Virus record (IMG/VR): IMGVR_UViG_3300018430_000021
Location: 128,001-192,000 of that record
Source: a virus
Lineage: Duplodnaviria; Caudoviricetes
Direction: 5' to 3' (one strand)
Length of the DNA stretch: 64,000 bases
Part shown: one piece after another, positions 1-64,000 of the stretch
Layout of the letters: each line of letters opens with the position of its first letter
Position numbering within the stretch: position 1 is the first letter of the stretch
Translations under genes and position numbers: made by a program
The notes under the pieces: model-generated
Told to the model about the DNA's origin: nothing
The model's database searches: none
Seen by the model: only the letters and a program-made list of their open reading frames with translations

Positions 1-2
1 TT

Positions 3-2915
3 GATGCAGATGACGCAGAAAACCAGTTCAATGCTGCTGCACTTATTCATCCGATTAACAAATATCCGGATGAAGGTAAGGAATATGTCCCACAGATTTT
101 GATGACTTCTGTTCATTCTACTTCTGCACTTAACGAAGATATTACGGCATATTCTGTTGGTATGACCGTTAAAGCAGAAGGACGCGGTGAAGAATATTCA
201 ATGTTCCCAGATTCTATTACTGCTAAGGATGCTCCGATTTTCAAACTCGGTCATATTCCTGAAAACGATAGAATCGCAGTAGATATTTTTGGTCTTGATA
301 ATAAGCTTAACGGTTATGCTAAAGACCGTCTACTCTTCTCTGAATTTAATAGAATTACAGATTCACATTATGGAAGACCTTCCGTATTAATCAATTCCGA
401 TAATAATATTTTACGTCAGGGTGCTTCTAATAATAACAATACATTGTATGATTCTGATAATAACGAATTCCTCCAAGGTGTGATGAATTCACTATTGTTT
501 GAATCTAATAATAACAATTTTAGTGGTGGTAACGGTAACAGCTTATACGGATCAGATTCTAATAAGATTGTATATGGTAACTATAATAACTTCTTATTCT
601 CACATGACAATACTGTAAGAAGTCATAACCATACATTCATTAATTCTAATTCTAATACTGCTACTGAAAATTCCAATAACTTTATTGCTATTGCATCTTA
701 TGGTAATGGATTTAGCGGAAACTCCTATGAAAACGTGCTGCTCAAGTCTAAGGGAAATACATTCTCTGGCCAGGCATTTAACTCGCTTTTGATGGGTTCT
801 GTTTCTAACCATCTCCTTGAAGATACTAAGGAAGCAACGCTTCTCAATGCCAAGAATGTTACATTACGTAGTTCTTATGATGACATGATTCTTGGTTCTC
901 GCGGTGGTCTTCTTTACAAGTCATATTTCAATGGTTACTACGATAACTATACTTGTACTGTTACTGATTCTGACCAGAACTCTATCGTGCGTTCTCGCTT
1001 CCTCGGTGTTAAGGGTTTGCCTCTTGGTGCTATAGACCCTGCAGAACGTCCGATTAAGTCTGACGTACAGTCTAATAATAACGTTATTTTACGTGGTGAA
1101 TATTTTGATATGTTCATGTGCTCTAATAACTTTATTGTTGATACTTATAAGTTACAGTCTGACGATAATATTACTAGCCTTGGTCCTGTTCGTGTTAAGG
1201 GTTCTACAGTTGTTAACTCTAGTAAGTCTAAGATTTTCAATGCTCGTGATATTTACCTCTGGCACTCTGAATATTCTCGTGTTGTTGCTGCATCTGATTA
1301 TTCTGATAGTCTTCTTGGTCTTGTTGGTACTTCTAATGCAATGGGTAGTACAAACGAACTTGATTCCATTTATTATGGTGAATTCTATGGTTCTGATTTC
1401 AGCATCAAGGGTCTTAAGGGTGCTTCCTATAAGAACGGTGCAGAATCGCTGAAGACTAATGCTCGCCCAGTAGATATGCTTCGTTTGAAGCTTATGTTCA
1501 TGAATACTTATGGTTCTGAACTTGACTTAGGCGGATATAATAGATTTAACAAGTATAAGCATCCGACTGCATATTTGTCTAATGCTACATTTGAAAGCCA
1601 GAACTTCACTTTGTTTAACACTTCTGTTAAGCCAACTAATTCTAATATCGTTGGTGGTCACCACAATAAGTTTGTTGGTGGTAAGAATACGGTTATTCTC
1701 GGTGGTGAATATTGTAAGGCTTCTACTTACGAACATCAGATTTTGATGGGTAAGTATAATAAGGATGTTCCGGCAGATATTATCTATGGTTGTGGTCACT
1801 TCAATGGTACTACATTCGTCCAGGGTGATAAGGAATATACGGAAGCAGAACTTGAAACAATCGAGACTATGCATCAGACTATCGACAAGGTTCGTGGTGA
1901 CGGTGATAATAAGTCTGGTGAAACTTGTTTCAATGCTCTTGAATTCTATGCTCACCAAGGTAAGATGATATTCCGTAACTGCGACGACGGTCATGATGCA
2001 GGATCTAATGCGGTTTCTAATAACTTCGGTAAGTCTATCACTATTGACCCGACTGGTATCGTATTCCGCGATAGAAACGGTGATATTACAGGTGAACTTG
2101 TTCCACAGGCTGTTAATTCTGATGGCGGTAAGTGGACAATTACTATTGATATTGACGGAAATGGCCGTTACTATGTAGCTAACACTGTTGGTGTTCCGCC
2201 GACTATTGCACAGCTTGATAAGGTTGTATTGGCAAATCATTTGTTTGAATATGTCGACTTGAATAGCTATACCGCTAATCCAGGCCAGTCATTTAGTGCT
2301 GCAACCAACGGTAACTTGATGGAATCTTCTGTTAGCGCAAGTAATAATCTTTTGTTCGGTAAGCAAATCCCGAGTGAAATCAATATTCTTGTTAAGAAGT
2401 TGAAATATAATATCGAAACCGGCAGTAGAGTAACTCATAAGTGGGTATTCGTAAATAAGATTATGCCATGGTATCGTTATAATGGTCAAGCACCGCGTTA
2501 TATTCCAATGCAGACTTGTAGCTTGAAGTATTACTATGTTGGTCAACCGGCTTCTGCTGGTGGTTACCACATGATGGATATTTGGGCACCACCTTCTATG
2601 GACGCAAGCTGTATCTGTAAGAAGATTGAATACTGTTATTCTGCATATACTAGTACAGAACAGTATCACTGGAGTACAAAGAATCGTGGATGTATTCCTC
2701 TTGATGAATTCAACGATAATAAGTTCTTCAGCGATTGGGTTCCGAATGTTCCTGTTTATGCTGGCGATACTGCTTCTGGTGGTGGTGTTGGTCCTACAGT
2801 TACAAGTGGTAACTATGTTTCTGGTGGTAATACAACCGCTCCTGGTGAGATTACTTTGTATCGTGTAAATGAACTCCCAACAATCATGGACCCGCAAGGA
2901 TATTACATTATATAA
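3..2915 (+). CDS. Tail fibre/adhesin-like protein, 5'-truncated by the window edge
   Basis: The frame of ORF 99..2915 is open back to position 3, so the true start lies upstream. Asn/Ser/Gly-rich beta-solenoid-like repeats (SNNNNF, SNxN); C-terminal VNELPTIMDPQGYYII motif typical of phage fibre junctions. Confidence 0.55.
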   Translation, partial: DADDAENQFNAAALIHPINKYPDEGKEYVPQILMTSVHSTSALNEDITAYSVGMTVKAEGRGEEYSMFPDSITAKDAPIFKLGHIPENDRIAVDIFGLDNKLNGYAKDRLLFSEFNRITDSHYGRPSVLINSDNNILRQGASNNNNTLYDSDNNEFLQGVMNSLLFESNNNNFSGGNGNSLYGSDSNKIVYGNYNNFLFSHDNTVRSHNHTFINSNSNTATENSNNFIAIASYGNGFSGNSYENVLLKSKGNTFSGQAFNSLLMGSVSNHLLEDTKEATLLNAKNVTLRSSYDDMILGSRGGLLYKSYFNGYYDNYTCTVTDSDQNSIVRSRFLGVKGLPLGAIDPAERPIKSDVQSNNNVILRGEYFDMFMCSNNFIVDTYKLQSDDNITSLGPVRVKGSTVVNSSKSKIFNARDIYLWHSEYSRVVAASDYSDSLLGLVGTSNAMGSTNELDSIYYGEFYGSDFSIKGLKGASYKNGAESLKTNARPVDMLRLKLMFMNTYGSELDLGGYNRFNKYKHPTAYLSNATFESQNFTLFNTSVKPTNSNIVGGHHNKFVGGKNTVILGGEYCKASTYEHQILMGKYNKDVPADIIYGCGHFNGTTFVQGDKEYTEAELETIETMHQTIDKVRGDGDNKSGETCFNALEFYAHQGKMIFRNCDDGHDAGSNAVSNNFGKSITIDPTGIVFRDRNGDITGELVPQAVNSDGGKWTITIDIDGNGRYYVANTVGVPPTIAQLDKVVLANHLFEYVDLNSYTANPGQSFSAATNGNLMESSVSASNNLLFGKQIPSEINILVKKLKYNIETGSRVTHKWVFVNKIMPWYRYNGQAPRYIPMQTCSLKYYYVGQPASAGGYHMMDIWAPPSMDASCICKKIEYCYSAYTSTEQYHWSTKNRGCIPLDEFNDNKFFSDWVPNVPVYAGDTASGGGVGPTVTSGNYVSGGNTTAPGEITLYRVNELPTIMDPQGYYII

Positions 2916-2930
2916 TCCTTACATATCTCA

Positions 2931-2968
2931 AAATAAAAACCTACTCGATAAGAGTAGGTTTTATTTTT
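2931..2968. terminator. Bidirectional intrinsic terminator
   Basis: aaataaaaacctactc-gataa-gagtaggttttattttt hairpin with A/T tracts between convergent genes. Confidence 0.85.
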
Positions 2969-2985
2969 AATAAAACTAATTAAAA

Positions 2986-5853
2986 CTAGTATTGAACGAC
3001 ATTTAATTTATTGATAACAACAGCACCTTCTTGTTCCATAGAAAAGTTTGTAATGTTGTTATTGTCGTCAAGAACGGAGTCATCAATGCTTGCTTTGACA
3101 AGTACATAAAGGTCATAAAGTAATTTAGAAGCACCAACCCAATATTCATTAGTTGGATAGGTTTCTGCATTAATATTGTCCTTATAATAAGTCTTTAATA
3201 TCTGTTCACATGCAAAATAATTCCAGAAAGATGCTTCAGAAATAGTATATTGATGTTCACCAATAACATTACCTTTACGCATGATTTCTTCTTCACGAGC
3301 ATTTATATCGTTATACATACTAACGTTATAAGGCAATGGAATTGCACGGTCAGCACTTTTACTTATACGGGCATTCTTCAACCAGCGAGTTAATTTATTC
3401 TTTATATAAGTAATTTGTTTAGCTTCAAGTTTATATACAGAAGCCTTTAAAGAATCAAGCTGCGAAGTAGATGCAAGGTCATTATAGCTTGGAATAACTA
3501 TTTTTACATAAACCAAGTCATAATGTACACCTTTCAACGTAAGGTCATTAGCGGTATAAACCATCGGTAATTCCAGATTTATAAAGACATTACTGTTTTC
3601 ATCTTTAAATTCTGTGGCTTTACAATGGGTTATCACTTTTTTGGTATACGTATGTTCATTTTCAGGGCAGTAGAACTGATATGTGAGCTGAACATTGATA
3701 CCGTCAACAAGTTTTTCGAAAAGCTGCTTACCGCGAAGATCTGTTTTCGGAATATGTAACACATTGAATGGACCCTGTAACCAGCTCAAATCTGCACCCA
3801 TAACGACATTTGCACCATGGTTACTATTGTAGATTGAAATTTCATCGCTGTAGGTTTGAAGTGTCTTATCAAGTTCTGCACTGAATAAGTTACTTGAAGC
3901 CATTTTATTGTCCCATTCGTATTCCTGTTCTGGAGACTTAATTAAATCAGATACCTTAATATCTGCGTCAATACTTAGCGTATCTGGGTCATCTGTATAA
4001 ATCTTGATAATGTCAGCCTTATAGACTTTCTTTGTAGAACGCAAAGAATCATCAAGGAACTTATAGACCTTGTTTTTAAGCCTTTTATTGTATTCCTGAA
4101 GATTTGCGGTCGAATTTACACGAACGGTTCCAACCAAGTCATAATAATGTAAGAATGGCGGAAGGGTAAGAAGTGTAGTATTTACAGGTAAATTGTCCTT
4201 ACAGTTTTCACGGATTAACTGAACATTTCTAATCCATTGTTCTGTTGGATTTTTCGAATATTGCCAGTGATAATAACCGACAGGTGAAACCATGAATTTA
4301 ACATAGTCGGTAATATGATTCAAATATTCAGAACCGTAAATTGTATATGGTTCTGAAATATCGTCATCATTGAGAATATCACGCGGATAGTAATCACCAT
4401 CATTCTTGATATATAGACGACCAATTAAAGAATATGCGACAACATTTTGAACAAGCGGATATTCTTTAGTTGTTACCTGTGATTGTTCGATTTCCTGTTG
4501 ACCTGTAGCATAGGCATTATGAACATACATCGGCGAAGTAAGGGTTCCGAAATAGTTTTCGAAATCTTCCTTCATAATTAACTTATTACGGCGTCTGAAA
4601 TATGCAGGGCCATTGACCTTCATACTTGCCATGGATTCGAAATCGTCACCACCATAAATATCAGAATTTAAAATAAACGAAACATTGGAACTTACGTCAA
4701 TGATATTACCGTTTACACTTGCATAAACAGGAGTATTTATTATAATACTTGCACCTGAGACATGCTTTCTATTTGCGGCCTTGCCCATAGTAGAAATATA
4801 TTTGATATAGAAATTATCGGTTGTTTTCATCAAACCATTTACTACGTTATGGTCACGACCGAATGTTACCTTTACGGTTTCATCCGGATTTGTTGTTATC
4901 TTACAGATACGCAACTGTAATGCAAGAAGCTCCTTAATGGTCTGTTCGAGATACAATGTATCAAGATTCTTTGGATGTGAAATAACCTCATATAGTTTTT
5001 TCTTGAGTAGATCCGAAGTTTCAGGATTAATATTCTTGTACTTTTTATTTAACTTTATGGAATGTGTTTCAATATCGAATAAAGCTTCATCGGCGAATGC
5101 ATCTTCTTCAGTTTCGCCGATACCTACTTGGCACCAGCTATTTTTCTGAACATAATTTCTATCACCGTTATAAGCATAAGGGTCACGATTACCATACCAG
5201 TTAGAGAATGTCTTATCTGGAATATTGTAAGACTGTTCTGGTTTTGCAATTTTATTTAATACAGATTGTCCTTCGATTTTATATGTTTTACGTTCACCCT
5301 GGAAACATTTGATAGGCGTAACATTTTCAGTATTTACAAAGTTGATACCTTGTAATGGCATATAAACGCTATTCGTATGCGGAACGGCATTAACAAGATT
5401 TTTCTGCCAGTCTGCTTCATGACAATAAGTAATATCTTCATCGGTAAGAACATAGGAATAACTACTGTCGAGAATGAATGGCATATTCGCAAAAGTCAAG
5501 GCAAGAGAGTCTTGGTTAAAGAATATTTCCGTTCCTGCCTTATTAATTTCTTCCGGGAATGGTCCTTTTAACTGAATAATAAATTCAGCCTGTGCCGGAA
5601 CCGGACGACGAGGACCATAACCAAGATTTTGACAATGCTTGATATGATTTGACTTAATTTTTGAAGTTTCCAATAAGCGTTCTTCAGCACATCTTTGGGT
5701 ATAGAAATTTATCCTATCACAAGTATCACTTAATACTTGGAGAAATTTAGGATAGAAACAACTCGCTTTGATTTTATCAAAGAAAGTCTTATTTTTCATG
5801 AATGAGCGAAAACGTTCTATTAGTTCTTCAGTAGTTAATTCTGTATAATCCAT
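2986..5853 (-). CDS. Baseplate wedge protein, T4 gp6-like (paralog 2)
   Basis: FYTQRCAEERLLETSKIKSN...LGYGPRRPVPA N-terminus, VTFG, YIST-G and GGDDFESMASMK...LIMKEDF motifs of the gp6/baseplate-J family. Confidence 0.8.
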   Translation of the reverse strand: MDYTELTTEELIERFRSFMKNKTFFDKIKASCFYPKFLQVLSDTCDRINFYTQRCAEERLLETSKIKSNHIKHCQNLGYGPRRPVPAQAEFIIQLKGPFPEEINKAGTEIFFNQDSLALTFANMPFILDSSYSYVLTDEDITYCHEADWQKNLVNAVPHTNSVYMPLQGINFVNTENVTPIKCFQGERKTYKIEGQSVLNKIAKPEQSYNIPDKTFSNWYGNRDPYAYNGDRNYVQKNSWCQVGIGETEEDAFADEALFDIETHSIKLNKKYKNINPETSDLLKKKLYEVISHPKNLDTLYLEQTIKELLALQLRICKITTNPDETVKVTFGRDHNVVNGLMKTTDNFYIKYISTMGKAANRKHVSGASIIINTPVYASVNGNIIDVSSNVSFILNSDIYGGDDFESMASMKVNGPAYFRRRNKLIMKEDFENYFGTLTSPMYVHNAYATGQQEIEQSQVTTKEYPLVQNVVAYSLIGRLYIKNDGDYYPRDILNDDDISEPYTIYGSEYLNHITDYVKFMVSPVGYYHWQYSKNPTEQWIRNVQLIRENCKDNLPVNTTLLTLPPFLHYYDLVGTVRVNSTANLQEYNKRLKNKVYKFLDDSLRSTKKVYKADIIKIYTDDPDTLSIDADIKVSDLIKSPEQEYEWDNKMASSNLFSAELDKTLQTYSDEISIYNSNHGANVVMGADLSWLQGPFNVLHIPKTDLRGKQLFEKLVDGINVQLTYQFYCPENEHTYTKKVITHCKATEFKDENSNVFINLELPMVYTANDLTLKGVHYDLVYVKIVIPSYNDLASTSQLDSLKASVYKLEAKQITYIKNKLTRWLKNARISKSADRAIPLPYNVSMYNDINAREEEIMRKGNVIGEHQYTISEASFWNYFACEQILKTYYKDNINAETYPTNEYWVGASKLLYDLYVLVKASIDDSVLDDNNNITNFSMEQEGAVVINKLNVVQY

Positions 5854-5857
5854 ACAT

Positions 5858-5865
5858 TATTTATA
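5858..5865 (-). promoter_or_regulatory. T4-type late promoter TATAAATA, 4 nt before the ATG; contains the upstream gene's stop codon
   Basis: Minus strand reads cgcaTATAAATAatgtATGgat. Confidence 0.8.
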
Positions 5866-8800
5866 TGCGGGATTGATACTTGACATCGAACATGCATCTT
5901 ATAATTGCAATATCCTGGTCCATAGAATAGTTAACTACGTTATTGTTATCATCCAAAATGGAGTCTGAAATACCTGGTTTAATCAACTTGTAAAGGTCGA
6001 TAATAAGACGTTCAGCAGCTTTCCAGTCGTTACCATATATGTCTGTAGATTCTGTAATATTTGGATAATACTTATTGAGAATTACCTTAATCAAATAATT
6101 CCAGAATTCCTTTTCAGAAAGGGTATCATCTTCAGAAGCCTTTAAATCACCACGACGCATAATAGTTTCTGTACGTGTGATTACGTCAAAAGACTTGATA
6201 TTGTAAGGCAAGTCAATGGCACGGTCGGCAGTATCATGAATCTTCAAACCTTTCATCCATTTAAGAACATCGGCATTTAGATTTTTCAATTCTTTTAACG
6301 AAAGCCTATATTCTTTAGCACGGGCTTCAGAGATTTCATACTTGGAATCAGACCAGTAGTTATTACCGTAAGAAGTAACGGTTACAAAACCGTTATTACT
6401 GTCACGAGCAATAATGTTGTATAATCTACAAATGGTCGGACTTTCACCGTGTGCTATAAGGTCAGCATTAAGCTGTTCCTGGATTTCACTGGAAGCCTGG
6501 TCCGGGTCTGTAAAATAGTCTGTAGTAGCTCTATAAAGAACATTTGATGCAAAATCTGGCGGTAATGAAATCTGAGTTCCAATATATGGTGTATGCAAGT
6601 AAATCTTGATATAGTTATCAAATTCTTCATAAGTAAACTTACTTACATGGTCAACTGTAGAAGCTTTTTCATCATTCGAAACACTGCCACTAGCCTGATA
6701 GTTATAAATTCTAAACTGAATGTGTATTGAACTTTCATCAGTTACATTTTTTAAATCATACGGTTTACGCTTACTATCAGTCTTCGGAATTATGATTTCA
6801 TTGAAAATCAAATCATACTTATAATTCTGCCAGTTTTTATACTTATCGTATTCAGAAGTAAGTTTTTCAGTATTAAGAATAACACGAACACCTTTATGCT
6901 GGTCTTCTTCGTTCCATTGGTTTTGCTTAAATTCCGGAGCAATGATATTAGATACCTTTAAATCCAAATTTGCATTCAAAACATGGTCTTCTTCCATGCA
7001 TAGCTTAATAAGATTGGATTTATAGATTTCGCGTGTTTCAAGCGTCAATGTATCAAGATACTTATAAAGTTTATTGTTTAACTTTTCTTTGAAGTCATCT
7101 AAGTTTGTGGTACCAGGATCGACTTCGATACTACCAACTAAGTCATAGTAATGGAAGAAAGGTGGTAACGACATAATAGCAGTATTTGTCGGTGTCAATA
7201 GATTTACATTATGTGCGATTTCCTTAATATTCTTTACGTATTGTGGGTCAGTCTGTTCAACTTCGCCTTGTACAAGTGCGTAATAATTATAGAAAGATTC
7301 CTGTGATACAAGACATTTGATATAGTCAAGAATATGGTCATTATATTCGTCACAGTAAAGCATTGCTGGGTTTTCCATATTTTCAGATTCAGGAACTAAA
7401 CCATCATTAACCCATTCTTCTTTACTATCTTTAACAAAAATGTTTCTTGGCAAATATAAGCCCTTACCTACATTGATATACATATGGCTGGCAAGAACGT
7501 AGAATAGAAAGTTGAGGTTAATATCCAACGTATTATCTTCCACTTGTTCTTTTTTCTTTTTGAACTGATTAACTTCAAAAGTATTGTCAAGTTCTCTAAG
7601 TCCGAAAATAAGCGTTGTAATGACATCTATTGGACTTGACAAAGAATTAAAATAATTGATGAAGTCACGTTTAGATACGAGCTTTAATTGGGAAGTCCAG
7701 TAAGCTTCAGCATTGTCATACATTTCTTTTTTATCTTCGAAATTCTCACCGCCAATAAGGTCGCCAGAGAATACAAATTGAATATTATTTGTAATATCGA
7801 AAACACCAATGGAAGTATGAAGCATTAGTTTCGCATTGTTTGTAAGGACACTTTCTAAAATACCTGCCTTATTTCCATGAGCACCGCGAGTGGAAAGGTA
7901 TTCTACATATAAATCAGGATATTCAGTTGTACCCGTAGCATCGTCGTATTTACCTTCAATGGCAAGCTGAGACAGATATGAGAACGGACCGAAATTAACA
8001 CTTATAGTTTTATCCGGATTTGTTTCAACATAACAAATACATGGACGTGCATCGCCTTGTGGATTTGCTCCAAAGTTGGTAAGGATAGATTCATTTAAAA
8101 GAATAGAACGGTCTTCAATGCTAAAAATCTTAGAACCAGCTTCGCCTTTGAATCGAGTATAAACTTTTGTTAATCCATTATTTGGAGCATAAACGGAGTC
8201 ATTCTTTTTACGTCTGTAATTTACTGCAAATGGGTCACGAATACCGTACCAGTTACTAAATGAAATATCGTCAATATCAAAGCGTTGACCGAGATTATTG
8301 TCAGTAACCAAAGAATAGTTACTGCTATTCTTTCGTTTTTCCAAACCGGTAATAAAATCTTTACCATCAAACTTTATAGTTTTCAATTCACCCTGATAAC
8401 ACTTGATTGGAAATCTGTTACCATAGTTAATTGCGTCGTGGGTCAATGTAAGAGGACCGGTTTCTGTTGTTGTACTATCAATAACAACACTTCTTAAACG
8501 TTTTGACCAAGAAGTATTTGTACAACCTTCAATGTCGCTTTTGGTAAATACATACTCAATAGGATCAGATAATCTGAAAGGCATATCGAGGAAACTCAAA
8601 TTACACTGTTCATTTGTAAGCGTAATTGTAAGCTTCTCATTTTCTGGGAGATTCTTTAATTCTTTCGGGAATGGACCTTTGAAAATAATATTCAATTCGC
8701 CTTGAGCCGGTACCGCACGGCGAGGAGCATAACCCCAGTTTTTACATAACTTGATATAGCTGGAATCAAGTTTTGCGGTTCTGAAGAAACCTTCTTCAGA

Positions 8801-8965
8801 CATACGTTGAAGATTGAAATTTGCCATATCGGAAGTGGCAGCTAACATTTCAAGGAACATACCTATAAGCGTTGCAGAACCAATATTCTTAAAACGCTTA
8901 TCTGTTTTAATCATTGAAAGATAGTTAGAATATAAATCTTCAAAAGTTATGCTTGTATTGTCCAT
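5861..8965 (-). CDS. Baseplate wedge protein, T4 gp6-like (paralog 1)
   Basis: LEMLAATSDMANFNLQRMSEEGFFRTAKLDSS...WGYAPRRAVPA, YLSTRG and GGENFED...LVSKRDF motifs. Start moved to ATG 8965 (AGGA SD) because the track start overlaps the promoter. Confidence 0.8.
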   Translation of the reverse strand: MDNTSITFEDLYSNYLSMIKTDKRFKNIGSATLIGMFLEMLAATSDMANFNLQRMSEEGFFRTAKLDSSYIKLCKNWGYAPRRAVPAQGELNIIFKGPFPKELKNLPENEKLTITLTNEQCNLSFLDMPFRLSDPIEYVFTKSDIEGCTNTSWSKRLRSVVIDSTTTETGPLTLTHDAINYGNRFPIKCYQGELKTIKFDGKDFITGLEKRKNSSNYSLVTDNNLGQRFDIDDISFSNWYGIRDPFAVNYRRKKNDSVYAPNNGLTKVYTRFKGEAGSKIFSIEDRSILLNESILTNFGANPQGDARPCICYVETNPDKTISVNFGPFSYLSQLAIEGKYDDATGTTEYPDLYVEYLSTRGAHGNKAGILESVLTNNAKLMLHTSIGVFDITNNIQFVFSGDLIGGENFEDKKEMYDNAEAYWTSQLKLVSKRDFINYFNSLSSPIDVITTLIFGLRELDNTFEVNQFKKKKEQVEDNTLDINLNFLFYVLASHMYINVGKGLYLPRNIFVKDSKEEWVNDGLVPESENMENPAMLYCDEYNDHILDYIKCLVSQESFYNYYALVQGEVEQTDPQYVKNIKEIAHNVNLLTPTNTAIMSLPPFFHYYDLVGSIEVDPGTTNLDDFKEKLNNKLYKYLDTLTLETREIYKSNLIKLCMEEDHVLNANLDLKVSNIIAPEFKQNQWNEEDQHKGVRVILNTEKLTSEYDKYKNWQNYKYDLIFNEIIIPKTDSKRKPYDLKNVTDESSIHIQFRIYNYQASGSVSNDEKASTVDHVSKFTYEEFDNYIKIYLHTPYIGTQISLPPDFASNVLYRATTDYFTDPDQASSEIQEQLNADLIAHGESPTICRLYNIIARDSNNGFVTVTSYGNNYWSDSKYEISEARAKEYRLSLKELKNLNADVLKWMKGLKIHDTADRAIDLPYNIKSFDVITRTETIMRRGDLKASEDDTLSEKEFWNYLIKVILNKYYPNITESTDIYGNDWKAAERLIIDLYKLIKPGISDSILDDNNNVVNYSMDQDIAIIRCMFDVKYQSRI

Positions 8966-8988
8966 ATTTATCCTATATAATCTATACA

Positions 8989-9029
8989 TATTTATAGTTC
9001 TCGATAAGTCTCAATTCTTTTTATAAATA
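8989..9029. promoter_or_regulatory. Divergent late promoters (TATAAATA at 8989-8996 minus and 9022-9029 plus)
   Basis: Exact TATAAATA on each strand ahead of the gp6-like and portal genes. Confidence 0.8.
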
Positions 9030-9055
9030 ATAGAGATTATAAGATAAGGAAAACT

Positions 9056-10672
9056 ATGTTCAATCTACAATTTATTAACCCTTTTAGTGATGAATTCTTA
9101 AAACTGAAGCCATCGAATGACGAAATTCGTTCAGTCGAAGCGGCCCGAAATTCTTATGGTCGTGGTGAAGATACCATAGAATGGGACCGATTAGTCAATG
9201 GATATAATAACGGATATTATGACCCTGCGACGCCGTATGATTCCAATAATATCGTATTTGAAACCCTTTTCACCAACAAATGGCAGAAGATTAGCTGGTA
9301 TCGTTCCATGGCATTGTACCCTTTGATTAAGAAGGGTCTTAATATTATGAGCGATGAAGCCGTTTGTCCAGACTCTTACGGTAACGTAACAAAGTTCGAC
9401 CTTGCAGAGCCGTTCAAGTCCGCATTCACTGATACAGAATTCAGTGCATTGAAGATGGAATTTGATTATATTGTCGAATGTGTTATCGGTAAGGAAAACA
9501 TCTGGAACTATTATAAGAAGTGGCTTATCGATGCCGAGCTTTTCTGGGAAATCTGCCTTAACGACGCAGGTAACAAGGTCGCAGGTATTGTTCAGCTCGC
9601 CCCGCAGGCAATGCTTACAATTTATGACCGCGATTCCGATAATATCAATGGTTATATTCAGAATATCAATTTCTTGAGCCGTCAACAGGAAAAGAATGAC
9701 GAAATCAAGAAGTTCCTCCCGAACCAGATTGCTTATGTAAACTACGGTGAACCATGGTCGAACCGTAATGACATTCGCGGACATTTGGAACCTGCGATTC
9801 GCCCGCTTAACCAGTTGAGGAATATTGAAGACGCTTTGACAGTTTACCGTATTACTCGTGCAACTGAAAAACGTATCTTTAACATTTATGCTGGTCGTAT
9901 GCCGCCTGACAAGGCTGCAGCTTATGTACAGGAAATCCGCGCAAAGTATCGTAAGAATTTGACAATCGATAACCACACTGGTATGATTAATTCTACCAAG
10001 AATACTCAGGCTATGACTGAAGATTTCTTCTTCCCGAAGGATGACTCTGGTAATAGTTCTACGGTTGAACCGTTTGCTTCTGGTGCTACCTTCGCAGGTC
10101 AGCTCGATGACGTTTACATGTTCCAGAAGATGGTTATGGATGCTCTTGTAATTCCGCAGGCTCGTTGGAAAGCTGAAGAAGTGGGACAAGCTGCATATAA
10201 CCAGGGTGTTGAAGGATCCAATCTTGAAGAAGTTGCATTCCAGCGTATGAACCGCAGACTTCGTAAGAGATTCTCGGATATTATTCTTCAGGTCTTCCTT
10301 GTTCATTTGAAGGTTCGTAATTACCCGTCTAAGTTCTTGGATAAGGCTCTTTACAATATTGACTTGAATCCGGCAACTGACTTTGAACGTATGCGTGACT
10401 TGGCCATGGCTGAAAAGCGTGGCGGCGTCGTTAACACCTTGTCTCAGTTCTTGCCGACTCCGACAAATATTAAGGGTACTGATGAACTTGGTCCGCTCTT
10501 CTCCAAGCAGTTCTTTATGGAAAAGATTCTCGGTATGTCTACTCAGGAAATTCTTCTCAACAGCAAAATGTTGGATAATGAAGTTCGTCAGATGCAGGAA
10601 CAGGCTGAAGCTGTCGCTGCTGAAGGTGGAGATAAGGGTGACGATGCCGGTGGAGATGACCTTGCATATTAA
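9056..10672 (+). CDS. gp20: Portal vertex protein (T4 gp20-like)
   Basis: YRSMALYP, HLEPAIRPLNQLRNIEDALTVYRITRATEKRIFNI, MTEDFFFP and FQRMNRRLRKRFS motifs of T4-like portals. Confidence 0.95.
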   Translation: MFNLQFINPFSDEFLKLKPSNDEIRSVEAARNSYGRGEDTIEWDRLVNGYNNGYYDPATPYDSNNIVFETLFTNKWQKISWYRSMALYPLIKKGLNIMSDEAVCPDSYGNVTKFDLAEPFKSAFTDTEFSALKMEFDYIVECVIGKENIWNYYKKWLIDAELFWEICLNDAGNKVAGIVQLAPQAMLTIYDRDSDNINGYIQNINFLSRQQEKNDEIKKFLPNQIAYVNYGEPWSNRNDIRGHLEPAIRPLNQLRNIEDALTVYRITRATEKRIFNIYAGRMPPDKAAAYVQEIRAKYRKNLTIDNHTGMINSTKNTQAMTEDFFFPKDDSGNSSTVEPFASGATFAGQLDDVYMFQKMVMDALVIPQARWKAEEVGQAAYNQGVEGSNLEEVAFQRMNRRLRKRFSDIILQVFLVHLKVRNYPSKFLDKALYNIDLNPATDFERMRDLAMAEKRGGVVNTLSQFLPTPTNIKGTDELGPLFSKQFFMEKILGMSTQEILLNSKMLDNEVRQMQEQAEAVAAEGGDKGDDAGGDDLAY

Positions 10673-10700
10673 CTTTTATAAATAAGTATAGAGGTTTTAA

Positions 10701-11084
10701 ATGAAAAATTTGACAGAATACGTTAATGACGAAGTTAAGCTTGCCCTTAACGAGAATACGTCCCAGGTTGGACGTACCGACACTTTCTCAGGTACAGATG
10801 TTATGGGTCCGCACCATCACGAATTCTTGATTTGGAATGAATTCGGCTATGGCTGGACATCTGACGCTATATGCGAACCGGCTAACCTTAATGGTCCTAC
10901 TCCGATTACAAAGGTAGGTGGACATACTCACTTGATTCTTAACGGTGTAGTTCAGCCTTGCGGCGACGGACATACACACGTTCTTGAAACTCCGTGGAAA
11001 GTTTGTCCAGATACCCAGATTGGTAGTTGCTTGGGTCCTGGTTGCATGCCTGGAAATTGTATTCCTCCAATGGGTCAAGGTTAA
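10701..11084 (+). CDS. Small His/Cys-rich protein (HxH repeats), probable metal-binding head-associated protein
   Basis: HHHEF, GHTHLI, GDGHTHVL motifs; late promoter 10677-10684 and GAGG SD; N-terminal LTE/LNE. Confidence 0.6.
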   Translation: MKNLTEYVNDEVKLALNENTSQVGRTDTFSGTDVMGPHHHEFLIWNEFGYGWTSDAICEPANLNGPTPITKVGGHTHLILNGVVQPCGDGHTHVLETPWKVCPDTQIGSCLGPGCMPGNCIPPMGQG

Positions 11085-11100
11085 TTTAAGTTTAACCTTT

Positions 11101-11138
11101 AATAAAAAACCTGGTCTTTTGACCAGGTTTTATTTTTA
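11101..11138. terminator. Bidirectional intrinsic terminator
   Basis: aaaaaacctggtc-tttt-gaccaggttttattttt. Confidence 0.85.
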
Positions 11139-14075
11139 TGTATTTGCGTTATCGATTGAAGCACCGTTTTGTAGTATGACTTTTTGCGCCCATACGTGAC
11201 CAACCCAAGTTGCTGCGTTCTTGAATTCGATTGTTCCATACGGTGCGATAATTGTACCAGCATTGGAAGTACCTTGAACACCGATAGAAGCAGTAGCATT
11301 GCCACCATAGTAAAGACGGAAGTCGAACGGACCATCACTTCTTTCAACGAGGGTAATATTATTATTCAATACGATATTATTTGCATAAATCATAACTGAA
11401 CGGTCTGTACCATCTTCAGAAGAACCATTTTCAATTCTGAATGTTGTAGCAACTTCAGTATAGATTGTATCGAAATAATATTTACCAGGATAGAATGTAA
11501 CAACTTTGGAATTATCTCGGTTATCAACATCCAAACGGTTGTAATGACCAATGGTATATGTACCAGGTGCACCGAATATGTCATTATTGGAATAATCACC
11601 AGTGCCAGTCTCTACTGCTTCTGCAGAAATTCCAGGCATATCTGGATAAACTGGATTTTCCCAGGTTTCGATATGGTTAATACGACCACCGTTCTGATAA
11701 TTATATGAACAGTTCGGACCGCCATAAACAGTATCAATGGTAGTTCCATTTAAAGAAACAGAATTACCAATATATATAGGCTTGTCGAATGTCGAAGGGT
11801 TATTACAAGTTATAGCCTGTGCCGAAAGTGTTCCATAGAAATGGTTTGTACTATTTGTTGTAACAGTACAACCTGCAGCGACAGCAATATTCGAATAAAT
11901 GGTTGCACCATTTTCAACGATTAAGTTTCTACAAGCAAGGTCTTTACTTCCGATGCTACCGCCGTTAATAGTTAAATCAGAAAGACTGTAAAGACTGAAG
12001 TTAGCCAAGTAGTTATATGGATAAATATCTGGTTTAACAATCTTATATTTCCACCAATCAGATGTAGCTGTAGCAGAAGTTTCGTCAATTATATCCCTAA
12101 CTGGTTTATTAGGAATATCTGCTTCCATCCAAGCACTTACACTGAAATTTGTTGCGCTGTGTTCACGTGTAAGCGAAATATTGTAAGCTGTAAAGTATAC
12201 ATCGCCATTTGATGCATAATTGCTAAAATCCGGATTGGAAACAGAACCATCTGGATTATTAAATAAGTATTTAAAATTATTAGAATCTCTATATTCGACA
12301 TTCGGATTATTAACTATTATTCGTGCAGAACCAGCATGCGGCAATTCTTCTTTATCGTTAGAAATCCAATGTGCACCATCTTCAATTTCTTCTGGATAAT
12401 AATTATCAATATCTATTAAAAATCTCTGGAAGTATGGAATAGGTTCATCTTGATGATAGAAACGATAAGAACGAGAAGCCGCACTTGTTGCTTCTTTTAC
12501 CTTTGCAGCTACGTAATCATCTGTGTCATATACGTTCCAAGCATATAATGTTAATTCTGGAGATTGTTCTGTAGTAATATCAATATTAGTATAATCAACA
12601 TATAACGTTGTATCGTTGTAACTAAAGAACGGACCAGAAATACTAGCAACAGAATCTTTACCGATTAATTCAACATAGATACCTTTTGCACCTGCAACAT
12701 TATCGGCATAAATTGTATAGAATATGTCATTATTTGTATTTGCGATAATATAATGCAATTCACCTTTTTGGTCATTAGTGATTTTACCGTCTTCTGGAAC
12801 CATAACGGCACCAGTAATTTGTAATCTATTTAATGGAGTCTTTTTATAAGTCCAGTCTGCTTCGTCAAAACCTTCAGTCTGTGTTTTTACGGCTTCATCA
12901 GACCAATATTCATGTTCGAAATTAAGATATGCTCTTACAAGAATATGAGTAGTGATTGGTTCATCTAATTCTTTTACATTTTCAAAAGCGATTGGAAGCG
13001 TAAAGGTTAAATGACCGTCAGCGTCAAACTCTAAATCATATCTTGTTGTAGTATTACCGTCTTGTGTTATTTCAACTACAACTGGTTTTGTATAATATGA
13101 AATATTCGGATTAGTAATTGTTACCAGAGCATTAGCCGTTGGACTTGTACGATTTAAGGTACCGCCTGTAACAGAAACAAGTAATGGACTTAGCATTTCC
13201 GGAGCAGGAACACCGTTTACGTTAATATCAAAAACTAGTTTATTCTTATGTAATTTATCGTCATCTGCAGAAATGTATTGTTTAAATTCCTGATAAACCA
13301 GACTTGCCGCATAACCGTCTTCAAAAGGAATAGTTACAGATGCAGTAGTTTCCGCAGATGTATATGTAATATCATAGGATTCATTGGTAGTTTCATCGTA
13401 AAGATATGACGCTACGGAAGCGATTTCAACGGGGTCTATTTTACTGTCAACTACATCGATAAATGCGGATAATGAACTATAATAACATGGAACGTTTGTA
13501 TCTGGATTATATGTATTTACATAAATTCCATCTAGGTCACCGGCAAGATAATCTGTAGTTACACGATTGGTTTCCGGAGATTCAATAGGTACATCATAAT
13601 CAAATCCTTGACGTTCATTTGGTTCTGGTAAAACTGGATCTTCAGCAGCAGGGTCAACCTGTACTAATTTTGGACCACGTAATATTTTTGGAAGAAGTAT
13701 AGAATTAAATACTGCTTCTTTGTTATCATCGAAATGAATAGTAATTTTTGAACTATTAAAACCAACTTCAGTGTTATCCTTTTTACAGGACATTAACTGC
13801 TTAAAATAGAAAGTATATGCACCGTCTACATACATGAGAAGACCGTTGTGGTCATAAAAACTCAACTTTTCACGTTTACTGAAATCTGGGTCATTATTCG
13901 TAATACCATACATAGGAAACTTATCAAAAGATATAGTATTAGAAGTATTGGTATATAAATCATCAATAGTGACACTAAAATCTTCACTATTTAAATACGG
14001 TCTAATATCTTCTGTAAATGTAAGTTTAGCCTCATATGCACTAATTTCTATATTTTCTGATATTGTGTAATCCAT
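11136..14075 (-). CDS. Virion-associated adhesin-like protein: Ig-like repeats plus C-terminal beta-helix
   Basis: Three repeats with (I/V)xNxN...AW/AY; C-terminal PGKYYF...GTIIAPYGTIEF...GHVWAQKVIL beta-helix signature; CATAAATA 4 nt before the ATG. Confidence 0.55.
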   Translation of the reverse strand: MDYTISENIEISAYEAKLTFTEDIRPYLNSEDFSVTIDDLYTNTSNTISFDKFPMYGITNNDPDFSKREKLSFYDHNGLLMYVDGAYTFYFKQLMSCKKDNTEVGFNSSKITIHFDDNKEAVFNSILLPKILRGPKLVQVDPAAEDPVLPEPNERQGFDYDVPIESPETNRVTTDYLAGDLDGIYVNTYNPDTNVPCYYSSLSAFIDVVDSKIDPVEIASVASYLYDETTNESYDITYTSAETTASVTIPFEDGYAASLVYQEFKQYISADDDKLHKNKLVFDINVNGVPAPEMLSPLLVSVTGGTLNRTSPTANALVTITNPNISYYTKPVVVEITQDGNTTTRYDLEFDADGHLTFTLPIAFENVKELDEPITTHILVRAYLNFEHEYWSDEAVKTQTEGFDEADWTYKKTPLNRLQITGAVMVPEDGKITNDQKGELHYIIANTNNDIFYTIYADNVAGAKGIYVELIGKDSVASISGPFFSYNDTTLYVDYTNIDITTEQSPELTLYAWNVYDTDDYVAAKVKEATSAASRSYRFYHQDEPIPYFQRFLIDIDNYYPEEIEDGAHWISNDKEELPHAGSARIIVNNPNVEYRDSNNFKYLFNNPDGSVSNPDFSNYASNGDVYFTAYNISLTREHSATNFSVSAWMEADIPNKPVRDIIDETSATATSDWWKYKIVKPDIYPYNYLANFSLYSLSDLTINGGSIGSKDLACRNLIVENGATIYSNIAVAAGCTVTTNSTNHFYGTLSAQAITCNNPSTFDKPIYIGNSVSLNGTTIDTVYGGPNCSYNYQNGGRINHIETWENPVYPDMPGISAEAVETGTGDYSNNDIFGAPGTYTIGHYNRLDVDNRDNSKVVTFYPGKYYFDTIYTEVATTFRIENGSSEDGTDRSVMIYANNIVLNNNITLVERSDGPFDFRLYYGGNATASIGVQGTSNAGTIIAPYGTIEFKNAATWVGHVWAQKVILQNGASIDNANT

Positions 14076-14094
14076 ACTATATTTATGAGATAAG

Positions 14095-14124
14095 AAAAAT
14101 CACTCACCGGAAGTGAGTGATTTT
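14095..14124 (-). terminator. Intrinsic terminator after the sheath gene, followed closely by a late promoter (14080-14087)
   Basis: Minus strand: aaaatcactcac-ttccg-gtgagtgattttt. Confidence 0.85.
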
Positions 14125-14147
14125 AAATAATCAGAATCAGTTAAGAA

Positions 14148-17100
14148 TTAACCTTCTTCAACACTAACGCCGCGGCTACGGTTGATGATAATCTTAACAT
14201 CGATGAATTCGATTGCACTGATAGGTACGAGTCGAATATTTACGTTCATGATTGTCGGATCTTCCGGATCCTGTGTGACGCTCAATGCGTAAGATTCGAT
14301 ACCTTCAGCTGCCTTAACACGCTGTAAGAACGAGTCAATATCGTTACGTGCGGACGAACGAGTATTAACGGAGTTCTGCATGAAGAGGTACGGAGTCATC
14401 ATGTTTTCGAGCTGCTTTTCAACGTAGTTCAAGCAACGACGGACGTTGATACGGTTGAGGAGGCTGTTCTTCTTGAGAGCAGTTTTCTGACCCCAAAGAA
14501 CGACACCATAACCACCACAATCACGGGTTGTATTGACGTTGTTATCGTAGAGCTGACCGATTTCGTTATCGGTGAGACGGAGCAACTGACCGGTTGTGTA
14601 CGGGATTGTACCACGAGCAACACCAGCAGGAGCCATCCAAGGATATTCGAAAGTATCGCAGTGAGCCATTGCGCAAGCACCAGCGACAGACTTCGGTAAG
14701 TAAATCCAAGCAGCGAGAGCAGCATTATAATACTTATCGTAACCACCGTATTCAGCGATATACGAACCGTTTGCAAAGCTGAACATCTTAGCTTCGGAAA
14801 TCATAGCCTTACAAGTCTTTGCAGCCTTGGAAGTAACCTGAACGACACCCATATCCATTGTGCGGTTTGCAGCAATTTCAGCAATCTTGCGCTGGTGAGC
14901 GCTGAAGCGCTGACGACCATTGAATGTATCAATAGCATCAACGTTAAATAAGATGTCAAAATCTGCCTTCTGACGGTCACGATAGAAGTTAAGGGCAGCA
15001 GTCTTTTCAGAGATGTTATTCTTCTGAGAGTTGCGACCACCGTTGAGAGCGTAAACAGAGTAAGTCTGTTTTGGCTGACGGTAATTACCCTTACAGTCAA
15101 TAGCTGTGCCAGCAGAGTTACGAGAAACATAGATGTAATCGGAGTGACCGTTAATTACAGTCGGAGCATAGAGCGGATTACCGTCAGCATCCTTAGCAAG
15201 CGGGTCAGTCGAAACATACCATGATTCAGCAGGATCCTTCAAGAGAGCATCCATACCGGTACCCCAAGCACCAGCAGCGGTCTGAGTCTTGTTCTTGACA
15301 TAAACGTTAATACGGAAAACCTTCTTCCAAGTCAAATCCTGTGGGTTCTGGTCAATATCAGAAGTGTCCTTGTCAACCAAGTCTTCATCATCGTAAGCAT
15401 ACTTCCAGTTGAAAGCATTTTGATGCTGGAGAGCCTTGATATTGGCACATTCAGTAGTGATGATAGAAACACCGACGTCATTACCATACTTACCAGGACC
15501 GATGGAAGCGATAACGAGCTGGTCTGGGAGGCTGACATACTTTTCAATATCGCCGTTACCAGGTTCGTCTTCAGATTGGGTCAAGATGGTATAACCTTCG
15601 GCATAAGTCTTATCAACTGAGTTAACGAGATAAGAAGTCGGAGTTGCAACAATGTTGTCAACAGTCTTACGTTCGCCATTGGTGTAGTAAGTATATTCCG
15701 GAGTAATCGGGTTGATTGCCGGTTGAACAGGGTCAGCAGCAAATACCGGAACCTTCTTAAACTTACCTGCAACATCGTCAGCTATGAGGTAGAACAAAGT
15801 CTTATTCAACTTATTCTGAATCTGTGCAGGAGTGTCCTTAACAATACGTTCGACAATATCGAGATTGTTGAGAACACTTACGTAACGCAAGTATGTATAA
15901 TTGCTGATTTCAGAAACGTCGTTGACACCGTTATCATCCATCACACGAAGAATAATCTGACGTGGGGTAGTAGTAGAGTTGGTAATCGGGTCATAAGTTT
16001 CTGTTTCGTTATCCTTATACATGTCGGAAACATTGCATGCGGAGAAGATGTTTTCGGTCTTATGAGCAGCATCAGTAATTTCAGAAACCATGTAGTTGCT
16101 AACAATATCATGAGTTTCATCAACATAACCATATTCGGTATAAGAAATACCAGAAACGGTGCCCTTCTCATAATCATTTACACCATCATCAATAGTATCA
16201 GCATCAACATAGTATGCCTTCGGAGTATCTGGGTCTTCCCAGTCAATGATAGACATCTTATATGCGTCAGCAGCACGATAACCGCTGGTTGCAGCTGGAG
16301 TCCATGCATTGCCATCGATAAAATGATTCGGGTCATAGAAGTTTGCGGAGGTGAAAATATCCTTATAAGCAACACCGGACTGTGCCCATGTGCTAACTTC
16401 ACTATTCTTGCCCCAGAACTGAATAGTTGTCGGAGCCTTATTCAAGGTATCGTCAGCAGGAACGGTGATAGCAACTTCACGTTCGCCATTGCCACCCTGA
16501 GTAGAAGTTAAGAAAGTAATCATTCCAGAAGCAACAGAACCTGTTGCCCAAGCTGCGCTTGTGAAAATAAGTTCGTCATCAGAAGAAATGTTACCATCAA
16601 AACGTTTTGGATAATTAACGTGAACACCCTTCAAAACATTCGGGTTATCTTTTGGCTTCTGTGCAAGCTGCTTATAAACAACAATATCGGTATTCTTGGA
16701 AAGAATATCGGTAAAGATGTCATAGCGACCTTCTTGGAAAAGATAGAAATTATCTTCAGCCTTTTTGACAGTTGGATCTGGCAACTGCCATTCACCACCG
16801 TTTTCGTCGCCGGTAAGCGGGTCAAGATTAGTATCTACTGAACTAAGCTTCGGAATAAGATTTAACTGATAGTCGCCCTGAGAGTCGACATATTTAAAAA
16901 CACCAGTATTGTCATCGGTATTCTTGATTGTTGCATCCGGATAAGCAAACTGGAGTTGTGCGTACTGTTCATCACCCATGGTTGCACGAACGGCATAAAG
17001 CTGGGTGGAATTTGCGAAATAGTTTTCGGCAGCGAAGTGACCGTAGTCGGTCAATGATTCCGGTTCGCCGAAGACTTCTACGAATTCATTATAGTTACGG

Positions 17101-17237
17101 GTAACGATACGCTGGTTAACTGGACCCTTATTGGACTTCATAACGATAGCGCCAATGCCTAAACCTGGTTCGGTTTCGGTACGGATCGTATTGTCGATTT
17201 CCGTAAATTTAATTCCGGGCACTGTATATTTTGCCAT
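14148..17237 (-). CDS. gp18: Tail sheath protein (T4 gp18-like) with a large internal insertion
   Basis: PGIKFTEID...KGPVNQRI...VFGEP N-terminus; PWMAPAGVARG, VLWGQKTAL, RINVRRCL and PISAIEFI C-terminal sheath motifs. Confidence 0.95.
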   Translation of the reverse strand: MAKYTVPGIKFTEIDNTIRTETEPGLGIGAIVMKSNKGPVNQRIVTRNYNEFVEVFGEPESLTDYGHFAAENYFANSTQLYAVRATMGDEQYAQLQFAYPDATIKNTDDNTGVFKYVDSQGDYQLNLIPKLSSVDTNLDPLTGDENGGEWQLPDPTVKKAEDNFYLFQEGRYDIFTDILSKNTDIVVYKQLAQKPKDNPNVLKGVHVNYPKRFDGNISSDDELIFTSAAWATGSVASGMITFLTSTQGGNGEREVAITVPADDTLNKAPTTIQFWGKNSEVSTWAQSGVAYKDIFTSANFYDPNHFIDGNAWTPAATSGYRAADAYKMSIIDWEDPDTPKAYYVDADTIDDGVNDYEKGTVSGISYTEYGYVDETHDIVSNYMVSEITDAAHKTENIFSACNVSDMYKDNETETYDPITNSTTTPRQIILRVMDDNGVNDVSEISNYTYLRYVSVLNNLDIVERIVKDTPAQIQNKLNKTLFYLIADDVAGKFKKVPVFAADPVQPAINPITPEYTYYTNGERKTVDNIVATPTSYLVNSVDKTYAEGYTILTQSEDEPGNGDIEKYVSLPDQLVIASIGPGKYGNDVGVSIITTECANIKALQHQNAFNWKYAYDDEDLVDKDTSDIDQNPQDLTWKKVFRINVYVKNKTQTAAGAWGTGMDALLKDPAESWYVSTDPLAKDADGNPLYAPTVINGHSDYIYVSRNSAGTAIDCKGNYRQPKQTYSVYALNGGRNSQKNNISEKTAALNFYRDRQKADFDILFNVDAIDTFNGRQRFSAHQRKIAEIAANRTMDMGVVQVTSKAAKTCKAMISEAKMFSFANGSYIAEYGGYDKYYNAALAAWIYLPKSVAGACAMAHCDTFEYPWMAPAGVARGTIPYTTGQLLRLTDNEIGQLYDNNVNTTRDCGGYGVVLWGQKTALKKNSLLNRINVRRCLNYVEKQLENMMTPYLFMQNSVNTRSSARNDIDSFLQRVKAAEGIESYALSVTQDPEDPTIMNVNIRLVPISAIEFIDVKIIINRSRGVSVEEG

Positions 17238-17308
17238 AGAATCTCCTAAAAATTAAAAATTAACAAAAATATAGAAATTTCACTCACTCACTTATGTAAA
17301 CTATATAT

Positions 17309-17398
17309 TATTTATATCAGGAATTTCAGAAGAACTGCCCGAAAATGAAATTTTCTTGATTTTTGACTCAATATCGATATTATATAATTCTATAAATA
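17309..17398. promoter_or_regulatory. Divergent late promoters for sheath (17309-17316 minus) and tube (17391-17398 plus)
   Basis: Exact TATAAATA on each strand. Confidence 0.8.
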
Positions 17399-17429
17399 AT
17401 ACAAAGCTTAAATAATTAAGGAGATTTTT

Positions 17430-18017
17430 ATGGCAGAACAAAATAATATGTCGGTTTTTACGACAAGCATTGTAAATAAGCCAGACCTCGTTAAGCAATA
17501 TCTATTTCAGGTTAACTTTTTGTACGAGAAGGGTTCCGCACTTTCAGATATTCTTGACACCGAAGAGTTGATGCTCTGCGCTAAGACTATGACGATTCCT
17601 CAGAAGGAATTCAATACTATCGAAACTCATTACATGGGTTCTAAGCTTGTATATCCGGGTAAGGCCACGGTCGCAGGTGAATTCACCGTTCAGTTCGATG
17701 AATTCCAGGATTTGTCCGTTTCTATCGCCTTGCACCGTTGGGCTAACTTGCTTTTCAGCCAGGGTTTTGAAAATGATATTGATGTGGCCGGTCGTGTAAC
17801 TGGTGGTGCTTCGTCTAACTACGCTAAGGACTATACCGCTACGGTTGAAATTCTTCTTTATGATTCCACATTGAAGAAGCTCCTCCCTATCAAGTGGGTT
17901 CTCTATCGTGTATTCCCGAAGACTATCGCTACTTCTGACCTCGGTGCTGAACAGGAAGGCAAGGTTACTCGTAACTGTACATTCAGCTATTCGAACTTCG
18001 AAATGGTTACAACCTAA
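17430..18017 (+). CDS. gp19: Tail tube protein (T4 gp19-like)
   Basis: CAKTMTIPQKEFNTIETHYMGSKLVYPGK, W...YRVFPKTI and TFSYSNFE tube motifs; AGGAG SD. Confidence 0.85.
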   Translation: MAEQNNMSVFTTSIVNKPDLVKQYLFQVNFLYEKGSALSDILDTEELMLCAKTMTIPQKEFNTIETHYMGSKLVYPGKATVAGEFTVQFDEFQDLSVSIALHRWANLLFSQGFENDIDVAGRVTGGASSNYAKDYTATVEILLYDSTLKKLLPIKWVLYRVFPKTIATSDLGAEQEGKVTRNCTFSYSNFEMVTT

Positions 18018-18038
18018 TAGTTCTGGACATTTATATTC

Positions 18039-18071
18039 AAGACCGGGTAAAACCGGTCTTTTTTATAAATA
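18039..18071 (+). terminator. Intrinsic terminator whose T-tract runs into the next late promoter (18064-18071)
   Basis: aagaccgg-gtaaaa-ccggtctttttTATAAATA. Confidence 0.85.
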
Positions 18072-18091
18072 GAATAATAGAAGAGGATAAA

Positions 18092-19054
18092 ATGTATAAA
18101 ACTCCAACATTTTTTAAGACAAAATTTGAAAAGTACGCCACAAAGGTCTTGAAAAAGCTCAAGTCTCTTGGTGTCGATACTGAAAGATATATCGGTAAAA
18201 TTCTGGATATTATTACTGACTATTATGACGAAGTAGATACAGACTATGCCGCTCAGTGTATTAAATTCGAACTTACTCGTGACTTCGGCCGAGAAAAGAT
18301 TGGCCTTCATGGCATTCGCGAATCTGTAGGTTCTGATATTGATACATTCATCGACAATACCCTTGACGCCCTCAATTTGCAGGCTGATAAGGAAATCTAC
18401 GATTATTATAATAGTAACCGTGATGAAATCGCCCCGTTCTATAACGGTGGAAAGACTGACCCGATTGATGCTGCTGATGAGCTGATTAAGTTCTATAATG
18501 AAGATAAGAATGGCAATAACGGCACAGACGAGACAAGTTTGGCAAAATTACAGAAGTTGTTCCGTTCTGGTAATATTATGAAGAACCCGAATTCTGCCGA
18601 TGGCCAATGGGCTACTCCAGATTATCCTATTTCTTATGCGATTTCTGAAAATGATGTTGAAACACTTAAGGATTATAGAGAAAACGGTATTCCGTCCAGT
18701 CTTATAACAGGAGACGACGAAGATACTGAAAGAATCCCGTTTAACCAGCAGATTAATACTGAATTCGTTCAGGATTATGCTCTTCTGACTAAGAATGTGG
18801 CTCTTGAAGGTAAGTCAATCGATGATGCTTTGGACTTTATGGACCAATTTGTTGACAATTTTGTCATTTCACCGTATGACTTATATAATATATTCGCAAA
18901 TAAGACGGGTGATGACCAGGTTCTTTATAATATGATTATCAATTATAACGATAATACGACTAGTGAAGAGGCTGATTATTTTGGTGTTCCGCTCGAAGAT
19001 TTGGTCGAATTTGCCCAAACCGAGCTTTTAGGACCCTCGACAGACATTGATTAA
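18092..19054 (+). CDS. Hypothetical acidic late protein, possible internal head protein
   Basis: 320-aa ORF with late promoter and GAGGA SD; shares a helical module with ORF 27961..28749. Confidence 0.6.
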   Translation: MYKTPTFFKTKFEKYATKVLKKLKSLGVDTERYIGKILDIITDYYDEVDTDYAAQCIKFELTRDFGREKIGLHGIRESVGSDIDTFIDNTLDALNLQADKEIYDYYNSNRDEIAPFYNGGKTDPIDAADELIKFYNEDKNGNNGTDETSLAKLQKLFRSGNIMKNPNSADGQWATPDYPISYAISENDVETLKDYRENGIPSSLITGDDEDTERIPFNQQINTEFVQDYALLTKNVALEGKSIDDALDFMDQFVDNFVISPYDLYNIFANKTGDDQVLYNMIINYNDNTTSEEADYFGVPLEDLVEFAQTELLGPSTDID

Positions 19055-19085
19055 CCCTAAATATTCAAAAATATTAAGATTAATA

Positions 19086-19118
19086 AGGACCATTAATCAT
19101 ATGGTCCTTTTGTCTTTT
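19086..19118 (+). terminator. Intrinsic terminator
   Basis: aaggaccat-taatcat-atggtccttttgtctttt. Confidence 0.75.
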
Positions 19119-19202
19119 TGCGAATTTTCCAATTTTTCAAGTATAAATAAAATATAAAAACGGTAAAAGTTTTTAAAAATCTAAACTATATTGGAGGATT
19201 CA

Positions 19203-20162
19203 ATGGAAAAATTTCTAACTAAGCTTTCCGGCGTTTGCTCAGCCGAGGACCTTAATGAAATCAAGCAGATTTTCGAGGCCGCGGTTGCTGAAAAGGTGGA
19301 AGCAGAAAAGGAAAAGATTGCCCAGGATCTCGCTAAGAAAGCCGATGAATTTTCACAGACAAAAATCAAAGAAGCCAAGGAACAGAATGCCGCTAAGGTA
19401 GAAGAAATGGCTAATGCTTGGTGTGCGGAACAGAAAGCACTTCTCGAAAAGGAAGCAAACGAAAAGGTTGAATCCTATAAGAAGAAGCTTGAAGACGCCT
19501 CCGAACAATATATCTTTGAATATTTTGAAAAGAAGTTCAAGGAAAAATACGGCGAAGAACTTGAAGCTCTCGAAGAAAAGGTTATTACTGGCCTTGACAA
19601 GTACCTCGAATATAATATCAATGAAAAGATTGACCCAAGCCTCATCAAGAAGCAGGCAATGACCGAAACCTACGCTCCTATCATTGATGGCATCAAGCGC
19701 CTCTTTGAAGAAGAGTATGTTCCGATGGATCTCTCTGGTTCCAAGAAGATTCGCGACATGAAGGCTGCAAATGCTGAACTCGAAGAATCCTTGAAGAAGC
19801 AGGTTTCCGAAAATATGCGTCTTGCTGAATTGGTTGAAATTTCCGGTAAGAAGTCTCTTATCGCTGAAAAGACTGCCAGCTTGAGCGTCGCAGAACGTGC
19901 AAAGGTTAAGAAGTTCTTCAAGGACAAGAGCCTCAATGAAACCAAGCGCGACATTGATCCTTATATCGAGATGGTTCAAGAACAGACAGAAAATTATGAA
20001 ACGGTCCGCCGTGAACGTGCTAAGCTCTTTGAGCAGCGTGAACGTCCGGTTCGCAAGTCTCGCTTTGTCGAAGACACTACTGCTGAAACATTGACTGAAC
20101 GTTTTAGAAAACAGGAACCTGAAGTTGATTCCACGACTGTCAGGGCTTCTCAGTTTTGCTAA
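19203..20162 (+). CDS. gp22: Prohead core scaffold protein (T4 gp22-like)
   Basis: IFEAAV, LDKYLEY and IIDGIKRLFEEEYV motifs; E/K-rich coiled coil directly upstream of the capsid gene; ATG 19203 after GGAGG SD; promoter 19142-19149. Confidence 0.85.
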   Translation: MEKFLTKLSGVCSAEDLNEIKQIFEAAVAEKVEAEKEKIAQDLAKKADEFSQTKIKEAKEQNAAKVEEMANAWCAEQKALLEKEANEKVESYKKKLEDASEQYIFEYFEKKFKEKYGEELEALEEKVITGLDKYLEYNINEKIDPSLIKKQAMTETYAPIIDGIKRLFEEEYVPMDLSGSKKIRDMKAANAELEESLKKQVSENMRLAELVEISGKKSLIAEKTASLSVAERAKVKKFFKDKSLNETKRDIDPYIEMVQEQTENYETVRRERAKLFEQRERPVRKSRFVEDTTAETLTERFRKQEPEVDSTTVRASQFC

Positions 20163-20227
20163 TTACGAGAATTCCAAAAAAATTCATATAAATAAAGTAT
20201 AAACGATTTTTATAGGAGAAACAATAA

Positions 20228-21547
20228 ATGAAAGTTACACAATCACAAGCTACTATGGTAGATACTTGGGCCAAGGCACCGGGCGGACTTTCCGTTGCTG
20301 GTATCAAGGACTCCCTTGTACGTTATAATACCGCACGTCTTCTCGAAAACCAGAAGACTAAGAATCTCGGTGCAGAACTTCTCACTGAAGATTTCACTCA
20401 GGGTGTAGGTGCTCCGCTTGGTCTCGACCAGGGTATTCCTCACGGTGGTGATGCTAAGGGCGTTTTCGCTCCGATTTCTCTCGCACTCGTCCGTCGTGTG
20501 TTCCCGCAGCTCTTCGCTAACGTTCTCGTTGGTGTTCAGCCGTTGATTGGTCCTGTCGGTCTTGCATTCGCACTCCGTTACATTTATAAGACAAATAACC
20601 CGAACGAACTCGTTGAAGCCGCATGGAAGGCAGTTCCTCGCTTCTCTGGTTATACCGGTTCTACCGCTAATACCAGTGGCGAATGGGATGCTGGTACCGG
20701 CGTTGACACTCAGTCCGCTGAAGGTTGGAAGATCACTGGCCCGACTTTTGGTTCTGATGACCCGTCTGTAAGCCGTAAGATGCCGGAAATCGGCCTTATG
20801 CTCAGCCGTCAGTCCATCGTTGCTAAGAGCCGTAAGCTCGCTGCTTCCTTCTCTCTTGAATCTGCTGCCGACATTAAGGCTATGCAGGGTATCGAAATGA
20901 TGACTGAAATGATTAACGTCCTCCAGGCTGAAATGACTGCTGAAATGGACCGTGAAACTATCGGTCGTTGTAAGGCTCTTTGCACACCGCGCGTGTTCAA
21001 CAAGTCTACAAAGACTCTTCAGGAAAACGATGCATTCATCGGCCGTAACTCCCAGGAACGTTTCGGTATGATTATTACCCACATCATGAAGGGTGTAAAC
21101 GACATCCGTACTGCTACTCGTCGTGGCGCTGCTAACATTGCAGTTGTTTCCCCGGACGTTGCTACTGTTCTTCAGTGCGCTAATCCTTGGTTCACCAAGA
21201 TTGCTCACGAAGTTAACGGTTCTGCTGTTACTCCGGAAATGGGTACTTTGAACGGTGTTGTTAAGGTCTTCTGTGACCAGTACGCTGTTGACGAATTCGG
21301 TCAGCACGATAACGGTGAAGTTCTCCTCGCATACAAGGGCTCTAGCCTCTATGATGCTGGTGTTATCTTCTGCCCGTACGTAACCGGTGTTGTCAACCAG
21401 GCTATTGACCCGAATGACTTCAGCCCTCGCGTTGGTATTATGAGCCGCTACGGCTTTGCTCATAATATGTTGGGCGCTGAAAACTACTACCGTCTCTTGA
21501 AGTTCAACGGCCTCTTCGCAGAAGCTGGTGAAGACCTCGAATGGTAA
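20228..21547 (+). CDS. gp23: Major capsid protein (T4 gp23-like)
   Basis: TARLLENQ, LVRRVFPQLFANVLVGVQP..GPVGLAFALR, AKSRKL, YKGSSLYDAGVIFCPY and FSPRVGIMSRYG motifs; LLTE probable maturation site. Confidence 0.97.
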   Translation: MKVTQSQATMVDTWAKAPGGLSVAGIKDSLVRYNTARLLENQKTKNLGAELLTEDFTQGVGAPLGLDQGIPHGGDAKGVFAPISLALVRRVFPQLFANVLVGVQPLIGPVGLAFALRYIYKTNNPNELVEAAWKAVPRFSGYTGSTANTSGEWDAGTGVDTQSAEGWKITGPTFGSDDPSVSRKMPEIGLMLSRQSIVAKSRKLAASFSLESAADIKAMQGIEMMTEMINVLQAEMTAEMDRETIGRCKALCTPRVFNKSTKTLQENDAFIGRNSQERFGMIITHIMKGVNDIRTATRRGAANIAVVSPDVATVLQCANPWFTKIAHEVNGSAVTPEMGTLNGVVKVFCDQYAVDEFGQHDNGEVLLAYKGSSLYDAGVIFCPYVTGVVNQAIDPNDFSPRVGIMSRYGFAHNMLGAENYYRLLKFNGLFAEAGEDLEW

Positions 21548-21572
21548 TTTCGGACAATTTGAAATAACATTT

Positions 21573-21603
21573 AAAAATGCAGGTGTAAAAACCTGCATTT
21601 TTT
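21573..21603 (+). terminator. Intrinsic terminator
   Basis: aaaaatgcaggt-gtaaaa-acctgcattttttt. Confidence 0.85.
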
Positions 21604-21698
21604 ATTATAATTAAACAATTTCTTCCGGAAAAATTCTATAAATAAAATAGGTGTGAAGGAATTAATCTTCACATAGGAAAAATTAAGGAGAAATAATC

Positions 21699-22079
21699 AT
21701 GAAACGTAGAAATGATATTTACAACGTTGGTAACGATTACGATCAGGAAGTTTCTGCATACTTCGTAACTAATGATGACGATGCTGCACTTTCTGCAAAT
21801 GTCCCTGGTTACAAGGCATATTCTGATGGTTTGTACCACTTCACTAAGAAGCCGGCTTATGAACTTTCTGGTGGTGCTGACGCACTTAACAAGCGTGTTA
21901 TTAATAACCTTCCGCAGTCTCAGTGGGCTGTTCCTGAGTTCCTCAAGGATGCTGACCCGTCTGCAGCTTCTGCTTGGGCACCGATTAACGCTGGTTCTGC
22001 TGTTTTGAGCCCGGACTATGCTACTGTTGAAAATCCTCAGGTTTTCGACTGGGCTAATGCTCCGATCACCAAGAAGTAA
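21699..22079 (+). CDS. Small late protein downstream of the capsid gene (possible head decoration protein)
   Basis: Own late promoter 21637-21644, AAGGAG SD, codon usage like the capsid gene. Confidence 0.55.
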   Translation: MKRRNDIYNVGNDYDQEVSAYFVTNDDDAALSANVPGYKAYSDGLYHFTKKPAYELSGGADALNKRVINNLPQSQWAVPEFLKDADPSAASAWAPINAGSAVLSPDYATVENPQVFDWANAPITKK

Positions 22080-22102
22080 TCGTAACTGATTAGCAAACAA
22101 TT

Positions 22103-22132
22103 TAAAAAGAGGTTCCTTTGGGACCTCTTTTT
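22103..22132. terminator. Bidirectional intrinsic terminator
   Basis: aaaaagaggttcc-ttt-gggacctcttttt. Confidence 0.8.
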
Positions 22133-22415
22133 AATCTAATACAGAAAGTATATTTTCGACTTCTTGATTTTTGAAATGAACGTAAGCTTTTCCAGCTTTT
22201 TCCAGTTCATCTTCAAATTCGTCTTTATTGTATTTAAAATTTTTGAAATATTTATTATCACCGTCTTGATAACTGAATCTACATAAAGGTTCAGAACCAT
22301 AGAAAGAGAAAGTTCCGACAATAAAATCCTCAGCCATACCGAAATAAACCATATGGTCAGACATAGGATTGAAGTAAATCCTATGCGATTTGAGCATTTT
22401 AATTACTTCGTCCAT
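22131..22415 (-). CDS. Hypothetical protein (94 aa), probably leaderless late gene
   Basis: CATAAATA at 22420-22427, 4 nt before the ATG. Confidence 0.6.
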   Translation of the reverse strand: MDEVIKMLKSHRIYFNPMSDHMVYFGMAEDFIVGTFSFYGSEPLCRFSYQDGDNKYFKNFKYNKDEFEDELEKAGKAYVHFKNQEVENILSVLD

Positions 22416-22427
22416 TTAGTATTTATG

Positions 22428-22454
22428 AAAAAACCAGACCTCGGGGCCTGGTTT
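22428..22454 (-). terminator. Intrinsic terminator abutting the next late promoter
   Basis: Minus strand caaaccagg-ccccgagg-tctggtttttt, then CATAAATA. Confidence 0.7.
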
Positions 22455-22476
22455 GAATTTTTATTTGAAAATTCGA

Positions 22477-23043
22477 TTAGTGAAGAGCCATACCTTCGCC
22501 AGCGAACATTGCATTTGAAATGGTGAAAAGTGCATTAGTTTCAGTTTTACACTTCTTCATACGAATTGCAAACTTATTGTAATATTCAGGACTTACACCC
22601 TTGCCGATACATTCACGGACTTCTTCAAGGAATTCTGCGATTGCAGCCTGAAGACCGACCTTGGCAGAAAGAGTTAAGAAATATGCGTTATTAAGATACT
22701 TTTCGCAAATGCTTGTGAAGAGTGTACCTTCAGCAGTACCGAATCCTTCTTTGATTACTTTAAAACCGGCTTTTTCAGCAACTTCTTTAGCTTCTTCGAG
22801 TTTAGCCCAAGGCGGAACCTTGTCATCACCCTTTTTGCCTTCGTTGAGTTTAGCCCAAGGCGGAACCTTATCACCGTCTTTCTTACCTTCGTTGAGTTTG
22901 GCCCAAGGTGGAACCTTGTCTCCGTCCTTTTTGCCTTCATCGAGCTTAGCCCAAGGTGGAACCTTGTCATTGCCGCCTTTCTTGGTTCTAGCAACAGTAA
23001 ATCCATGTTCTTCGGCAATCTGTTTAGCTTCAAATAAGTTCAT
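22477..23043 (-). CDS. Repeat-containing protein, probable internal head protein
   Basis: 4x DKVPPWAKL(N/D/E)E repeats flanked by two LxEAKxxAExxGFxV motifs; AAGGAG SD; late promoter 23068-23075. Confidence 0.7.
   Translation of the reverse strand: MNLFEAKQIAEEHGFTVARTKKGGNDKVPPWAKLDEGKKDGDKVPPWAKLNEGKKDGDKVPPWAKLNEGKKGDDKVPPWAKLEEAKEVAEKAGFKVIKEGFGTAEGTLFTSICEKYLNNAYFLTLSAKVGLQAAIAEFLEEVRECIGKGVSPEYYNKFAIRMKKCKTETNALFTISNAMFAGEGMALH
22793..22984. repeat. Four 48-bp coding tandem repeats (16 aa)
   Basis: gcccaagg(c/t)ggaacctt recurs every 48 bp. Confidence 0.9.
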
Positions 23044-23067
23044 AAAATCTCCTTAAAATCTTTACTG

Positions 23068-23088
23068 TATTTATATTATTTATAAATA
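23068..23088. promoter_or_regulatory. Overlapping divergent late promoters including palindrome TATTTATAAATA (23077-23088)
   Basis: tatttata-t-tatttataaata-tttt-ATG. Confidence 0.8.
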
Positions 23089-23092
23089 TTTT

Positions 23093-24775
23093 ATGGCACT
23101 AGGCGATTTTAGAAAGATATTTGAGAAGACAGAAGTCATAAAACAAGCTACAGTAGAAGAAGTTAAAAAAGCATTTGAAAAGTTGCCAAATGCTAATATA
23201 CAGTATTCATTACCTGGTGAAAGAAAAGCTCGTAGAAGCGATGGTTTTGAACATTTAACAAAGACGGTTGACCTTTCAAAATATACAGTAATTGAATTTA
23301 CTGCTGAAAGAAATGCTGATGACGCAGGTATTACAAATAGCCGTTATAATATGAAACAAGTAAAGGCATTTATAAATTCACAAAACAATATAGAAGCTTA
23401 TGAAAAGAGCGTTTTGGAATTTTTAGGTGCAAATGCGTTAATGATTAAAAATAAGCCAGTAAAATCTGGTGAAATTGATATGTACCCATTAAATGTTGGG
23501 AATAAAGTTTTATATTCTACAGCACCTTGGTATTTACGTGGTCACGGTATTGCAGCAGCAATGCGTTCTACAAATACTGAAATTCAAGAAGCAGGTCAAG
23601 CAGTTGGTTTATTTACCGCTTATATGATGGATAGTAAAAGCGATGAAATTGACATTAGACATTTGAACTCTTTTGAAAATAGATTCCATTTTTCATTGTA
23701 TAATAATAAAAGGCGAGTAATGAATTTGCTTGAATGGTATATTTACAATTTCCATGGAGCAGTTGAAAAGTGTGTAGACGGTGGTGCTAAAGTATTTGCC
23801 GGATTACGTAATCCATTGACGATGCATCTTTCAGATATATCTTGTGAAGCCGGACATAAAATTGCAGAAAGCGGAATTGGTCCAAATATTCGTTCTGTAT
23901 TTAATGAACTGAATAAGAAACAAGAAAGAAAATTTAAAAATATAAACTCCTGGTGCCCTGCAGATATTGTAGTTTATGATGAAAGTTTGAAGAGAGAAAT
24001 GAAACCTTCTAACTTTGCTGATATTGATGAATATACTAAATGGCTTAATCGACAGACTGAAACAAACAGATTAAGACTTATTTCGTTGAAACTAAATACT
24101 TCCCGTTGGGACAACGTTATTTCACGAACAAGCGTTTCGGATAAAAAGAGAATGCCTGAAATATTGGATAAGAAATGGGAAGTTAACAAAGGTAATATTT
24201 ACCTTTATGTTCATCTAAATGAAGATGGAATTAAAATAACAGATAAAAATCAAGGTAATGTTATTAGGCTTAAGTTTACGGTTTTCGATAATGATAAAGG
24301 CGCAAGTATAGAAGCTGATTATCTTAATACTAAGCAAGTTCATTTTAATTTTGAACGTGAAATTCTTGTAGAGAATTTTAATCGTAAAGAAAATACTCAG
24401 ACTATGCTTGGTAAGGCTCGAGATACGTTAAACTATTATTTGGCCAAGAAAAAGATTGATACTATTGATGACGTTAATTTTGTATGGCCGGATCAGTTTA
24501 AAGAATTGTTACATACAGATGCAGTAGACGCGTTTAATGCAAGAACGACAACCAAACCATCATTGAAACGAAATACTGAAAAACTTGTATTGCGTGATGA
24601 AATTATGAAACTATATTCTGACTGGTTGAACAAGATGCGTAAGTTCTGTTTGTATAGAGGAGAACAGGAAGTAAATAAGTCTATAGATGAGTTTATTCTT
24701 TATACGATATATGCCGGAAAGAAAGAAAATTTCCAGGATATGGATTTCTTCCCTAAATATTATAAAATTGGATAA
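23093..24775 (+). CDS. Putative PD-(D/E)xK nuclease-fold late protein
   Basis: TEIQE, NSWCPADIV and ISLK motifs resembling restriction-endonuclease-like proteins of T4-like phages. Confidence 0.5.
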   Translation: MALGDFRKIFEKTEVIKQATVEEVKKAFEKLPNANIQYSLPGERKARRSDGFEHLTKTVDLSKYTVIEFTAERNADDAGITNSRYNMKQVKAFINSQNNIEAYEKSVLEFLGANALMIKNKPVKSGEIDMYPLNVGNKVLYSTAPWYLRGHGIAAAMRSTNTEIQEAGQAVGLFTAYMMDSKSDEIDIRHLNSFENRFHFSLYNNKRRVMNLLEWYIYNFHGAVEKCVDGGAKVFAGLRNPLTMHLSDISCEAGHKIAESGIGPNIRSVFNELNKKQERKFKNINSWCPADIVVYDESLKREMKPSNFADIDEYTKWLNRQTETNRLRLISLKLNTSRWDNVISRTSVSDKKRMPEILDKKWEVNKGNIYLYVHLNEDGIKITDKNQGNVIRLKFTVFDNDKGASIEADYLNTKQVHFNFEREILVENFNRKENTQTMLGKARDTLNYYLAKKKIDTIDDVNFVWPDQFKELLHTDAVDAFNARTTTKPSLKRNTEKLVLRDEIMKLYSDWLNKMRKFCLYRGEQEVNKSIDEFILYTIYAGKKENFQDMDFFPKYYKIG

Positions 24776-24779
24776 AAAT

Positions 24780-24807
24780 AAAAACCAGGTTATTCACCTG
24801 GTTTTTT
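24780..24807. terminator. Bidirectional intrinsic terminator
   Basis: aaaaaccaggt-tattc-acctggtttttt. Confidence 0.85.
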
Positions 24808-24822
24808 AAATTATAATCAAGA

Positions 24823-26091
24823 TTACATCTTGCTGTACTTGATTCCCTTTGCGTCGAGGAATGTAGTAATCTTTGCAATATCCTTTTCAGACATGCCAGT
24901 GATTGTGACAGATTCACCTTCATCGTCGATAGCAATATCAGCATTCGAACGAGAATTAGTGAGCGTAGCCTTTCTGACCATTGCATTGGTAAGCTTAGCA
25001 CCAATTCCGAAAGAAGCACTGTCAAATGCGAGAGTAACGGGAACCTTCTTACCAGAAGAAGAGGCAGCAGCTGTAGCCGGAGATTCACCTTTGGCAATCT
25101 TGTCAACAACAGCAGTTACACCGCCAGATTTTTGATTACCGTTCGGAGTCAAAAGACTTACAGTATCGACCTTATCGTTTTCGATAACGCCCATATTCTT
25201 AAGTTTGTCAACCATGACAGTTGCAAATTCATTGTGGCTGCTTATACCGCAAAGCATGGAACCATCTTCCAAAGTCTTTGTCGGGAATTCTGTGCTAGAG
25301 CCCCAACCGATTTTCTTTGTATTGGTATGTCCGTTTTCGTCGGTAACTTCAGTTTCGACACCGCCATACCAGTTACATTTGCTAATGAAGGCGCGAGCTT
25401 CCTTAACCTTGTCGGCAGGAACTGTGAAAACGTAACCCTGAGGCTGAATATAGCCAGGAGTTCCCTTACCACCCTTCTTGGAACCGTCACGAAGAACGGA
25501 AGTAGGAGCGAGGTCACTATTCTTCAAGATTTCACCGAATTGTTCGAGCTGAGATCCCTTTACAACGAGAGCGTCATGAGCTTCATTCTTCCAGTAAACC
25601 ATTGCATAACGAACGCAGTTTTGAGCAAGGTCATGAAGTGTTTTTGCAATCTTGGAGAAGTTCGGAGTACCAGTTTCCAAGCTCTTCATGAGATCCTTGT
25701 CGGTCTTGATTGTCATGTTGATTTCATCCTTACCGTCGATTGCATACACGATAGTAAATGGACGAATATCGGTAATGGTTGTAGAACCATGAGCAATTTC
25801 AGATTTTAAGCGACCTTCATAGAAAAGAGCCAACTGTGTCGGACGTTGACCCTGAACGCCGTTGTTATTTGTAGACCAGTTCTTGAAACGAATTGTCGAG
25901 AAGTAGTTACCAATATGTGACGGAATAAGATTACCGTCATTTGTATGTGCACTATTGAAATGAATACTTACGGCCCATTTCATTACCTTAACCCAGTTGG
26001 GTTCATGGGTCATGGCTTCCATGATATTATCGTAAGCTTCATCCTGAGTAAACACGATATTGCTGTCATCAGTTTTGAATAAATGTTCCAT
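24823..26091 (-). CDS. Hypothetical late protein (422 aa)
   Basis: Long ORF with genome-typical codon usage, late promoter 26121-26128 and AAGGGA SD. Confidence 0.7.
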   Translation of the reverse strand: MEHLFKTDDSNIVFTQDEAYDNIMEAMTHEPNWVKVMKWAVSIHFNSAHTNDGNLIPSHIGNYFSTIRFKNWSTNNNGVQGQRPTQLALFYEGRLKSEIAHGSTTITDIRPFTIVYAIDGKDEINMTIKTDKDLMKSLETGTPNFSKIAKTLHDLAQNCVRYAMVYWKNEAHDALVVKGSQLEQFGEILKNSDLAPTSVLRDGSKKGGKGTPGYIQPQGYVFTVPADKVKEARAFISKCNWYGGVETEVTDENGHTNTKKIGWGSSTEFPTKTLEDGSMLCGISSHNEFATVMVDKLKNMGVIENDKVDTVSLLTPNGNQKSGGVTAVVDKIAKGESPATAAASSSGKKVPVTLAFDSASFGIGAKLTNAMVRKATLTNSRSNADIAIDDEGESVTITGMSEKDIAKITTFLDAKGIKYSKM

Positions 26092-26206
26092 TTTAAATCC
26101 CTTTTTATGATTTTATATATTATTTATAAGGCAAATCCGCATTAAAATCTTCGGAAAAATTGTAAAAATTCTATAAATATAGTAAACAACATTGGAGATT
26201 TTAATT

Positions 26207-26875
26207 ATGGAAGCAAAAAAGCTATTGTGCGAAGAAGCTTGCGCCGAAGCAAAATCAGTGCTTGAAGACGCTGGCAATAATATGAAGACTATGTATATCA
26301 GTGGTCCGTTCATGATGGCTGAAGAAGTAAACCGTAACGGTCGTACTTATTCTAAGGCAATTATTGAACGTGAAGTTAACAAGTTCCAGAAGCTCATCGA
26401 ATCCCGTGAAGCTCTTGGAGAATTGAACCATCCTGAGACAATCGAAATTAACCCTCGTGAAGCTGCAATTATGATTACAGACCTTCACATGGACGGAAAC
26501 CTCGCAATGGGTAAGGCAAAGGTTTTGCATACTCCAAACGGTAAGCTCCTTGAATCCCTTTTGCTCGACGGTGTTCGTATGGGTGTTTCTTCTCGTGGTA
26601 CCGGTAATTTGACAGAAGGCAATATGGTTGCAGACGACTATAATCTCGTAACTATCGACTCTGTTTATATGCCATCCGCTCAGGTCGCTTATACTGACGC
26701 AATGTACGAATCTGTACAGTACGTTTCTAAGTGGGTTCTTAATGAAAATACTGGACTTTTCATTGAACAGCGTGAAAAGATTATCAACGGTCAGAAGGCT
26801 TTCAATAAGGAAGTCGATAAGAAGGGTTCTAAGGCCATTGTAGAAGCTCTTAGAGAGTTCATTAAGACATTCTAA
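26207..26875 (+). CDS. gp21: Prohead maturation protease (T4 gp21-like)
   Basis: YISGPFMMAEEVNRNGRTYS, ALGELNHP, TPNGK and GVSSRGTG catalytic motifs; ATG 26207 after GGAG SD; promoter 26172-26179. Confidence 0.95.
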   Translation: MEAKKLLCEEACAEAKSVLEDAGNNMKTMYISGPFMMAEEVNRNGRTYSKAIIEREVNKFQKLIESREALGELNHPETIEINPREAAIMITDLHMDGNLAMGKAKVLHTPNGKLLESLLLDGVRMGVSSRGTGNLTEGNMVADDYNLVTIDSVYMPSAQVAYTDAMYESVQYVSKWVLNENTGLFIEQREKIINGQKAFNKEVDKKGSKAIVEALREFIKTF

Positions 26876-26894
26876 TAAAAGATACTAGGTAAAC

Positions 26895-26923
26895 AAATAA
26901 GGGTCCCAGAGGCCCTTATTTTT
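26895..26923 (+). terminator. Intrinsic terminator
   Basis: aaataaggg-tcccagagg-cccttatttttg. Confidence 0.75.
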
Positions 26924-26970
26924 GCAATTATTCAGACATAAATAAGATATAAGCTATGAAGGAGTAAACT

Positions 26971-27930
26971 ATGTTCCAAGGAACCGACACACTTAGAGGC
27001 CATAATGAAAATGTGGAAATGACCCAGGAGCAGTGGGCGGAATACGAGAAGTGTTCAAAAGATATTTTCCATTTTGCTAATTACTTTTATATTTTGACAG
27101 AAGACGGTGAATTGCCGATTAAGTTGAGAGAATATCAAGAACGTCTCATCAAGGTAATTTGCGGAACTTATTTCATGCGTAACGATGACGGAACCATAAT
27201 GACGGATTCCAAGGGTGAAAAAGTTTTAAGAAATAACAGAATTATTACCGTGGGTCGTCAGGCTGGTAAGACTACTATCGCGACGCTTTATATTTTGTGG
27301 TATGCGCTTTTCCATAAGGACAAGACTATTGCTGTTCTGGCTAACAAGGAATCACAAGCTATTGAAATTATGCTTCGTATTCGTGCAGCAGTTCTGAGAC
27401 TTCCTATGTGGTTACAGCAGGGTATCAATCCGGACCGCGGTGGCTGGTCTCAGAAATCAATAGGATTTGATAACGGTTGCAAAATTTTCTGTGCTGCTAG
27501 TTCGTCTTCTGCTATTCGTGGTAAATCCGTTGACTTGATGCTCGTGGACGAATTTGCTCACTTGCCGGAACAGGATGCTGACGATTTTATGATGTCGGTT
27601 ATTCCGACACAGGCTTCTCGTAAGACAAGTATGTTGATTCTTATTTCAACGCCTAAGGGTATGAACCAGTTCTATAAGATTTGGCAGAGTGCTCTTGCTG
27701 GTATCAATACCTTTGTTCCTGCAAAGATTGCATGGAATGAAATCGACGGTCGTGATGAAACATTCAGGAAGAAAGTTATTCGTGACCATGGTATTAAGTT
27801 CTTTAACCAGGAATATGCTTGCTTGGATCCGAATGAAGAAATTACTGTCCAGGACGAGGCCACAGGTATTGTTTTAACTGACAAAATTGGCAAAATTTTC
27901 GAATTATGGCAAGACGGTTTCCTTAAATAA
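26971..27930 (+). CDS. gp17: Terminase large subunit, N-terminal ATPase half, fused to a split-intein N-fragment
   Basis: LREYQ adenine-binding motif, GRQAGKTT Walker A, IRGKSVDLMLVDEFAH Walker B, ISTPKGMNQFY motif C; ends FNQEYA|CLDPNEEITV...* with no nuclease domain. Confidence 0.92.
   Translation: MFQGTDTLRGHNENVEMTQEQWAEYEKCSKDIFHFANYFYILTEDGELPIKLREYQERLIKVICGTYFMRNDDGTIMTDSKGEKVLRNNRIITVGRQAGKTTIATLYILWYALFHKDKTIAVLANKESQAIEIMLRIRAAVLRLPMWLQQGINPDRGGWSQKSIGFDNGCKIFCAASSSSAIRGKSVDLMLVDEFAHLPEQDADDFMMSVIPTQASRKTSMLILISTPKGMNQFYKIWQSALAGINTFVPAKIAWNEIDGRDETFRKKVIRDHGIKFFNQEYACLDPNEEITVQDEATGIVLTDKIGKIFELWQDGFLK
27820..27927 (+). mobile_element. Atypically short split-intein N-fragment (IntN, 36 aa)
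   Basis: CLDPNEEITV (block A-like, Cys1)...KIGKIFE, then stop, at the QE(F/Y)x|C terminase intein site. Confidence 0.85.
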
Positions 27931-27960
27931 TACTATAAATATATTAAGGAAAATTGCTAG

Positions 27961-28749
27961 ATGGTTTTTGGAGATTACTGTAATAAGATTAAGAATATTT
28001 TAGCTAGAACTCATCGCGATGTGAGTATTGTTGACTATAACATGGAACAGATTTTCGAAGCATATATTAACGATACTCCCGCCTCCAAGGTCATTGAAAA
28101 ACTATATAAATCTATGAATGAAGCTACAGCTGATACAGACTTTTTAAAATATAAGAATCGAGTACATACGATTCTTGAAAAACTGGGATATGATAAATCC
28201 GAACTTGATAACAAGAAGGTAACTGATACTATTTCTGATTTGTACGATACAAATGAAGATGAATACGCATGTGCCGAAATTTGTAAGGACGAAATCGACA
28301 AGGCACAAGAACTTAAACCAATTAAATTGACTTCTCGTCAAGTACAACATGTCCGCAATAACCTGATTATTGCATTACATCCGGTCAGCAACGCTGCTTT
28401 ACTAGATTTAAATGTTTCTCCTCAAGGAGCAGTGGTTAAAATCAAGGTTAGACTGACCCAGGGATTGCAGGAACTACATACCGACGCCAAGTCATATATT
28501 AAGGAAGTCCATAAGTATCTTCGTGCATTTTTGCTTCAGAATTCAAATACGGACGTAGATTTTAAAGTAAAGAGTTATTCAATTAAATTTAATAATTTGT
28601 ATTGTACATCAGAATTTTTTATACCTTTTAAGGACGCTAATGGAATACCGATACAACTGTTTAATGTGTATGATATTGCCAGAATAATTAAATCGCACTT
28701 GAATGTGTTAGAAACTTTTAGTGAACAATATAGGAATATAATTAAATAA
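27961..28749 (+). CDS. Hypothetical late protein with duplicated N-terminal helical module
   Basis: Own promoter 27934-27941; FGDYCNKIKNIL / FLKYKNRVHTIL repeat; no intein or terminase-nuclease motifs. Confidence 0.65.
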   Translation: MVFGDYCNKIKNILARTHRDVSIVDYNMEQIFEAYINDTPASKVIEKLYKSMNEATADTDFLKYKNRVHTILEKLGYDKSELDNKKVTDTISDLYDTNEDEYACAEICKDEIDKAQELKPIKLTSRQVQHVRNNLIIALHPVSNAALLDLNVSPQGAVVKIKVRLTQGLQELHTDAKSYIKEVHKYLRAFLLQNSNTDVDFKVKSYSIKFNNLYCTSEFFIPFKDANGIPIQLFNVYDIARIIKSHLNVLETFSEQYRNIIK

Positions 28750-28778
28750 AAAATCACCCTCACGGGTGATTTCTTTTT
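28748..28778. terminator. Bidirectional intrinsic terminator
   Basis: aaaaatcaccc-tcac-gggtgatttcttttt. Confidence 0.8.
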
Positions 28779-29547
28779 AACACTTAACATTTACATTTCC
28801 GACCGCATGAGGAGCGCCAGTAACGATACAGTTTGGTAAGTTATTGACGAACTGTTTTGCCAGATTTTTACCGAGCTGAACTTCACCCGCCTCAGAATCT
28901 ACCATGATATTTCCGGTTTCAGAATGAATATTGATTTGGCCGGTAGACTGGGCATTGATATTTACAGCAAGTTCAGATTCTATTGTAACGCTTGCCGGTT
29001 GCGATGCACCGCCAGCAGTAATTGTAACAGCACCTAACGGACTGATAGAAATTGTAGTACCAGAACGGTGAACGAACTTGGTTTCACCGGTTGTACGATT
29101 CAATGTCATATATTCACCCATATCAGTCTGCATGAGAATCATCTTATTCGGATATTCTGCGGGATTGATAACGGGAGATTTTGCTTTTTCTGTAATGTCA
29201 CAGCTGAATGCGACAGAATCGAAAACTGGTTTTTGAATGTCGCCGTGGTCGAAATAACCGCGAAGAACTGTACCAGTTTCCGGAACGATGAAGTTACCGG
29301 CCTTGGAACCGAGATAGGAAATATCAGGAATAGCCCAAGGCAAGGAAGCTTCTGGAATATCATCATACTTACCGATAATAAGAACTTTTACACGTCCTCT
29401 AAAAAGCGGATCTTTATTATCGATAACATAGCCCGTCCAACGGTTATGGTCTTCAGGAATTTCATAACTTCCGTTTAAAAAGTCGTCAAAACTTTGACCG
29501 AAGTTTTCTCGAAAATGTTTATAAAGATCACTATCGTTTTTTAACAT
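28777..29547 (-). CDS. Baseplate central spike (gp5/gpV-like OB-fold plus beta-helix, no lysozyme domain)
   Basis: GYVIDNKDPLFRGRVKV...LPWAIP...VPETGTVLRGYFDHGDIQKPV OB-fold; HRSGT; Cys/His-containing tip LPNCIVTGAPH. Confidence 0.85.
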   Translation of the reverse strand: MLKNDSDLYKHFRENFGQSFDDFLNGSYEIPEDHNRWTGYVIDNKDPLFRGRVKVLIIGKYDDIPEASLPWAIPDISYLGSKAGNFIVPETGTVLRGYFDHGDIQKPVFDSVAFSCDITEKAKSPVINPAEYPNKMILMQTDMGEYMTLNRTTGETKFVHRSGTTISISPLGAVTITAGGASQPASVTIESELAVNINAQSTGQINIHSETGNIMVDSEAGEVQLGKNLAKQFVNNLPNCIVTGAPHAVGNVNVKC

Positions 29548-29555
29548 TTGTCACC

Positions 29556-30959
29556 TTACTTAATTAAACTACCTTCAGCAGTAATAGTGTCACGAACACC
29601 GATAATATTTATACTATACGAACCGTTAGCAACCCAAGTATGAACAAGTGAAGCGACAATATAATCACCAGTATGAACAGATACGTCATTCTGCGATGTT
29701 CCAGAAAAATCAATAGTGATTTTATCGGAAAGTTTTACTCGTTGATTCGGTTCATAATCTTTAAGAGTCTGTGTATTCGAATCATAGATGATAGATGCGA
29801 ATACTTGGAAAAATCTTCTGATTAAGGCCTTATTGTGTAATGGTGCTAAATCATAATATTGATGATTTTGTGCAAAGTGAACGTCGTTACTTATCTTGTT
29901 AATATTTTGAACATTCGATGTTGCACGGTTTGAAATACCGGTTACAAACGGAGGAGTAGTATCGCTATTTGAATATTTTCTGTAATGTTCTGGAATACTG
30001 AAAGCGCCAGAAATCATTTTTGTCAATACTACAGGTTTCATCGACAATAATTCAAAACCATGCATTGGGTTAAAAACATAGGATGCCGTTTTATTACCAC
30101 CGTCATTGACGATAAATCCCATATTTTGAACAGAACCTTCACTGTATGCACGATAATTTGATGCCGTAGTTTCATTGTTATTCTTTTGTAACTGGTGAAG
30201 CTTCGTAGTTTCCATATATCGACCGACAACAGATTTGTCGCCGCAAGTTCTAACAGAAGTTAGATAGAATTTTCCAGCTTTGTCAATATAGTAAAACGGT
30301 GCGTCGTCTTCGCCAAACCATGCATGACTTATAATTTTCTTGATAAACTGTTCATATGTATAATTTGTACTGAGCCAGTTCATCTTGTCTTTTGGGTCGC
30401 TTGTATATTGTGAAGATGGTTCATCGAAACCGGCTGCAGCAGCGACTTGTAATAATACTTCTTTACTTGAAAGCGATTCCGGCATAAGGTCCAACGGAGC
30501 AATCTTTCTTGGCCAGAAACATATATTGCTTAAGAAAGACAATGAACCATAAGTACAATCAAGAGTATAGTTGTAACGAATATTTGGCTGGAAAGTGGAC
30601 TGAACATCTTGGACCGTAAAGACGGATTCGATATATGGAGCCGGAGTAAAATCCAGCTTTATTCCTTCTGCTGGTCGTGGTGTAACTTTGATATAAAGTT
30701 TTTTACCGATTACAAAATTTATTTTTCTAAAATAAAGACCTGTATCAAAAAATTTGATATGAAGTTCTGGGAGGGAACCAAAAATGTTTTCGCTTAATGA
30801 AAAACTGAGAAGCTTTTCTGTTGGAATCAAGACACCAGATTTTTCCTTTTCATTATAATCGTAAAGAACGACAATATCGCAAAGCGAGCTTGTCTTTGTA
30901 GTACGATTTAATTCATCTGCTTCAGTTATACTGTAGATGACTTTGTTTCCGGTAGCCAT
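29556..30959 (-). CDS. Probable baseplate hub protein (gp27/late-control-D-like)
   Basis: FSLSENIFGSLPELHIKFFD N-terminus and HTGDYIVASLVHTW C-terminus; directly upstream of the spike gene. Confidence 0.55.
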   Translation of the reverse strand: MATGNKVIYSITEADELNRTTKTSSLCDIVVLYDYNEKEKSGVLIPTEKLLSFSLSENIFGSLPELHIKFFDTGLYFRKINFVIGKKLYIKVTPRPAEGIKLDFTPAPYIESVFTVQDVQSTFQPNIRYNYTLDCTYGSLSFLSNICFWPRKIAPLDLMPESLSSKEVLLQVAAAAGFDEPSSQYTSDPKDKMNWLSTNYTYEQFIKKIISHAWFGEDDAPFYYIDKAGKFYLTSVRTCGDKSVVGRYMETTKLHQLQKNNNETTASNYRAYSEGSVQNMGFIVNDGGNKTASYVFNPMHGFELLSMKPVVLTKMISGAFSIPEHYRKYSNSDTTPPFVTGISNRATSNVQNINKISNDVHFAQNHQYYDLAPLHNKALIRRFFQVFASIIYDSNTQTLKDYEPNQRVKLSDKITIDFSGTSQNDVSVHTGDYIVASLVHTWVANGSYSINIIGVRDTITAEGSLIK

Positions 30960-30960
30960 A

Positions 30961-31821
30961 TTAGATTCCTATTTCCATTCCTTTTGCGCCAGTTTCCCAA
31001 GAGGAGAGTTTTATCTTTTCGTCATTGAAAAACTTTAAAAGCGTTTCAGGTTTTCCGTCATTTTCAAAACACTTGAAACCGTTGTTGTTGACCATCAAGA
31101 GATACTTTACATTTCTTAAGTATATATAGAGCTGCATTGCGCCTACGATATTGAAAAGCGTATTATCTGATAAAGTATACCTGTAAAGCTTGGCAAATTT
31201 CTGAGCGATTGCAAGAGATTCCGAAGAGATATTCTGAAGTCTGCAAAGTAATTGAGAAAGTTTGCTCTGGTCATTGTTTGTATGTCTAATAAGTTCTTCA
31301 AGTTCTCTAGCGCAGTCACGGTTGAAAAATCTGTAATTAGTTCCGGTATTATAAACACCGAACGCCGCAGAAAGAACGTCATTATTCATCTGCTTATATT
31401 TGATACCGTCACCGCAAATTTCAGCACGAACACCCTTGACTTCGATTCGTGCACCCTGACTTGTATCAATCAAGTCACCTTCTTTTCCGCTAAAACAAAC
31501 ATTCTTGAAAGACGATACAAAAAGAAATTCGCCTTTACCGATAGCTGGACGTGCGGTTGTAATTTTTAATGCGTCTTCGATATAGCCATCGTTAAGATAA
31601 CCGTTCAAACCAGATCTTGTTAAAAAGTCATTCCATGAAATACCGCTAATATTTTGGAATTTAAAGGTATTTTTATTTAAAAATTCGAAAAAAGCTTCCG
31701 GAGAAGTTTTTAAATGTTTCAAAAGAAGCATGCCGTGTTGGTTGGCAATATCCTTATGTTTCCCGTATTTTTGCGGGGTCCAGAAGTCATTGAGAAGCTT
31801 GTTTAAACTATTAAAATCCAT
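30961..31821 (-). CDS. Putative PD-(D/E)xK nuclease-fold protein
   Basis: IGKGEFL...EGDLID...IEVKG motif arrangement. Confidence 0.5.
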   Translation of the reverse strand: MDFNSLNKLLNDFWTPQKYGKHKDIANQHGMLLLKHLKTSPEAFFEFLNKNTFKFQNISGISWNDFLTRSGLNGYLNDGYIEDALKITTARPAIGKGEFLFVSSFKNVCFSGKEGDLIDTSQGARIEVKGVRAEICGDGIKYKQMNNDVLSAAFGVYNTGTNYRFFNRDCARELEELIRHTNNDQSKLSQLLCRLQNISSESLAIAQKFAKLYRYTLSDNTLFNIVGAMQLYIYLRNVKYLLMVNNNGFKCFENDGKPETLLKFFNDEKIKLSSWETGAKGMEIGI

Positions 31822-31825
31822 ACAT

Positions 31826-31837
31826 TATTTATAAATA
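31826..31837. promoter_or_regulatory. Palindromic bidirectional late promoter serving two probable leaderless genes
   Basis: CAT-acat-TATTTATAAATA-tagc-ATG. Confidence 0.85.
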
Positions 31838-31841
31838 TAGC

Positions 31842-33722
31842 ATGGGTTTATGTAACGTCTATAACTTTTCCAATAATAGAACTGTTAAGCTTTCGGACTC
31901 ATATAGCGTTCAGGTAAAGCTTACTGATTTGGATATGGCTAAATTTAAAAGTGTTGTCGGTAAATATTCTTGGGCTACTGACGACATTTTGACATTGCCG
32001 GAATGTGTAAGCGTTACTATTCCAGAAGTATCGTTAAAAGCTGAAACTTACAAATACGGCAATAACTCTAAGGTATATGTTTATCCTGATTATGAAAAAC
32101 CGGATGATTTAAAGATTGAGTTAATCGAGCATGTAGTTGAAAGATATACAGATACGAATACAAAATATATCGGTGTCGTCGAGCTTTTGGTAAATATCTT
32201 TCTATCTAAACTGTTTGACGCCGCAACATATTCGTATAAGCTGACAGACTATATTCCAGAATTAAGAATCATTGTACATACTAATGATTTTACAGATAGA
32301 GTATGTTATTATACGTTCAAGAACTTGAAATTGTCATCATATTCAAAATACACATTGGATTATAGTAGTTCTGACCTTTGCAAGTGGTCATTGGTTTTCT
32401 CATATCAGGCTTATACACAAGAATTTAAACCGAATGCTATTCTTGCGGCTAATGACCTGTTTGGCGAAAACAAGTCTATTTCGATGTTCTCCGACCACGA
32501 AGAAGCACCTGTAATTGTAGAACCTGCAGAAGAAACGATTACTCCTTCTGAAGCTACTGCTACATTGGAACGTCCTGCTGATGAACCTACACCTGTAGAT
32601 ACTGAGACCGCGGAAAACAATACTGAAGCTATTGATACTCCGGTTAATCAGAATGATAATACCGATAAGATTGACGAATTGGCATATCAGATGATGCGCG
32701 GTAATCTCGGAAATGGAAAGACAAGAAAAGAAAATGCTAAGACTGCTGGATATAGCGATGAAGAAATTGCCGCAGCACAAGCTATTGTTAACCAGAAAGA
32801 CTGGAATGCACTCAGAGACCGTCATAACGCTCGTATGGATGCACAGGCTGAAGTAGTTACTGCTTCGAATTCTAATAAAGTGGAAACTACAGAACCAAGC
32901 GTTACTACACCTTCTAAAGCGGTTGAGACAACGCCGGTCAATACCGATGCTTTGGCTAATGCGGCTACTCTCGCAAATGCTAAGGATTTGACCGCCGCTA
33001 ATGAAGGTACTTCTACTGTAATGAAATCCGATACAGGAAAGGATAATAAGTTGACTGCCGGTTCTGACGATAGAATCGACGAACTCGCATATCAGATGAT
33101 GCGTGGTACTTATGATAACGGTAATCCTCGTATCAAGAAGACACTTGCAGCTGATTATACGAATGAAGAACGTAAGGCAGCACAGAAGATTGTCAATAAG
33201 AAAGAATGGAATGCACTTAAGGATCGTCATGATGCTCGTGTCGCTGCAGAAAACGAACGTAAGACTGAAGCTTTGGCAAATGCGAATAATGGATTGACAC
33301 GTGAACCGGTAAAGGAAGAAACAACCCCTGTTGTAGCAACAACCAATAATCTCGGTGGAGATTCTGCAGATGCGGCATATAAGGCAGCATTGGCTAAGGC
33401 TTCTGAAACTAAGCCTAAGGAAAATACCGTATTGGCCAGTGCAACGCCTACTCAGAAATCTGATACTCAGGAAAAGAAAACAAATACTGAGTCGATTTCT
33501 ACAAAGACTACAAAGACTAAGGAAGACGGAAAGATTGTAACGACAACCGCTACAGTCGCACAGTTTAAGGGTTTTGACGCAGACCGAGAAAAGAAGATTG
33601 GCGAATATGCAGCAAAACGTTATAAGGAAGAGCTAGCCAAGGGTAATGTAAAGAATACTCAGATGCTTATTGAAAAGATAGACATGGAAGCTCGTAATGC
33701 TTATGCTCAAGGAAAACTTTAA
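31842..33722 (+). CDS. Tail-tube-family (gp54/gp19-like) protein with a C-terminal extension bearing two Cpl-7 (CW_7)-like repeats
   Basis: ECVSVTIPEVSLKAETYKYG...LDYSSSDLCKWSLVFSYQ tube-like N-domain; 2x IDELAYQMMRGxxxNGxxRxxxxxxAxY...AQxIVN. Confidence 0.65.
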   Translation: MGLCNVYNFSNNRTVKLSDSYSVQVKLTDLDMAKFKSVVGKYSWATDDILTLPECVSVTIPEVSLKAETYKYGNNSKVYVYPDYEKPDDLKIELIEHVVERYTDTNTKYIGVVELLVNIFLSKLFDAATYSYKLTDYIPELRIIVHTNDFTDRVCYYTFKNLKLSSYSKYTLDYSSSDLCKWSLVFSYQAYTQEFKPNAILAANDLFGENKSISMFSDHEEAPVIVEPAEETITPSEATATLERPADEPTPVDTETAENNTEAIDTPVNQNDNTDKIDELAYQMMRGNLGNGKTRKENAKTAGYSDEEIAAAQAIVNQKDWNALRDRHNARMDAQAEVVTASNSNKVETTEPSVTTPSKAVETTPVNTDALANAATLANAKDLTAANEGTSTVMKSDTGKDNKLTAGSDDRIDELAYQMMRGTYDNGNPRIKKTLAADYTNEERKAAQKIVNKKEWNALKDRHDARVAAENERKTEALANANNGLTREPVKEETTPVVATTNNLGGDSADAAYKAALAKASETKPKENTVLASATPTQKSDTQEKKTNTESISTKTTKTKEDGKIVTTTATVAQFKGFDADREKKIGEYAAKRYKEELAKGNVKNTQMLIEKIDMEARNAYAQGKL

Positions 33723-33746
33723 GAATAAATAATAAGAGGTTTTATA

Positions 33747-34169
33747 ATGGATAAGGAAAATTTTTTAACATATTTGAAAGATAAGAATTCGGCCGACATT
33801 AAGTCTTTGTTTACTTTTGCAGTTGAAACTCTTAATTTCGCTAATCAGGTTCACATCTATCATTGGTCTTGTGAAAGCGGTTTTCATCATACGCATTTCC
33901 AGGAAATTTATGAGAAGCTCCGTGACTTTGCTGATAAGCTTGTTGAAATCTGCCTTGGTAAGGAAGAGTTCTCTATCAATCTGATTCCTGCAGATATTGA
34001 CGGAAAGATTTACAATACTGAAAACGCTCTTCGTAAGCTCCGTAAGTATATTGACGATTTGACCGTCGTCGCGAAGAAGTTTGAAGCTCAGACTGCAATT
34101 AATAATTTGATTACTGATACCATTGAAGCACTTGAAGGCGAATTCGGTTTAATTTCTAAATTCTCGTAA
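33747..34169 (+). CDS. Ferritin/Dps-like four-helix protein
   Basis: QVHIYHW...HHTHFQEIYEKLRDFADKLVE pattern matches the Dps-like HW...H...Y...D...E motif. Confidence 0.75.
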   Translation: MDKENFLTYLKDKNSADIKSLFTFAVETLNFANQVHIYHWSCESGFHHTHFQEIYEKLRDFADKLVEICLGKEEFSINLIPADIDGKIYNTENALRKLRKYIDDLTVVAKKFEAQTAINNLITDTIEALEGEFGLISKFS

Positions 34170-34179
34170 TAGGTAACTA

Positions 34180-35520
34180 ATGGCAATGATAAATTATACA
34201 CAGCCTGGTTTTAAACCACACATGGTTGGTTATAACAAGGCAGGTGATCCGGATAAGACTAATTTTGGTTATCCGCCGAAATATTATTTTGCCGGAACGA
34301 CAAGAGCTCTTTTGACAGCTTTTGGTAATTTCTTTAATGACATTTATATCGGTCGAAGAAATCAATACCAGGAAGTCGAAAAATGGGTTCGTGTTCCTAT
34401 CAAGTACGGTCCTAGAAAGAAGTCTCATGATTTCAGAACAGAACAGGAGACCGGAGAACCGGCATATATTTCGTTGCCAAATATAACCTATAAGCTCGAT
34501 GGCATTAGTTATGCAGCTGATAGAGATTCTGGTGTTTATGAAACTCGTGCATTCTATAATGATGTGTTGACTAGCGCTGGTATCGAATACGAAATGGAAG
34601 AACAGTTCTGGTCTGACGTTCAGCCAGCACCGATAAATCTGAATATTACAATGGAAATCAACTGTGAAGACATTGATGATGTGAATGATATTGGTGAGCA
34701 GATTCTTCCGAGATTCCGCCCAGCAGCGTTCTTAGCCGTAAAGGAATTCTGGTTCTTCAATAAACGTCGTTCTATCAAGCTTAGAATGAATGACCCTGGT
34801 ATTCAGATTGATAACGATGCAATGGGCGAAGAAGACCGTCGCGAAGTCAAGGGAACAATTACGTTTACAATCGAAGGTGTATACTACTTACCGATTAAGA
34901 CCGCGCAGATTATTACGAAAATCAATACGTTCCTTCAGACAGATAAGACTGCTGGTGCTTTATGGCATGCTCAGGCATTCGGTAATCCTAACGGAACACT
35001 TACACAGCCTCATGATTTCTCTAATGTATATGATACTCTCGTAACAAGCGCATACGTGCTTTCTGGACAGCCTGTAACCACTTGGGACGACAAGACTAAG
35101 ACTTCTACTACCGAATATTTTTACACGCGTACGAACCAATTAACGAGATATAATGCTGACGCTAAGTTGCTTGTTAAGGAAACAAAGCAATGGAGCCCTG
35201 CAGATCATCCACTTTATACTACTGAAGAACTGTATGATGATAAGAACTTCTGTTATTATACTTCTGCTGTTCCTCATTACGATGAATGGATAGAGAAAAA
35301 GGAATATATGTCGTTATCTGGTTTTGGTGATAACCAGGATGATACGATTAAATTCGGTAATAAGACAATGTATGATAAGTATTTCCGTCCGTTCTCTGCA
35401 TACTATTCAACATATACAGAAGAAGGAACTGTGAGTGGTATGAATTTCAATTTTGATACGCGAACACAGGAAGTTACGTATAGCGGTAAATACGATAAAT
35501 CAGAACCGAAATTAAAATAA
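34180..35520 (+). CDS. gp15: Tail completion/sheath stabiliser (T4 gp15-like) with C-terminal extension
   Basis: YYFAGTTRALLTAFGNFFNDI...VPIKYGPRKK, LPNITY and EQILPRFRP motifs. Confidence 0.85.
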   Translation: MAMINYTQPGFKPHMVGYNKAGDPDKTNFGYPPKYYFAGTTRALLTAFGNFFNDIYIGRRNQYQEVEKWVRVPIKYGPRKKSHDFRTEQETGEPAYISLPNITYKLDGISYAADRDSGVYETRAFYNDVLTSAGIEYEMEEQFWSDVQPAPINLNITMEINCEDIDDVNDIGEQILPRFRPAAFLAVKEFWFFNKRRSIKLRMNDPGIQIDNDAMGEEDRREVKGTITFTIEGVYYLPIKTAQIITKINTFLQTDKTAGALWHAQAFGNPNGTLTQPHDFSNVYDTLVTSAYVLSGQPVTTWDDKTKTSTTEYFYTRTNQLTRYNADAKLLVKETKQWSPADHPLYTTEELYDDKNFCYYTSAVPHYDEWIEKKEYMSLSGFGDNQDDTIKFGNKTMYDKYFRPFSAYYSTYTEEGTVSGMNFNFDTRTQEVTYSGKYDKSEPKLK

Positions 35521-35544
35521 AAAGGAGCTTTAAAGCTCCTTTTT
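35519..35544. terminator. Bidirectional intrinsic terminator
   Basis: aaaaaggagc-tttaaa-gctccttttt. Confidence 0.85.
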
Positions 35545-35545
35545 A

Positions 35546-38500
35546 TTATTGTCTATAAGAAATTGCAAATTCAGCATCAGCATTATTGATAGTATAATCA
35601 CTGTCACTACGGTCAGATACTCTGAAAATAATTGTATTTATACCATCTTGTCGAGATTCTTCTACAACCATAAAGTGTAAGCCATGTTCACGCGGTCCTA
35701 AAGACTGGTCAAATATAGCAGTTACATTTTTATTTTCTTCCAAATCTGTATCAGAGAATGTAAAACTCGAACCATAATAACTATTGACAGCTTCGAATAT
35801 AACAATAGGTCTATTATTACTATCTAATTCAAGTTCTGGAAGATTATCAATAACACAATCTTCTTCGGTTGTGATATATATATTTGCAGTAGTTTGCGGA
35901 TTAGAACCAGCTAATGGGTCATTTGCTTTATACATATATGTTCTATTATGTGCAGTGACCACATTTTCATTTTCATCTTCTTTTTCAGAACGTCTGAAAA
36001 CCTTAATCCAATCAGTATCTTTATAGGCAGGATCTCGACGACCATTCTTTTTCAATAAGTAATAATTTGTATCATCACCGGCAGCAAACCAAGTCAATTC
36101 AAATACTGGTGGTGTATAATTTTTATTACCAATAATTACATATGTACGTGCATTATATGTAGATACAATATCAGGTAATCCACCATCTTCATATATCAAG
36201 TAGTCAGTACCTAATGCGATTTTGAAATCTGCAATTTGAGCAAATAATGCAATAGGTGTATGTAATGTTTCATTATTATCAACATATGATTTGTTGAAAT
36301 ATGGTCCGACACCAACTTCTTCCAATACAGACTGAGCGGCACCCATCAAGTTAAGATAGAAACCGTTTGTCTCAGAAGTAATACCTGCATAAGTACCAAT
36401 ATCAAAAATCTTTTGCGACCACATATCTGAAGTTATAGATATGTCACCTAATGGTTCACGACCAAGAAAAGCGTCTATGAGTTTAACAATTTTTGTTTGG
36501 TCTTTAGGATCACGCATTGTTAAGTCTACTGGATTGATGGTATATACAGAATAATCTTCTAATATACAAGTAAGTGTACCATTAACAGTACACCATAACT
36601 CTGGCGGTTTATATCCATATTTTTGATTAAATCGTGTTTCTATATAACAGAAATTGATACCTATCTTTTTACAGAAGGAACGCTTAAGTTTTTCCTCAAT
36701 GGAGAATAGATTATTGTAGGCATTTTTAGAAGTTACAGCATAACCATTAGGTAGTAATTCACGTGGTTCAGTTCTGCCATCGATACTAAAGCGTGGTTTT
36801 TGTGTTGGCGTTTCCATATAAGCATGCTTGTTCAAGAATACGTCAGCATACTTATTTTTTGCTTCAGCGCCTTCGATCATCTCAACCCCGAAATCTTCAC
36901 CATAAGCATTATAACGCTTCCAAGTATATTTTACTTGTGCATCCAATGCATTGAACGGGAAAAATACTTTTTCAGCTCTTATTACGCCATCAAAGTTATA
37001 AATATTTTTACTGTCTGGAACAGTCCAAGTATGATTTACACCATTATCATCTGTCGTTTTTTTGGCAGCATAGGTGTCAAGTAAATTCCAGGTATACTTA
37101 TAGTTTCGAACTTCTTGAGAACCACCGAGCTTGTCGAGTAAGAAATCTTGGAAATGAATATCTGTATTTTCGACAAAAACATATGCAAGTTTTCTTAATA
37201 CACGGTGAATAGGCTTTATTTTAAGAACTAACTTGACTATATTATAGGAAAGTTCATTAAACTCCCTAAATGTCAAACCAGTGTCCATAACGTCTACATC
37301 GAAACGAGATGTAAGATAATAACGACCAATGTCAGAAAGCTTACCTAAGTTAGAATTATAACGTTCTGCATTTAATTCATCTTCACGTGCGAAAGATTCT
37401 TCGTGTTCGAAGTTATCTGTAATTTCTCGTGAAGACCAAATTTCGACAAGCTTTACACAAAGACCAATCTGATTCAAGATAAATTTGATACCTCTATAAG
37501 TACCAGCCATCTGGTTATAGTAAGGAATATTCTTATAGATGTCTTTGATAAAGCTATTAAGTTCCAAACCGGTAATATCGCGGAATACGTAATTCTTAAG
37601 AACTTCTGTATCGGTATCTTGTGGGTCTGCCGCTCTTCTTAGACTTCTATTTGTCGAATTCGTTTGGGTTTCTTCCTCGGCTGGAGGCGGCAACTGTTTA
37701 TTTCGAAGATAGAAATTCAAGTCGTCATTGTTCGGCTGAACATTGATACCATACTGCTTACGATAAAGGTCAATAAGTGGGGCTTCCATGGCCTTAATAT
37801 CGTCGAAATTGTTAATACGTGCAAACTTTTCAAGAATACTGATATGTTTACCGTTTGTCATGGAAGTATAAACGGTATTAAAGAAATCTTCAGTAGACTG
37901 AACGAATGAAGCATAATTATCGTTCTTTAAATATTTCGGAACATTCTGTTTGAACTTAATTAAACGGCCTTCAGTTGCGCCAATCCATTCACCGTCCATT
38001 GCAGTAGCAAATGTTTTAGCTTTCAAGGTACCGTCAATTTCTGTGTTATTTACGGCAAGCCAAGCACTTACAACTACATAACCGGATTCATTGATAGGTC
38101 TTACATAGAATGTTGCTGTACCAGTTGTAGAATCATAACGATAATCATCGATAACACCAATACTATCATCTTCCAAAATTACTGTAGGTGCAATATCAAA
38201 TAATTCGGAATTAGGATTCTGAACAATAACTTTGACAGAACCTTCATTAGGCGGGTATACGATTCTGTTTTCAGGAACAGGATCTGTAAATGTAATAATA
38301 AGCGGAGTTACATCACCAATATCATTTTTATTAGTGATAGTTTTCCAAGTATATTCAGTATTGAAAGTTACCGTATTTGCGGCAATATTCCAGACTGTTA
38401 CATAAATCTGACCTTTACCAGGAACTTGTTGTTCGGCAACAATACCATTTAACATATCATCTGTAAGTTTGCTACCATCAACACATACATAGAATGTTAA

Positions 38501-38992
38501 AGTATAAAGGTCAGCATTTCGAGAAATCGAAATGTCTTTAACTGTACCATTAGAAGTAATTAAATTTTTACCACGATTTACTTCATAAAGCGTTAATGGT
38601 TCAGTCTTGTTTAACTTAATGGATAAGTTACTTGGATCTATTGGAGTTTTAGATTCAAATACGATAGTACAACGGTGAACACCAGGAGTAATTGCTTCTT
38701 CGTCATTTTGTGCATTATCGTTTTCAAGTATACTGTTGATACTTGTATATTGAATATTGGAAGATTTTACTACAACAGGAACTTTGTCAATATAAACATT
38801 CTTTACGGAAGAACTCATGACAAAGGACGAAACATCGCTATCAAAGAAAATTGTTCCAGCCGGATATTTAGATTTATCCGTTACTGGTGTTCCATCTGGA
38901 TTATACAGTTGAGTATATTCGAATTTCCAGCTACCGTCGAAGGAACGCCAGTTTGAAAAAACACCGATTGAAGAGTTAAATGTTAATGCCAT
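35546..38992 (-). CDS. Baseplate wedge protein (gp7/tail-I-like) with an N-terminal Ig-like module
   Basis: VPKYLK...FVQSTEDFF, YKNIPYYNQMAGTYRGIKFIL and KIKPIH motifs. Confidence 0.6.
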   Translation of the reverse strand: MALTFNSSIGVFSNWRSFDGSWKFEYTQLYNPDGTPVTDKSKYPAGTIFFDSDVSSFVMSSSVKNVYIDKVPVVVKSSNIQYTSINSILENDNAQNDEEAITPGVHRCTIVFESKTPIDPSNLSIKLNKTEPLTLYEVNRGKNLITSNGTVKDISISRNADLYTLTFYVCVDGSKLTDDMLNGIVAEQQVPGKGQIYVTVWNIAANTVTFNTEYTWKTITNKNDIGDVTPLIITFTDPVPENRIVYPPNEGSVKVIVQNPNSELFDIAPTVILEDDSIGVIDDYRYDSTTGTATFYVRPINESGYVVVSAWLAVNNTEIDGTLKAKTFATAMDGEWIGATEGRLIKFKQNVPKYLKNDNYASFVQSTEDFFNTVYTSMTNGKHISILEKFARINNFDDIKAMEAPLIDLYRKQYGINVQPNNDDLNFYLRNKQLPPPAEEETQTNSTNRSLRRAADPQDTDTEVLKNYVFRDITGLELNSFIKDIYKNIPYYNQMAGTYRGIKFILNQIGLCVKLVEIWSSREITDNFEHEESFAREDELNAERYNSNLGKLSDIGRYYLTSRFDVDVMDTGLTFREFNELSYNIVKLVLKIKPIHRVLRKLAYVFVENTDIHFQDFLLDKLGGSQEVRNYKYTWNLLDTYAAKKTTDDNGVNHTWTVPDSKNIYNFDGVIRAEKVFFPFNALDAQVKYTWKRYNAYGEDFGVEMIEGAEAKNKYADVFLNKHAYMETPTQKPRFSIDGRTEPRELLPNGYAVTSKNAYNNLFSIEEKLKRSFCKKIGINFCYIETRFNQKYGYKPPELWCTVNGTLTCILEDYSVYTINPVDLTMRDPKDQTKIVKLIDAFLGREPLGDISITSDMWSQKIFDIGTYAGITSETNGFYLNLMGAAQSVLEEVGVGPYFNKSYVDNNETLHTPIALFAQIADFKIALGTDYLIYEDGGLPDIVSTYNARTYVIIGNKNYTPPVFELTWFAAGDDTNYYLLKKNGRRDPAYKDTDWIKVFRRSEKEDENENVVTAHNRTYMYKANDPLAGSNPQTTANIYITTEEDCVIDNLPELELDSNNRPIVIFEAVNSYYGSSFTFSDTDLEENKNVTAIFDQSLGPREHGLHFMVVEESRQDGINTIIFRVSDRSDSDYTINNADAEFAISYRQ

Positions 38993-38995
38993 ACG

Positions 38996-39790
38996 TTAGT
39001 CTTCCCATAATGCGATAGAGTCAAGTGAGCGTTTGTCGAGAACAGAGAACTTAAGCTTTGGCCAGTCGCGTCTACATTGAGCCGCACAGCTTCCGAGCAT
39101 ATAGATTCTCAAGATAATCGGATTGTTGAGAATAATCTGTTCTTCGTTCTTATTCATGTTGTTGATATGTGTATTGAGTTCTATCTTATGCTTCTTTAAT
39201 AATTCAATGCCCTTATTGATAAGGTAATTGGTTGCAAGCTTGATGTCTTCGGCCTTGCAGCTGTCAACGAACGAAGAGAAGTCGTTTGTTTCGATAACAG
39301 CTTTCTTGAAGAAATCGAAATCCTGAACTAACTGGTTCTTGCGGTCCGTAGTTAATCCGATATTATTGGAAGAGAACCATGTATCGATATTGTGATAATT
39401 CCAGAGGAACTTCTTGTACATTGTATATTTGAGTTCCTTGACAGAATCCTTGAAATTTACGGAATAGGTCAGGAAATTAATATATTCTGAATTGTCATCA
39501 TTGCTGATTGCATTATTGATATATTCCTGGAATGTCTGGGTACCTTCGACCTTGATAAGCACGTCCTGCTTATTTACCGGGTTATTTGTCGAGTTGTAGA
39601 TTGTATTGACATTCAAAGTAACCGGAATCTGCTTAGCCGTAGCGATACGCTTGAGGGTTTCGATAAGATTGAAATAATCCGTAGACACATAACCTACGGT
39701 AATGTTTTTACAAATCACGGAGCTCAATTCCTTCTTCGTAAAAGGAATCATTGGGCTATTTACATTAAAAACTTTGCTATTTAACATCAT
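38996..39790 (-). CDS. Hypothetical late protein (264 aa)
   Basis: ORF preceded by TATAAATA at 39793-39800; 3-nt gap to the wedge gene. Confidence 0.65.
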   Translation of the reverse strand: MMLNSKVFNVNSPMIPFTKKELSSVICKNITVGYVSTDYFNLIETLKRIATAKQIPVTLNVNTIYNSTNNPVNKQDVLIKVEGTQTFQEYINNAISNDDNSEYINFLTYSVNFKDSVKELKYTMYKKFLWNYHNIDTWFSSNNIGLTTDRKNQLVQDFDFFKKAVIETNDFSSFVDSCKAEDIKLATNYLINKGIELLKKHKIELNTHINNMNKNEEQIILNNPIILRIYMLGSCAAQCRRDWPKLKFSVLDKRSLDSIALWED

Positions 39791-39864
39791 TATATTTATA
39801 ATATAGAAAAGTGCAAATAAAATTTAGATAAAAAGAGAAAAACTGTTTAAATTTTTTAAAAATT

Positions 39865-39874
39865 TGCTATATTT
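39865..39874 (+). promoter_or_regulatory. Putative second-class (early/host-type) promoter -10 element TGCTATATTT
   Basis: CTATATTT core shared with 49771 and 54491, all upstream of non-structural genes. Confidence 0.5.
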
Positions 39875-39880
39875 AACAAT

Positions 39881-40327
39881 ATGAAAGCAGTAAGTTGTGG
39901 TGTAATTATAATCGATGAGAAGACACACATGCTCTTGGCATGTCATCCGTCCCATCATCCTTATATCTATGGTCATTGGGACATTCCTAAGGGCCATGTT
40001 GAACGATATGAGGAACATTATGAAACGGCATTGCGTGAATTATATGAAGAATCTGGAATTATTCTTAAGAAAGAGGATCTGTATGATTGCGGAATGTTCG
40101 AATATACAAAATATAAAGATTTGCATGTATATGTTGCTAAGACCTCGGTTGAATTGAGTAAGTTAAACTGTTGCACATATTTTAACGTTGACGGTATGGA
40201 CGTCAAGGAAGTCGATAACTATAAGTTGATTCCGTATACCGAAGTTGACCATTATTATCGAAGTCTACGGCCTATCGTTAAATACTGTCTAATTGACTAT
40301 ATCAAGTCTCAGAAGCCTGTCACCTGA
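39881..40327 (+). CDS. NUDIX hydrolase
   Basis: WDIPKGHVERYEEHYETALRELYEESGI Nudix box. Confidence 0.92.
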   Translation: MKAVSCGVIIIDEKTHMLLACHPSHHPYIYGHWDIPKGHVERYEEHYETALRELYEESGIILKKEDLYDCGMFEYTKYKDLHVYVAKTSVELSKLNCCTYFNVDGMDVKEVDNYKLIPYTEVDHYYRSLRPIVKYCLIDYIKSQKPVT

Positions 40328-40346
40328 CAGGTTTCTTTTATAAATA
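40310..40346 (+). terminator. Intrinsic terminator fused to a late promoter (40339-40346)
   Basis: agaagcctgtca-cc-tgacaggtttctttTATAAATAatgcATG. Confidence 0.75.
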
Positions 40347-40350
40347 ATGC

Positions 40351-40707
40351 ATGGCAACAATAGCTTCAAGAACAGAATATTTACAGAAAGTTTTGGTCGA
40401 CGGTATACTTCAGTATGACCTTTGTTCGCTTGATGCTGATGATTATGATTTCGGTAAGGAAAACTTCATAGTTGTCAGGGATAATGAAGAATGTAGACCA
40501 GACTTGATTTCTCTTAGAGCATACGGAACCATGAATTATTGGTGGTTCATTATGTGGTATAACGGCATTACTGATATTTGGAATGACTTGAAAAGAGATC
40601 CAGAAAAGCCGTTAATTTTGAAATACCCAGACTTGGAAGTTGTCCGCGATTTTTTGATAAGCATAAAGAAAGATAATAATAATCCTGAGGAACAAAATGA
40701 AGATTAA
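40351..40707 (+). CDS. gp53: Baseplate wedge protein, T4 gp53-like (LysM-like)
   Basis: ECRPDLISLRAYGTMNYWWFIMWYNGITD. Confidence 0.85.
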   Translation: MATIASRTEYLQKVLVDGILQYDLCSLDADDYDFGKENFIVVRDNEECRPDLISLRAYGTMNYWWFIMWYNGITDIWNDLKRDPEKPLILKYPDLEVVRDFLISIKKDNNNPEEQNED

Positions 40708-41167
40708 TTTTACGAATTATATTTCCGAGCTTAATGAAGCACAGATGATGACTATTCAGGATTTGCTTAATAACTTCAGAAAGGTTTTCCCGTATTCTGA
40801 TAAGGACCTTAGCGTTATTACTTTCCATGTTGACGGAAAAGATACGGAAGATATGGTTTGTACAGGAGTTGTTCAGTCTGAATTCGAAGAATTCGGTAAG
40901 TATAAGGTTGCTGTTAAATTCCATAGGGATGATATTGAACAGCCGTTCTCGGTAAAGAATATCGGTGAAGTTTTCTGTGAATGCAAGGCATTCCGTTATA
41001 ATACCGCATATCCGGATGTCCAGTCAAAGACATTCTTCGGTCAGATTCAGGGTTATAACCGTATTCCGAACCGTATAAGAAATCCGGAAAAAACACCGTC
41101 TGTTTGTAAGCATCTTTACAGTTTTTTAATATATTTGTACAATAAAGGATTAATTAAAAATAATTAG
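40697..41167 (+). CDS. SWIM zinc-finger protein
   Basis: VFCECKAFRY...VCKHL (CxC...CxH). Confidence 0.8.
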   Translation: MKINFTNYISELNEAQMMTIQDLLNNFRKVFPYSDKDLSVITFHVDGKDTEDMVCTGVVQSEFEEFGKYKVAVKFHRDDIEQPFSVKNIGEVFCECKAFRYNTAYPDVQSKTFFGQIQGYNRIPNRIRNPEKTPSVCKHLYSFLIYLYNKGLIKNN

Positions 41168-41174
41168 GAGTTAT

Positions 41175-41666
41175 ATGACTGCACGTGAAGTGACATTAAG
41201 TAATTTTCAGTTAAAGCAGGTTTTTGAAAACCTTTCAAAGAAAATCAACGAACCGGGTGAAGCACCGAAGTATTCTTGGTTCATTTTTAAGACATGCGAA
41301 GTTCTTGCTGAACCGTATGCCAAGATGATGAACGAGCTTTATGACGAACGTCGTGAACCGGATTATTCAGCATTTGATGCTGAACAGAAGAAACTTGTTC
41401 AGAAGTATGCCGACCGTGATGAACAGAATACGATTATCACCGATGATACAGGTCGTCCGGTTATTCGCGAAAACATCGTCGAATTTAGTGAAGAAAATTC
41501 AAAGCTTCTTGAAAAGTACCCGACATTAAATGAAAACTGGAAGAATAAGGAAAAGCATAATTTTGAAGTTCTTCAGAAACGTCAGACTTACAATTTGACA
41601 TGCCTTGAACTAAGTGAGTTCCCGCCGAAGACTCCTCCGTTTATTGTTGGCGTATTCGGATATTAA
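41175..41666 (+). CDS. Hypothetical protein (163 aa)
   Basis: ORF with AGGAG SD and typical codon usage. Confidence 0.65.
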   Translation: MTAREVTLSNFQLKQVFENLSKKINEPGEAPKYSWFIFKTCEVLAEPYAKMMNELYDERREPDYSAFDAEQKKLVQKYADRDEQNTIITDDTGRPVIRENIVEFSEENSKLLEKYPTLNENWKNKEKHNFEVLQKRQTYNLTCLELSEFPPKTPPFIVGVFGY

Positions 41667-41688
41667 TACTTCTGAAATAATTAAATTG

Positions 41689-41724
41689 GAAACCGGTCTA
41701 GGCCGGTTTTCTTTTTTATAAATA
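41689..41724 (+). terminator. Intrinsic terminator fused to a late promoter (41717-41724)
   Basis: gaaaccggtc-ta-ggccggttttcttttTATAAATA. Confidence 0.75.
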
Positions 41725-41731
41725 TAGAAGT

Positions 41732-43309
41732 ATGAGTGCAATCGATGTTACACGTGCAAATAGAAACGCTACCCAGATTAACGATATAGCTAAAGCTGCC
41801 AATACCCAGCTTGGTAGTTATACTGCTATAACTAATGCTCTTAAAGAATTTAATAAGCAGGCAAAAGAGAATTCAAAGAATTCTACAGGCCAATCGAAGG
41901 CTATATCTTCGATGCAGACTGCATTGACTACACAGACCGGAATTCTTCAAGAGATTCTTAAAGTTTTGAAATCTGGTGTTGCGACTACTGGTACAGGTAC
42001 GAAGGCATTATCTGTAAACGGTCAACAAAAAGAAATGGCCGAAGCCGTTAAGAAGAGTAATCAGGTAAAAGGAAAAGTCGGAGGAGAATTAAAAATAGCT
42101 CCGTCTTCTATTCAACAGATTGCAACATTGACTTCTAGGGCTAATACGAAAGCAATGGAAGCTTCTACTAAAAAGCAAGCACAAGCTATTAGAACACAGA
42201 AGATTGCACAGTCGTTTGTAACGCCGAAAGCAAAGGAAAAAGTACAAACTGTATCGAAATCCAGCGGTAATCTTTTTGGAAGTTTAAGTAAATTGCTACC
42301 TAGATTATTGGTAGGTCTTAAAAAAATCTTATTTGCTGTATTTTCACCGGCAGCATTAATCGGTATGATTGTATCTCGATTCTTGCCGTATATTATTCTC
42401 GGTATCGCGTTCTTGTATGGATTATGGCAAGGTATAAAGGACCATCTTACTCAAATCTGGGATGACTTGCCGGATATAATTTGGGACGGTTTGAAATTAG
42501 CCGGCAAGATTTTATGGGAAGGAATTCTTTTTGTCGGTGATGTTATTTGGAAAGGTATAGATTTAATTGGTGAAATTCTTGCCAAAATAATGTTTAAGAT
42601 TTATGAAAACTTTGGCGAATGGTGGGCACAATTTAAGGAAGTTGTAAGCTTTGGCTGGAACTGGTTAAAAGAAGCATTTACAAATTGGTTTGATAAGGCT
42701 GTAGCTGTTTTCAAATTCGGTATAGACTGGGTAAAGGGGACATTCTCCGAAATGGCAGTCGACCTCAAGAATTCTGTTTTGGGATTTTTCAAGGGTATTG
42801 GAGATTATATCTCCAACTTTTTCGGCGGTATAAAAGACAAGATCGGTAATACTTGGCTTGGTAAGAAACTTGGTTTTGGTTCGTCACCGGAAACCGTAAA
42901 TACCACTACGAATGTAACCAATACAACGAATAATAAAACCGATTCTAATGCTGATGCGTTTAAGATGATGACTAAGGAGATTACCGCTCCGATGAATCAA
43001 ATGACTCGTCTTATAGAAAATCAGGATAAGTTGTTAAGAGAGATGAACATGACACCGGTTGTTCAGAATGCTAGTTTCAATACTAATATGACACCGGTTA
43101 ATGGAACAAATATCACTATTACACCGAATGACAATATTGCATCTACACTTGTAAGACAGACAACAAATATCACGAATATGCAGACTACAAATAACAAGGA
43201 ACTTGCTAACGCATTCTCTGCAGGTGTAGATAGATTGGTTACTACATTGAATGATAACTATCAGGCAAGCTTGATGGAAAAGAATCCACCAGTTACAACA
43301 GCGGGGTAA
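41732..43309 (+). CDS. Tape-measure-like / gp29-like tail protein
   Basis: Helical Q/A/K-rich N-terminus, hydrophobic segment, periodic Trp/Phe 11-residue repeats (IWDGLKLAGKILWEGILFVGDVIWKG). Confidence 0.6.
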   Translation: MSAIDVTRANRNATQINDIAKAANTQLGSYTAITNALKEFNKQAKENSKNSTGQSKAISSMQTALTTQTGILQEILKVLKSGVATTGTGTKALSVNGQQKEMAEAVKKSNQVKGKVGGELKIAPSSIQQIATLTSRANTKAMEASTKKQAQAIRTQKIAQSFVTPKAKEKVQTVSKSSGNLFGSLSKLLPRLLVGLKKILFAVFSPAALIGMIVSRFLPYIILGIAFLYGLWQGIKDHLTQIWDDLPDIIWDGLKLAGKILWEGILFVGDVIWKGIDLIGEILAKIMFKIYENFGEWWAQFKEVVSFGWNWLKEAFTNWFDKAVAVFKFGIDWVKGTFSEMAVDLKNSVLGFFKGIGDYISNFFGGIKDKIGNTWLGKKLGFGSSPETVNTTTNVTNTTNNKTDSNADAFKMMTKEITAPMNQMTRLIENQDKLLREMNMTPVVQNASFNTNMTPVNGTNITITPNDNIASTLVRQTTNITNMQTTNNKELANAFSAGVDRLVTTLNDNYQASLMEKNPPVTTAG

Positions 43310-43312
43310 TGA

Positions 43313-44365
43313 ATGCCGTTTAGCGTATATAATTCTACAGGCTTGACAACTAATCAGCTTGGGTCGGAATCTCCGGCCTTTGCTTCTAGGTTTTTCTCTT
43401 TACAAGAACGTACCGGTACTCAGGATTTAATTGATAAAAAGACATCGATTTCTACAAAATATAATATTACCGGTATAGCAATGGAAACGCCACAAATTAG
43501 TTATTCTACTACTTTGGGCATTGCTCCGCATGTTTCTTTGGCTAACAAGGTTAATGACTTATTTAAGAACGACTTATTTAAGTTGATGGCATCTTCTAAC
43601 CGCGAATATAAGCCGCTGTTGCTTACAGACGGTTGGTCACAACAATATCCTAAAGAAGGTGCGAAGGTTTCTGTCAATTTGCATTTTCGTGCTTATCCCA
43701 CAGAGATGTATAATACTACCGATTATTTTACAATTTTTAAAATGCTCTTCTATTGTTCTGCTCCTAAGAAATATGGTTTTGGAAATAATGTTACAATTCT
43801 TGACCAGGCCATAACTACAGCTGCAGAAAAGGGACTTTTGGCAGGTGACATTATCGGAAATATGCTTATTGATTTTAACGAGTTACGTAAGCGTACTAAC
43901 GGTTTTTCACAAGCAGATAAAGACGCATTTGCTGATGCATTAAACCAATTTGACAACGAACTGGATGCACAAAAAGAAATTAGCGATAAGCTAAACTATG
44001 TTAACAATTATCGCCTTAAAGCAACGGATCCTAAACAACGACTTATTGAATCCGCTGCATATCTTGTAGCTGCTGTAGAAACATTTGCGGGAAATACTGA
44101 AACCGCATGTCCTCGTTTTACGATGAGTTACGGTAATTTGTTCCAGGCAGGTACGTACAATTATTGGATAATTGATAATTGGTCTTGTAAACCGAGCGTA
44201 AATACAACAATATTATCGGACGGTAGGATTTGCCCGATATATGTTGATTTTACTATAAACATAAGAACTGCTGGTAAGGTCGGTACAACAGATTTGGCTA
44301 GTATGCTTATGGGAACTTCTAATAATATTGCAAAGACTGAAATTAAAACCCAATTAAATTCTTAA
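43313..44365 (+). CDS. Baseplate/tail-tube-cap-like protein (gp48-like), paralog A
   Basis: PQISYS...VNLHFRAY...IDNWSCKPS...PIYVDFTI; similar to the convergent neighbour. Confidence 0.45.
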   Translation: MPFSVYNSTGLTTNQLGSESPAFASRFFSLQERTGTQDLIDKKTSISTKYNITGIAMETPQISYSTTLGIAPHVSLANKVNDLFKNDLFKLMASSNREYKPLLLTDGWSQQYPKEGAKVSVNLHFRAYPTEMYNTTDYFTIFKMLFYCSAPKKYGFGNNVTILDQAITTAAEKGLLAGDIIGNMLIDFNELRKRTNGFSQADKDAFADALNQFDNELDAQKEISDKLNYVNNYRLKATDPKQRLIESAAYLVAAVETFAGNTETACPRFTMSYGNLFQAGTYNYWIIDNWSCKPSVNTTILSDGRICPIYVDFTINIRTAGKVGTTDLASMLMGTSNNIAKTEIKTQLNS

Positions 44366-45658
44366 TTCAGTTCTTAATACTTCATTCCATTGGTCAATCG
44401 AATATGTCTGGTCGAGAGAACAGGTTAATTCGAATTGGTAATAAACGGGTCTCTGAATAAAATTAACTTCAGAACCGTTTACTACTTTTATGGTATTAAT
44501 TTCTTGCGAAGGCTTGACGGTCCAGTCTTTGACAAAAACAGTCAACGGACGTTTGAAAAGGAAATTATCATACAAGTATAATGCCCATAATTTTTCGCCT
44601 AGCGCATTTACACGATTGAATTCACCGAATACGCGAGTAGAACTGAAACGCAAAGACATAATATCAGATATATTAGAAGCAATATCTCCTATTTTACCGG
44701 TAAGCTCATGGAAAGATTGCATTGACTTTTTCAAGGCTTCTTGTTTTTGTCTTAACGGTGTTTGTGTTTCTGCCGCTGTTGTTGCTTTTTTATCTTTTTC
44801 CTTTTTAGCAGCTTCGGTATTCTTTTTGGTTTTATTAGTCATGTCAATACTTTCATAGGCTGAGAATAATGCTTGACCAACGCCCATGGTATTTACGACA
44901 CCAGAAACAATATTTTGAACTTGGTTTCTGATACTTGACTGGTTTCCGGTATATGGTGAAGCATACATGGACAACGCTTTTATCCAAACATCCGGATCTG
45001 TTTGACCGAGAGTATCTGCTGTATAAATTTTGAATTTGAGTTTTATCTCGCTGGCCTTTACACCGCTCCAAAGGTCATTAGTCAATGTACCTGTTTTTAA
45101 GATATTCTTGAAGGAACTATCTGCCGTACCCAATGCCGCACAAGCATTGAATATGTCATTACTTATAAAATTGGAAATTGTATCTTGTGCAGTCTCGCCC
45201 GGACCTTCTGTAAACTCATAAGAAAAAGAAATCTCTGGAAGTTCTTCGAGCAACGCCGATAACATTACATAATAAGTATCGTGTTTGTCAACTACTGATT
45301 CTTTAACCAATCCTACAAAGTCAGAGAATTTTACTGCTGTAGATTCTTTCTTTTGTTCATCTGAAAGCTTATATTCTTTTACGTTATAAAGCTGATTGAT
45401 AAAGTCCGTAGCGTCAAAAGTTACAAGGTGAATGCAAGAATTACCGATACCGGCATTTGAAGTTTCATGACTGAAGTTCTGACCAAATCCATAGTTTTGG
45501 TTTGTTGTATATCCGAAAACTTCGTTAAACGACTGTACTTCTGCATTGTTTTTTGCACTGTTTTTTGCATTTTGTGAAGAATTATATGCAGCAGTACCAC
45601 CGGTATTAGAACCGTTGGTACCTACATTGCCTTGTAACATTGCCGGTTGTTGTGACAT
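44354..45658 (-). CDS. Baseplate/tail-tube-cap-like protein (gp48-like), paralog B
   Basis: PEISFS...IKLKFKIY...VKDWTVKPS...PVYYQFEL. Confidence 0.45.
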   Translation of the reverse strand: MSQQPAMLQGNVGTNGSNTGGTAAYNSSQNAKNSAKNNAEVQSFNEVFGYTTNQNYGFGQNFSHETSNAGIGNSCIHLVTFDATDFINQLYNVKEYKLSDEQKKESTAVKFSDFVGLVKESVVDKHDTYYVMLSALLEELPEISFSYEFTEGPGETAQDTISNFISNDIFNACAALGTADSSFKNILKTGTLTNDLWSGVKASEIKLKFKIYTADTLGQTDPDVWIKALSMYASPYTGNQSSIRNQVQNIVSGVVNTMGVGQALFSAYESIDMTNKTKKNTEAAKKEKDKKATTAAETQTPLRQKQEALKKSMQSFHELTGKIGDIASNISDIMSLRFSSTRVFGEFNRVNALGEKLWALYLYDNFLFKRPLTVFVKDWTVKPSQEINTIKVVNGSEVNFIQRPVYYQFELTCSLDQTYSIDQWNEVLRTELRI

Positions 45659-45671
45659 ATTTTAATTATTC

Positions 45672-48600
45672 CTAGTGTTCAACCAAATCATCAACAGAAA
45701 CTTGGTCATCAACTTCAAAACTGATATTATTTGTATTTATATATTCTGAAGAAGAATATGAATATACAGCTTTTTCAAAATATAATGTTTCTGGTTGGAG
45801 ATTGTCTGGGTAATCACCACTACCGCCACAAAGAGGACATGGTTTGGTTTCATCTTCTGGGTCAATACCAGTACCATTACAAGTAGTACATCTGGTATCA
45901 ACTAATTGGCCATTTTCTTCATTGTGAATATGCGCATAAGACGGTAATTTTTCACAGTTTATATCTATTCTTTCGAGGTCCTGATGTTTGCCTACGACAT
46001 TATGTTTATTTTCTATAAATGTATTAAATTTATTAAATGTCATGTCATTTAACAAATTTGAGTATACCCAGGATTTATCGAAATAAATTCTTTGAACACG
46101 TGCATTTGCAAAATTTGTATCTTCAGTTTTAACGTCAGTTTCAGTAATCACGTAAAAGCCTATCATATTGTCAACATCTGTAGGATCTGAAATTACTCGA
46201 TATAATACAGTATTGTCAGTAAAAGTACCTTTATCTCTATCCCATGTTTTTCTATCAACGGTTTTTGTAGAGTAGATATAGTTATAACCGTAATCTACTT
46301 TGATATGGTCGTTTCCAGCATAATAGTAATATGATGTGAAATTACCGTTAAGGATATAGAAGACGGTATTGTTGATAGCCATATTGTAATATTCGTAATA
46401 CTTGTCGAAATCCAATTCAGTTCCTTGAACAGGAACATTATAATACTTACGAATTAAATAGTTGAGATATGGTTCTTCAAGTGTAGAACCTTTTTCTTTG
46501 ACCTTGTTTGTCAATATTCGGTTTTTAATATTAAGTGTGTCAAGCTTAGAAAGACTTTCAATATCAACCGGGTTTTTACCATTGTATTCCGTTAAGTTCT
46601 TAAACTCTAGAGCGTTATAGTAATAATAACGAACCATAGATTTTGTACCGGCACAGATACGGCAACGGTTTGCACAGCTAATACCTTGTTCATGGTCAAT
46701 ATTGTTAATATCCGGACAGGTATAACGTACTAAGATTTCTGGACCTTTGGAAGCATCATTAGGATTATAATTTGGATTCTTATTATAATCGTACATGCTA
46801 AGCTTACGTTTACCATTACAGAAATCACATTTTATGTTAGTATCGCCCTGACATATTGGACAAGTGAAGTAATCATCACGGGAATCCTGTTTTGTATAGA
46901 TAGAGCGGAGTTTTCTTTGATACATTAGATTCAGGAATCCTTTATATTTTTTCTGAGATTCTATTGTATCTGGAATAAGAGTAAGACCATTATCAGTAGG
47001 TTCGCGATCCATTAATTCATTATGGTACTTATAGAAAATATAGTTTTCTATAGAGGTATCAAACTTATTCTGATAATAGTTAAATATTCCTTCAGGATAA
47101 TTATTATAGTTATATTCAATTTTAGGCAACAAGTTTATGTTTGTATTGACTAAGCTATCAGTTTTAAAAGAAACTTGTTGTATGTTGGATAATACAGTTA
47201 CTTCAACAGTAATATCCATAGCAGAGACATCATATGGATTTATCTCAGGATTTTCTGAGTCACTAATTGAAAAATAGATACGCTTATTTTTAAACGGTAT
47301 ATCAATTTCGTCGATTGTTACTACACCACGGTCAATAAGCTCATAATCAGTTATATTAATTGATGTTGGCCAGACATAGCTTATATTACCATCATCGTCA
47401 ATATATATGGATTTAAATACGTCCCTTGCATCCATCTGGATTGGTCTACTAAGAAGTCGATGTTCTGTAGTAAACGTATTTCCATCGTCATCAATATCAC
47501 CATAAGTGATGTTTAAAGTAAAAACTGTAAGATATGCATCATATGGAGAAGCGTGTTTGTTTATTTTGTCTTCAGGTATGGTGATATGGAAATTAAAACA
47601 AAGATTTAAAATTTTTGTATAATTGTTAATAATTAATCCAGGGGTAGAATTAAAGTCACCAGCACGTTGTACATTGTCGCCATAACCGTTTCTAAACTCA
47701 TACGTACTATTATTTGATGCATTTGAAAGTTGTAAATGTTTCGACATTTCCAAGTTCGTTATACGATCTATACCATAAAAATAATCTATTGGATATACCG
47801 GAATTTTGTTTTCATTACCGGTAGGTTCAACCTCTGGAACAGGATCTTCTGGTTTAATTACAGCAGCATCTAATGGACTGTGGTTGGACGCAGTTTTTTG
47901 AGCTAAAATATTTTTGAAGGTAAGATTGTTGTTTTTATATAAATCTACTTCAAATGGTTTACTTGTTTCAGAAATATACAATGTATTATTGTCAAACGGG
48001 AATATCGGTAGATTTTTGTCTTTACGACAAATAAAATTCCAAATTTTATCCGTGTTTGAAATATCGGTATATGTTTCAACTAACGGCGTATGAATTGTCG
48101 CCGCATTTGTTTCAACTTCACCACAATGCTTTAAAAAGTTTTTAATACCGCCAAGTTGATACATTAAACCAGAATCATAATATTCTGGCTCTACTTGAAT
48201 TTGCATTGAACCGGATTCATGATGCGATGATAACTGATAATCACTTACGCCAAGACGATTGTAATCGTCTGGGATATTTTTTTGTGGTGCCTCGTATGGA
48301 ATCCAAAATGCATATGCTTTTAATGGTATGAGTTTTCCATCCTTATCAACATAGTTAGTTTGATAAAAACGAAAACCACTAATTATCCATTTGGTAGTTG
48401 GTTTATCGGTATCATAATCCTTTTCAACATTCTTAGTAAATATAGGAATTGCGAATATACGGTTACTTAAATCCGTTTGTTCATTAATGGGTTTACCTTC
48501 ATTTTCAGCTTTGGTTTTTTCAATAAGTTCATAAACCGCTTCAAGTGAATTTAATGGTCTATAGGTTTTAGGATCTCTATATAATTCTATATTAAAATCG

Positions 48601-49331
48601 GTAACTTTTTGTGGTTCTTTGTAGTAACCATTATCAACATTTATATAGAATTCATAAAGCATCAACCAACCGCCCTTAACAAGTTCAGTTACGGTATTTA
48701 ATTTTCCAGAACCATTACATTTTGGACATACGGTTTTAACTTCTATGTTCGGCGCAGGAATATAGGTATTGTCATTTCCTTTCGGGATTGCGACTGTTGT
48801 AGTAATGGTACCATTCTTACAAGGATTACCAGCATTATCAACATAATCACACGGTTCAGTTCCGGTAACAGTATATTCTGGTGCATAAAATTCAAGAGCA
48901 TTACCGTTATAGGATTTTGCTTTAAAATAAACAGTTCTATCGCTATCGTCAGATGACATATCATCATAATATTTGAGAGTTAACCATGGCAATATGCTCT
49001 GAAGATTTGTATCGCCAATATCGTCAGTATAGTTATAGACTGTAATAAATCTGTCGTAAGTACAGGTCTTGCATTCTACAAGGTGACAACAGAAATAGAC
49101 GAGAACTTGTTTTCTGTCTTTGAAAAGAATCTTAATCCATGCAGTACCAGTACCGACCGTATCTGGATCCGGCTTCGGGTATTGGTTTCCATATTCATCT
49201 CTGGCAGTCGGGTCCCATTTTGGAACAATATGGTTTTCAGTTTCATAATTGGCACCGACACTATCTAGGCGCCAGAGGATATTGTAGTATGCGTCTTCTA
49301 AACTTGTATTTATCTTATGCTTTATGACCAT
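45672..49331 (-). CDS. Large late protein with several DnaJ-type CxxCxGxG zinc-finger motifs
   Basis: CPKCNGSG, CPICQG..CDFCNG, CRICAG, CTTCNGTG..CPLCGGSG. Confidence 0.7.
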   Translation of the reverse strand: MVIKHKINTSLEDAYYNILWRLDSVGANYETENHIVPKWDPTARDEYGNQYPKPDPDTVGTGTAWIKILFKDRKQVLVYFCCHLVECKTCTYDRFITVYNYTDDIGDTNLQSILPWLTLKYYDDMSSDDSDRTVYFKAKSYNGNALEFYAPEYTVTGTEPCDYVDNAGNPCKNGTITTTVAIPKGNDNTYIPAPNIEVKTVCPKCNGSGKLNTVTELVKGGWLMLYEFYINVDNGYYKEPQKVTDFNIELYRDPKTYRPLNSLEAVYELIEKTKAENEGKPINEQTDLSNRIFAIPIFTKNVEKDYDTDKPTTKWIISGFRFYQTNYVDKDGKLIPLKAYAFWIPYEAPQKNIPDDYNRLGVSDYQLSSHHESGSMQIQVEPEYYDSGLMYQLGGIKNFLKHCGEVETNAATIHTPLVETYTDISNTDKIWNFICRKDKNLPIFPFDNNTLYISETSKPFEVDLYKNNNLTFKNILAQKTASNHSPLDAAVIKPEDPVPEVEPTGNENKIPVYPIDYFYGIDRITNLEMSKHLQLSNASNNSTYEFRNGYGDNVQRAGDFNSTPGLIINNYTKILNLCFNFHITIPEDKINKHASPYDAYLTVFTLNITYGDIDDDGNTFTTEHRLLSRPIQMDARDVFKSIYIDDDGNISYVWPTSINITDYELIDRGVVTIDEIDIPFKNKRIYFSISDSENPEINPYDVSAMDITVEVTVLSNIQQVSFKTDSLVNTNINLLPKIEYNYNNYPEGIFNYYQNKFDTSIENYIFYKYHNELMDREPTDNGLTLIPDTIESQKKYKGFLNLMYQRKLRSIYTKQDSRDDYFTCPICQGDTNIKCDFCNGKRKLSMYDYNKNPNYNPNDASKGPEILVRYTCPDINNIDHEQGISCANRCRICAGTKSMVRYYYYNALEFKNLTEYNGKNPVDIESLSKLDTLNIKNRILTNKVKEKGSTLEEPYLNYLIRKYYNVPVQGTELDFDKYYEYYNMAINNTVFYILNGNFTSYYYYAGNDHIKVDYGYNYIYSTKTVDRKTWDRDKGTFTDNTVLYRVISDPTDVDNMIGFYVITETDVKTEDTNFANARVQRIYFDKSWVYSNLLNDMTFNKFNTFIENKHNVVGKHQDLERIDINCEKLPSYAHIHNEENGQLVDTRCTTCNGTGIDPEDETKPCPLCGGSGDYPDNLQPETLYFEKAVYSYSSSEYINTNNISFEVDDQVSVDDLVEH

Positions 49332-49335
49332 ACAT

Positions 49336-49347
49336 TATTTATAAATA
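49336..49347. promoter_or_regulatory. Palindromic bidirectional late promoter serving two probable leaderless genes
   Basis: CAT-acat-TATTTATAAATA-aggt-ATG. Confidence 0.85.
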
Positions 49348-49351
49348 AGGT

Positions 49352-49756
49352 ATGTTAGCATTAAGCGCAAATTCAGATTATTTATCAAACGATAACTTTT
49401 CGTTGGTTAACGAATATTATGACTGGGACACGCAGTTTCATGACAATGAAATCTGGGGTGCGGACGCTATAAACCAGTCTATCGAGATGGTTTTGACTAC
49501 AGAACCACAAGAACGACTGTTCAATCCGACATTTGGCACGCCGTTGTTTAATCTGTTATTTGAAAATAGCTCAAATATTCAGAATATTATGCCATATGTC
49601 TATGATACAATCGAAACCTGGGTACCTATACAGATAGACCGTAACAATACGAACGTTCAGATAGACCCTAATAAACAGGTTGTATCTTTTCAGATTCCTT
49701 ACACCTCTAATAACGGTGTAATAGCCGGAATTTTCGGCAGACGAATATATAGATAG
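49352..49756 (+). CDS. gp25: Baseplate wedge subunit (T4 gp25-like)
   Basis: AINQSIEMVLTTEPQERLFNPTFGTPLFNLLFE. Confidence 0.9.
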   Translation: MLALSANSDYLSNDNFSLVNEYYDWDTQFHDNEIWGADAINQSIEMVLTTEPQERLFNPTFGTPLFNLLFENSSNIQNIMPYVYDTIETWVPIQIDRNNTNVQIDPNKQVVSFQIPYTSNNGVIAGIFGRRIYR

Positions 49757-49767
49757 CAAATATTTTT

Positions 49768-49780
49768 TTACTATATTTGT
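49768..49780 (+). promoter_or_regulatory. Putative early/host-type promoter element TTACTATATTTGT
   Basis: Identical 13-mer at 54488-54500; precedes the glycosyltransferase-uvsW-sufE operon. Confidence 0.55.
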
Positions 49781-49795
49781 TAGTGAAAGGTTTAT

Positions 49796-51313
49796 ATGTT
49801 TAGTGAAAAATTTGAACAGTTATATAGTAATATTCAGAAGTTAAAGAATATAAAACTGAGGACTTTGAAAGCGCTCAAGTCCGATAAGAATAATATTGGA
49901 TTTATTTCATTAAATACTAATTCATTTGAATTTGGAATTAAGAACCTGTGCTGGGTTATTACAAGCCTTAGCGTTAAATTTGATAGGGTTTATATTTATG
50001 CAGATAGTTCTGTTTTAAAAGAACAGATAGATGATATAGTTATTCAGAATGTCTTGAAGTTATTCAGCGACATTTTTGTTTTCTTAAAGCCGGAAGATGT
50101 TACACCGCAATACGAGCAGTATAATCTTATCAAGGAACATCTGCATAATAACATTTATGTATTGCAGCCTTTTAGTAATTACGCATTATTAAACCCACCT
50201 TACATAAGCGAAGGCGTTGTTTATAGCCTTTCATACAGAAGAAATCTTCAGAGGTATGACTACTATAAGTCTATATTCAGTAATGTTAAATTCGACGGTG
50301 CATTACAGGAAATCCATGAAGAATCGTTAAAAAATCCATTACTTGACGATTTTTATATTCCTGCAAATACGCTTAAAAAGAACTGGCTCGATTTATCGAT
50401 AGACGGTTATAATTCATTATCGAATTATCTTTCTATTGTTTTCATAGTTAACAAGATTAGAAGAAATTATTTCTACGAGAATAATTGTTCTCAGGCTTAT
50501 AACTATACGTCATTCGATAAGGATGTGGTTAAGTATCTGAAAGAACATGATTTTCAGAAAGAAAAATGGCTAGAAGTTTTTGAAGATTATACGGTTACTG
50601 ATTTTAATTTTGACCTTTGTAATGCGAATATGGAAATTGCATTTGTCAATTCGTATGTTCATTATATCACGGTTGAAAATATCAATAACATAACGACATT
50701 AATGCCGAAGCTGTTTTCTAAGATTAGGGTTGTCGATAATGTTGATATGAAATATTCAGAAAAACATATAAGCAAGCTCGGTCATGTCATTCGTAAGTCT
50801 GTACCTTTGGTTATTGACTATAACAATAAGGACCAGCTTTTCAAGAAGAAGAAAAGCTATAATCCTAATCGTTATTACGGTACGGAAAGATTTGACCAGA
50901 CATTGAAATATTTGCTTGAGACTACAACAGCCGATATTCTTTATGTGGTCGGCGATAAGATTATTCTCAAACAGCCTATTGACTATAACCCAGAAAATAT
51001 CTGGGAAGGAACTTTGTTTGACGGAGATAATTCCGGATATATCAATATTTTTAATGTCAAGAAAATGAAGGAATTGGGTATTGTCTTTGAGAATACTCAG
51101 CAGTTCATGGAAGCAATAAAAGGTCAGAAGTATGAAATTATAGACTATACTAAGTTCGGAATATGCTTGCCAAAGGATTTTGATAAGTATAACAGTATTT
51201 TCTTCCGTGCTGCCAATACGTATACTACCTTGCTGTTCAGATACCTTCTTAAAAACTTTAACTTTAAATTCAGTAGCTTTGAATATGATTACAATAGGGA
51301 TAATAAATTATAA
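49796..51313 (+). CDS. Hypothetical protein, possibly degenerate glycosyltransferase-like
   Basis: 505-aa ORF; weak GT-A-like segments (TADILYVVGDKIIL; YINIFNVKKMKE); overlaps the GT gene. Confidence 0.45.
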   Translation: MFSEKFEQLYSNIQKLKNIKLRTLKALKSDKNNIGFISLNTNSFEFGIKNLCWVITSLSVKFDRVYIYADSSVLKEQIDDIVIQNVLKLFSDIFVFLKPEDVTPQYEQYNLIKEHLHNNIYVLQPFSNYALLNPPYISEGVVYSLSYRRNLQRYDYYKSIFSNVKFDGALQEIHEESLKNPLLDDFYIPANTLKKNWLDLSIDGYNSLSNYLSIVFIVNKIRRNYFYENNCSQAYNYTSFDKDVVKYLKEHDFQKEKWLEVFEDYTVTDFNFDLCNANMEIAFVNSYVHYITVENINNITTLMPKLFSKIRVVDNVDMKYSEKHISKLGHVIRKSVPLVIDYNNKDQLFKKKKSYNPNRYYGTERFDQTLKYLLETTTADILYVVGDKIILKQPIDYNPENIWEGTLFDGDNSGYINIFNVKKMKELGIVFENTQQFMEAIKGQKYEIIDYTKFGICLPKDFDKYNSIFFRAANTYTTLLFRYLLKNFNFKFSSFEYDYNRDNKL

Positions 51314-52532
51314 TTTACCTCATTACGTTTATTACTTGATTGAGAGTATCAAGAAACAGTGCAAGTTCGATTATGAACTTGTAGTATTTGAAGCTGGCCA
51401 GGACAGACCGATTGTTAATCATGTAGATGATGTAACTATATTGCGTAATCGTTGCTTCAAGTATTTTGATTCTACAGACATGACAGGTCTTCAGGTTTAC
51501 AATCATTCACTTGAAGAGCTGATGAAGTATTGTAAGACCGATAATTTGATTATTCTCGATAATAAGAGCCTTGTAAAAGGTGACTTATTGGCATTTGTTG
51601 ATACGTCTTATCGTGTAGTTAGTGACCCTAAACGTTCTATTGTTTATCTGAACATGAAGCGTATTCGAAAGGAACGTCTTAATGCTTATGTAAATGATAC
51701 TGACGATATGTATTCAAGTTTAATTGATGATAGCTGTTTTGAAAAATCCAGTTATAATCAGTTGGTAACTGCTGACCATAATCATACTGATGTTTTGTTT
51801 ATCGATTGGATAATGAAATATAAGCATTTATGGGCTAAGGACTATTATGACGTTGTAGTTTCGTTTACAACCTTTAGAGGCCGTATATACGATAGCACAA
51901 CACTTCAGGTTATTTCTGCATTGGTCAAGCAGCAAACAAGGTTTAATTACAAGGTTATCATGGTTCTCAGCAGAGAAGAACTTGGAAGTAACTTTGCGAT
52001 GCCTGAAGGAATACAACATCTTCTTGAATGCTTCCCAAACTTTGAAGTTCTCTGGACTGACAAGGACACGAAGCCATTGAAGAAACTCGACCCGACAATG
52101 GAAAAATATCCGGATATTCCGATTATTACATTGGACGACGACGATTTGTGTGACCCGTTTATCGTGGAACACATGATGACTGAGCATATTTTGGATCCGT
52201 TTTATGCTCTTGGAACTTGGATGGAACCGACTCCCAACATGGTTCGTTGGGTCGCTGGTGTAAGGCTCTGGCCTCCTCACTGTTTATACAAGTTTCCTCT
52301 ACAGGATTATTATACATATTATGACGGAATCTTGGATGATAACTTCAACGCCATGCGTTGTGCATACAAGATGACACCCGTTAAGGAAGTGAGCTTCAAG
52401 CACAATCAAAAGTTGAATCAGACTGATTTGAAATTGGCTCGTGAATACTTGAAGACTCCTTGGGATGAATACTATAAGCGATTCGTATTGGCCCATCTTG
52501 ACGAGGTACCTGAGGAATTATATTATGAGTGA
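51285..52532 (+). CDS. Two-domain glycosyltransferase (GT-A/GT2-like)
   Basis: ITIGIINYN...LIESIKKQ...LVVFE and VVSFTTFRGRI...KKLDPT...IITLDDDD (DxD-type) motifs; ATG 51285 preferred over TTG 51180. Confidence 0.7.
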   Translation: MITIGIINYNLPHYVYYLIESIKKQCKFDYELVVFEAGQDRPIVNHVDDVTILRNRCFKYFDSTDMTGLQVYNHSLEELMKYCKTDNLIILDNKSLVKGDLLAFVDTSYRVVSDPKRSIVYLNMKRIRKERLNAYVNDTDDMYSSLIDDSCFEKSSYNQLVTADHNHTDVLFIDWIMKYKHLWAKDYYDVVVSFTTFRGRIYDSTTLQVISALVKQQTRFNYKVIMVLSREELGSNFAMPEGIQHLLECFPNFEVLWTDKDTKPLKKLDPTMEKYPDIPIITLDDDDLCDPFIVEHMMTEHILDPFYALGTWMEPTPNMVRWVAGVRLWPPHCLYKFPLQDYYTYYDGILDDNFNAMRCAYKMTPVKEVSFKHNQKLNQTDLKLAREYLKTPWDEYYKRFVLAHLDEVPEELYYE

Positions 52533-54012
52533 TTTGATTATTGAGAAAGTGAACTCCTCGTGCGTACATTTGGTATGCGAAGATGGTTTAAGCCATAGAT
52601 TTTACAACGTATTTTCCGCTTATGCTCCGGGTTATAGATTTAACCCACGTTTTAAGCTTCATGTATGGGACGGTAAGGTTCGTTGCTACAATCCTATTAC
52701 ACAGATATTGCCTATCGGCCTTCTGAATAACCTTCTTATTTGGTGTGACCAGCATAAGATTGAATATTCTTTGCAAGGATTCGATAAGCCTCTTAGGGAC
52801 AATATCGATAAGGAAGAATTGGAAAAGCAAATGAATTCCTATATCACTGCTGGATTTCAGGCACGTGATTATCAGGTTAACGCTGTTCATGCCGCATTAA
52901 CCAATCGTAGAGGCGTTTTGTTATCCTGCACTGGTTCTGGCAAGTCTTTGATGATTTACACGTTCTTACGCTATCTATTGGACAATAAGGACGTACACAG
53001 GGCCATACTTATCGTTCCGTCCGTTTCCCTCGTAGAACAGATGTTTTCTGATTTCCGAGATTATGGATGGGATGATTTAGAAGACCATGTTGAGATGTTG
53101 TATTCTGGAAAGAAACCGACATTCAAGAAAGAAATCTTGATTTCTACATGGCAGAGTCTTGAGAAGGAAGATCCTGAATTTTTCGAAGTCTATGATGCTT
53201 GTGTAGTTGACGAATGTCATCAGGCCAAATGTAACGTTGTTACAAGGCTCTTGAAGCTCATGCACAATGCGGAATACAAGATTGGTACATCTGGTACTTT
53301 GCCTACTGAAATTTCCGAGCAGTTACAGATTAACAGTGTTATCGGTAATGTCCTTTTCGAATTGAAGTCCTGCGAACTTATTGCCCGCGGTTATCTTACT
53401 AAGTTGAATATCGCGGCAATCTTCCTTAAATATCCTTTGTCTTTTATCGAGGAAAACAAGGAAAGAACTTATCCGGAAGAAGTCAAGATGGTTGAGGAAT
53501 ATCCGAACAGGAACAAGGTATTGAATTTTATTATCGACCATACCTCGCCGATGAACAATATGCTTATCCTCGTTAACCATAGGAATCATCTTAAGGACGT
53601 CGAGGATTACTTGCATAAGAATTATCCGGAAAAGAAGGTAAGTATCATTACTGGAGATGTCAAGGCTAAGGTTCGTGAAGAAATTCGTGTCGGTATCGAA
53701 GACGAAGATGGAACTATTTTGCTTGCGACTTATCAAACCATGTCTACTGGTGTTAACATTCCTAAGTTGCACGCGATTATGTTGTTCTCTAACTCCAAGT
53801 CGAGGATTAAGGTTCTTCAGTCTATCGGTCGTGGACTCCGTAAGCACAACTCCAAGAACAAAGTTATTATCTACGATATTGTCGACGACCTCAGCTACAA
53901 GAAGAGGACTGGACGTATCGCCAAGAATTATTGTATGCAGCATTTTGATGAACGCTCCAGTTATTATATTGAACAGGAGTTTCCGGTTATTACAACAAAG
54001 TTGGATATATGA
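52525..54012 (+). CDS. uvsW: UvsW-like SF2 DNA helicase
   Basis: WDGKVR, RDYQ, CTGSGKS, STWQSL, VDECH, SGT, STGVNIPKL and LQSIGRGLR motifs. Confidence 0.93.
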   Translation: MSDLIIEKVNSSCVHLVCEDGLSHRFYNVFSAYAPGYRFNPRFKLHVWDGKVRCYNPITQILPIGLLNNLLIWCDQHKIEYSLQGFDKPLRDNIDKEELEKQMNSYITAGFQARDYQVNAVHAALTNRRGVLLSCTGSGKSLMIYTFLRYLLDNKDVHRAILIVPSVSLVEQMFSDFRDYGWDDLEDHVEMLYSGKKPTFKKEILISTWQSLEKEDPEFFEVYDACVVDECHQAKCNVVTRLLKLMHNAEYKIGTSGTLPTEISEQLQINSVIGNVLFELKSCELIARGYLTKLNIAAIFLKYPLSFIEENKERTYPEEVKMVEEYPNRNKVLNFIIDHTSPMNNMLILVNHRNHLKDVEDYLHKNYPEKKVSIITGDVKAKVREEIRVGIEDEDGTILLATYQTMSTGVNIPKLHAIMLFSNSKSRIKVLQSIGRGLRKHNSKNKVIIYDIVDDLSYKKRTGRIAKNYCMQHFDERSSYYIEQEFPVITTKLDI

Positions 54013-54455
54013 TAGAAGATAGATTAGCAGAAATGAAAGCTACGTTCGCCACATTCAATGGACTGGACGACAAGTGGAAGTATCTTATCTCGCTCGCGAA
54101 GTCGCACATGCCGATGAGCAGTGAGTATAAGAAGGAAGATTATATTGTTCCGGGTTGTTCGACGACGATGTACTTGGTACCGAAGTGCGACGGTCAGACG
54201 ATGCACTTTGAACTGGGGGTTGAGGTCTCAGGTTCACAGCCGTTAATCAGTCTTGGACTAGGTGTTTTGACTCTTAAGATTTACAATGACGCGACTCCGA
54301 AGGAGATTCTCTCGGTTGACAAAAAGTTCTTTGAAAATATCGGACTTAATGTCGGATTGACTCCTACGAGAAATAACGGATTTGCCAGCATACTGGATAA
54401 AATCTATAAGTCAGCCACTGTATATAGTATGATTTACGATAAAAAGCCGGAATAA
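54009..54455 (+). CDS. sufE: SufE-family Fe-S cluster assembly sulfur-acceptor protein
   Basis: DKWKYLISLAK, VPGC (active Cys), TPKEIL and LTPTRNNGFASIL SufE signatures. Confidence 0.88.
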   Translation: MIEDRLAEMKATFATFNGLDDKWKYLISLAKSHMPMSSEYKKEDYIVPGCSTTMYLVPKCDGQTMHFELGVEVSGSQPLISLGLGVLTLKIYNDATPKEILSVDKKFFENIGLNVGLTPTRNNGFASILDKIYKSATVYSMIYDKKPE

Positions 54456-54487
54456 AAAATGACATAAAATCGCAAAAAATAACTTAC

Positions 54488-54515
54488 TTACTATATTTGT
54501 ATTTAGCTATAAATA
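54488..54515 (+). promoter_or_regulatory. Tandem putative early element (TTACTATATTTGT) and late promoter (TATAAATA 54508-54515) upstream of nrdD
   Basis: Both motifs in the sufE-nrdD intergenic region. Confidence 0.6.
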
Positions 54516-54591
54516 AAACACCAACAGATTAAAAACTAAAATTGCGTGATGTGAATTAAGTGTTTATTAAGCGTTTATAAAGAGGAAAAGA

Positions 54592-57060
54592 ATGATTAAA
54601 AACGTAATTAAGCGAGATAATCGTCGACACGTATTCAATATTTCAAAGGTCTATACAGCAATCGAAAAGGCATTTAAAGAAGTAAATGCAGAAGTAACAG
54701 AAGAAACAATGGACCGACTTGTTGATAGCGTAGTCGAAAAGATTTCTGAAAATAATGCCAAGTCAGCTAAAGTTGAAGAAATCCAGAATGTAATCGAAAT
54801 GACATTGATGGATAACGGATTCGGAGCAGTTGCCAAGGCATTTATTTTATTTAGAGACGATCGTACTCGTGCACGTGAAACTAATTCTGCGATTATTAAG
54901 ACAATCAAGGAAATAACTGAATCTGACATTAAGAGTTCCAACATTTTGCGTGACAACGCCAATGAATCCGGCGCTACTCCTGCGGGTACATACGGAAAGA
55001 TTGCGTCTGAAACTAACAAGATGTATAACCTCTTGAATAATATCAATCGTAAATATGCCCAGGAACATAAGGACGGTCATTTGCATATTCATGACCTTAA
55101 CCAGTACAATTTGACATTTAACTGTCTCTTTGCTCCTGTAGGAAAATTGTTAAAGACTGGTTTCGATTCTGGTACAGGTTATCTTCGTTCTCCGAAGTCC
55201 ATCCAGACCGCTGCGGCTTTGACAGCTGTTATTCTTCAGCTTCAGTCTAACCAGCAGTATGGCGGTATCGCAGACGATAACCTCGATTATGATTTGGCTC
55301 CGTTCGTTGATATTTCTTTCAGAAAGAATCTCAAGAATGAACTTAATCGTTATATCGAATACAATCCGGACCATGAAGACATTGACATTAACGATGTCAC
55401 GAATGTTTCCATGAACTGGCCGGTCGAATTGCTCTATGCTAAGTTCCCGAAGATTTGCGTAGAAAATGCTATTAGAATCACCGATGACGATACTCATCAG
55501 GCTATGGAAGGTCTTATCGGTAACTTGAACTCTCTTCAGTCTCGTTCTGGAAACCAGGTTCCGTTTAGTTCGCTGAACTTCGGTCTCGATACTTCTAATT
55601 GTGGCCGTATGATTAGTAAGAACCTTATTAAGTCCCAGTATGAAGGTCTCGGCGATGGTTTGACAGCTATTTTCCCGATTTTGATTTTTAAGCTGATGAA
55701 GGGTTACACAAAGAATCCGGAAGATCCGAACTATGACTTGTATCTTGACTCCATCAAGTGCCTTGCTCGTCGTTTCTATCCGAACTTCGTCCGTGTAGAC
55801 AGTTCTTTCAACAAGCCGTATATTCGTTATTCTGAAAAGGAACTTGAAGTTTCTGAAAAGACTGTTTCTGTTAAGGTTCGTGGTAAGAATACCGCTGAAA
55901 CTATTTCTACAGAAGACCGTACTTTTGAAACTCCTATCTACGAATATGACGTAGGTGTTGGCGATTATTGGGAAATTACTGGATTCGAGAACGGTAAGAT
56001 GAAGATTCGTCGTCTTATTGAAAATTCTACAGTTTCTACAATGGGATGTCGTACTCGTGTTCTTGGTAATATCAACGGTGTCGAACAGACAACAGGTCGT
56101 GGAAACTTTGCTTTCCATACGATTAACTTGCCTCGCCTTGCTATCGAAGCTCATATCGAAGCAAAGGATCCTGAAGCACGTAAGCAGGTTTTCTTCAAGA
56201 AGCTCGCCGATATGCTCGAAGATGCAAAGAACAGTTTGCTTGACCGTTTTGCATTGATTTCTAACAAGACCTATGAAAACTTCCCGTTCACAATGCAGCA
56301 GGGTCTTTATTTGACTTCTGATGATGAACCGCATGCCGTTACTGATAAGATTGCTAATGTTCTTAAGCAGGCTTCGCTTTCTATCGGTTATGTCGGTCTC
56401 GCAGAAACCATGTTGCTCTTGACCGGTAAGACATACGGTATCGACCACGAAATCGATAACTATGCTTATTCTATCGTAAAGACCATGCGTGAATTCGTTG
56501 ATAAGACACAGAAGGAAACACACCTTAACTGGAGCTGTTTTGCTACTCCGGCTGAAGCTGTTGCCGGTCGTTTCGCGAATATCGATAAGAATCTTTACCA
56601 GAATAATAAGAAACTTGCTGATGTTGATTTGCAGCGTGTATTCGGAAAGGGTTACTACACCAATAGCCACATGCTTGACTATTCTTTGGAAACCTCTCTT
56701 GAAAATAAGATTAAGATGGAAGCACCGTATCACAAGATTACGAACGCTGGCCATATTTTCTATTACAAGTTGAACGGTGACTTGTCCAAGAATCTTGAAG
56801 CTGTCAAGGCTACAATCGATGCCATGTACGATGGTGACTTGGGATATTTCACTTGTACGTTCGATAGCGATACTTGTACCAAGTGTCATTTCCATGGTAT
56901 TATCGATAACGAATGCCCGTGCTGCGGCAACAAGAACGAAGACGAGATTATTCGTGTTAGAAGAATTACTGGATATTTGACTGGTTCACCTAAGAAGACA
57001 ATTTTCAAATCCTGGAATGATGGAAAATTGGCAGAATTGAGGGACCGCCATAATATTTAA
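54592..57060 (+). CDS. nrdD: Anaerobic (class III) ribonucleoside-triphosphate reductase with ATP-cone
   Basis: VIKRD ATP-cone, HIHDL, QVPFSSLNFG, MGCRT, ATPAE, CxxC..CxCC and RVRRITGYL glycyl-radical motif. Confidence 0.97.
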   Translation: MIKNVIKRDNRRHVFNISKVYTAIEKAFKEVNAEVTEETMDRLVDSVVEKISENNAKSAKVEEIQNVIEMTLMDNGFGAVAKAFILFRDDRTRARETNSAIIKTIKEITESDIKSSNILRDNANESGATPAGTYGKIASETNKMYNLLNNINRKYAQEHKDGHLHIHDLNQYNLTFNCLFAPVGKLLKTGFDSGTGYLRSPKSIQTAAALTAVILQLQSNQQYGGIADDNLDYDLAPFVDISFRKNLKNELNRYIEYNPDHEDIDINDVTNVSMNWPVELLYAKFPKICVENAIRITDDDTHQAMEGLIGNLNSLQSRSGNQVPFSSLNFGLDTSNCGRMISKNLIKSQYEGLGDGLTAIFPILIFKLMKGYTKNPEDPNYDLYLDSIKCLARRFYPNFVRVDSSFNKPYIRYSEKELEVSEKTVSVKVRGKNTAETISTEDRTFETPIYEYDVGVGDYWEITGFENGKMKIRRLIENSTVSTMGCRTRVLGNINGVEQTTGRGNFAFHTINLPRLAIEAHIEAKDPEARKQVFFKKLADMLEDAKNSLLDRFALISNKTYENFPFTMQQGLYLTSDDEPHAVTDKIANVLKQASLSIGYVGLAETMLLLTGKTYGIDHEIDNYAYSIVKTMREFVDKTQKETHLNWSCFATPAEAVAGRFANIDKNLYQNNKKLADVDLQRVFGKGYYTNSHMLDYSLETSLENKIKMEAPYHKITNAGHIFYYKLNGDLSKNLEAVKATIDAMYDGDLGYFTCTFDSDTCTKCHFHGIIDNECPCCGNKNEDEIIRVRRITGYLTGSPKKTIFKSWNDGKLAELRDRHNI

Positions 57061-57075
57061 TTAAAACTTCAGATA

Positions 57076-57112
57076 AAAATCATACAGACACAATAAATCT
57101 GTATGATTTTTC
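57076..57112 (+). terminator. Hairpin/terminator between nrdD and the PQ-loop gene
   Basis: aaaatcatacaga-cacaataaa-tctgtatgattttt. Confidence 0.65.
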
Positions 57113-57129
57113 TATCTTTTAAAGGACTT

Positions 57130-57420
57130 ATGTTAGATACTTTAATGTTGATTTGTGGTTTTTGCGGTGCTGGAGCTTTTGCTTTCTGTTCATTGCCGCA
57201 AGTAATCAAGGCATATAAGACGAAATCGACCGGTGATATTAGTACATTCTTTATTATACTTTCTATTATCGGGAACCTTTGCAGTGCAGCATATATTTTC
57301 TACACGAATTACATAAGCGGGATGTGGCAATATCCTCAATATGTCAATTATACCCTTGCAACTATTTTTATATTCATATTGCTCGGTTTAAAAATTAAAT
57401 ACGATAAGGATAAGAAATGA
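57130..57420 (+). CDS. SemiSWEET / PQ-loop small membrane transporter
   Basis: LPQVIKAYKTKSTGDIS PQ-loop motif, three hydrophobic helices; ATG 57130 after AAGGA SD. Confidence 0.85.
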   Translation: MLDTLMLICGFCGAGAFAFCSLPQVIKAYKTKSTGDISTFFIILSIIGNLCSAAYIFYTNYISGMWQYPQYVNYTLATIFIFILLGLKIKYDKDKK

Positions 57421-57932
57421 ATTATAGTAAGATTGACCCTATGAGTATTGTCGACGGTGAAGGCTGTCGAGTTACATTGTTTGTTTCCGGTTGTGAAAAC
57501 CATTGTAAGGGATGTTTTAATCCTGAAACGTGGAATTATGATTTCGGTAAAGAGTTCGACGAGATTGCCGAAAACGAGATTTTTGAAGCTTGTAAGAAAG
57601 ATTATATTTCTGGGATTACTGTTGTAGGAGGAGAACCTTTCGAAATCAGTAATCAAAAATCGCTTGTATCTTTCTTGACCAAGTTTAAGAAAACGTTTGT
57701 AAATAAGAACGTTTGGATGTTTACTGGTTATATTTACGAACGTGACCTTGTTAAAGGTGGAAAACGATACGTAGAAGGAGTTACAGATTCTATCCTCGAT
57801 ATGGTAGATGTCCTGGTTGACGGTCCATTTATTTTGGAAGAACGAGACTTGACTTTGAAATTCCGAGGGAGCAGAAATCAACGACTTCTGACACATGAAG
57901 ACAGAGCAAATATTAAAAAAACCGGTGTTTAA
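57417..57932 (+). CDS. nrdG: Anaerobic RNR activating enzyme (radical SAM)
   Basis: DGEGCRVTLFVSGCENHCKGCFNPETW (CxxxCxxC), GGEP, VLVDGPF and FRGSRNQR. Confidence 0.96.
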   Translation: MNYSKIDPMSIVDGEGCRVTLFVSGCENHCKGCFNPETWNYDFGKEFDEIAENEIFEACKKDYISGITVVGGEPFEISNQKSLVSFLTKFKKTFVNKNVWMFTGYIYERDLVKGGKRYVEGVTDSILDMVDVLVDGPFILEERDLTLKFRGSRNQRLLTHEDRANIKKTGV

Positions 57933-57942
57933 CCGGTTTTTT
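57914..57942. terminator. Bidirectional intrinsic terminator
   Basis: aaaaaaaccggt-gttta-accggttttttt. Confidence 0.85.
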
Positions 57943-57957
57943 ATTTTATACTTTGAA

Positions 57958-58368
57958 TTAGAAATTATTTAGGAATGCATGCATGATAGCAGCTTTTCTA
58001 AACACCTCTACGCATTCATCGATGTTCTTAGCATCCTTAAAGTCGTCTTCTACGTAACCGTCAGGATCTTCTATTGTCCAACCGAGATTCCAAGCCTCCT
58101 GGAGCTCTTTTTTCGAGGTCTCATAGTCTTTGCAATAGTGCTTGATAATAAGCCCACCGATGTCATCTCCTGCGGTCTTAAGGTCCTTTTCGGAAAGTAC
58201 AGTATTAATAGTACCAATCTTAACTTGGTTTTGGTAATAACCCTTAGCCTTCGTAAAGTCGATAAATTGGTCCATGCTGTCGAATCGTAAATCGGATTCA
58301 TTCAACGCAGGTTTTTCAGCTACGAAGTGATGTTCTTTAAGAAGTTGTAATGCGTTTTCTAATTCCAT
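57958..58368 (-). CDS. Hypothetical late protein, probable internal head protein
   Basis: TATAAATA at 58373-58380, 4 nt before the ATG; N-terminus LENALQLLKEHHFVAE..LNE resembles ORF 22477..23043. Confidence 0.6.
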   Translation of the reverse strand: MELENALQLLKEHHFVAEKPALNESDLRFDSMDQFIDFTKAKGYYQNQVKIGTINTVLSEKDLKTAGDDIGGLIIKHYCKDYETSKKELQEAWNLGWTIEDPDGYVEDDFKDAKNIDECVEVFRKAAIMHAFLNNF

Positions 58369-58375
58369 ATTTTAT

Positions 58376-59038
58376 TTATACCTCAGTAGACGCAGTATAG
58401 AAGAAATCTTCATCTGTTGCGTAAGTAATAGCATCAGCAGAATCTAGCATATCTTCATATTTCTTTAGTCGTTCTTCTGTTAAGAATGCGTCAGGTTCTA
58501 TATTCTTCAAAACCATTTTTGCTTCTCTGAACGAACCTGTCTGAACCAATGAAATTACTGTCAATAACTTCTGTGCAATTTCAAGCGGAGTTACTGTTTC
58601 GAAATCTGTAAAGATACATTCTTCTCTAAATAGTGAAATGAAGTCGTTACCTACAGAAATATTGTAATTAACTTCGCCTGCAACTCCGTCTATTGCATTT
58701 ATACGGTCAACGTTCTGATTAAGTTCTCGTTTAAATCTATCTAAAGAAACCAGTGCTCTTTCTTCTTCAGGTTTAGAAACTTCGATGAAATCATAAACTT
58801 TATGATTTTCGTAATCTTCTATAATAGATGGTGCTTCTTTAGTCCACCAATCTTTATTCATATAAACTACTTTACCATCTACTTCTACAATTCTGCTTAC
58901 GTATTTCATTCCAATTTCCTCAGTGAAGACACAATCATCTTCTAATATTCCTTCTTTGTTTAACATCTCTTTGGCAAATTTCATATTATCAAATCTGCCA
59001 ATGAATTTAAAGTTTTCTTTATTTAGAACATAAATCAT
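58376..59038 (-). CDS. Hypothetical protein in the tail-fibre operon (possible fibre chaperone)
   Basis: 220-aa ORF immediately downstream of the two fibre genes. Confidence 0.5.
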   Translation of the reverse strand: MIYVLNKENFKFIGRFDNMKFAKEMLNKEGILEDDCVFTEEIGMKYVSRIVEVDGKVVYMNKDWWTKEAPSIIEDYENHKVYDFIEVSKPEEERALVSLDRFKRELNQNVDRINAIDGVAGEVNYNISVGNDFISLFREECIFTDFETVTPLEIAQKLLTVISLVQTGSFREAKMVLKNIEPDAFLTEERLKKYEDMLDSADAITYATDEDFFYTASTEV

Positions 59039-59040
59039 AA

Positions 59041-60696
59041 TTAAGACTCCATCAAAATTTCGTGCTTGTGCGTAGTGTTGACTGTAAGACCACTAAGATC
59101 GGTAGAATCTAAATAGTCATAATAAGTCGAAATGTTATTGTTGGTAAGTTCTGTCAACTTAGCTTTCATATTGTTAGTTTCATCAACTATATAATCGGAG
59201 GTATTTAGTTTTGTCATTAAGTAGTCGTCTTCAGACACACTTGTGACTTTCCAGATACCCTGATCTGCATAATGGCTACTGTACTTACCATAGTTAAAAC
59301 TGTTAAGAACTAAATACACATCGTCCATAGCTACAGATCCAACGGCTGGCGCACTGCTTATTGCCGCAGTTATACTTATAACATTTCTACAACTATAAAA
59401 CTTATTCTGTTCAAATTTATTATCAAAACTATTTCCAGTGAATTTGAAAATTTGTGCAGGATCACTACAAGAAAGAATTGTCGAATAGTCATTTGTTTTA
59501 GTAACAGTTACTGAAGCTCCACTCTTTACATAGCTCTTATTTCCTAGACTCATAGCGCCAGCCTGGCCGTTGTAAGTACCAATAGCACCATCAGCCATAG
59601 TCAGTAATTCACAATCATCATCAGTAGTTCCAGTGTATGTGAATACCTGTTTACACTTATAAACCTGCTTTGAGGAGAAGCAGTTAGAAGGTCCAGTATA
59701 TCTTGCGTAGTGATTAACAGCAGATACTGTAAGCATCGCTGCTTCTGTGTTCTTTTCTCCTTCATATGTAAGTGAACTGATATTATAGGTCGAACCTGGT
59801 GCATTTATGTTTCCAGTTACGAAACCGACTATACCTAGGATTCCTCCATTCCTATAGTAATAGTGATTGTCATTGTTAGAAGCATGCTTTATCTTGATGT
59901 AGTATTTGTTTCCACGCTTTAGAGAGAAAGTACCTGTACTTAATGCAGTAAGATCAACGGTGACATAGTTATAGGTCACCCCGCCATGTTCTTGCGTTGT
60001 CACGGAAGGAGTGTACCAGTTTGAATCATATTTGTAAACTAGCAAACCGCTTTCATGAAATACATAGATTGAAGTAGCACCTGCTCCAGTATATGTGGTT
60101 GCGACCTTAATGGTCTTAATCTCTATAGGTGTGTTTGACGTATTTTGACTAACTATAATCCAAATATCATTAGTAGAAGTATCTTCAGTTAATGTGTATG
60201 GAACTACTACATTATTCTGACATGCTATAGAACCGGAACTTGGGAATGCGCCACCAGCTTTAGATGTAATCTCGCTTGCGTCTATATGATACTCGCCCTT
60301 AGTATTATCATATCTTGAATCAGCGATATGTTCTTCATTCTTACATGCATTTATTAGTTCTGCGATAGAAAATTCTGTTCCATCAGCAATTATAGTGCTA
60401 TAAGGTATGTTATGAACGAACAAACGATAGGCTGGCAGAACATCGTTTACGATATATGCCCAGCCCTTTAAGTGATCTAAACTGCTCGTTACGTCCTTAC
60501 CGTCCTTCATTACCTGAACAGTAAATTTTTGTGTAGTATCATCACCAGTAATTATTATAGAGCAAGTAGCATTATAAGGAACATATCCTTCTTTTTCCCA
60601 AATGAGTGTATTTCCGAAATATATCTTGGCAACTGGAATGTTGCCGAAATACATTTCAGGAATCTGTTTATTGCCAAATAAGAACTTATCAAACAT
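59041..60696 (-). CDS. Putative distal tail-fibre / receptor-binding protein
   Basis: N-terminal FGNKQIPEMYFGNIPVAKIYFGNTLIW attachment-type motif, Thr/Ser/Tyr-rich beta content; follows the collagen fibre gene. Confidence 0.55.
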   Translation of the reverse strand: MFDKFLFGNKQIPEMYFGNIPVAKIYFGNTLIWEKEGYVPYNATCSIIITGDDTTQKFTVQVMKDGKDVTSSLDHLKGWAYIVNDVLPAYRLFVHNIPYSTIIADGTEFSIAELINACKNEEHIADSRYDNTKGEYHIDASEITSKAGGAFPSSGSIACQNNVVVPYTLTEDTSTNDIWIIVSQNTSNTPIEIKTIKVATTYTGAGATSIYVFHESGLLVYKYDSNWYTPSVTTQEHGGVTYNYVTVDLTALSTGTFSLKRGNKYYIKIKHASNNDNHYYYRNGGILGIVGFVTGNINAPGSTYNISSLTYEGEKNTEAAMLTVSAVNHYARYTGPSNCFSSKQVYKCKQVFTYTGTTDDDCELLTMADGAIGTYNGQAGAMSLGNKSYVKSGASVTVTKTNDYSTILSCSDPAQIFKFTGNSFDNKFEQNKFYSCRNVISITAAISSAPAVGSVAMDDVYLVLNSFNYGKYSSHYADQGIWKVTSVSEDDYLMTKLNTSDYIVDETNNMKAKLTELTNNNISTYYDYLDSTDLSGLTVNTTHKHEILMES

Positions 60697-60699
60697 TCA

Positions 60700-62499
60700 C
60701 TAACTCTCTAATATAATGTGCAATATTCCATCATCAGTTAGACCAGCGGTAGTATTAGCAGTTACGGCAGGAATTAAGTATGCTGTAGTTCCACCGTGTT
60801 GAACTTGAACTAATTGGTCATTAGTTGCATTTGGACTAATGTTGACTTGTGTAGTGTGATTGTTCGCATCGTCTACCTTCAATGCTAACGGTCCGTTGCT
60901 ACCTAGACCGACGCGTCCATGCCCAGCAATACCTTCTCTAATAAGTTTTAAGAACTGTGAGTCAAAGTTCGCGCTAGTAGCACTTACTATGAGTTGACCT
61001 GATACTGTTCCACCAGAAGTCGGCAGATAACTACCAGATAATCCAACTTCATATCTTTCATTAGTTGTATCTTTCTTAGCGGAAATACCATTATTTCCAA
61101 TTATATCATAATCCGTTCCACCGCCACCTTCTGAAATTTCGGTCCAACCAGTACCAGGTTGATAACCGTACTTCTTATTAGAATCCGGATTGTTTATTTT
61201 TAAATCTAATGGACTCTGAGATGTACCGTCACCAGAGAACGCAGTTGTATTTACAGTTACGTTTGCAATATAATGTTGGTTTTCGATCCATGTATGTGTA
61301 GCTAAAACATCGGTATTTACACCATATGGATCATTGGATTTACCAGTACCAGATATGGTAGTATTATCAAATACATCACTACTTCCATGACCATCTTGAC
61401 CATCCATTACATCAAAATTGGCTAATGGGTTTGTATCTGGATTTGCTGCACTGGTATAGAAAATTTTGACATTATGACCATTTGTAATTTCTGTAGATTT
61501 TGCAGAAATCGGACATGCGTCAGCACCATTAGTACCATCTGTACCATCTGTACCATCTGTACCATCTTTACCATCTTTACCTTCTGCAACAATTCCGGTA
61601 TCGTCTGCACCAATATACCAATGTTTATTTGTTGAATTTATGTATGGAGTTTCACCTTGTTCGCCACGGAAATTACCTAAATTAGTCCAATCTGATGTAG
61701 CATCTGAATATTTCCAATATAAATTATAACTATTGGCAGATAATACAGGTGTTTTACCGCTAGGACCAGTTGGACCATCTTCGCCCTTCGGACCTTTGAT
61801 ATTTGTAGTAGTAGGAGCAGTTGTTGTCGGATTCCATTCCCATGCGATATTACCGGCAGCATCGACAGTCGGGTACCAGGCCATATTATAAGAAGTTCCA
61901 CCACCACCGCCGCCAGCAGCACTGAAAGAATAGATTATTTTATCATCTTGTTCGTCTTTGTGTACTGTAACTGTAGTAGAATCAACGAATTCAAGTTCTT
62001 TTTGGTTTCCACCGATAACGGTATATGGACTATCACTAGTACCATTACCTGAAATAGTATTTGCATCTACATAGATTTTATCTTGCTTATTATTCTGAAG
62101 ATTACTGATAGCTTCGGATTCACTTGCAACTGCGGCCGATAGAGTATTAAAATTATTGCCTAGTGTTTCAATAGATTCGCCGTGAGCAGAAACAGCATCT
62201 GACATTTCAGTTACAGTTGTCTGTATAGCTTCAACATCATCTTGTGCTTCATTTGCGGCGGAAATTGCATTAGTGGCCTGGGTCTTTGCGGCATCGGCTA
62301 CATTGCTAATATTGTTGATAGTTTCATTATAACCGTCAACAGTATTCTTAACCTGGTCGATTGCTGTAGCAAGTGCAAGGTCCTTTTGATGGGTTAGTTC
62401 CAAAAAATTCTGATTTAATGCATTACCATCGGCTACAGTGGATTTCGACCATGGAGCCGGTTTCATATTCTTGATTGTATCGTATGTAGTATTGGCCAT
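60700..62499 (-). CDS. Tail fibre protein with coiled coil and collagen-like repeats
   Basis: Coiled-coil N-half, GPKGEDGPTG, GEQGETPYI...HWYIG..DTG, GKDGKDGTDGTDGTDG and repeated ISGxGxxxxP fibre motifs. Confidence 0.75.
   Translation of the reverse strand: MANTTYDTIKNMKPAPWSKSTVADGNALNQNFLELTHQKDLALATAIDQVKNTVDGYNETINNISNVADAAKTQATNAISAANEAQDDVEAIQTTVTEMSDAVSAHGESIETLGNNFNTLSAAVASESEAISNLQNNKQDKIYVDANTISGNGTSDSPYTVIGGNQKELEFVDSTTVTVHKDEQDDKIIYSFSAAGGGGGGTSYNMAWYPTVDAAGNIAWEWNPTTTAPTTTNIKGPKGEDGPTGPSGKTPVLSANSYNLYWKYSDATSDWTNLGNFRGEQGETPYINSTNKHWYIGADDTGIVAEGKDGKDGTDGTDGTDGTNGADACPISAKSTEITNGHNVKIFYTSAANPDTNPLANFDVMDGQDGHGSSDVFDNTTISGTGKSNDPYGVNTDVLATHTWIENQHYIANVTVNTTAFSGDGTSQSPLDLKINNPDSNKKYGYQPGTGWTEISEGGGGTDYDIIGNNGISAKKDTTNERYEVGLSGSYLPTSGGTVSGQLIVSATSANFDSQFLKLIREGIAGHGRVGLGSNGPLALKVDDANNHTTQVNISPNATNDQLVQVQHGGTTAYLIPAVTANTTAGLTDDGILHIILES
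61531..61582. repeat. 9-bp coding tandem repeat (Gly-X-Asp collagen triplets)
   Basis: gtaccatct x4 followed by ttaccatct. Confidence 0.8.
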
Positions 62500-62522
62500 A
62501 TTATATACCCTATTCTTCTTAT

Positions 62523-62534
62523 TATTTATAAATA
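62523..62534. promoter_or_regulatory. Palindromic bidirectional late promoter TATTTATAAATA
   Basis: Between divergent genes starting at 62499 (minus) and 62561 (plus). Confidence 0.8.
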
Positions 62535-62560
62535 TAGAAGTTAGGAAGTTTTGAGGTATT

Positions 62561-64000
62561 ATGTTATACGGTAATGGATTAAACTTTGATTTTATTAGTG
62601 AATCACCATGTTTAGTTGCTGATTATGATGAAGTTAGTGGGTATTATAATACAATACGTACACATTATTTAGAAAATCAAGACGATAAGTGGCAGGATTT
62701 TGGCTATGATTCTGAAGTTCAAATTACACGAAATAGCAGTTCAATGACAGTAATGTCTCAAAATTTACAAGTTAATGATATAGTAGTATACCCAACCTGG
62801 TCATATACCATTACCGCAGTAACCGTACATGAGGGCTGTGATACCGCTGATTATTTCTGGAAACATGATAATATTGTACGTAATGGTACTAGAATAACCG
62901 CTAAGATGGGAGATCTTTTACCTGGTGATAAAAAAGTATCAGATGATAATTCTTATATTCAATATCATGCGATAGATAAGCGCGTTGAATTAAAAGCACA
63001 ACTTATGAATATATTGTGTTCTAATTCTGGTTTTCATTATCCCGAAAACACAACAGATGCATTATTTGTTGCTAGAACTGTTCAATATGATAATGCAAGT
63101 GCAAGAAATGAACATATATATTCTATTGGTTCTTTACTTACACGGGTAATTGATGGAGAATATGATAATACGTCAAAAGTACCAATAAGTACATATGCAG
63201 GTCCTTGGGGAATTGATAATTATAATGTACCATTTTATAGATTGTATCAATGTACAAATTGGTGGGAATTTGCTAAAACACCAATAGATATATCTACTAT
63301 TCCATCAGCACATTTAGACGCAATAAATAGTGATTATGGTGGTTATGGAACAGTTTCAATAACTGCTTATATAAATCGTGCAGAAAAGCAAGTAATTCCA
63401 AATAAGAATATTAATATTAATTATTTTAGTACGACAAAACCATTGGATTTTAAAGTAACAAATCCGAACGGCATGCCAGATCAAATGGGCGGAGCTATAT
63501 TATTTTCTGCAAATGATACTTTTGATTCTAATAAACTTGTAGGTATAGGTTTTAAAGGTCTTCGCTCATATAATATTAATGATAATGATGATATTTCTTT
63601 TAAACTTTATCGATTTACAAATGAGTATTTTAAAAGTATTGGAAATAATTTTTATACATTTAATGATCCTAAAATGATTTGTGTAAAAGGTATGGATAAT
63701 AGTGATGGTCCATATGCTTTTGGATATGCTGGCCCATTTTTTGTTACTGCGGAAATGGAAGCCGGTTCTTATACAGATACAAATAAAAATAAAGATGAAA
63801 AAATAAAAATTACTAAATCAGATTATATAAGAGATCCATATTTATTTACCAGTATATCGTATCTATCAACTGGCTTTGATGCTGTACCTACATCTGGTAA
63901 ACCAGAAACATGGTTTTCTTGTAGTGATTTTTCAGCAGATTGTCATTTAAAGACATGGACAGATTCAAGTAATGGTATAACATATTTTGATTGTGTTCCT
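62561..64000 (+). CDS. Large late protein, 3'-truncated by the window edge (missing from the ORF track)
   Basis: GAGG SD, ATG 62561 (MLYGNGLNFDFISESPCLV...), frame open to the end of the window. Confidence 0.7.
   Translation, partial: MLYGNGLNFDFISESPCLVADYDEVSGYYNTIRTHYLENQDDKWQDFGYDSEVQITRNSSSMTVMSQNLQVNDIVVYPTWSYTITAVTVHEGCDTADYFWKHDNIVRNGTRITAKMGDLLPGDKKVSDDNSYIQYHAIDKRVELKAQLMNILCSNSGFHYPENTTDALFVARTVQYDNASARNEHIYSIGSLLTRVIDGEYDNTSKVPISTYAGPWGIDNYNVPFYRLYQCTNWWEFAKTPIDISTIPSAHLDAINSDYGGYGTVSITAYINRAEKQVIPNKNININYFSTTKPLDFKVTNPNGMPDQMGGAILFSANDTFDSNKLVGIGFKGLRSYNINDNDDISFKLYRFTNEYFKSIGNNFYTFNDPKMICVKGMDNSDGPYAFGYAGPFFVTAEMEAGSYTDTNKNKDEKIKITKSDYIRDPYLFTSISYLSTGFDAVPTSGKPETWFSCSDFSADCHLKTWTDSSNGITYFDCVP

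What the first reader, a model, noticed from the sequence alone, without database searches (positions are those of the whole stretch)
5851..58380. Fixed TATAAATA-N4-ATG geometry points to a class of leaderless late mRNAs
Seen: ten genes have (T/C)ATAAATA exactly 4 nt before the start codon, leaving no room for a Shine-Dalgarno. Starts are at 5853-, 14075-, 22415-, 23093+, 31821-, 31842+, 40351+, 49331-, 49352+ and 58368-. Nine of ten continue ATGG. The 16-mer TATAAATAATGTATGG is identical at three loci (5850-5865, 31818-31833, 49328-49343) and differs by one base at 40339. High-copy genes (capsid, scaffold, sheath, tube, portal, protease) instead have a leader with an AGGA(G) SD. Known: TATAAATA is the gp55-type late promoter, with initiation a few nt downstream. 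Inference: transcription starts at or next to the AUG. The phage may set stoichiometry through two translation modes, leaderless for low-copy baseplate/accessory proteins and SD-led for abundant ones.
Basis: partly seen in the sequence, partly recalled or inferred. Interest (0 to 1): 0.8.

Follow-up and report, generated by a model that had tools for sequence, protein, structure and literature searches.

The report
Leaderless late genes of giant phage
In this giant T4-like gut phage about a quarter of the late promoters sit exactly four bases before a start codon, so those genes are probably made as messenger RNAs with no leader; the layout is conserved in its relatives and gives a sequence-only readout of where late transcription starts.

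Summary
(T/C)ATAAATA-N4-ATG occurs 10 times in the window (0.39 expected) and 25 times in the 291-kb genome. All 25 ATGs open ORFs of at least 94 aa. The base before the ATG is a pyrimidine in 24 of 25.

Box-to-start distances form two classes: a spike at 4 nt, and a broad 14-37 nt class with an AGGAG-type SD.

No transcription start was measured. Several indirect lines place it on the A of the ATG:
- The SD-led boxes carry the same pyrimidine-purine signature at positions 4 and 5.
- The phage's early -10 hexamer shows the same hexamer-N6-ATG spacing.
- 16 of 25 sites are either divergent pairs 20-49 nt apart or abut terminators.
- Orthologues down to 32% identity keep the geometry, with a coding substitution pattern from codon 2.

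T4 numbering predicts a 5-nt spacer, not 4. A second uncultured T4-like lineage uses exactly N5 and has a T4-like gp55. The N4 lineage has only a distant gp55-like sigma. T4 and four cyanophages show neither pattern.

The stoichiometry idea is only correlative.

Other first readers of this scan flagged the same pattern in overlapping windows of this genome. Thermus phages already have mapped leaderless late mRNAs. Verdict: a new variant of a known kind.

The parts
5851..5865 (-). Late box TATAAATA (5858-5865), spacer ATGT, then the ATG of gene 2986-5853 (955 aa, gp6-like baseplate wedge). The box lies in the last codons of upstream gene 5861-8989, leaving a 7-nt gap.
14073..14087 (-). CATAAATA, spacer TAGT, then the ATG of gene 11136-14075 (979 aa, unknown). 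It sits directly behind a strong hairpin plus T-run (terminator-like, -17 kcal/mol).
22413..22427 (-). CATAAATA, spacer CTAA, then the ATG of gene 22131-22415 (94 aa). It sits directly behind a hairpin plus T-run (-17.7 kcal/mol). This is the only site with a purine at -1.
23081..23095 (+). TATAAATA, spacer TTTT, then the ATG of gene 23093-24775 (560 aa, unknown). The box is half of the palindrome 23077-23088; the other half drives the SD-led gene 22477-23043(-).
31819..31844 (.). Bidirectional unit: CAT-N4-TATTTATAAATA-N4-ATG. The whole intergenic region is 20 nt. Left gene is 30961-31821(-) (286 aa). Right gene is 31842-33722(+) (626 aa, hub protein with a lysozyme-type domain).
40339..40353 (+). 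TATAAATA, spacer ATGC, then the ATG of gene 40351-40707 (118 aa, gp25/gp53-like baseplate wedge). It sits directly behind a hairpin (-19.6 kcal/mol) and heads an operon whose later genes (40697, 41175) have an SD.
49329..49354 (.). Second bidirectional unit with a 20-nt intergenic region. Left gene is 45672-49331(-) (1219 aa). Right gene is 49352-49756(+) (134 aa, baseplate wedge).
58366..58380 (-). TATAAATA, spacer AAAT, then the ATG of gene 57958-58368 (136 aa). The box overlaps the end of upstream gene 58376-59038, leaving a 7-nt gap.
62523..62534 (.). The same 12-bp palindrome TATTTATAAATA, here driving two SD-led genes: 60700-62499(-) with a 23-nt leader and 62561-(+) with a 26-nt leader. 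It serves as a contrast case.
20187..20230 (+). SD-led late promoter of the major capsid gene 20228-21547: box, 33-nt leader, AGGAG. It represents the second class. The same design is seen for tube (box 17391), protease (26172), portal (9022), terminase piece (26971), 10701, 18092 and 27961.
39788..39800 (-). Near miss: TATAAATA-TA-ATGATG before gene 38996-39790. The two ATGs lie at spacings 2 and 5.
41717..41734 (+). Near miss: TATAAATA-N7-ATG before gene 41732-43309 (525 aa), behind a terminator hairpin. It would give a leader of about 3 nt.

Best explanation
These are late promoters of the T4 type fused to start codons. Host RNA polymerase, carrying a phage-encoded, highly diverged gp55-like sigma, recognises (T/C)ATAAATA. 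In this lineage it starts on the purine five bases after the box, preceded by a pyrimidine. At 25 genes that purine is the A of the ATG, so the mRNA begins with AUG and has no leader and no Shine-Dalgarno. Translation must then use the leaderless route, in which the ribosome and initiator tRNA bind a 5'-terminal AUG.

The other late genes use the same box with a 14-37-nt leader and an AGGAG-type SD. The leaderless gene is the first cistron of its transcript, and genes further along use SDs. Leaderless starts fall mainly on lower-expression late genes (baseplate, neck, lysis, nucleases). SD-led starts fall on the abundant ones (capsid, scaffold, sheath, tube).

Shown: the geometry, its statistics, its conservation, coding from codon 2, the absence of SDs and of alternative starts, and the presence of a sigma region-2 protein and a clamp. 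Inferred: the exact start base, the translation mode, and the link to protein amounts.
For: 1. Spacing. There is a spike at 4 nt, 21 of 81 TATAAATA boxes, or 22 of the 74 YATAAATA boxes that have a called gene start within 150 nt, and almost nothing at 5-13 nt.
2. All 25 sites open ORFs of at least 94 aa (p about 2e-21). No GTG or TTG at that position opens an ORF.
3. The base at -1 is a pyrimidine in 24 of 25 sites (p 8e-7), and in 23 of 23 sites in two relatives.
4. Independent calibration. In 34 SD-led boxes, position 5 after the box is A in 25 (p 0.0014) and position 4 has the fewest purines.
5. The early -10 hexamer TATATT peaks at N6-ATG (24 cases). The late box read as TATAAA also gives N6-ATG (21 cases).
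6. Context. Ten sites are divergent with gaps of 20-49 nt, and six abut strong hairpins, four of them followed by a run of four or more T. There is no room for a leadered transcript at these 16 sites.
7. 23 of 25 sites have no SD, and no credible SD-led start lies within 60 codons downstream.
8. Orthologues. 59 N4 ORFs of relatives match N4 genes here, and 54 align residue 1 to residue 1, down to 32% identity. Differences in codons 2-16 fall 123/147/229 on codon positions 1/2/3 (p 9e-9), while the spacer varies at 24-54% of pairs.
9. Lineage-wide. Complete relatives of 416 and 424 kb have 28 and 29 N4 sites against 7 and 8 N5 sites.
10. A sister lineage uses TATAAATA-N5-ATG, which is exact T4 numbering, with a pyrimidine at -1 in 278 of 285 sites and sigma70-type hexamers at N6-ATG. 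It carries gp55 homologues at E 1e-19 to 1e-30, whereas the N4 lineage scores only 1e-5 to 1e-7.
11. Machinery. The candidate sigma L011:1438-2118(-) passes the Pfam Sigma70_r2 cut-off (25.6 against 24 bits). 18 of 19 family members hit the late-sigma family phrog_234. It has an invariant C-terminal GLDFYENL resembling T4 gp55's clamp-binding SLDFLYEA. The best fold matches are nearly all sigma-factor chains of RNA polymerase holoenzymes or isolated sigma domain 2. A gp45-like clamp scores E 5.5e-10.
12. Expression proxy. The codon-usage score per codon has a median of 0.152 for N4 genes and 0.268 for SD-led late genes (p 1e-5).
13. Precedent. Thermus phages YS40 and Lalka27a have mapped leaderless transcripts, late ones included (bioRxiv 10.64898/2026.04.20.719267).
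Against: - No 5' end was measured. The RNA runs that hold near-identical phages were available only as assembled contigs, which cannot show starts.
- In T4 the box spans -13 to -6 and P23 starts on the sixth base after it (PMC2988020, PMC7892883). With T4's own geometry, N4 would put +1 on the T of the ATG. The reading therefore needs a 1-nt shift that is inferred, not shown.
- The gp55 assignment is weak at the sequence level. Profile comparison with T4 gp55 gave E 0.033 and probability 1.5%, there was no PDB sequence hit, and fold E-values were 0.04 or worse.
- gp33 was not found.
- Seven N4 genes lie 3-16 nt behind a co-directional gene. They could also be translated from read-through transcripts by coupling.
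- The host is unknown, so its ability to translate leaderless mRNA is untested.
- The stoichiometry link has exceptions: portal and terminase are SD-led. The codon score was trained on this genome's long ORFs.
Confidence: 0.8

Rival explanations
1. The box is a promoter, but initiation follows T4 spacing: the sixth or seventh base after the box, which is the T or G of the ATG. The transcript made here would then lack the AUG. The gene would be translated only from longer transcripts made upstream, by coupling or SD-independent initiation.
For: T4 numbering puts the box at -13 to -6 and +1 six bases after it. T followed by G also fits the pyrimidine-purine rule. Seven sites lie 3-16 nt behind a co-directional gene.
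Against: This reading gives no reason for an in-frame ATG at one fixed distance in 25 of 25 cases. At 16 sites no upstream transcript is plausible, because they are 20-49-nt divergent gaps or abut terminators. The SD-led boxes put their purine peak at position 5, not 6 or 7. The lineage with a T4-like gp55 shifts the ATG to N5, which is what is expected if the A must be +1.
Confidence: 0.07
2. At these sites the AT-rich box is not a promoter. It would be an SD-independent translation signal on longer mRNAs: an A/U-rich enhancer or Kozak-like context, as in Bacteroidota.
For: The phage comes from ruminant gut samples, and an earlier, unchecked note of this scan suggested a Fibrobacter host. About 37% of its genes lack an SD by my crude score.
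Against: The same 8-mer, with the same T-rich upstream context, sits 14-37 nt before SD-led late structural genes, where it cannot be a ribosome site. It follows terminators and forms overlapping divergent pairs. It matches the T4 late consensus exactly in a T4-like genome that has a gp55-like sigma. An enhancer would not need a spacing exact to one base or a pyrimidine at -1.
Confidence: 0.07
3. Gene-call artefact: the real starts are SD-led codons further downstream and the N4 ATGs are incidental.
For: Starts were not verified experimentally. Five sites have a weak 4-5-nt SD-like word before an in-frame start within 60 codons.
Against: Orthologues align from residue 1, and codons 2-16 show a coding substitution pattern. 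The weak SD-like words are poorly placed and are absent at 20 of 25 sites. Relatives confirm the N4 ATG even where my own caller chose another start (genome position 106289).
Confidence: 0.03
4. The pattern is a by-product of genome compaction or chance and has no bearing on expression.
For: The genome is AT-rich and densely packed.
Against: 10 sites against 0.39 expected. Read-backwards controls gave 0-2 hits. The N3 palindrome control in IMG/VR gave 17 hits, only one with ORFs on both sides and none in T4-like contexts, against 47 for N4 and at least 120 for N5.
Confidence: 0.02

Closest known systems
T4 late promoters (TATAAATA read by gp55, with gp33 and the gp45 clamp)
   Same: The 8-bp box is identical, there is no -35 element, and it sits before structural genes on both strands. 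The genome has T4-like structural genes, a small sigma with region 2 only and a clamp-binding-like C-terminus, and a gp45-like clamp.
   Different: T4 has no TATAAATA-N4-ATG site, and the shorter 7-mer ATAAATA-N5-ATG occurs only twice. Four T4-like cyanophages also show no enrichment. T4 starts on the sixth base after the box, whereas here the fifth is inferred. The sigma is only distantly related to gp55, and gp33 was not found.
Leaderless transcripts of Thermus phages YS40 and Lalka27a (bioRxiv 10.64898/2026.04.20.719267)
   Same: In these phages most transcripts, late ones included, begin with the A or G of the start codon. The late promoters have their own -10-type element.
   Different: Their late element is different (TAGGGT), the phage family is unrelated, and the host phylum (Deinococcus-Thermus) uses leaderless mRNAs generally. 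There nearly all genes are leaderless. Here only about a quarter of late promoters are, alongside a strong-SD class.
Leaderless genes of Actinobacteria and Deinococcus-Thermus, and lambda cI from PRM (the lambda case from my own knowledge)
   Same: A -10 box lies 6-7 nt before the start codon, there is no SD, and AUG is preferred.
   Different: Those use host housekeeping sigma promoters. Here a phage-specific late sigma box is used and the spacing is diagnostic of the lineage. The phage's early promoters do show the host-type version, TATATT-N6-ATG.
Poxvirus late promoters, TAAATG initiator (from my own knowledge, not tested here)
   Same: A late-promoter core overlaps or abuts the start codon, so late mRNAs have essentially no templated leader.
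   Different: These are eukaryotic viruses with their own polymerase. Poly(A) heads are added by slippage, and translation is cap-dependent.

Membership tests
T4-type late transcription (gp55/gp33/gp45 system) | An 8-bp TATAAATA box is the only conserved promoter element, and it sits before late structural genes | tested here: met
   31 boxes against 9.7 expected. 74 of 93 YATAAATA boxes in the genome lie within 150 nt upstream of a called start. The boxes precede the capsid, tube, protease, portal and baseplate genes within 40 nt, and the sheath gene 71 nt upstream. Upstream of the box there is only T-richness and no -35-like conservation.
T4-type late transcription (gp55/gp33/gp45 system) | A gp55 late sigma: small, with region 2 only and a C-terminal clamp-binding motif | tested here: inconclusive
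   The candidate L011:1438-2118(-) scores 25.6 bits on Sigma70_r2 against a cut-off of 24 and E 8.5e-5 on phrog_234, with 18 of 19 relatives matching. It has an invariant GLDFYENL tail and its best fold matches are nearly all sigma-factor chains or isolated sigma domain 2. Against this, profile comparison with T4 gp55 was not significant and there was no PDB sequence hit.
T4-type late transcription (gp55/gp33/gp45 system) | A gp33 co-activator | tested here: not met
   phrog_254 gave no match at E up to 1. PF16805 gave only 13.7 bits against a cut-off of 25. The record is about 70% complete and gp33 is small, so absence is not shown.
T4-type late transcription (gp55/gp33/gp45 system) | A gp45 sliding clamp | tested here: met
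   phrog_223 matched at E 5.5e-10 at genome position 3586-3933(-), and none of the 14 control genomes matched.
T4-type late transcription (gp55/gp33/gp45 system) | The box lies at -13 to -6, so transcription starts on the sixth base after the box | not testable with these tools
   No 5'-end data were available. The geometry here implies a start on the fifth base. The sister lineage fits the sixth.
Leaderless mRNA | The transcript's 5' end coincides with the start codon | not testable with these tools
   Only assembled RNA contigs were available. This feature is inferred from promoter geometry.
Leaderless mRNA | No Shine-Dalgarno sequence and no room for one | tested here: met
   23 of 25 sites have no SD. 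In the other two, the SD-like word lies upstream of the box.
Leaderless mRNA | AUG is strongly preferred as the start codon | tested here: met
   25 ATG sites, and no GTG or TTG at that position opens an ORF.
Leaderless mRNA | Translation starts at that AUG | tested here: met
   The evidence is indirect. Orthologues align from residue 1 (54 of 59), and codons 2-16 show a third-position excess of differences, p 9e-9.

The most novel reading that the evidence does not exclude
Box-to-ATG spacing is a built-in genomic record of where each late sigma makes the polymerase start. Two uncultured T4-like lineages differ by exactly one base, N4 with a diverged gp55 and N5 with a T4-like gp55. This would mean the late sigma sets the start site. 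These phages would then use leaderless translation as a separate late expression channel, for example one that stays active or is favoured once the host's or phage's handling of SD-led initiation changes late in infection, to set the low amounts of baseplate, neck and lysis proteins.
Probability: 0.3. Interest if true: 0.75.

Novelty: new variant of a known kind. Interest (0 to 1): 0.62.

Why it matters
- It adds a second, leaderless design to the textbook T4 late promoter. The design is used by whole lineages of uncultured giant phages but by none of the cultured T4-like phages checked here.
- Because a leaderless mRNA needs the AUG at its very 5' end, the fixed spacing reveals the transcription start from sequence alone. 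It predicts a one-base difference in start-site placement between two gp55 variants, which can be tested in vitro.
- It improves gene-start calling in such genomes. My own longest-ORF call at genome position 106085 was corrected to the N4 ATG at 106289.
- It offers a natural system for asking whether phages use leaderless versus SD-led initiation to set protein ratios.

Tried and rejected
- RNA evidence. Four ruminant-gut metatranscriptome runs hold 90-99% identical sequence, but only as assembled contigs. They show no starts, ends or strand, and the listed contigs neither bridge nor cleanly stop at the N4 sites, so nothing can be concluded.
- Megablast of 7 kb against cultured phages gave no match.
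- The T4 gp55 protein searched against the genome gave no match. Only the family profile found the candidate.
- phrog_12791 gave no match.
- phmmer of the candidate sigma against PDB sequences gave nothing.
- hhalign of the candidate's family against the single T4 gp55 sequence was not significant, E 0.033.
- gp33 searches gave nothing above the cut-off.
- Blastn of an N5-lineage locus against cultured phages gave only short terminase matches.
I found no reason to tie this to leaderless function and leave it unexplained.
- Literature searches for leaderless combined with T4-like, jumbo phage, cyanophage or late promoter found no description of this design. The hits were citations of a gene finder, the AR9 paper, and the Thermus phage work.

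Full report
**What the window is.** The window is bases 128001-192000 of a 291-kb IMG/VR virus record, rated about 70% complete. It carries the structural module of a T4-like myovirus: sheath, tube, scaffold, major capsid protein, protease, portal, part of the terminase, and baseplate wedge and hub proteins. The capsid protein is only about 33% identical to that of any cultured phage; T4-like cyanophages are the closest. Complete relatives are 416-424 kb long with terminal repeats. Near-identical sequence turns up in sheep and cattle gut RNA libraries.

**Observation.** Every element of the finding checks out. YATAAATA-N4-ATG occurs 10 times in the window, against 0.39 expected from shuffles. 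Each ATG is the first ATG of a long ORF.

Across the genome, the distance from TATAAATA to the next ATG shows one spike at 4 nt: 21 of 81 boxes, against 0-6 at every other distance up to 39. With called genes, the distances split into two classes. One is a spike at 4 (22 starts). The other is a broad class at 14-37 nt whose members all show AGGAG-like SDs. Almost nothing lies between them.

All 25 YATAAATA-N4-ATG sites open ORFs of at least 94 aa. Only 14.8% of all ATGs do so, giving p about 2e-21. No GTG or TTG at that position opens an ORF.

**Where transcription probably starts.** T4 numbering places the box at -13 to -6, and the P23 promoter starts on the sixth base after the box (PMC2988020, PMC7892883). 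Four results say that in this lineage +1 is the fifth base, which is the A.

1. The base before the ATG is a pyrimidine in 24 of 25 sites here (p 8e-7), and in 23 of 23 sites in two relatives. This is the usual pyrimidine(-1) purine(+1) rule.
2. In the 34 SD-led boxes, which are independent of any ATG, position 5 is A in 25 (p 0.0014). Position 4 has the lowest purine content of the twelve positions examined.
3. The phage's early -10 hexamer TATATT peaks at N6-ATG (24 cases). The late box read as the hexamer TATAAA also gives N6-ATG (21 cases). This is the canonical distance from a -10 hexamer to +1.
4. A second lineage uses the T4 spacing itself, as described below.

**No room for a leader.** Of the 25 sites:
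- Ten are divergent from the neighbouring gene, with gaps of 20-49 nt. Two pairs in the window (31821/31842 and 49331/49352) have 20-nt intergenic regions that consist of the 12-bp palindrome TATTTATAAATA plus the two spacers.
- Six abut strong hairpins, four of which are followed by a run of four or more T.
- Seven have the box inside the last codons of the upstream gene. Often the TAA inside the box is that gene's stop codon, which gives a recurrent 7-nt gap.

23 of 25 sites have no SD, and no credible SD-led start lies downstream.

**The ATGs are the real starts.** In fragments and genomes of relatives, 59 N4 ORFs match N4 genes of this phage, and 54 align residue 1 to residue 1, down to 32% identity. 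Across 37 orthologue pairs, differences in codons 2-16 fall 123/147/229 on codon positions 1/2/3 (p 9e-9). This is a coding pattern right behind the ATG. Over the same pairs the spacer differs in 24-54%. Some genes switch class between relatives. For example, the gene at 18092 is SD-led here but N4 in a relative.

**Spread and controls.** Relatives G001 (26 kb) and G002 (87 kb) have 6 and 16 N4 sites, with none in the reversed-pattern control. Complete genomes G004 and G006 have 28 and 29 N4 sites against 7 and 8 N5 sites.

I scanned IMG/VR for the bidirectional form, CAT-Nk-TATTTATAAATA-Nk-ATG:

| Spacer | Hits | ORFs of 60 aa or more on both sides | Other features |
|---|---|---|---|
| N3 | 17 | 1 | None of the loci has a homologue of this phage's proteins |
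| N4 | 47 | 30 | Other boxes in these loci peak at distance 4 |

In the N5 loci the base at -1 is a pyrimidine in 278 of 285 sites. Sigma70-type hexamers there peak at N6-ATG. Both facts match T4 numbering with the A as +1. N5-lineage genomes have N5 to N4 counts of 14:1, 16:0, 7:2, 5:1, 5:1 and 6:0.

T4 has no TATAAATA-N4-ATG site. With the shorter 7-mer ATAAATA, T4 and four T4-like cyanophages give 0-2 hits at N5 and 0-1 at N4, no more than their controls.

**Machinery.** A 226-aa protein (L011:1438-2118(-)) was identified as a candidate late sigma on these grounds:
- It passes the Pfam Sigma70_r2 cut-off.
- It matches the T4 late-sigma family phrog_234, as do 18 of 19 of its relatives.
- It ends in an invariant GLDFYENL, which resembles the clamp-binding SLDFLYEA of T4 gp55.
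- Its predicted structure (pLDDT 80) finds almost only sigma-factor chains among the best PDB matches, though at weak E-values.

Direct comparison with T4 gp55 is not significant. A gp45-like clamp is present. gp33 was not found.

N5-lineage genomes carry gp55 homologues at E 1e-19 to 1e-30. N4-lineage genomes score only 1e-5 to 1e-7. The one-base difference in spacing therefore goes with a strongly diverged sigma. This rests on five genomes against three, and they are not phylogenetically independent.

**Two translation modes and protein amounts.** The annotated N4 genes are baseplate wedge subunits, the hub-lysozyme protein, three neck or connector proteins, an amidase, and HNH, homing and other endonucleases. 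About half of the N4 genes have no annotation. SD-led late genes include capsid, scaffold, protease, portal, sheath, tube and terminase.

A codon-usage score per codon has a median of 0.152 for N4 genes and 0.268 for SD-led late genes, at similar gene lengths (p 1e-5). The portal and the terminase are exceptions, and the score was trained on this genome's own long ORFs.

**Comparison with the known.** Leaderless mRNAs are well known, and Thermus phages YS40 and Lalka27a have mapped leaderless late transcripts. I found no description of T4-type late promoters fused to start codons.

The new points are:
- the fusion of the gp55-type box to the ATG at a fixed distance;
- its coexistence with a strong-SD class in the same late regulon;
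- the overlapping divergent promoters in 20-nt gaps;
- the lineage-specific spacing, N4 against N5.

Other first readers of this scan noted the same pattern in overlapping windows of this genome, and a follow-up agent described the leaderless early genes. I re-tested both.

**Verdict.** The leaderless reading is well supported but indirect, at about 0.8. The stoichiometry reading is plausible at about 0.4. This is a new variant of a known kind.

Noticed in passing
IMG/VR loci L087-L206; genomes G010, G015, G011-G013, G016: A second, larger set of uncultured T4-like phages, some with genomes up to 517 kb, fuses TATAAATA to ATG at N5, which is exact T4 numbering. The base at -1 is a pyrimidine in 278 of 285 sites, sigma70-type hexamers sit at N6-ATG, and the gp55 is clearly T4-like. 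A few N5 hits lie in giant-virus records, including two in a 1.26-Mb record, and may be chance.
   Followed up: partly
window 23077-23088, 31826-31837, 49336-49347, 62523-62534 (8 in the genome): The 12-bp perfect palindrome TATTTATAAATA holds two overlapping divergent late boxes. The pairs are N4/N4, N4/SD-led or SD-led/SD-led. Two polymerases could hardly occupy both halves at once.
   Followed up: partly
window 5858-5865 and 58373-58380; genome 97327, 115249: The TAA inside the box serves as the stop codon of the upstream gene, giving a recurrent 7-nt gap to the next ATG. One 8-mer is at once a stop codon and a promoter.
   Followed up: partly
whole genome: The early-type -10 hexamer TATATT is followed by N6-ATG opening an ORF 24 times, and by N7 8 times. 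The phage therefore also has leaderless-looking early genes, as an earlier follow-up of this scan reported.
   Followed up: partly
window 18092 against locus L031; window 40697 against L020; window 34180 against L024: The same gene can be SD-led in this phage and N4 in a relative. Genes therefore switch between the two designs over evolutionary time.
   Followed up: partly
N4 spacers, genome-wide: The spacer is not random. Its consensus is (A/T)(T/A)G(T/C). G at the third position occurs in 14 of 25 N4 sites but only 6 of 34 SD-led boxes (p 0.005). G at +4 after the ATG is also enriched (13 of 25 against 25% of all genes). Both are unexplained.
   Followed up: no
window 26971-27930 and genome 258460-259251: The 319-aa ORF matches only part of the terminase large-subunit profiles. 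A second ORF about 100 kb away hits the same regions of relatives' terminase genes. This suggests a split or duplicated terminase.
   Followed up: no
proteins P0078, P0084: Homologues of the gp55-like sigma on 418-427-kb contigs are labelled Methanobrevibacter sp. MAG in NCBI. This is most likely mis-binning of these rumen phages, since a sigma-dependent phage would not fit an archaeal host.
   Followed up: no
window 54592-57060: An NrdD-like anaerobic ribonucleotide reductase large subunit (E 3.5e-170), which fits an anaerobic gut host.
   Followed up: no
window 39788-39800 and 41717-41734; genome 104707, 227742, 246833: A few boxes sit 2, 5, 6 or 7 nt before the ATG. These would give truncated mRNAs or leaders of 1-3 nt. 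They may be decaying or very weakly translated leaderless starts.
   Followed up: no

Follow-up and report, generated by a model that had tools for sequence, protein, structure and literature searches.

How could a phage make a complete terminase when the gene for its large subunit (TerL) breaks off before the nuclease domain? In the 64,000-nucleotide stretch of DNA analysed here (the window; G000:C1:128001-192000 of a 291,102-bp viral record, G000), the TerL open reading frame encodes an ATPase domain and ends in 36 residues that resemble the start of an intein. The initial annotation took these residues for the N-terminal fragment (IntN) of an atypically split intein and proposed that the terminase is assembled from two genes by protein trans-splicing, with the other half lying outside the window. 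Our analysis of the whole record and of its relatives supports this two-gene reading, as the genome holds a unique partner ORF in which the C-terminal intein fragment (IntC) is fused to a nuclease domain, and we infer from the two halves that they are spliced. Very probably, this huge T4-like phage encodes its TerL in two unlinked genes whose products are joined by protein trans-splicing.

The ATPase half in the window

Residues 92-284 of the TerL ORF in the window, hereafter the N-half (Table 1), match Terminase_6N (Pfam, 2e-17), and the Pfam search found no nuclease domain in its 319 aa. The ATPase motifs, namely Walker A GRQAGKTT (95-102), Walker B LVDEF (191-195), ISTPKG (225) and a YQ motif, are invariant among 24 homologues (alignment A2), which bears out the initial description of a terminase that has its ATPase motifs and lacks its nuclease. 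The best PHROG match is phrog_5989 'terminase large subunit' (2.4e-46), a 347-position family that the protein fills to the end of the family, a fit which suggests that known phages already include a family of terminases consisting of the N-half only.

Behind the ATPase domain, which closes with ...FFNQEYA, the chain continues from Cys1 as CLDPNEEITVQDEATGIVLTDKIGKIFELWQDGFLK and then meets TAA, just as it had first been read. Cys1 is unchanged in 24/24 N-halves, the IntN has a net charge of -5, and in an AF2 model of the N-half (mean pLDDT 88) it is predicted to form a beta-hairpin and a helix. The promoter that had been noted 3 nt after the stop is present as TATAAATA, and the 262-aa ORF that follows, which has no match in Pfam or PHROGs, is therefore recognisable as neither an IntC nor a homing endonuclease, as the initial annotation had said of it.

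Table 1. Positions of the two TerL half-genes, their parts and their neighbouring signals; plain numbers are window positions, and numbers with the prefix G000:C1 refer to the whole record.
Feature	Position	Strand	Length	Basis or remark
gp21-like prohead protease ORF, upstream of N-half	26192-26875			Peptidase_S77 3.4e-33
Terminator-like hairpin and T-run closing the upstream protease gene	26899..26924	+		aagggtcccagaggccctt then attttt
Putative one-mismatch T4-type late-promoter box, 26 nt before N-half start	26937..26944	+		CATAAATA
RBS of N-half	26959..26964	+		AAGGAG; sequence
N-half TerL ORF	26971-27930 (G000:C1:154971-155930)	+	319 aa	
N-extein, TerL ATPase domain, C-terminal ...FFNQEYA	26971..27819	+	283 aa	Terminase_6N, phrog_5989
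IntN with Cys1, block A CLDPNEEITV and block N2 IGKIFEL	27820..27927	+	36 aa	Alignment
TAA stop of N-half	27928..27930	+		Sequence
Putative late-promoter box of next gene, 3 nt past N-half stop	27934..27941	+		TATAAATA
Next ORF downstream of N-half	27961-28749		262 aa	Unrelated, no family match
Putative late-promoter box of C-half	about G000:C1:96453-96460	-		Exact TATAAATA
C-half ORF	G000:C1:95375-96427	-	350 aa	IntC then nuclease domain
IntC	G000:C1:96125-96427 (L001:2095-2397)	-	101 aa	MKILCGNEFK...LKCSIDHKL...TPNGLINHN
C-extein, from Cys+1-SFIGSSQTLI	G000:C1:95375-96124	-	249 aa + stop	Terminase_6C

The partner gene outside the window

Searched in full with Terminase_6C, the record gave one match, a 350-aa ORF (the C-half) encoded on the opposite strand to the N-half, 59 kb upstream of it and 31.6 kb before the start of the window. 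The expectation that no IntC-nuclease ORF would be found inside the window, and that the two halves would be physically dispersed, was thus correct. The initial annotation had been ready to give up its reading if the genome held no IntC-nuclease ORF; this was looked for, and the partner exists, in just the form forecast. The prediction was a 100-130-aa IntC with a TxxH block and an HN end, followed by Cys or Ser and a gp17 nuclease; we find an IntC of 101 aa with CSIDH and NGLINHN, a Cys+1 and Terminase_6C, the IntC end HN being followed by the C-extein start CSFIGSSQTLIDPN.

Terminase_6C covers residues 148-299 of the C-half (1.3e-09) and is the sole nuclease domain in the record. A C-half profile matches RB49 and T4 gp17 at 3.9e-51 and 1.6e-49, respectively, and its fold matches T4 gp17 at 1.6e-18 (Foldseek), the AlphaFold model (pLDDT 83) comprising a predicted all-beta N-terminal domain and a gp17-like nuclease. 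The nuclease acidic residues D151, E209 and D293/D294 (C-half numbering) are invariant in the C-half alignment. Scanned with a profile of the IntC only, the record shows a single IntC-like stretch, the start of the C-half (E 1.3e-35), and the same profile found neither a second IntC nor other inteins in the record. Residues 1-30 of the IntC have a net charge of +3, and the gene is bordered by a gp26-like gene and a regA-like gene.

A second Terminase_6N match (C1:258676-259242) was considered as an alternative partner and rejected, being a degenerate ATPase paralogue with neither an IntN nor a nuclease and with dead Walker A and B motifs. It ends exactly at the intein site and occurs both in G000 and in the related genome G001 described below.

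Intein identity and conservation

The IntN- and IntC-bearing halves were modelled separately, and conservation was assessed in 24 N-halves for the IntN and with a profile (A3) built from 26 C-halves. Profile A3 matches CatC (6dsl_B, 'Consensus engineered intein CatC') with E 6.7e-17, its positions 2-103 aligning with 18-115 of the chain, from the first IntC residue through Cys+1 and with the same start point. This match across the whole IntC upholds the likeness to the atypically split TerL inteins AceL and GOS on which the initial annotation had drawn. Further matches of A3 are gp41-1 (4.7e-10), Spl DnaX (6.1e-07), VidaL (3.1e-05) and DnaE inteins (7qil, 8.8e-05). Searched as a single sequence against the PDB, the IntC gives marginal matches (Cat, E 0.39), and the Pfam intein models are weak on it, with PT-HINT at E 0.049 on the C-half and no match of PF14890 over the whole genome. 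Because these models scarcely detect the IntC, we base its assignment on the family profile together with the fold: a Foldseek search with the C-half model returns 6dsl_B (TM 0.67 on the target, 26% identity), and residues 1-101 are predicted to fold like the solved inteins VidaL, gp41-1, RecA, DnaX and Cat.

Placed end to end, the IntN and IntC are colinear with the contiguous inteins that occupy this TerL site in the metagenomic proteins P0255 and P0264, and they can be aligned with the two intein fragments of Serratia phage 92A1 as well. Relative to the contiguous inteins, the split point lies in the loop that follows the I..L(Y/F) helix, and the 92A1 intein is split in that loop too.

The class-1 catalytic set is present as Cys1, S35-x-x-H38, H100-N101 and Cys+1. 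Block-B His38, the Ser/Thr three residues before it, Asn101 and Cys+1 are each found in 26/26 C-halves, and the penultimate His of the IntC is kept in 22/26. Mean pairwise identity is 68% in the N-extein versus 32% in the IntN, and 48% in the C-extein versus 35% in the IntC. Fixed catalytic residues in a drifting intein are what an active splicing element would be expected to show, rather than a docking module or a gene in decay. The F-block Asp of CatC (LYDLLNV) aligns with Thr here (VITPVEV), a position occupied by Thr in 18 and by Ser in 2 of the 26 C-halves; Thr/Ser is found throughout the clade of unlinked genes and Asp in relatives whose split halves are adjacent. With Thr in this block, the splicing chemistry may be tuned differently or be slower.

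Expression signals and predicted junction

Both halves are preceded by the same kind of cassette, in which the terminator hairpin of the preceding gene is followed by a (T/C)ATAAATA box, about 25 nt, an RBS and ...gtaaactATG. The box of the C-half stands 25 nt before its ATG, right after the terminator hairpin of the regA-like gene, and in the window the same exact octamer is three-fold enriched (31 observed versus 9.7 expected). Judged by the shared cassette type, both halves appear to be late genes that are co-expressed, though with one mismatch in the N-half box their timing and dosage may not be equal.

Splicing in silico joins the N-extein (283 aa) to the C-extein (249 aa) and yields a TerL of 532 aa and 60.6 kDa. 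A283 is joined to Cys+1 (C102) as FNQEYA-CSFIGSSQTLID, without gap or overlap, the predicted junction reading ...FFNQEYA-CSFIGSSQTLI... and the junction peptide being FFNQEYACSFIGSSQTLIDPNVLSDLMQK. Unsplit TerL homologues have FKQEILVEFLGSANTVID, FDQEFGNTFFGTGDTLIE and YNQEVLCKFLGSSLTLIN at this site, and the predicted spliced junction is colinear with the unsplit TerLs FKQEILVEFLGSANTVI and YNQEVLCKFLGSSLTLI and with T4 gp17 QEHTAAFEGTSGTLISG, which from residue 352 reads HTAAFEGTSGTLISG. The known gp17 structure places the intein a few residues ahead of the ATPase-nuclease hinge. Because the ATPase motifs and the nuclease acidic residues are all invariant, the spliced TerL would be a complete enzyme.

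Gene layouts among relatives

Since the record G000, which is classed as linear, is only ~70% complete, the absence of a second, intact TerL rests on its relative G001, a genome of 415,750 bp with direct terminal repeats that is rated complete (~416 kb). G001 carries one C-half at ~45.2-46.3 kb (-) and one N-half at 104.9-105.8 kb (+), 58.6 kb apart, and no other nuclease domain was found in this complete genome.

Across 80 IMG/VR loci surveyed for their layouts, TerL is contiguous and without an intein in the most distant relatives. In intermediate relatives (33-40% identity to the C-half) the halves lie on one strand, 0.2-1.4 kb apart, and in cultured phages they lie on one strand with a 236-aa ORF between them. 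Two loci (L019, in record G005, and L020) have adjacent divergent halves with 108 bp between the start codons, and 15 of the closest relatives have no N-half within 3 kb of the C-half. Where long contigs are available (G000, 59 kb; G001, 58.6 kb; G003, 45 kb), the halves lie on opposite strands with 45-59 kb between them. In a quick nuclease-domain tree, whose deeper branches are weakly supported, the unlinked and divergent loci fall into one group of 23 rows that includes G000 (SH-aLRT 91), with a few more unlinked cases elsewhere in the tree. As a gp26-like gene stays downstream of the C-half in every one of these layouts while the neighbours of the N-half vary, the N-half is the piece that moved.

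The intein site is common to the cultured and the IMG/VR relatives of this TerL. Serratia phage 92A1 and Yersinia phage MHG19, both cultured Straboviridae, share this atypically split intein and its TerL site, the 92A1 halves reading ...FKQEH followed by CIARDSKVHVKD... and ...NGILTHN followed by CAEFHGTSGTLISG. Because the split TerL of 92A1 and MHG19 holds their only nuclease domain, the split-TerL design is compatible with plaque-forming phages, which speaks indirectly for trans-splicing.

Discussion

We propose that the gene in the window yields the ATPase domain fused to an acidic 36-aa IntN and that the gene 59 kb away on the other strand yields the 101-aa IntC fused to the nuclease domain. 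The short IntN would dock on a partly folded IntC, whose first 30 residues are basic, and so complete the HINT fold; electrostatic capture of this kind has been described for split inteins, and the charges of the two fragments fit it. Splicing would then follow the class-1 pathway, in which a thioester forms at Cys1, Cys+1 attacks that thioester, Asn101 cyclises and an S-to-N shift restores the peptide bond. The predicted outcome would be release of the full-length TerL.

Could the truncation instead be an assembly error, a frameshift or a decaying gene of a defective phage? The record is a metagenomic assembly of the linear class and of partial completeness, which gives this view its opening. 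However, a database of 5.8 billion proteins contains >120 clusters of ATPase-IntN halves (~297-319 aa) and >100 clusters of IntC-nuclease halves (344-400 aa), from independent samples and with the same ends, which excludes an artefact or frameshift; many of these half-TerL clusters sit on contigs of 170-680 kb. The same layout also recurs in the complete, terminally repeated G001 (416 kb), both halves are equipped with a promoter box, RBS, start and stop of their own, and no frameshift could mend halves that lie on opposite strands 59 kb apart, so that this explanation retains a negligible chance at most. We also think it highly unlikely that the halves form a non-covalent two-subunit terminase in which the intein fragments have become a non-splicing dimerisation module. 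The F-block change from Asp to Thr/Ser across the unlinked clade would suit such a loss of splicing, the ATPase and nuclease of T4 gp17 are separate domains with a hinge near the intein site, and enzymes whose genes are in pieces can work without splicing, as does the HEG-split NrdA of phage Aeh1 according to work cited in PMC10448857. Nevertheless, Cys1, the block-B His, the terminal Asn and Cys+1, residues needed only for splicing, are invariant in an intein whose remainder is down to 32-35% identity, and a docking module alone would not retain them. Moreover, the nearest characterised relatives, the AceL-, GOS- and Cat-TerL inteins, are described as splicing in trans (PMC11766414).

Trans-splicing could also be accepted together with a function for the unlinking itself, which might time or dose motor assembly or limit the exposure of full-length TerL to host sensors, with the dead paralogue serving as a regulator or decoy. 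The layout is kept across the 23 sequences of the tree group, the distance between the halves is nearly equal in G000 and G001, both genomes retain the degenerate paralogue, truncated exactly where the intein sits, and Avs3, which is known to bind phage terminase, is among the fold matches (PDB 8dgc). Against this, both halves have the same kind of late promoter, the spliced TerL would still be full-length, and it is simpler to assume that a gene already split was rearranged neutrally. We therefore regard the addition as unlikely, and we are equally doubtful that the scattering is a selected device for control or for hiding from defences, with the dead paralogue and the block-F Asp-to-Thr change as its parts.

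Trans-splicing of two unlinked genes, the reading we prefer, joins an intein type that is already known (GOS-TerL, AceL-TerL and Cat-TerL) to a scattered gene layout that seems unreported in phages; our literature search brought up no paper that describes terminase halves as unlinked in a phage. Like those three, the intein described here has a gp17-type terminase as its host and breaks after blocks A/N2, leaving blocks B, F and G in the IntC. PMC11766414 gives IntN/IntC sizes of 25/104 for AceL (Cys1/Cys+1), 37/115 for GOS (Ser1/Cys+1) and 30/104 for Cat; with 36 aa in the IntN and 101 aa in the IntC, the present intein is close to these, and its Cys1/Cys+1 nucleophiles are like those of AceL and Cat. 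PolB16 OarG, from a sheep gut metagenome and with Ser1/Ser+1, has an IntN of 15 aa (PMC10189870). The initial annotation had presented the IntN as new and ultra-short, a claim that does not stand, since 36 aa falls inside the published range from PolB16 OarG to GOS (PMC11766414, PMC10189870). The differences from GOS, AceL and Cat are a low sequence identity, the F-block Thr that replaces Asp, and the source, which for those inteins is marine or Antarctic-lake metagenomes and here is a huge phage lineage with unlinked genes.

Dassa et al. (2009) described a terminase split intein (GOS-TerL) 'fractured at an unusual point' with a 122-residue C-part (PMC2677866). With such fractured-gene loci, as with 92A1 and MHG19, our locus shares the intein type, the TerL site and a gene that exists only in two pieces. 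Its halves, however, lie 59 kb apart on opposite strands, whereas those of fractured-gene loci are same-strand neighbours, and no endonuclease-like gene stands beside either half, unlike the fractured-gene loci with a free-standing endonuclease between the halves. VidaL (UvsX; PDB 6VGV), which appears among both our profile and our fold matches, and PolB16 OarG likewise have phage-type host genes and an atypical early split, but they differ in host protein and insertion site, and their IntN are shorter.

The classical unlinked split intein is that of cyanobacterial DnaE (Ssp/Npu), in which an essential enzyme encoded by two distant genes is rejoined by trans-splicing. Halves at distant loci are a feature of the phage terminase too. 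The DnaE split, by contrast, leaves an IntN of ~100-123 aa and an IntC of ~36 aa, against the 36 and 101 aa found here, and it concerns a bacterial chromosome, another host protein and a break at the site of endonuclease insertion.

Our findings indicate that a large and widespread phage lineage encodes an essential virion-assembly enzyme solely in two scattered genes, and trans-splicing would therefore be obligatory in the phage life cycle. The series of layouts, from unsplit genes through adjacent halves and divergent neighbours to halves 45-59 kb apart, documents a route by which a gene can come to lie in unlinked pieces. Methods of phage detection, completeness estimation and phylogeny that are based on the terminase would mis-call such genomes where a single TerL gene is expected. 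The family also supplies more than 100 natural variants of a split intein with a short IntN and Cys1/Cys+1 nucleophiles, a type that is sought for protein semisynthesis and labelling.

Divergence of the split intein and apparent duplication of its host half

Across alignment A3, made up of 26 C-halves (the IntC-nuclease proteins), the intein block-F position is Thr in 18 and Ser in two, and these 20 proteins include the entire unlinked clade, the relatives whose TerL halves lie far apart. The same position is Asp in the IntC of the consensus atypical TerL intein Cat and in relatives with adjacent halves, and this Asp usually helps to coordinate splicing. Judged from these alignments, the replacement of Asp by Thr or Ser is a clade-specific change.

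The TerL ATPase half also has a degenerate paralogue in the viral record, outside the window, which shares 40% identity with residues 28-283 of the N-half. In Walker A it has Ile in place of Lys (RQCGITT), and in Walker B DD in place of DE (IIDDF). The chain stops at ...FFNSEFSGKFKEE, exactly where extein meets intein, and lacks Cys1, an IntN and a nuclease. The paralogue, also retained by G001, a complete relative (300753-301511), seems to have arisen by duplication of the N-half after the split.

Features associated with the fractured terminase
Feature	Location	Strand	Basis
Block-F residue of the C-half (Thr82 of IntC)	L001:2152-2154		Alignments A3 and A4
TerL ATPase-half paralogue, 263 aa	G000:C1:258460-259251 (L006:1285-2076)	+
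262-aa ORF immediately 3' of the N-half, own TATAAATA box	window 27961-28749	+
RegA-like translational repressor gene flanking the C-half	L001:2459-2872	-	Translat_reg 2.2e-22
gp26-like baseplate gene with zinc-ribbon, flanking the C-half	L001:437-1345	-	T4_baseplate 7.3e-08
Adjoining, divergently transcribed TerL halves (L019/L087)	G005, ~58.8-60.9 kb
TerL locus of Vibrio phage VP-1, Ackermannviridae (L003)	MH363700.1 74807-78149

Genomic context and alternative arrangements

The 262-aa ORF beside the N-half has no matches in Pfam or PHROG; G001 has a weak relative (23% identity) close to its own N-half, on the opposite strand. Beside the C-half, the gp26-like neighbour is kept in relatives. 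The TATAAATA box occurs 31 times across the whole window against 9.7 expected, often immediately 3' of terminator hairpins, an excess and placement that fit T4-type late promoters in insulated single-gene cassettes.

In the relative G005, the start codons of the two TerL halves are 108 bp apart, an arrangement that plausibly bridges the adjacent layout and the unlinked one. In Vibrio phage VP-1, the gene for a 739-aa "terminase large subunit" precedes a separate one for a 345-aa "terminase like family protein", and the latter matches the IntC-nuclease half. VP-1 thus probably has a fractured TerL too, one with an unusually long N-part. Three distant TerL relatives (P0097, P0105 and P0100) carry an N-terminal IntC at TerL sites other than the one used here, with two junctions at Walker A (...SHN/TTVTS... 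and ...SHN/STSVA...) and one shortly upstream of Walker B (...SHN/CIFLDEFAF), so the break in terminases falls at several distinct positions. Three further proteins, P0245, P0255 and P0259, each contain two inteins.
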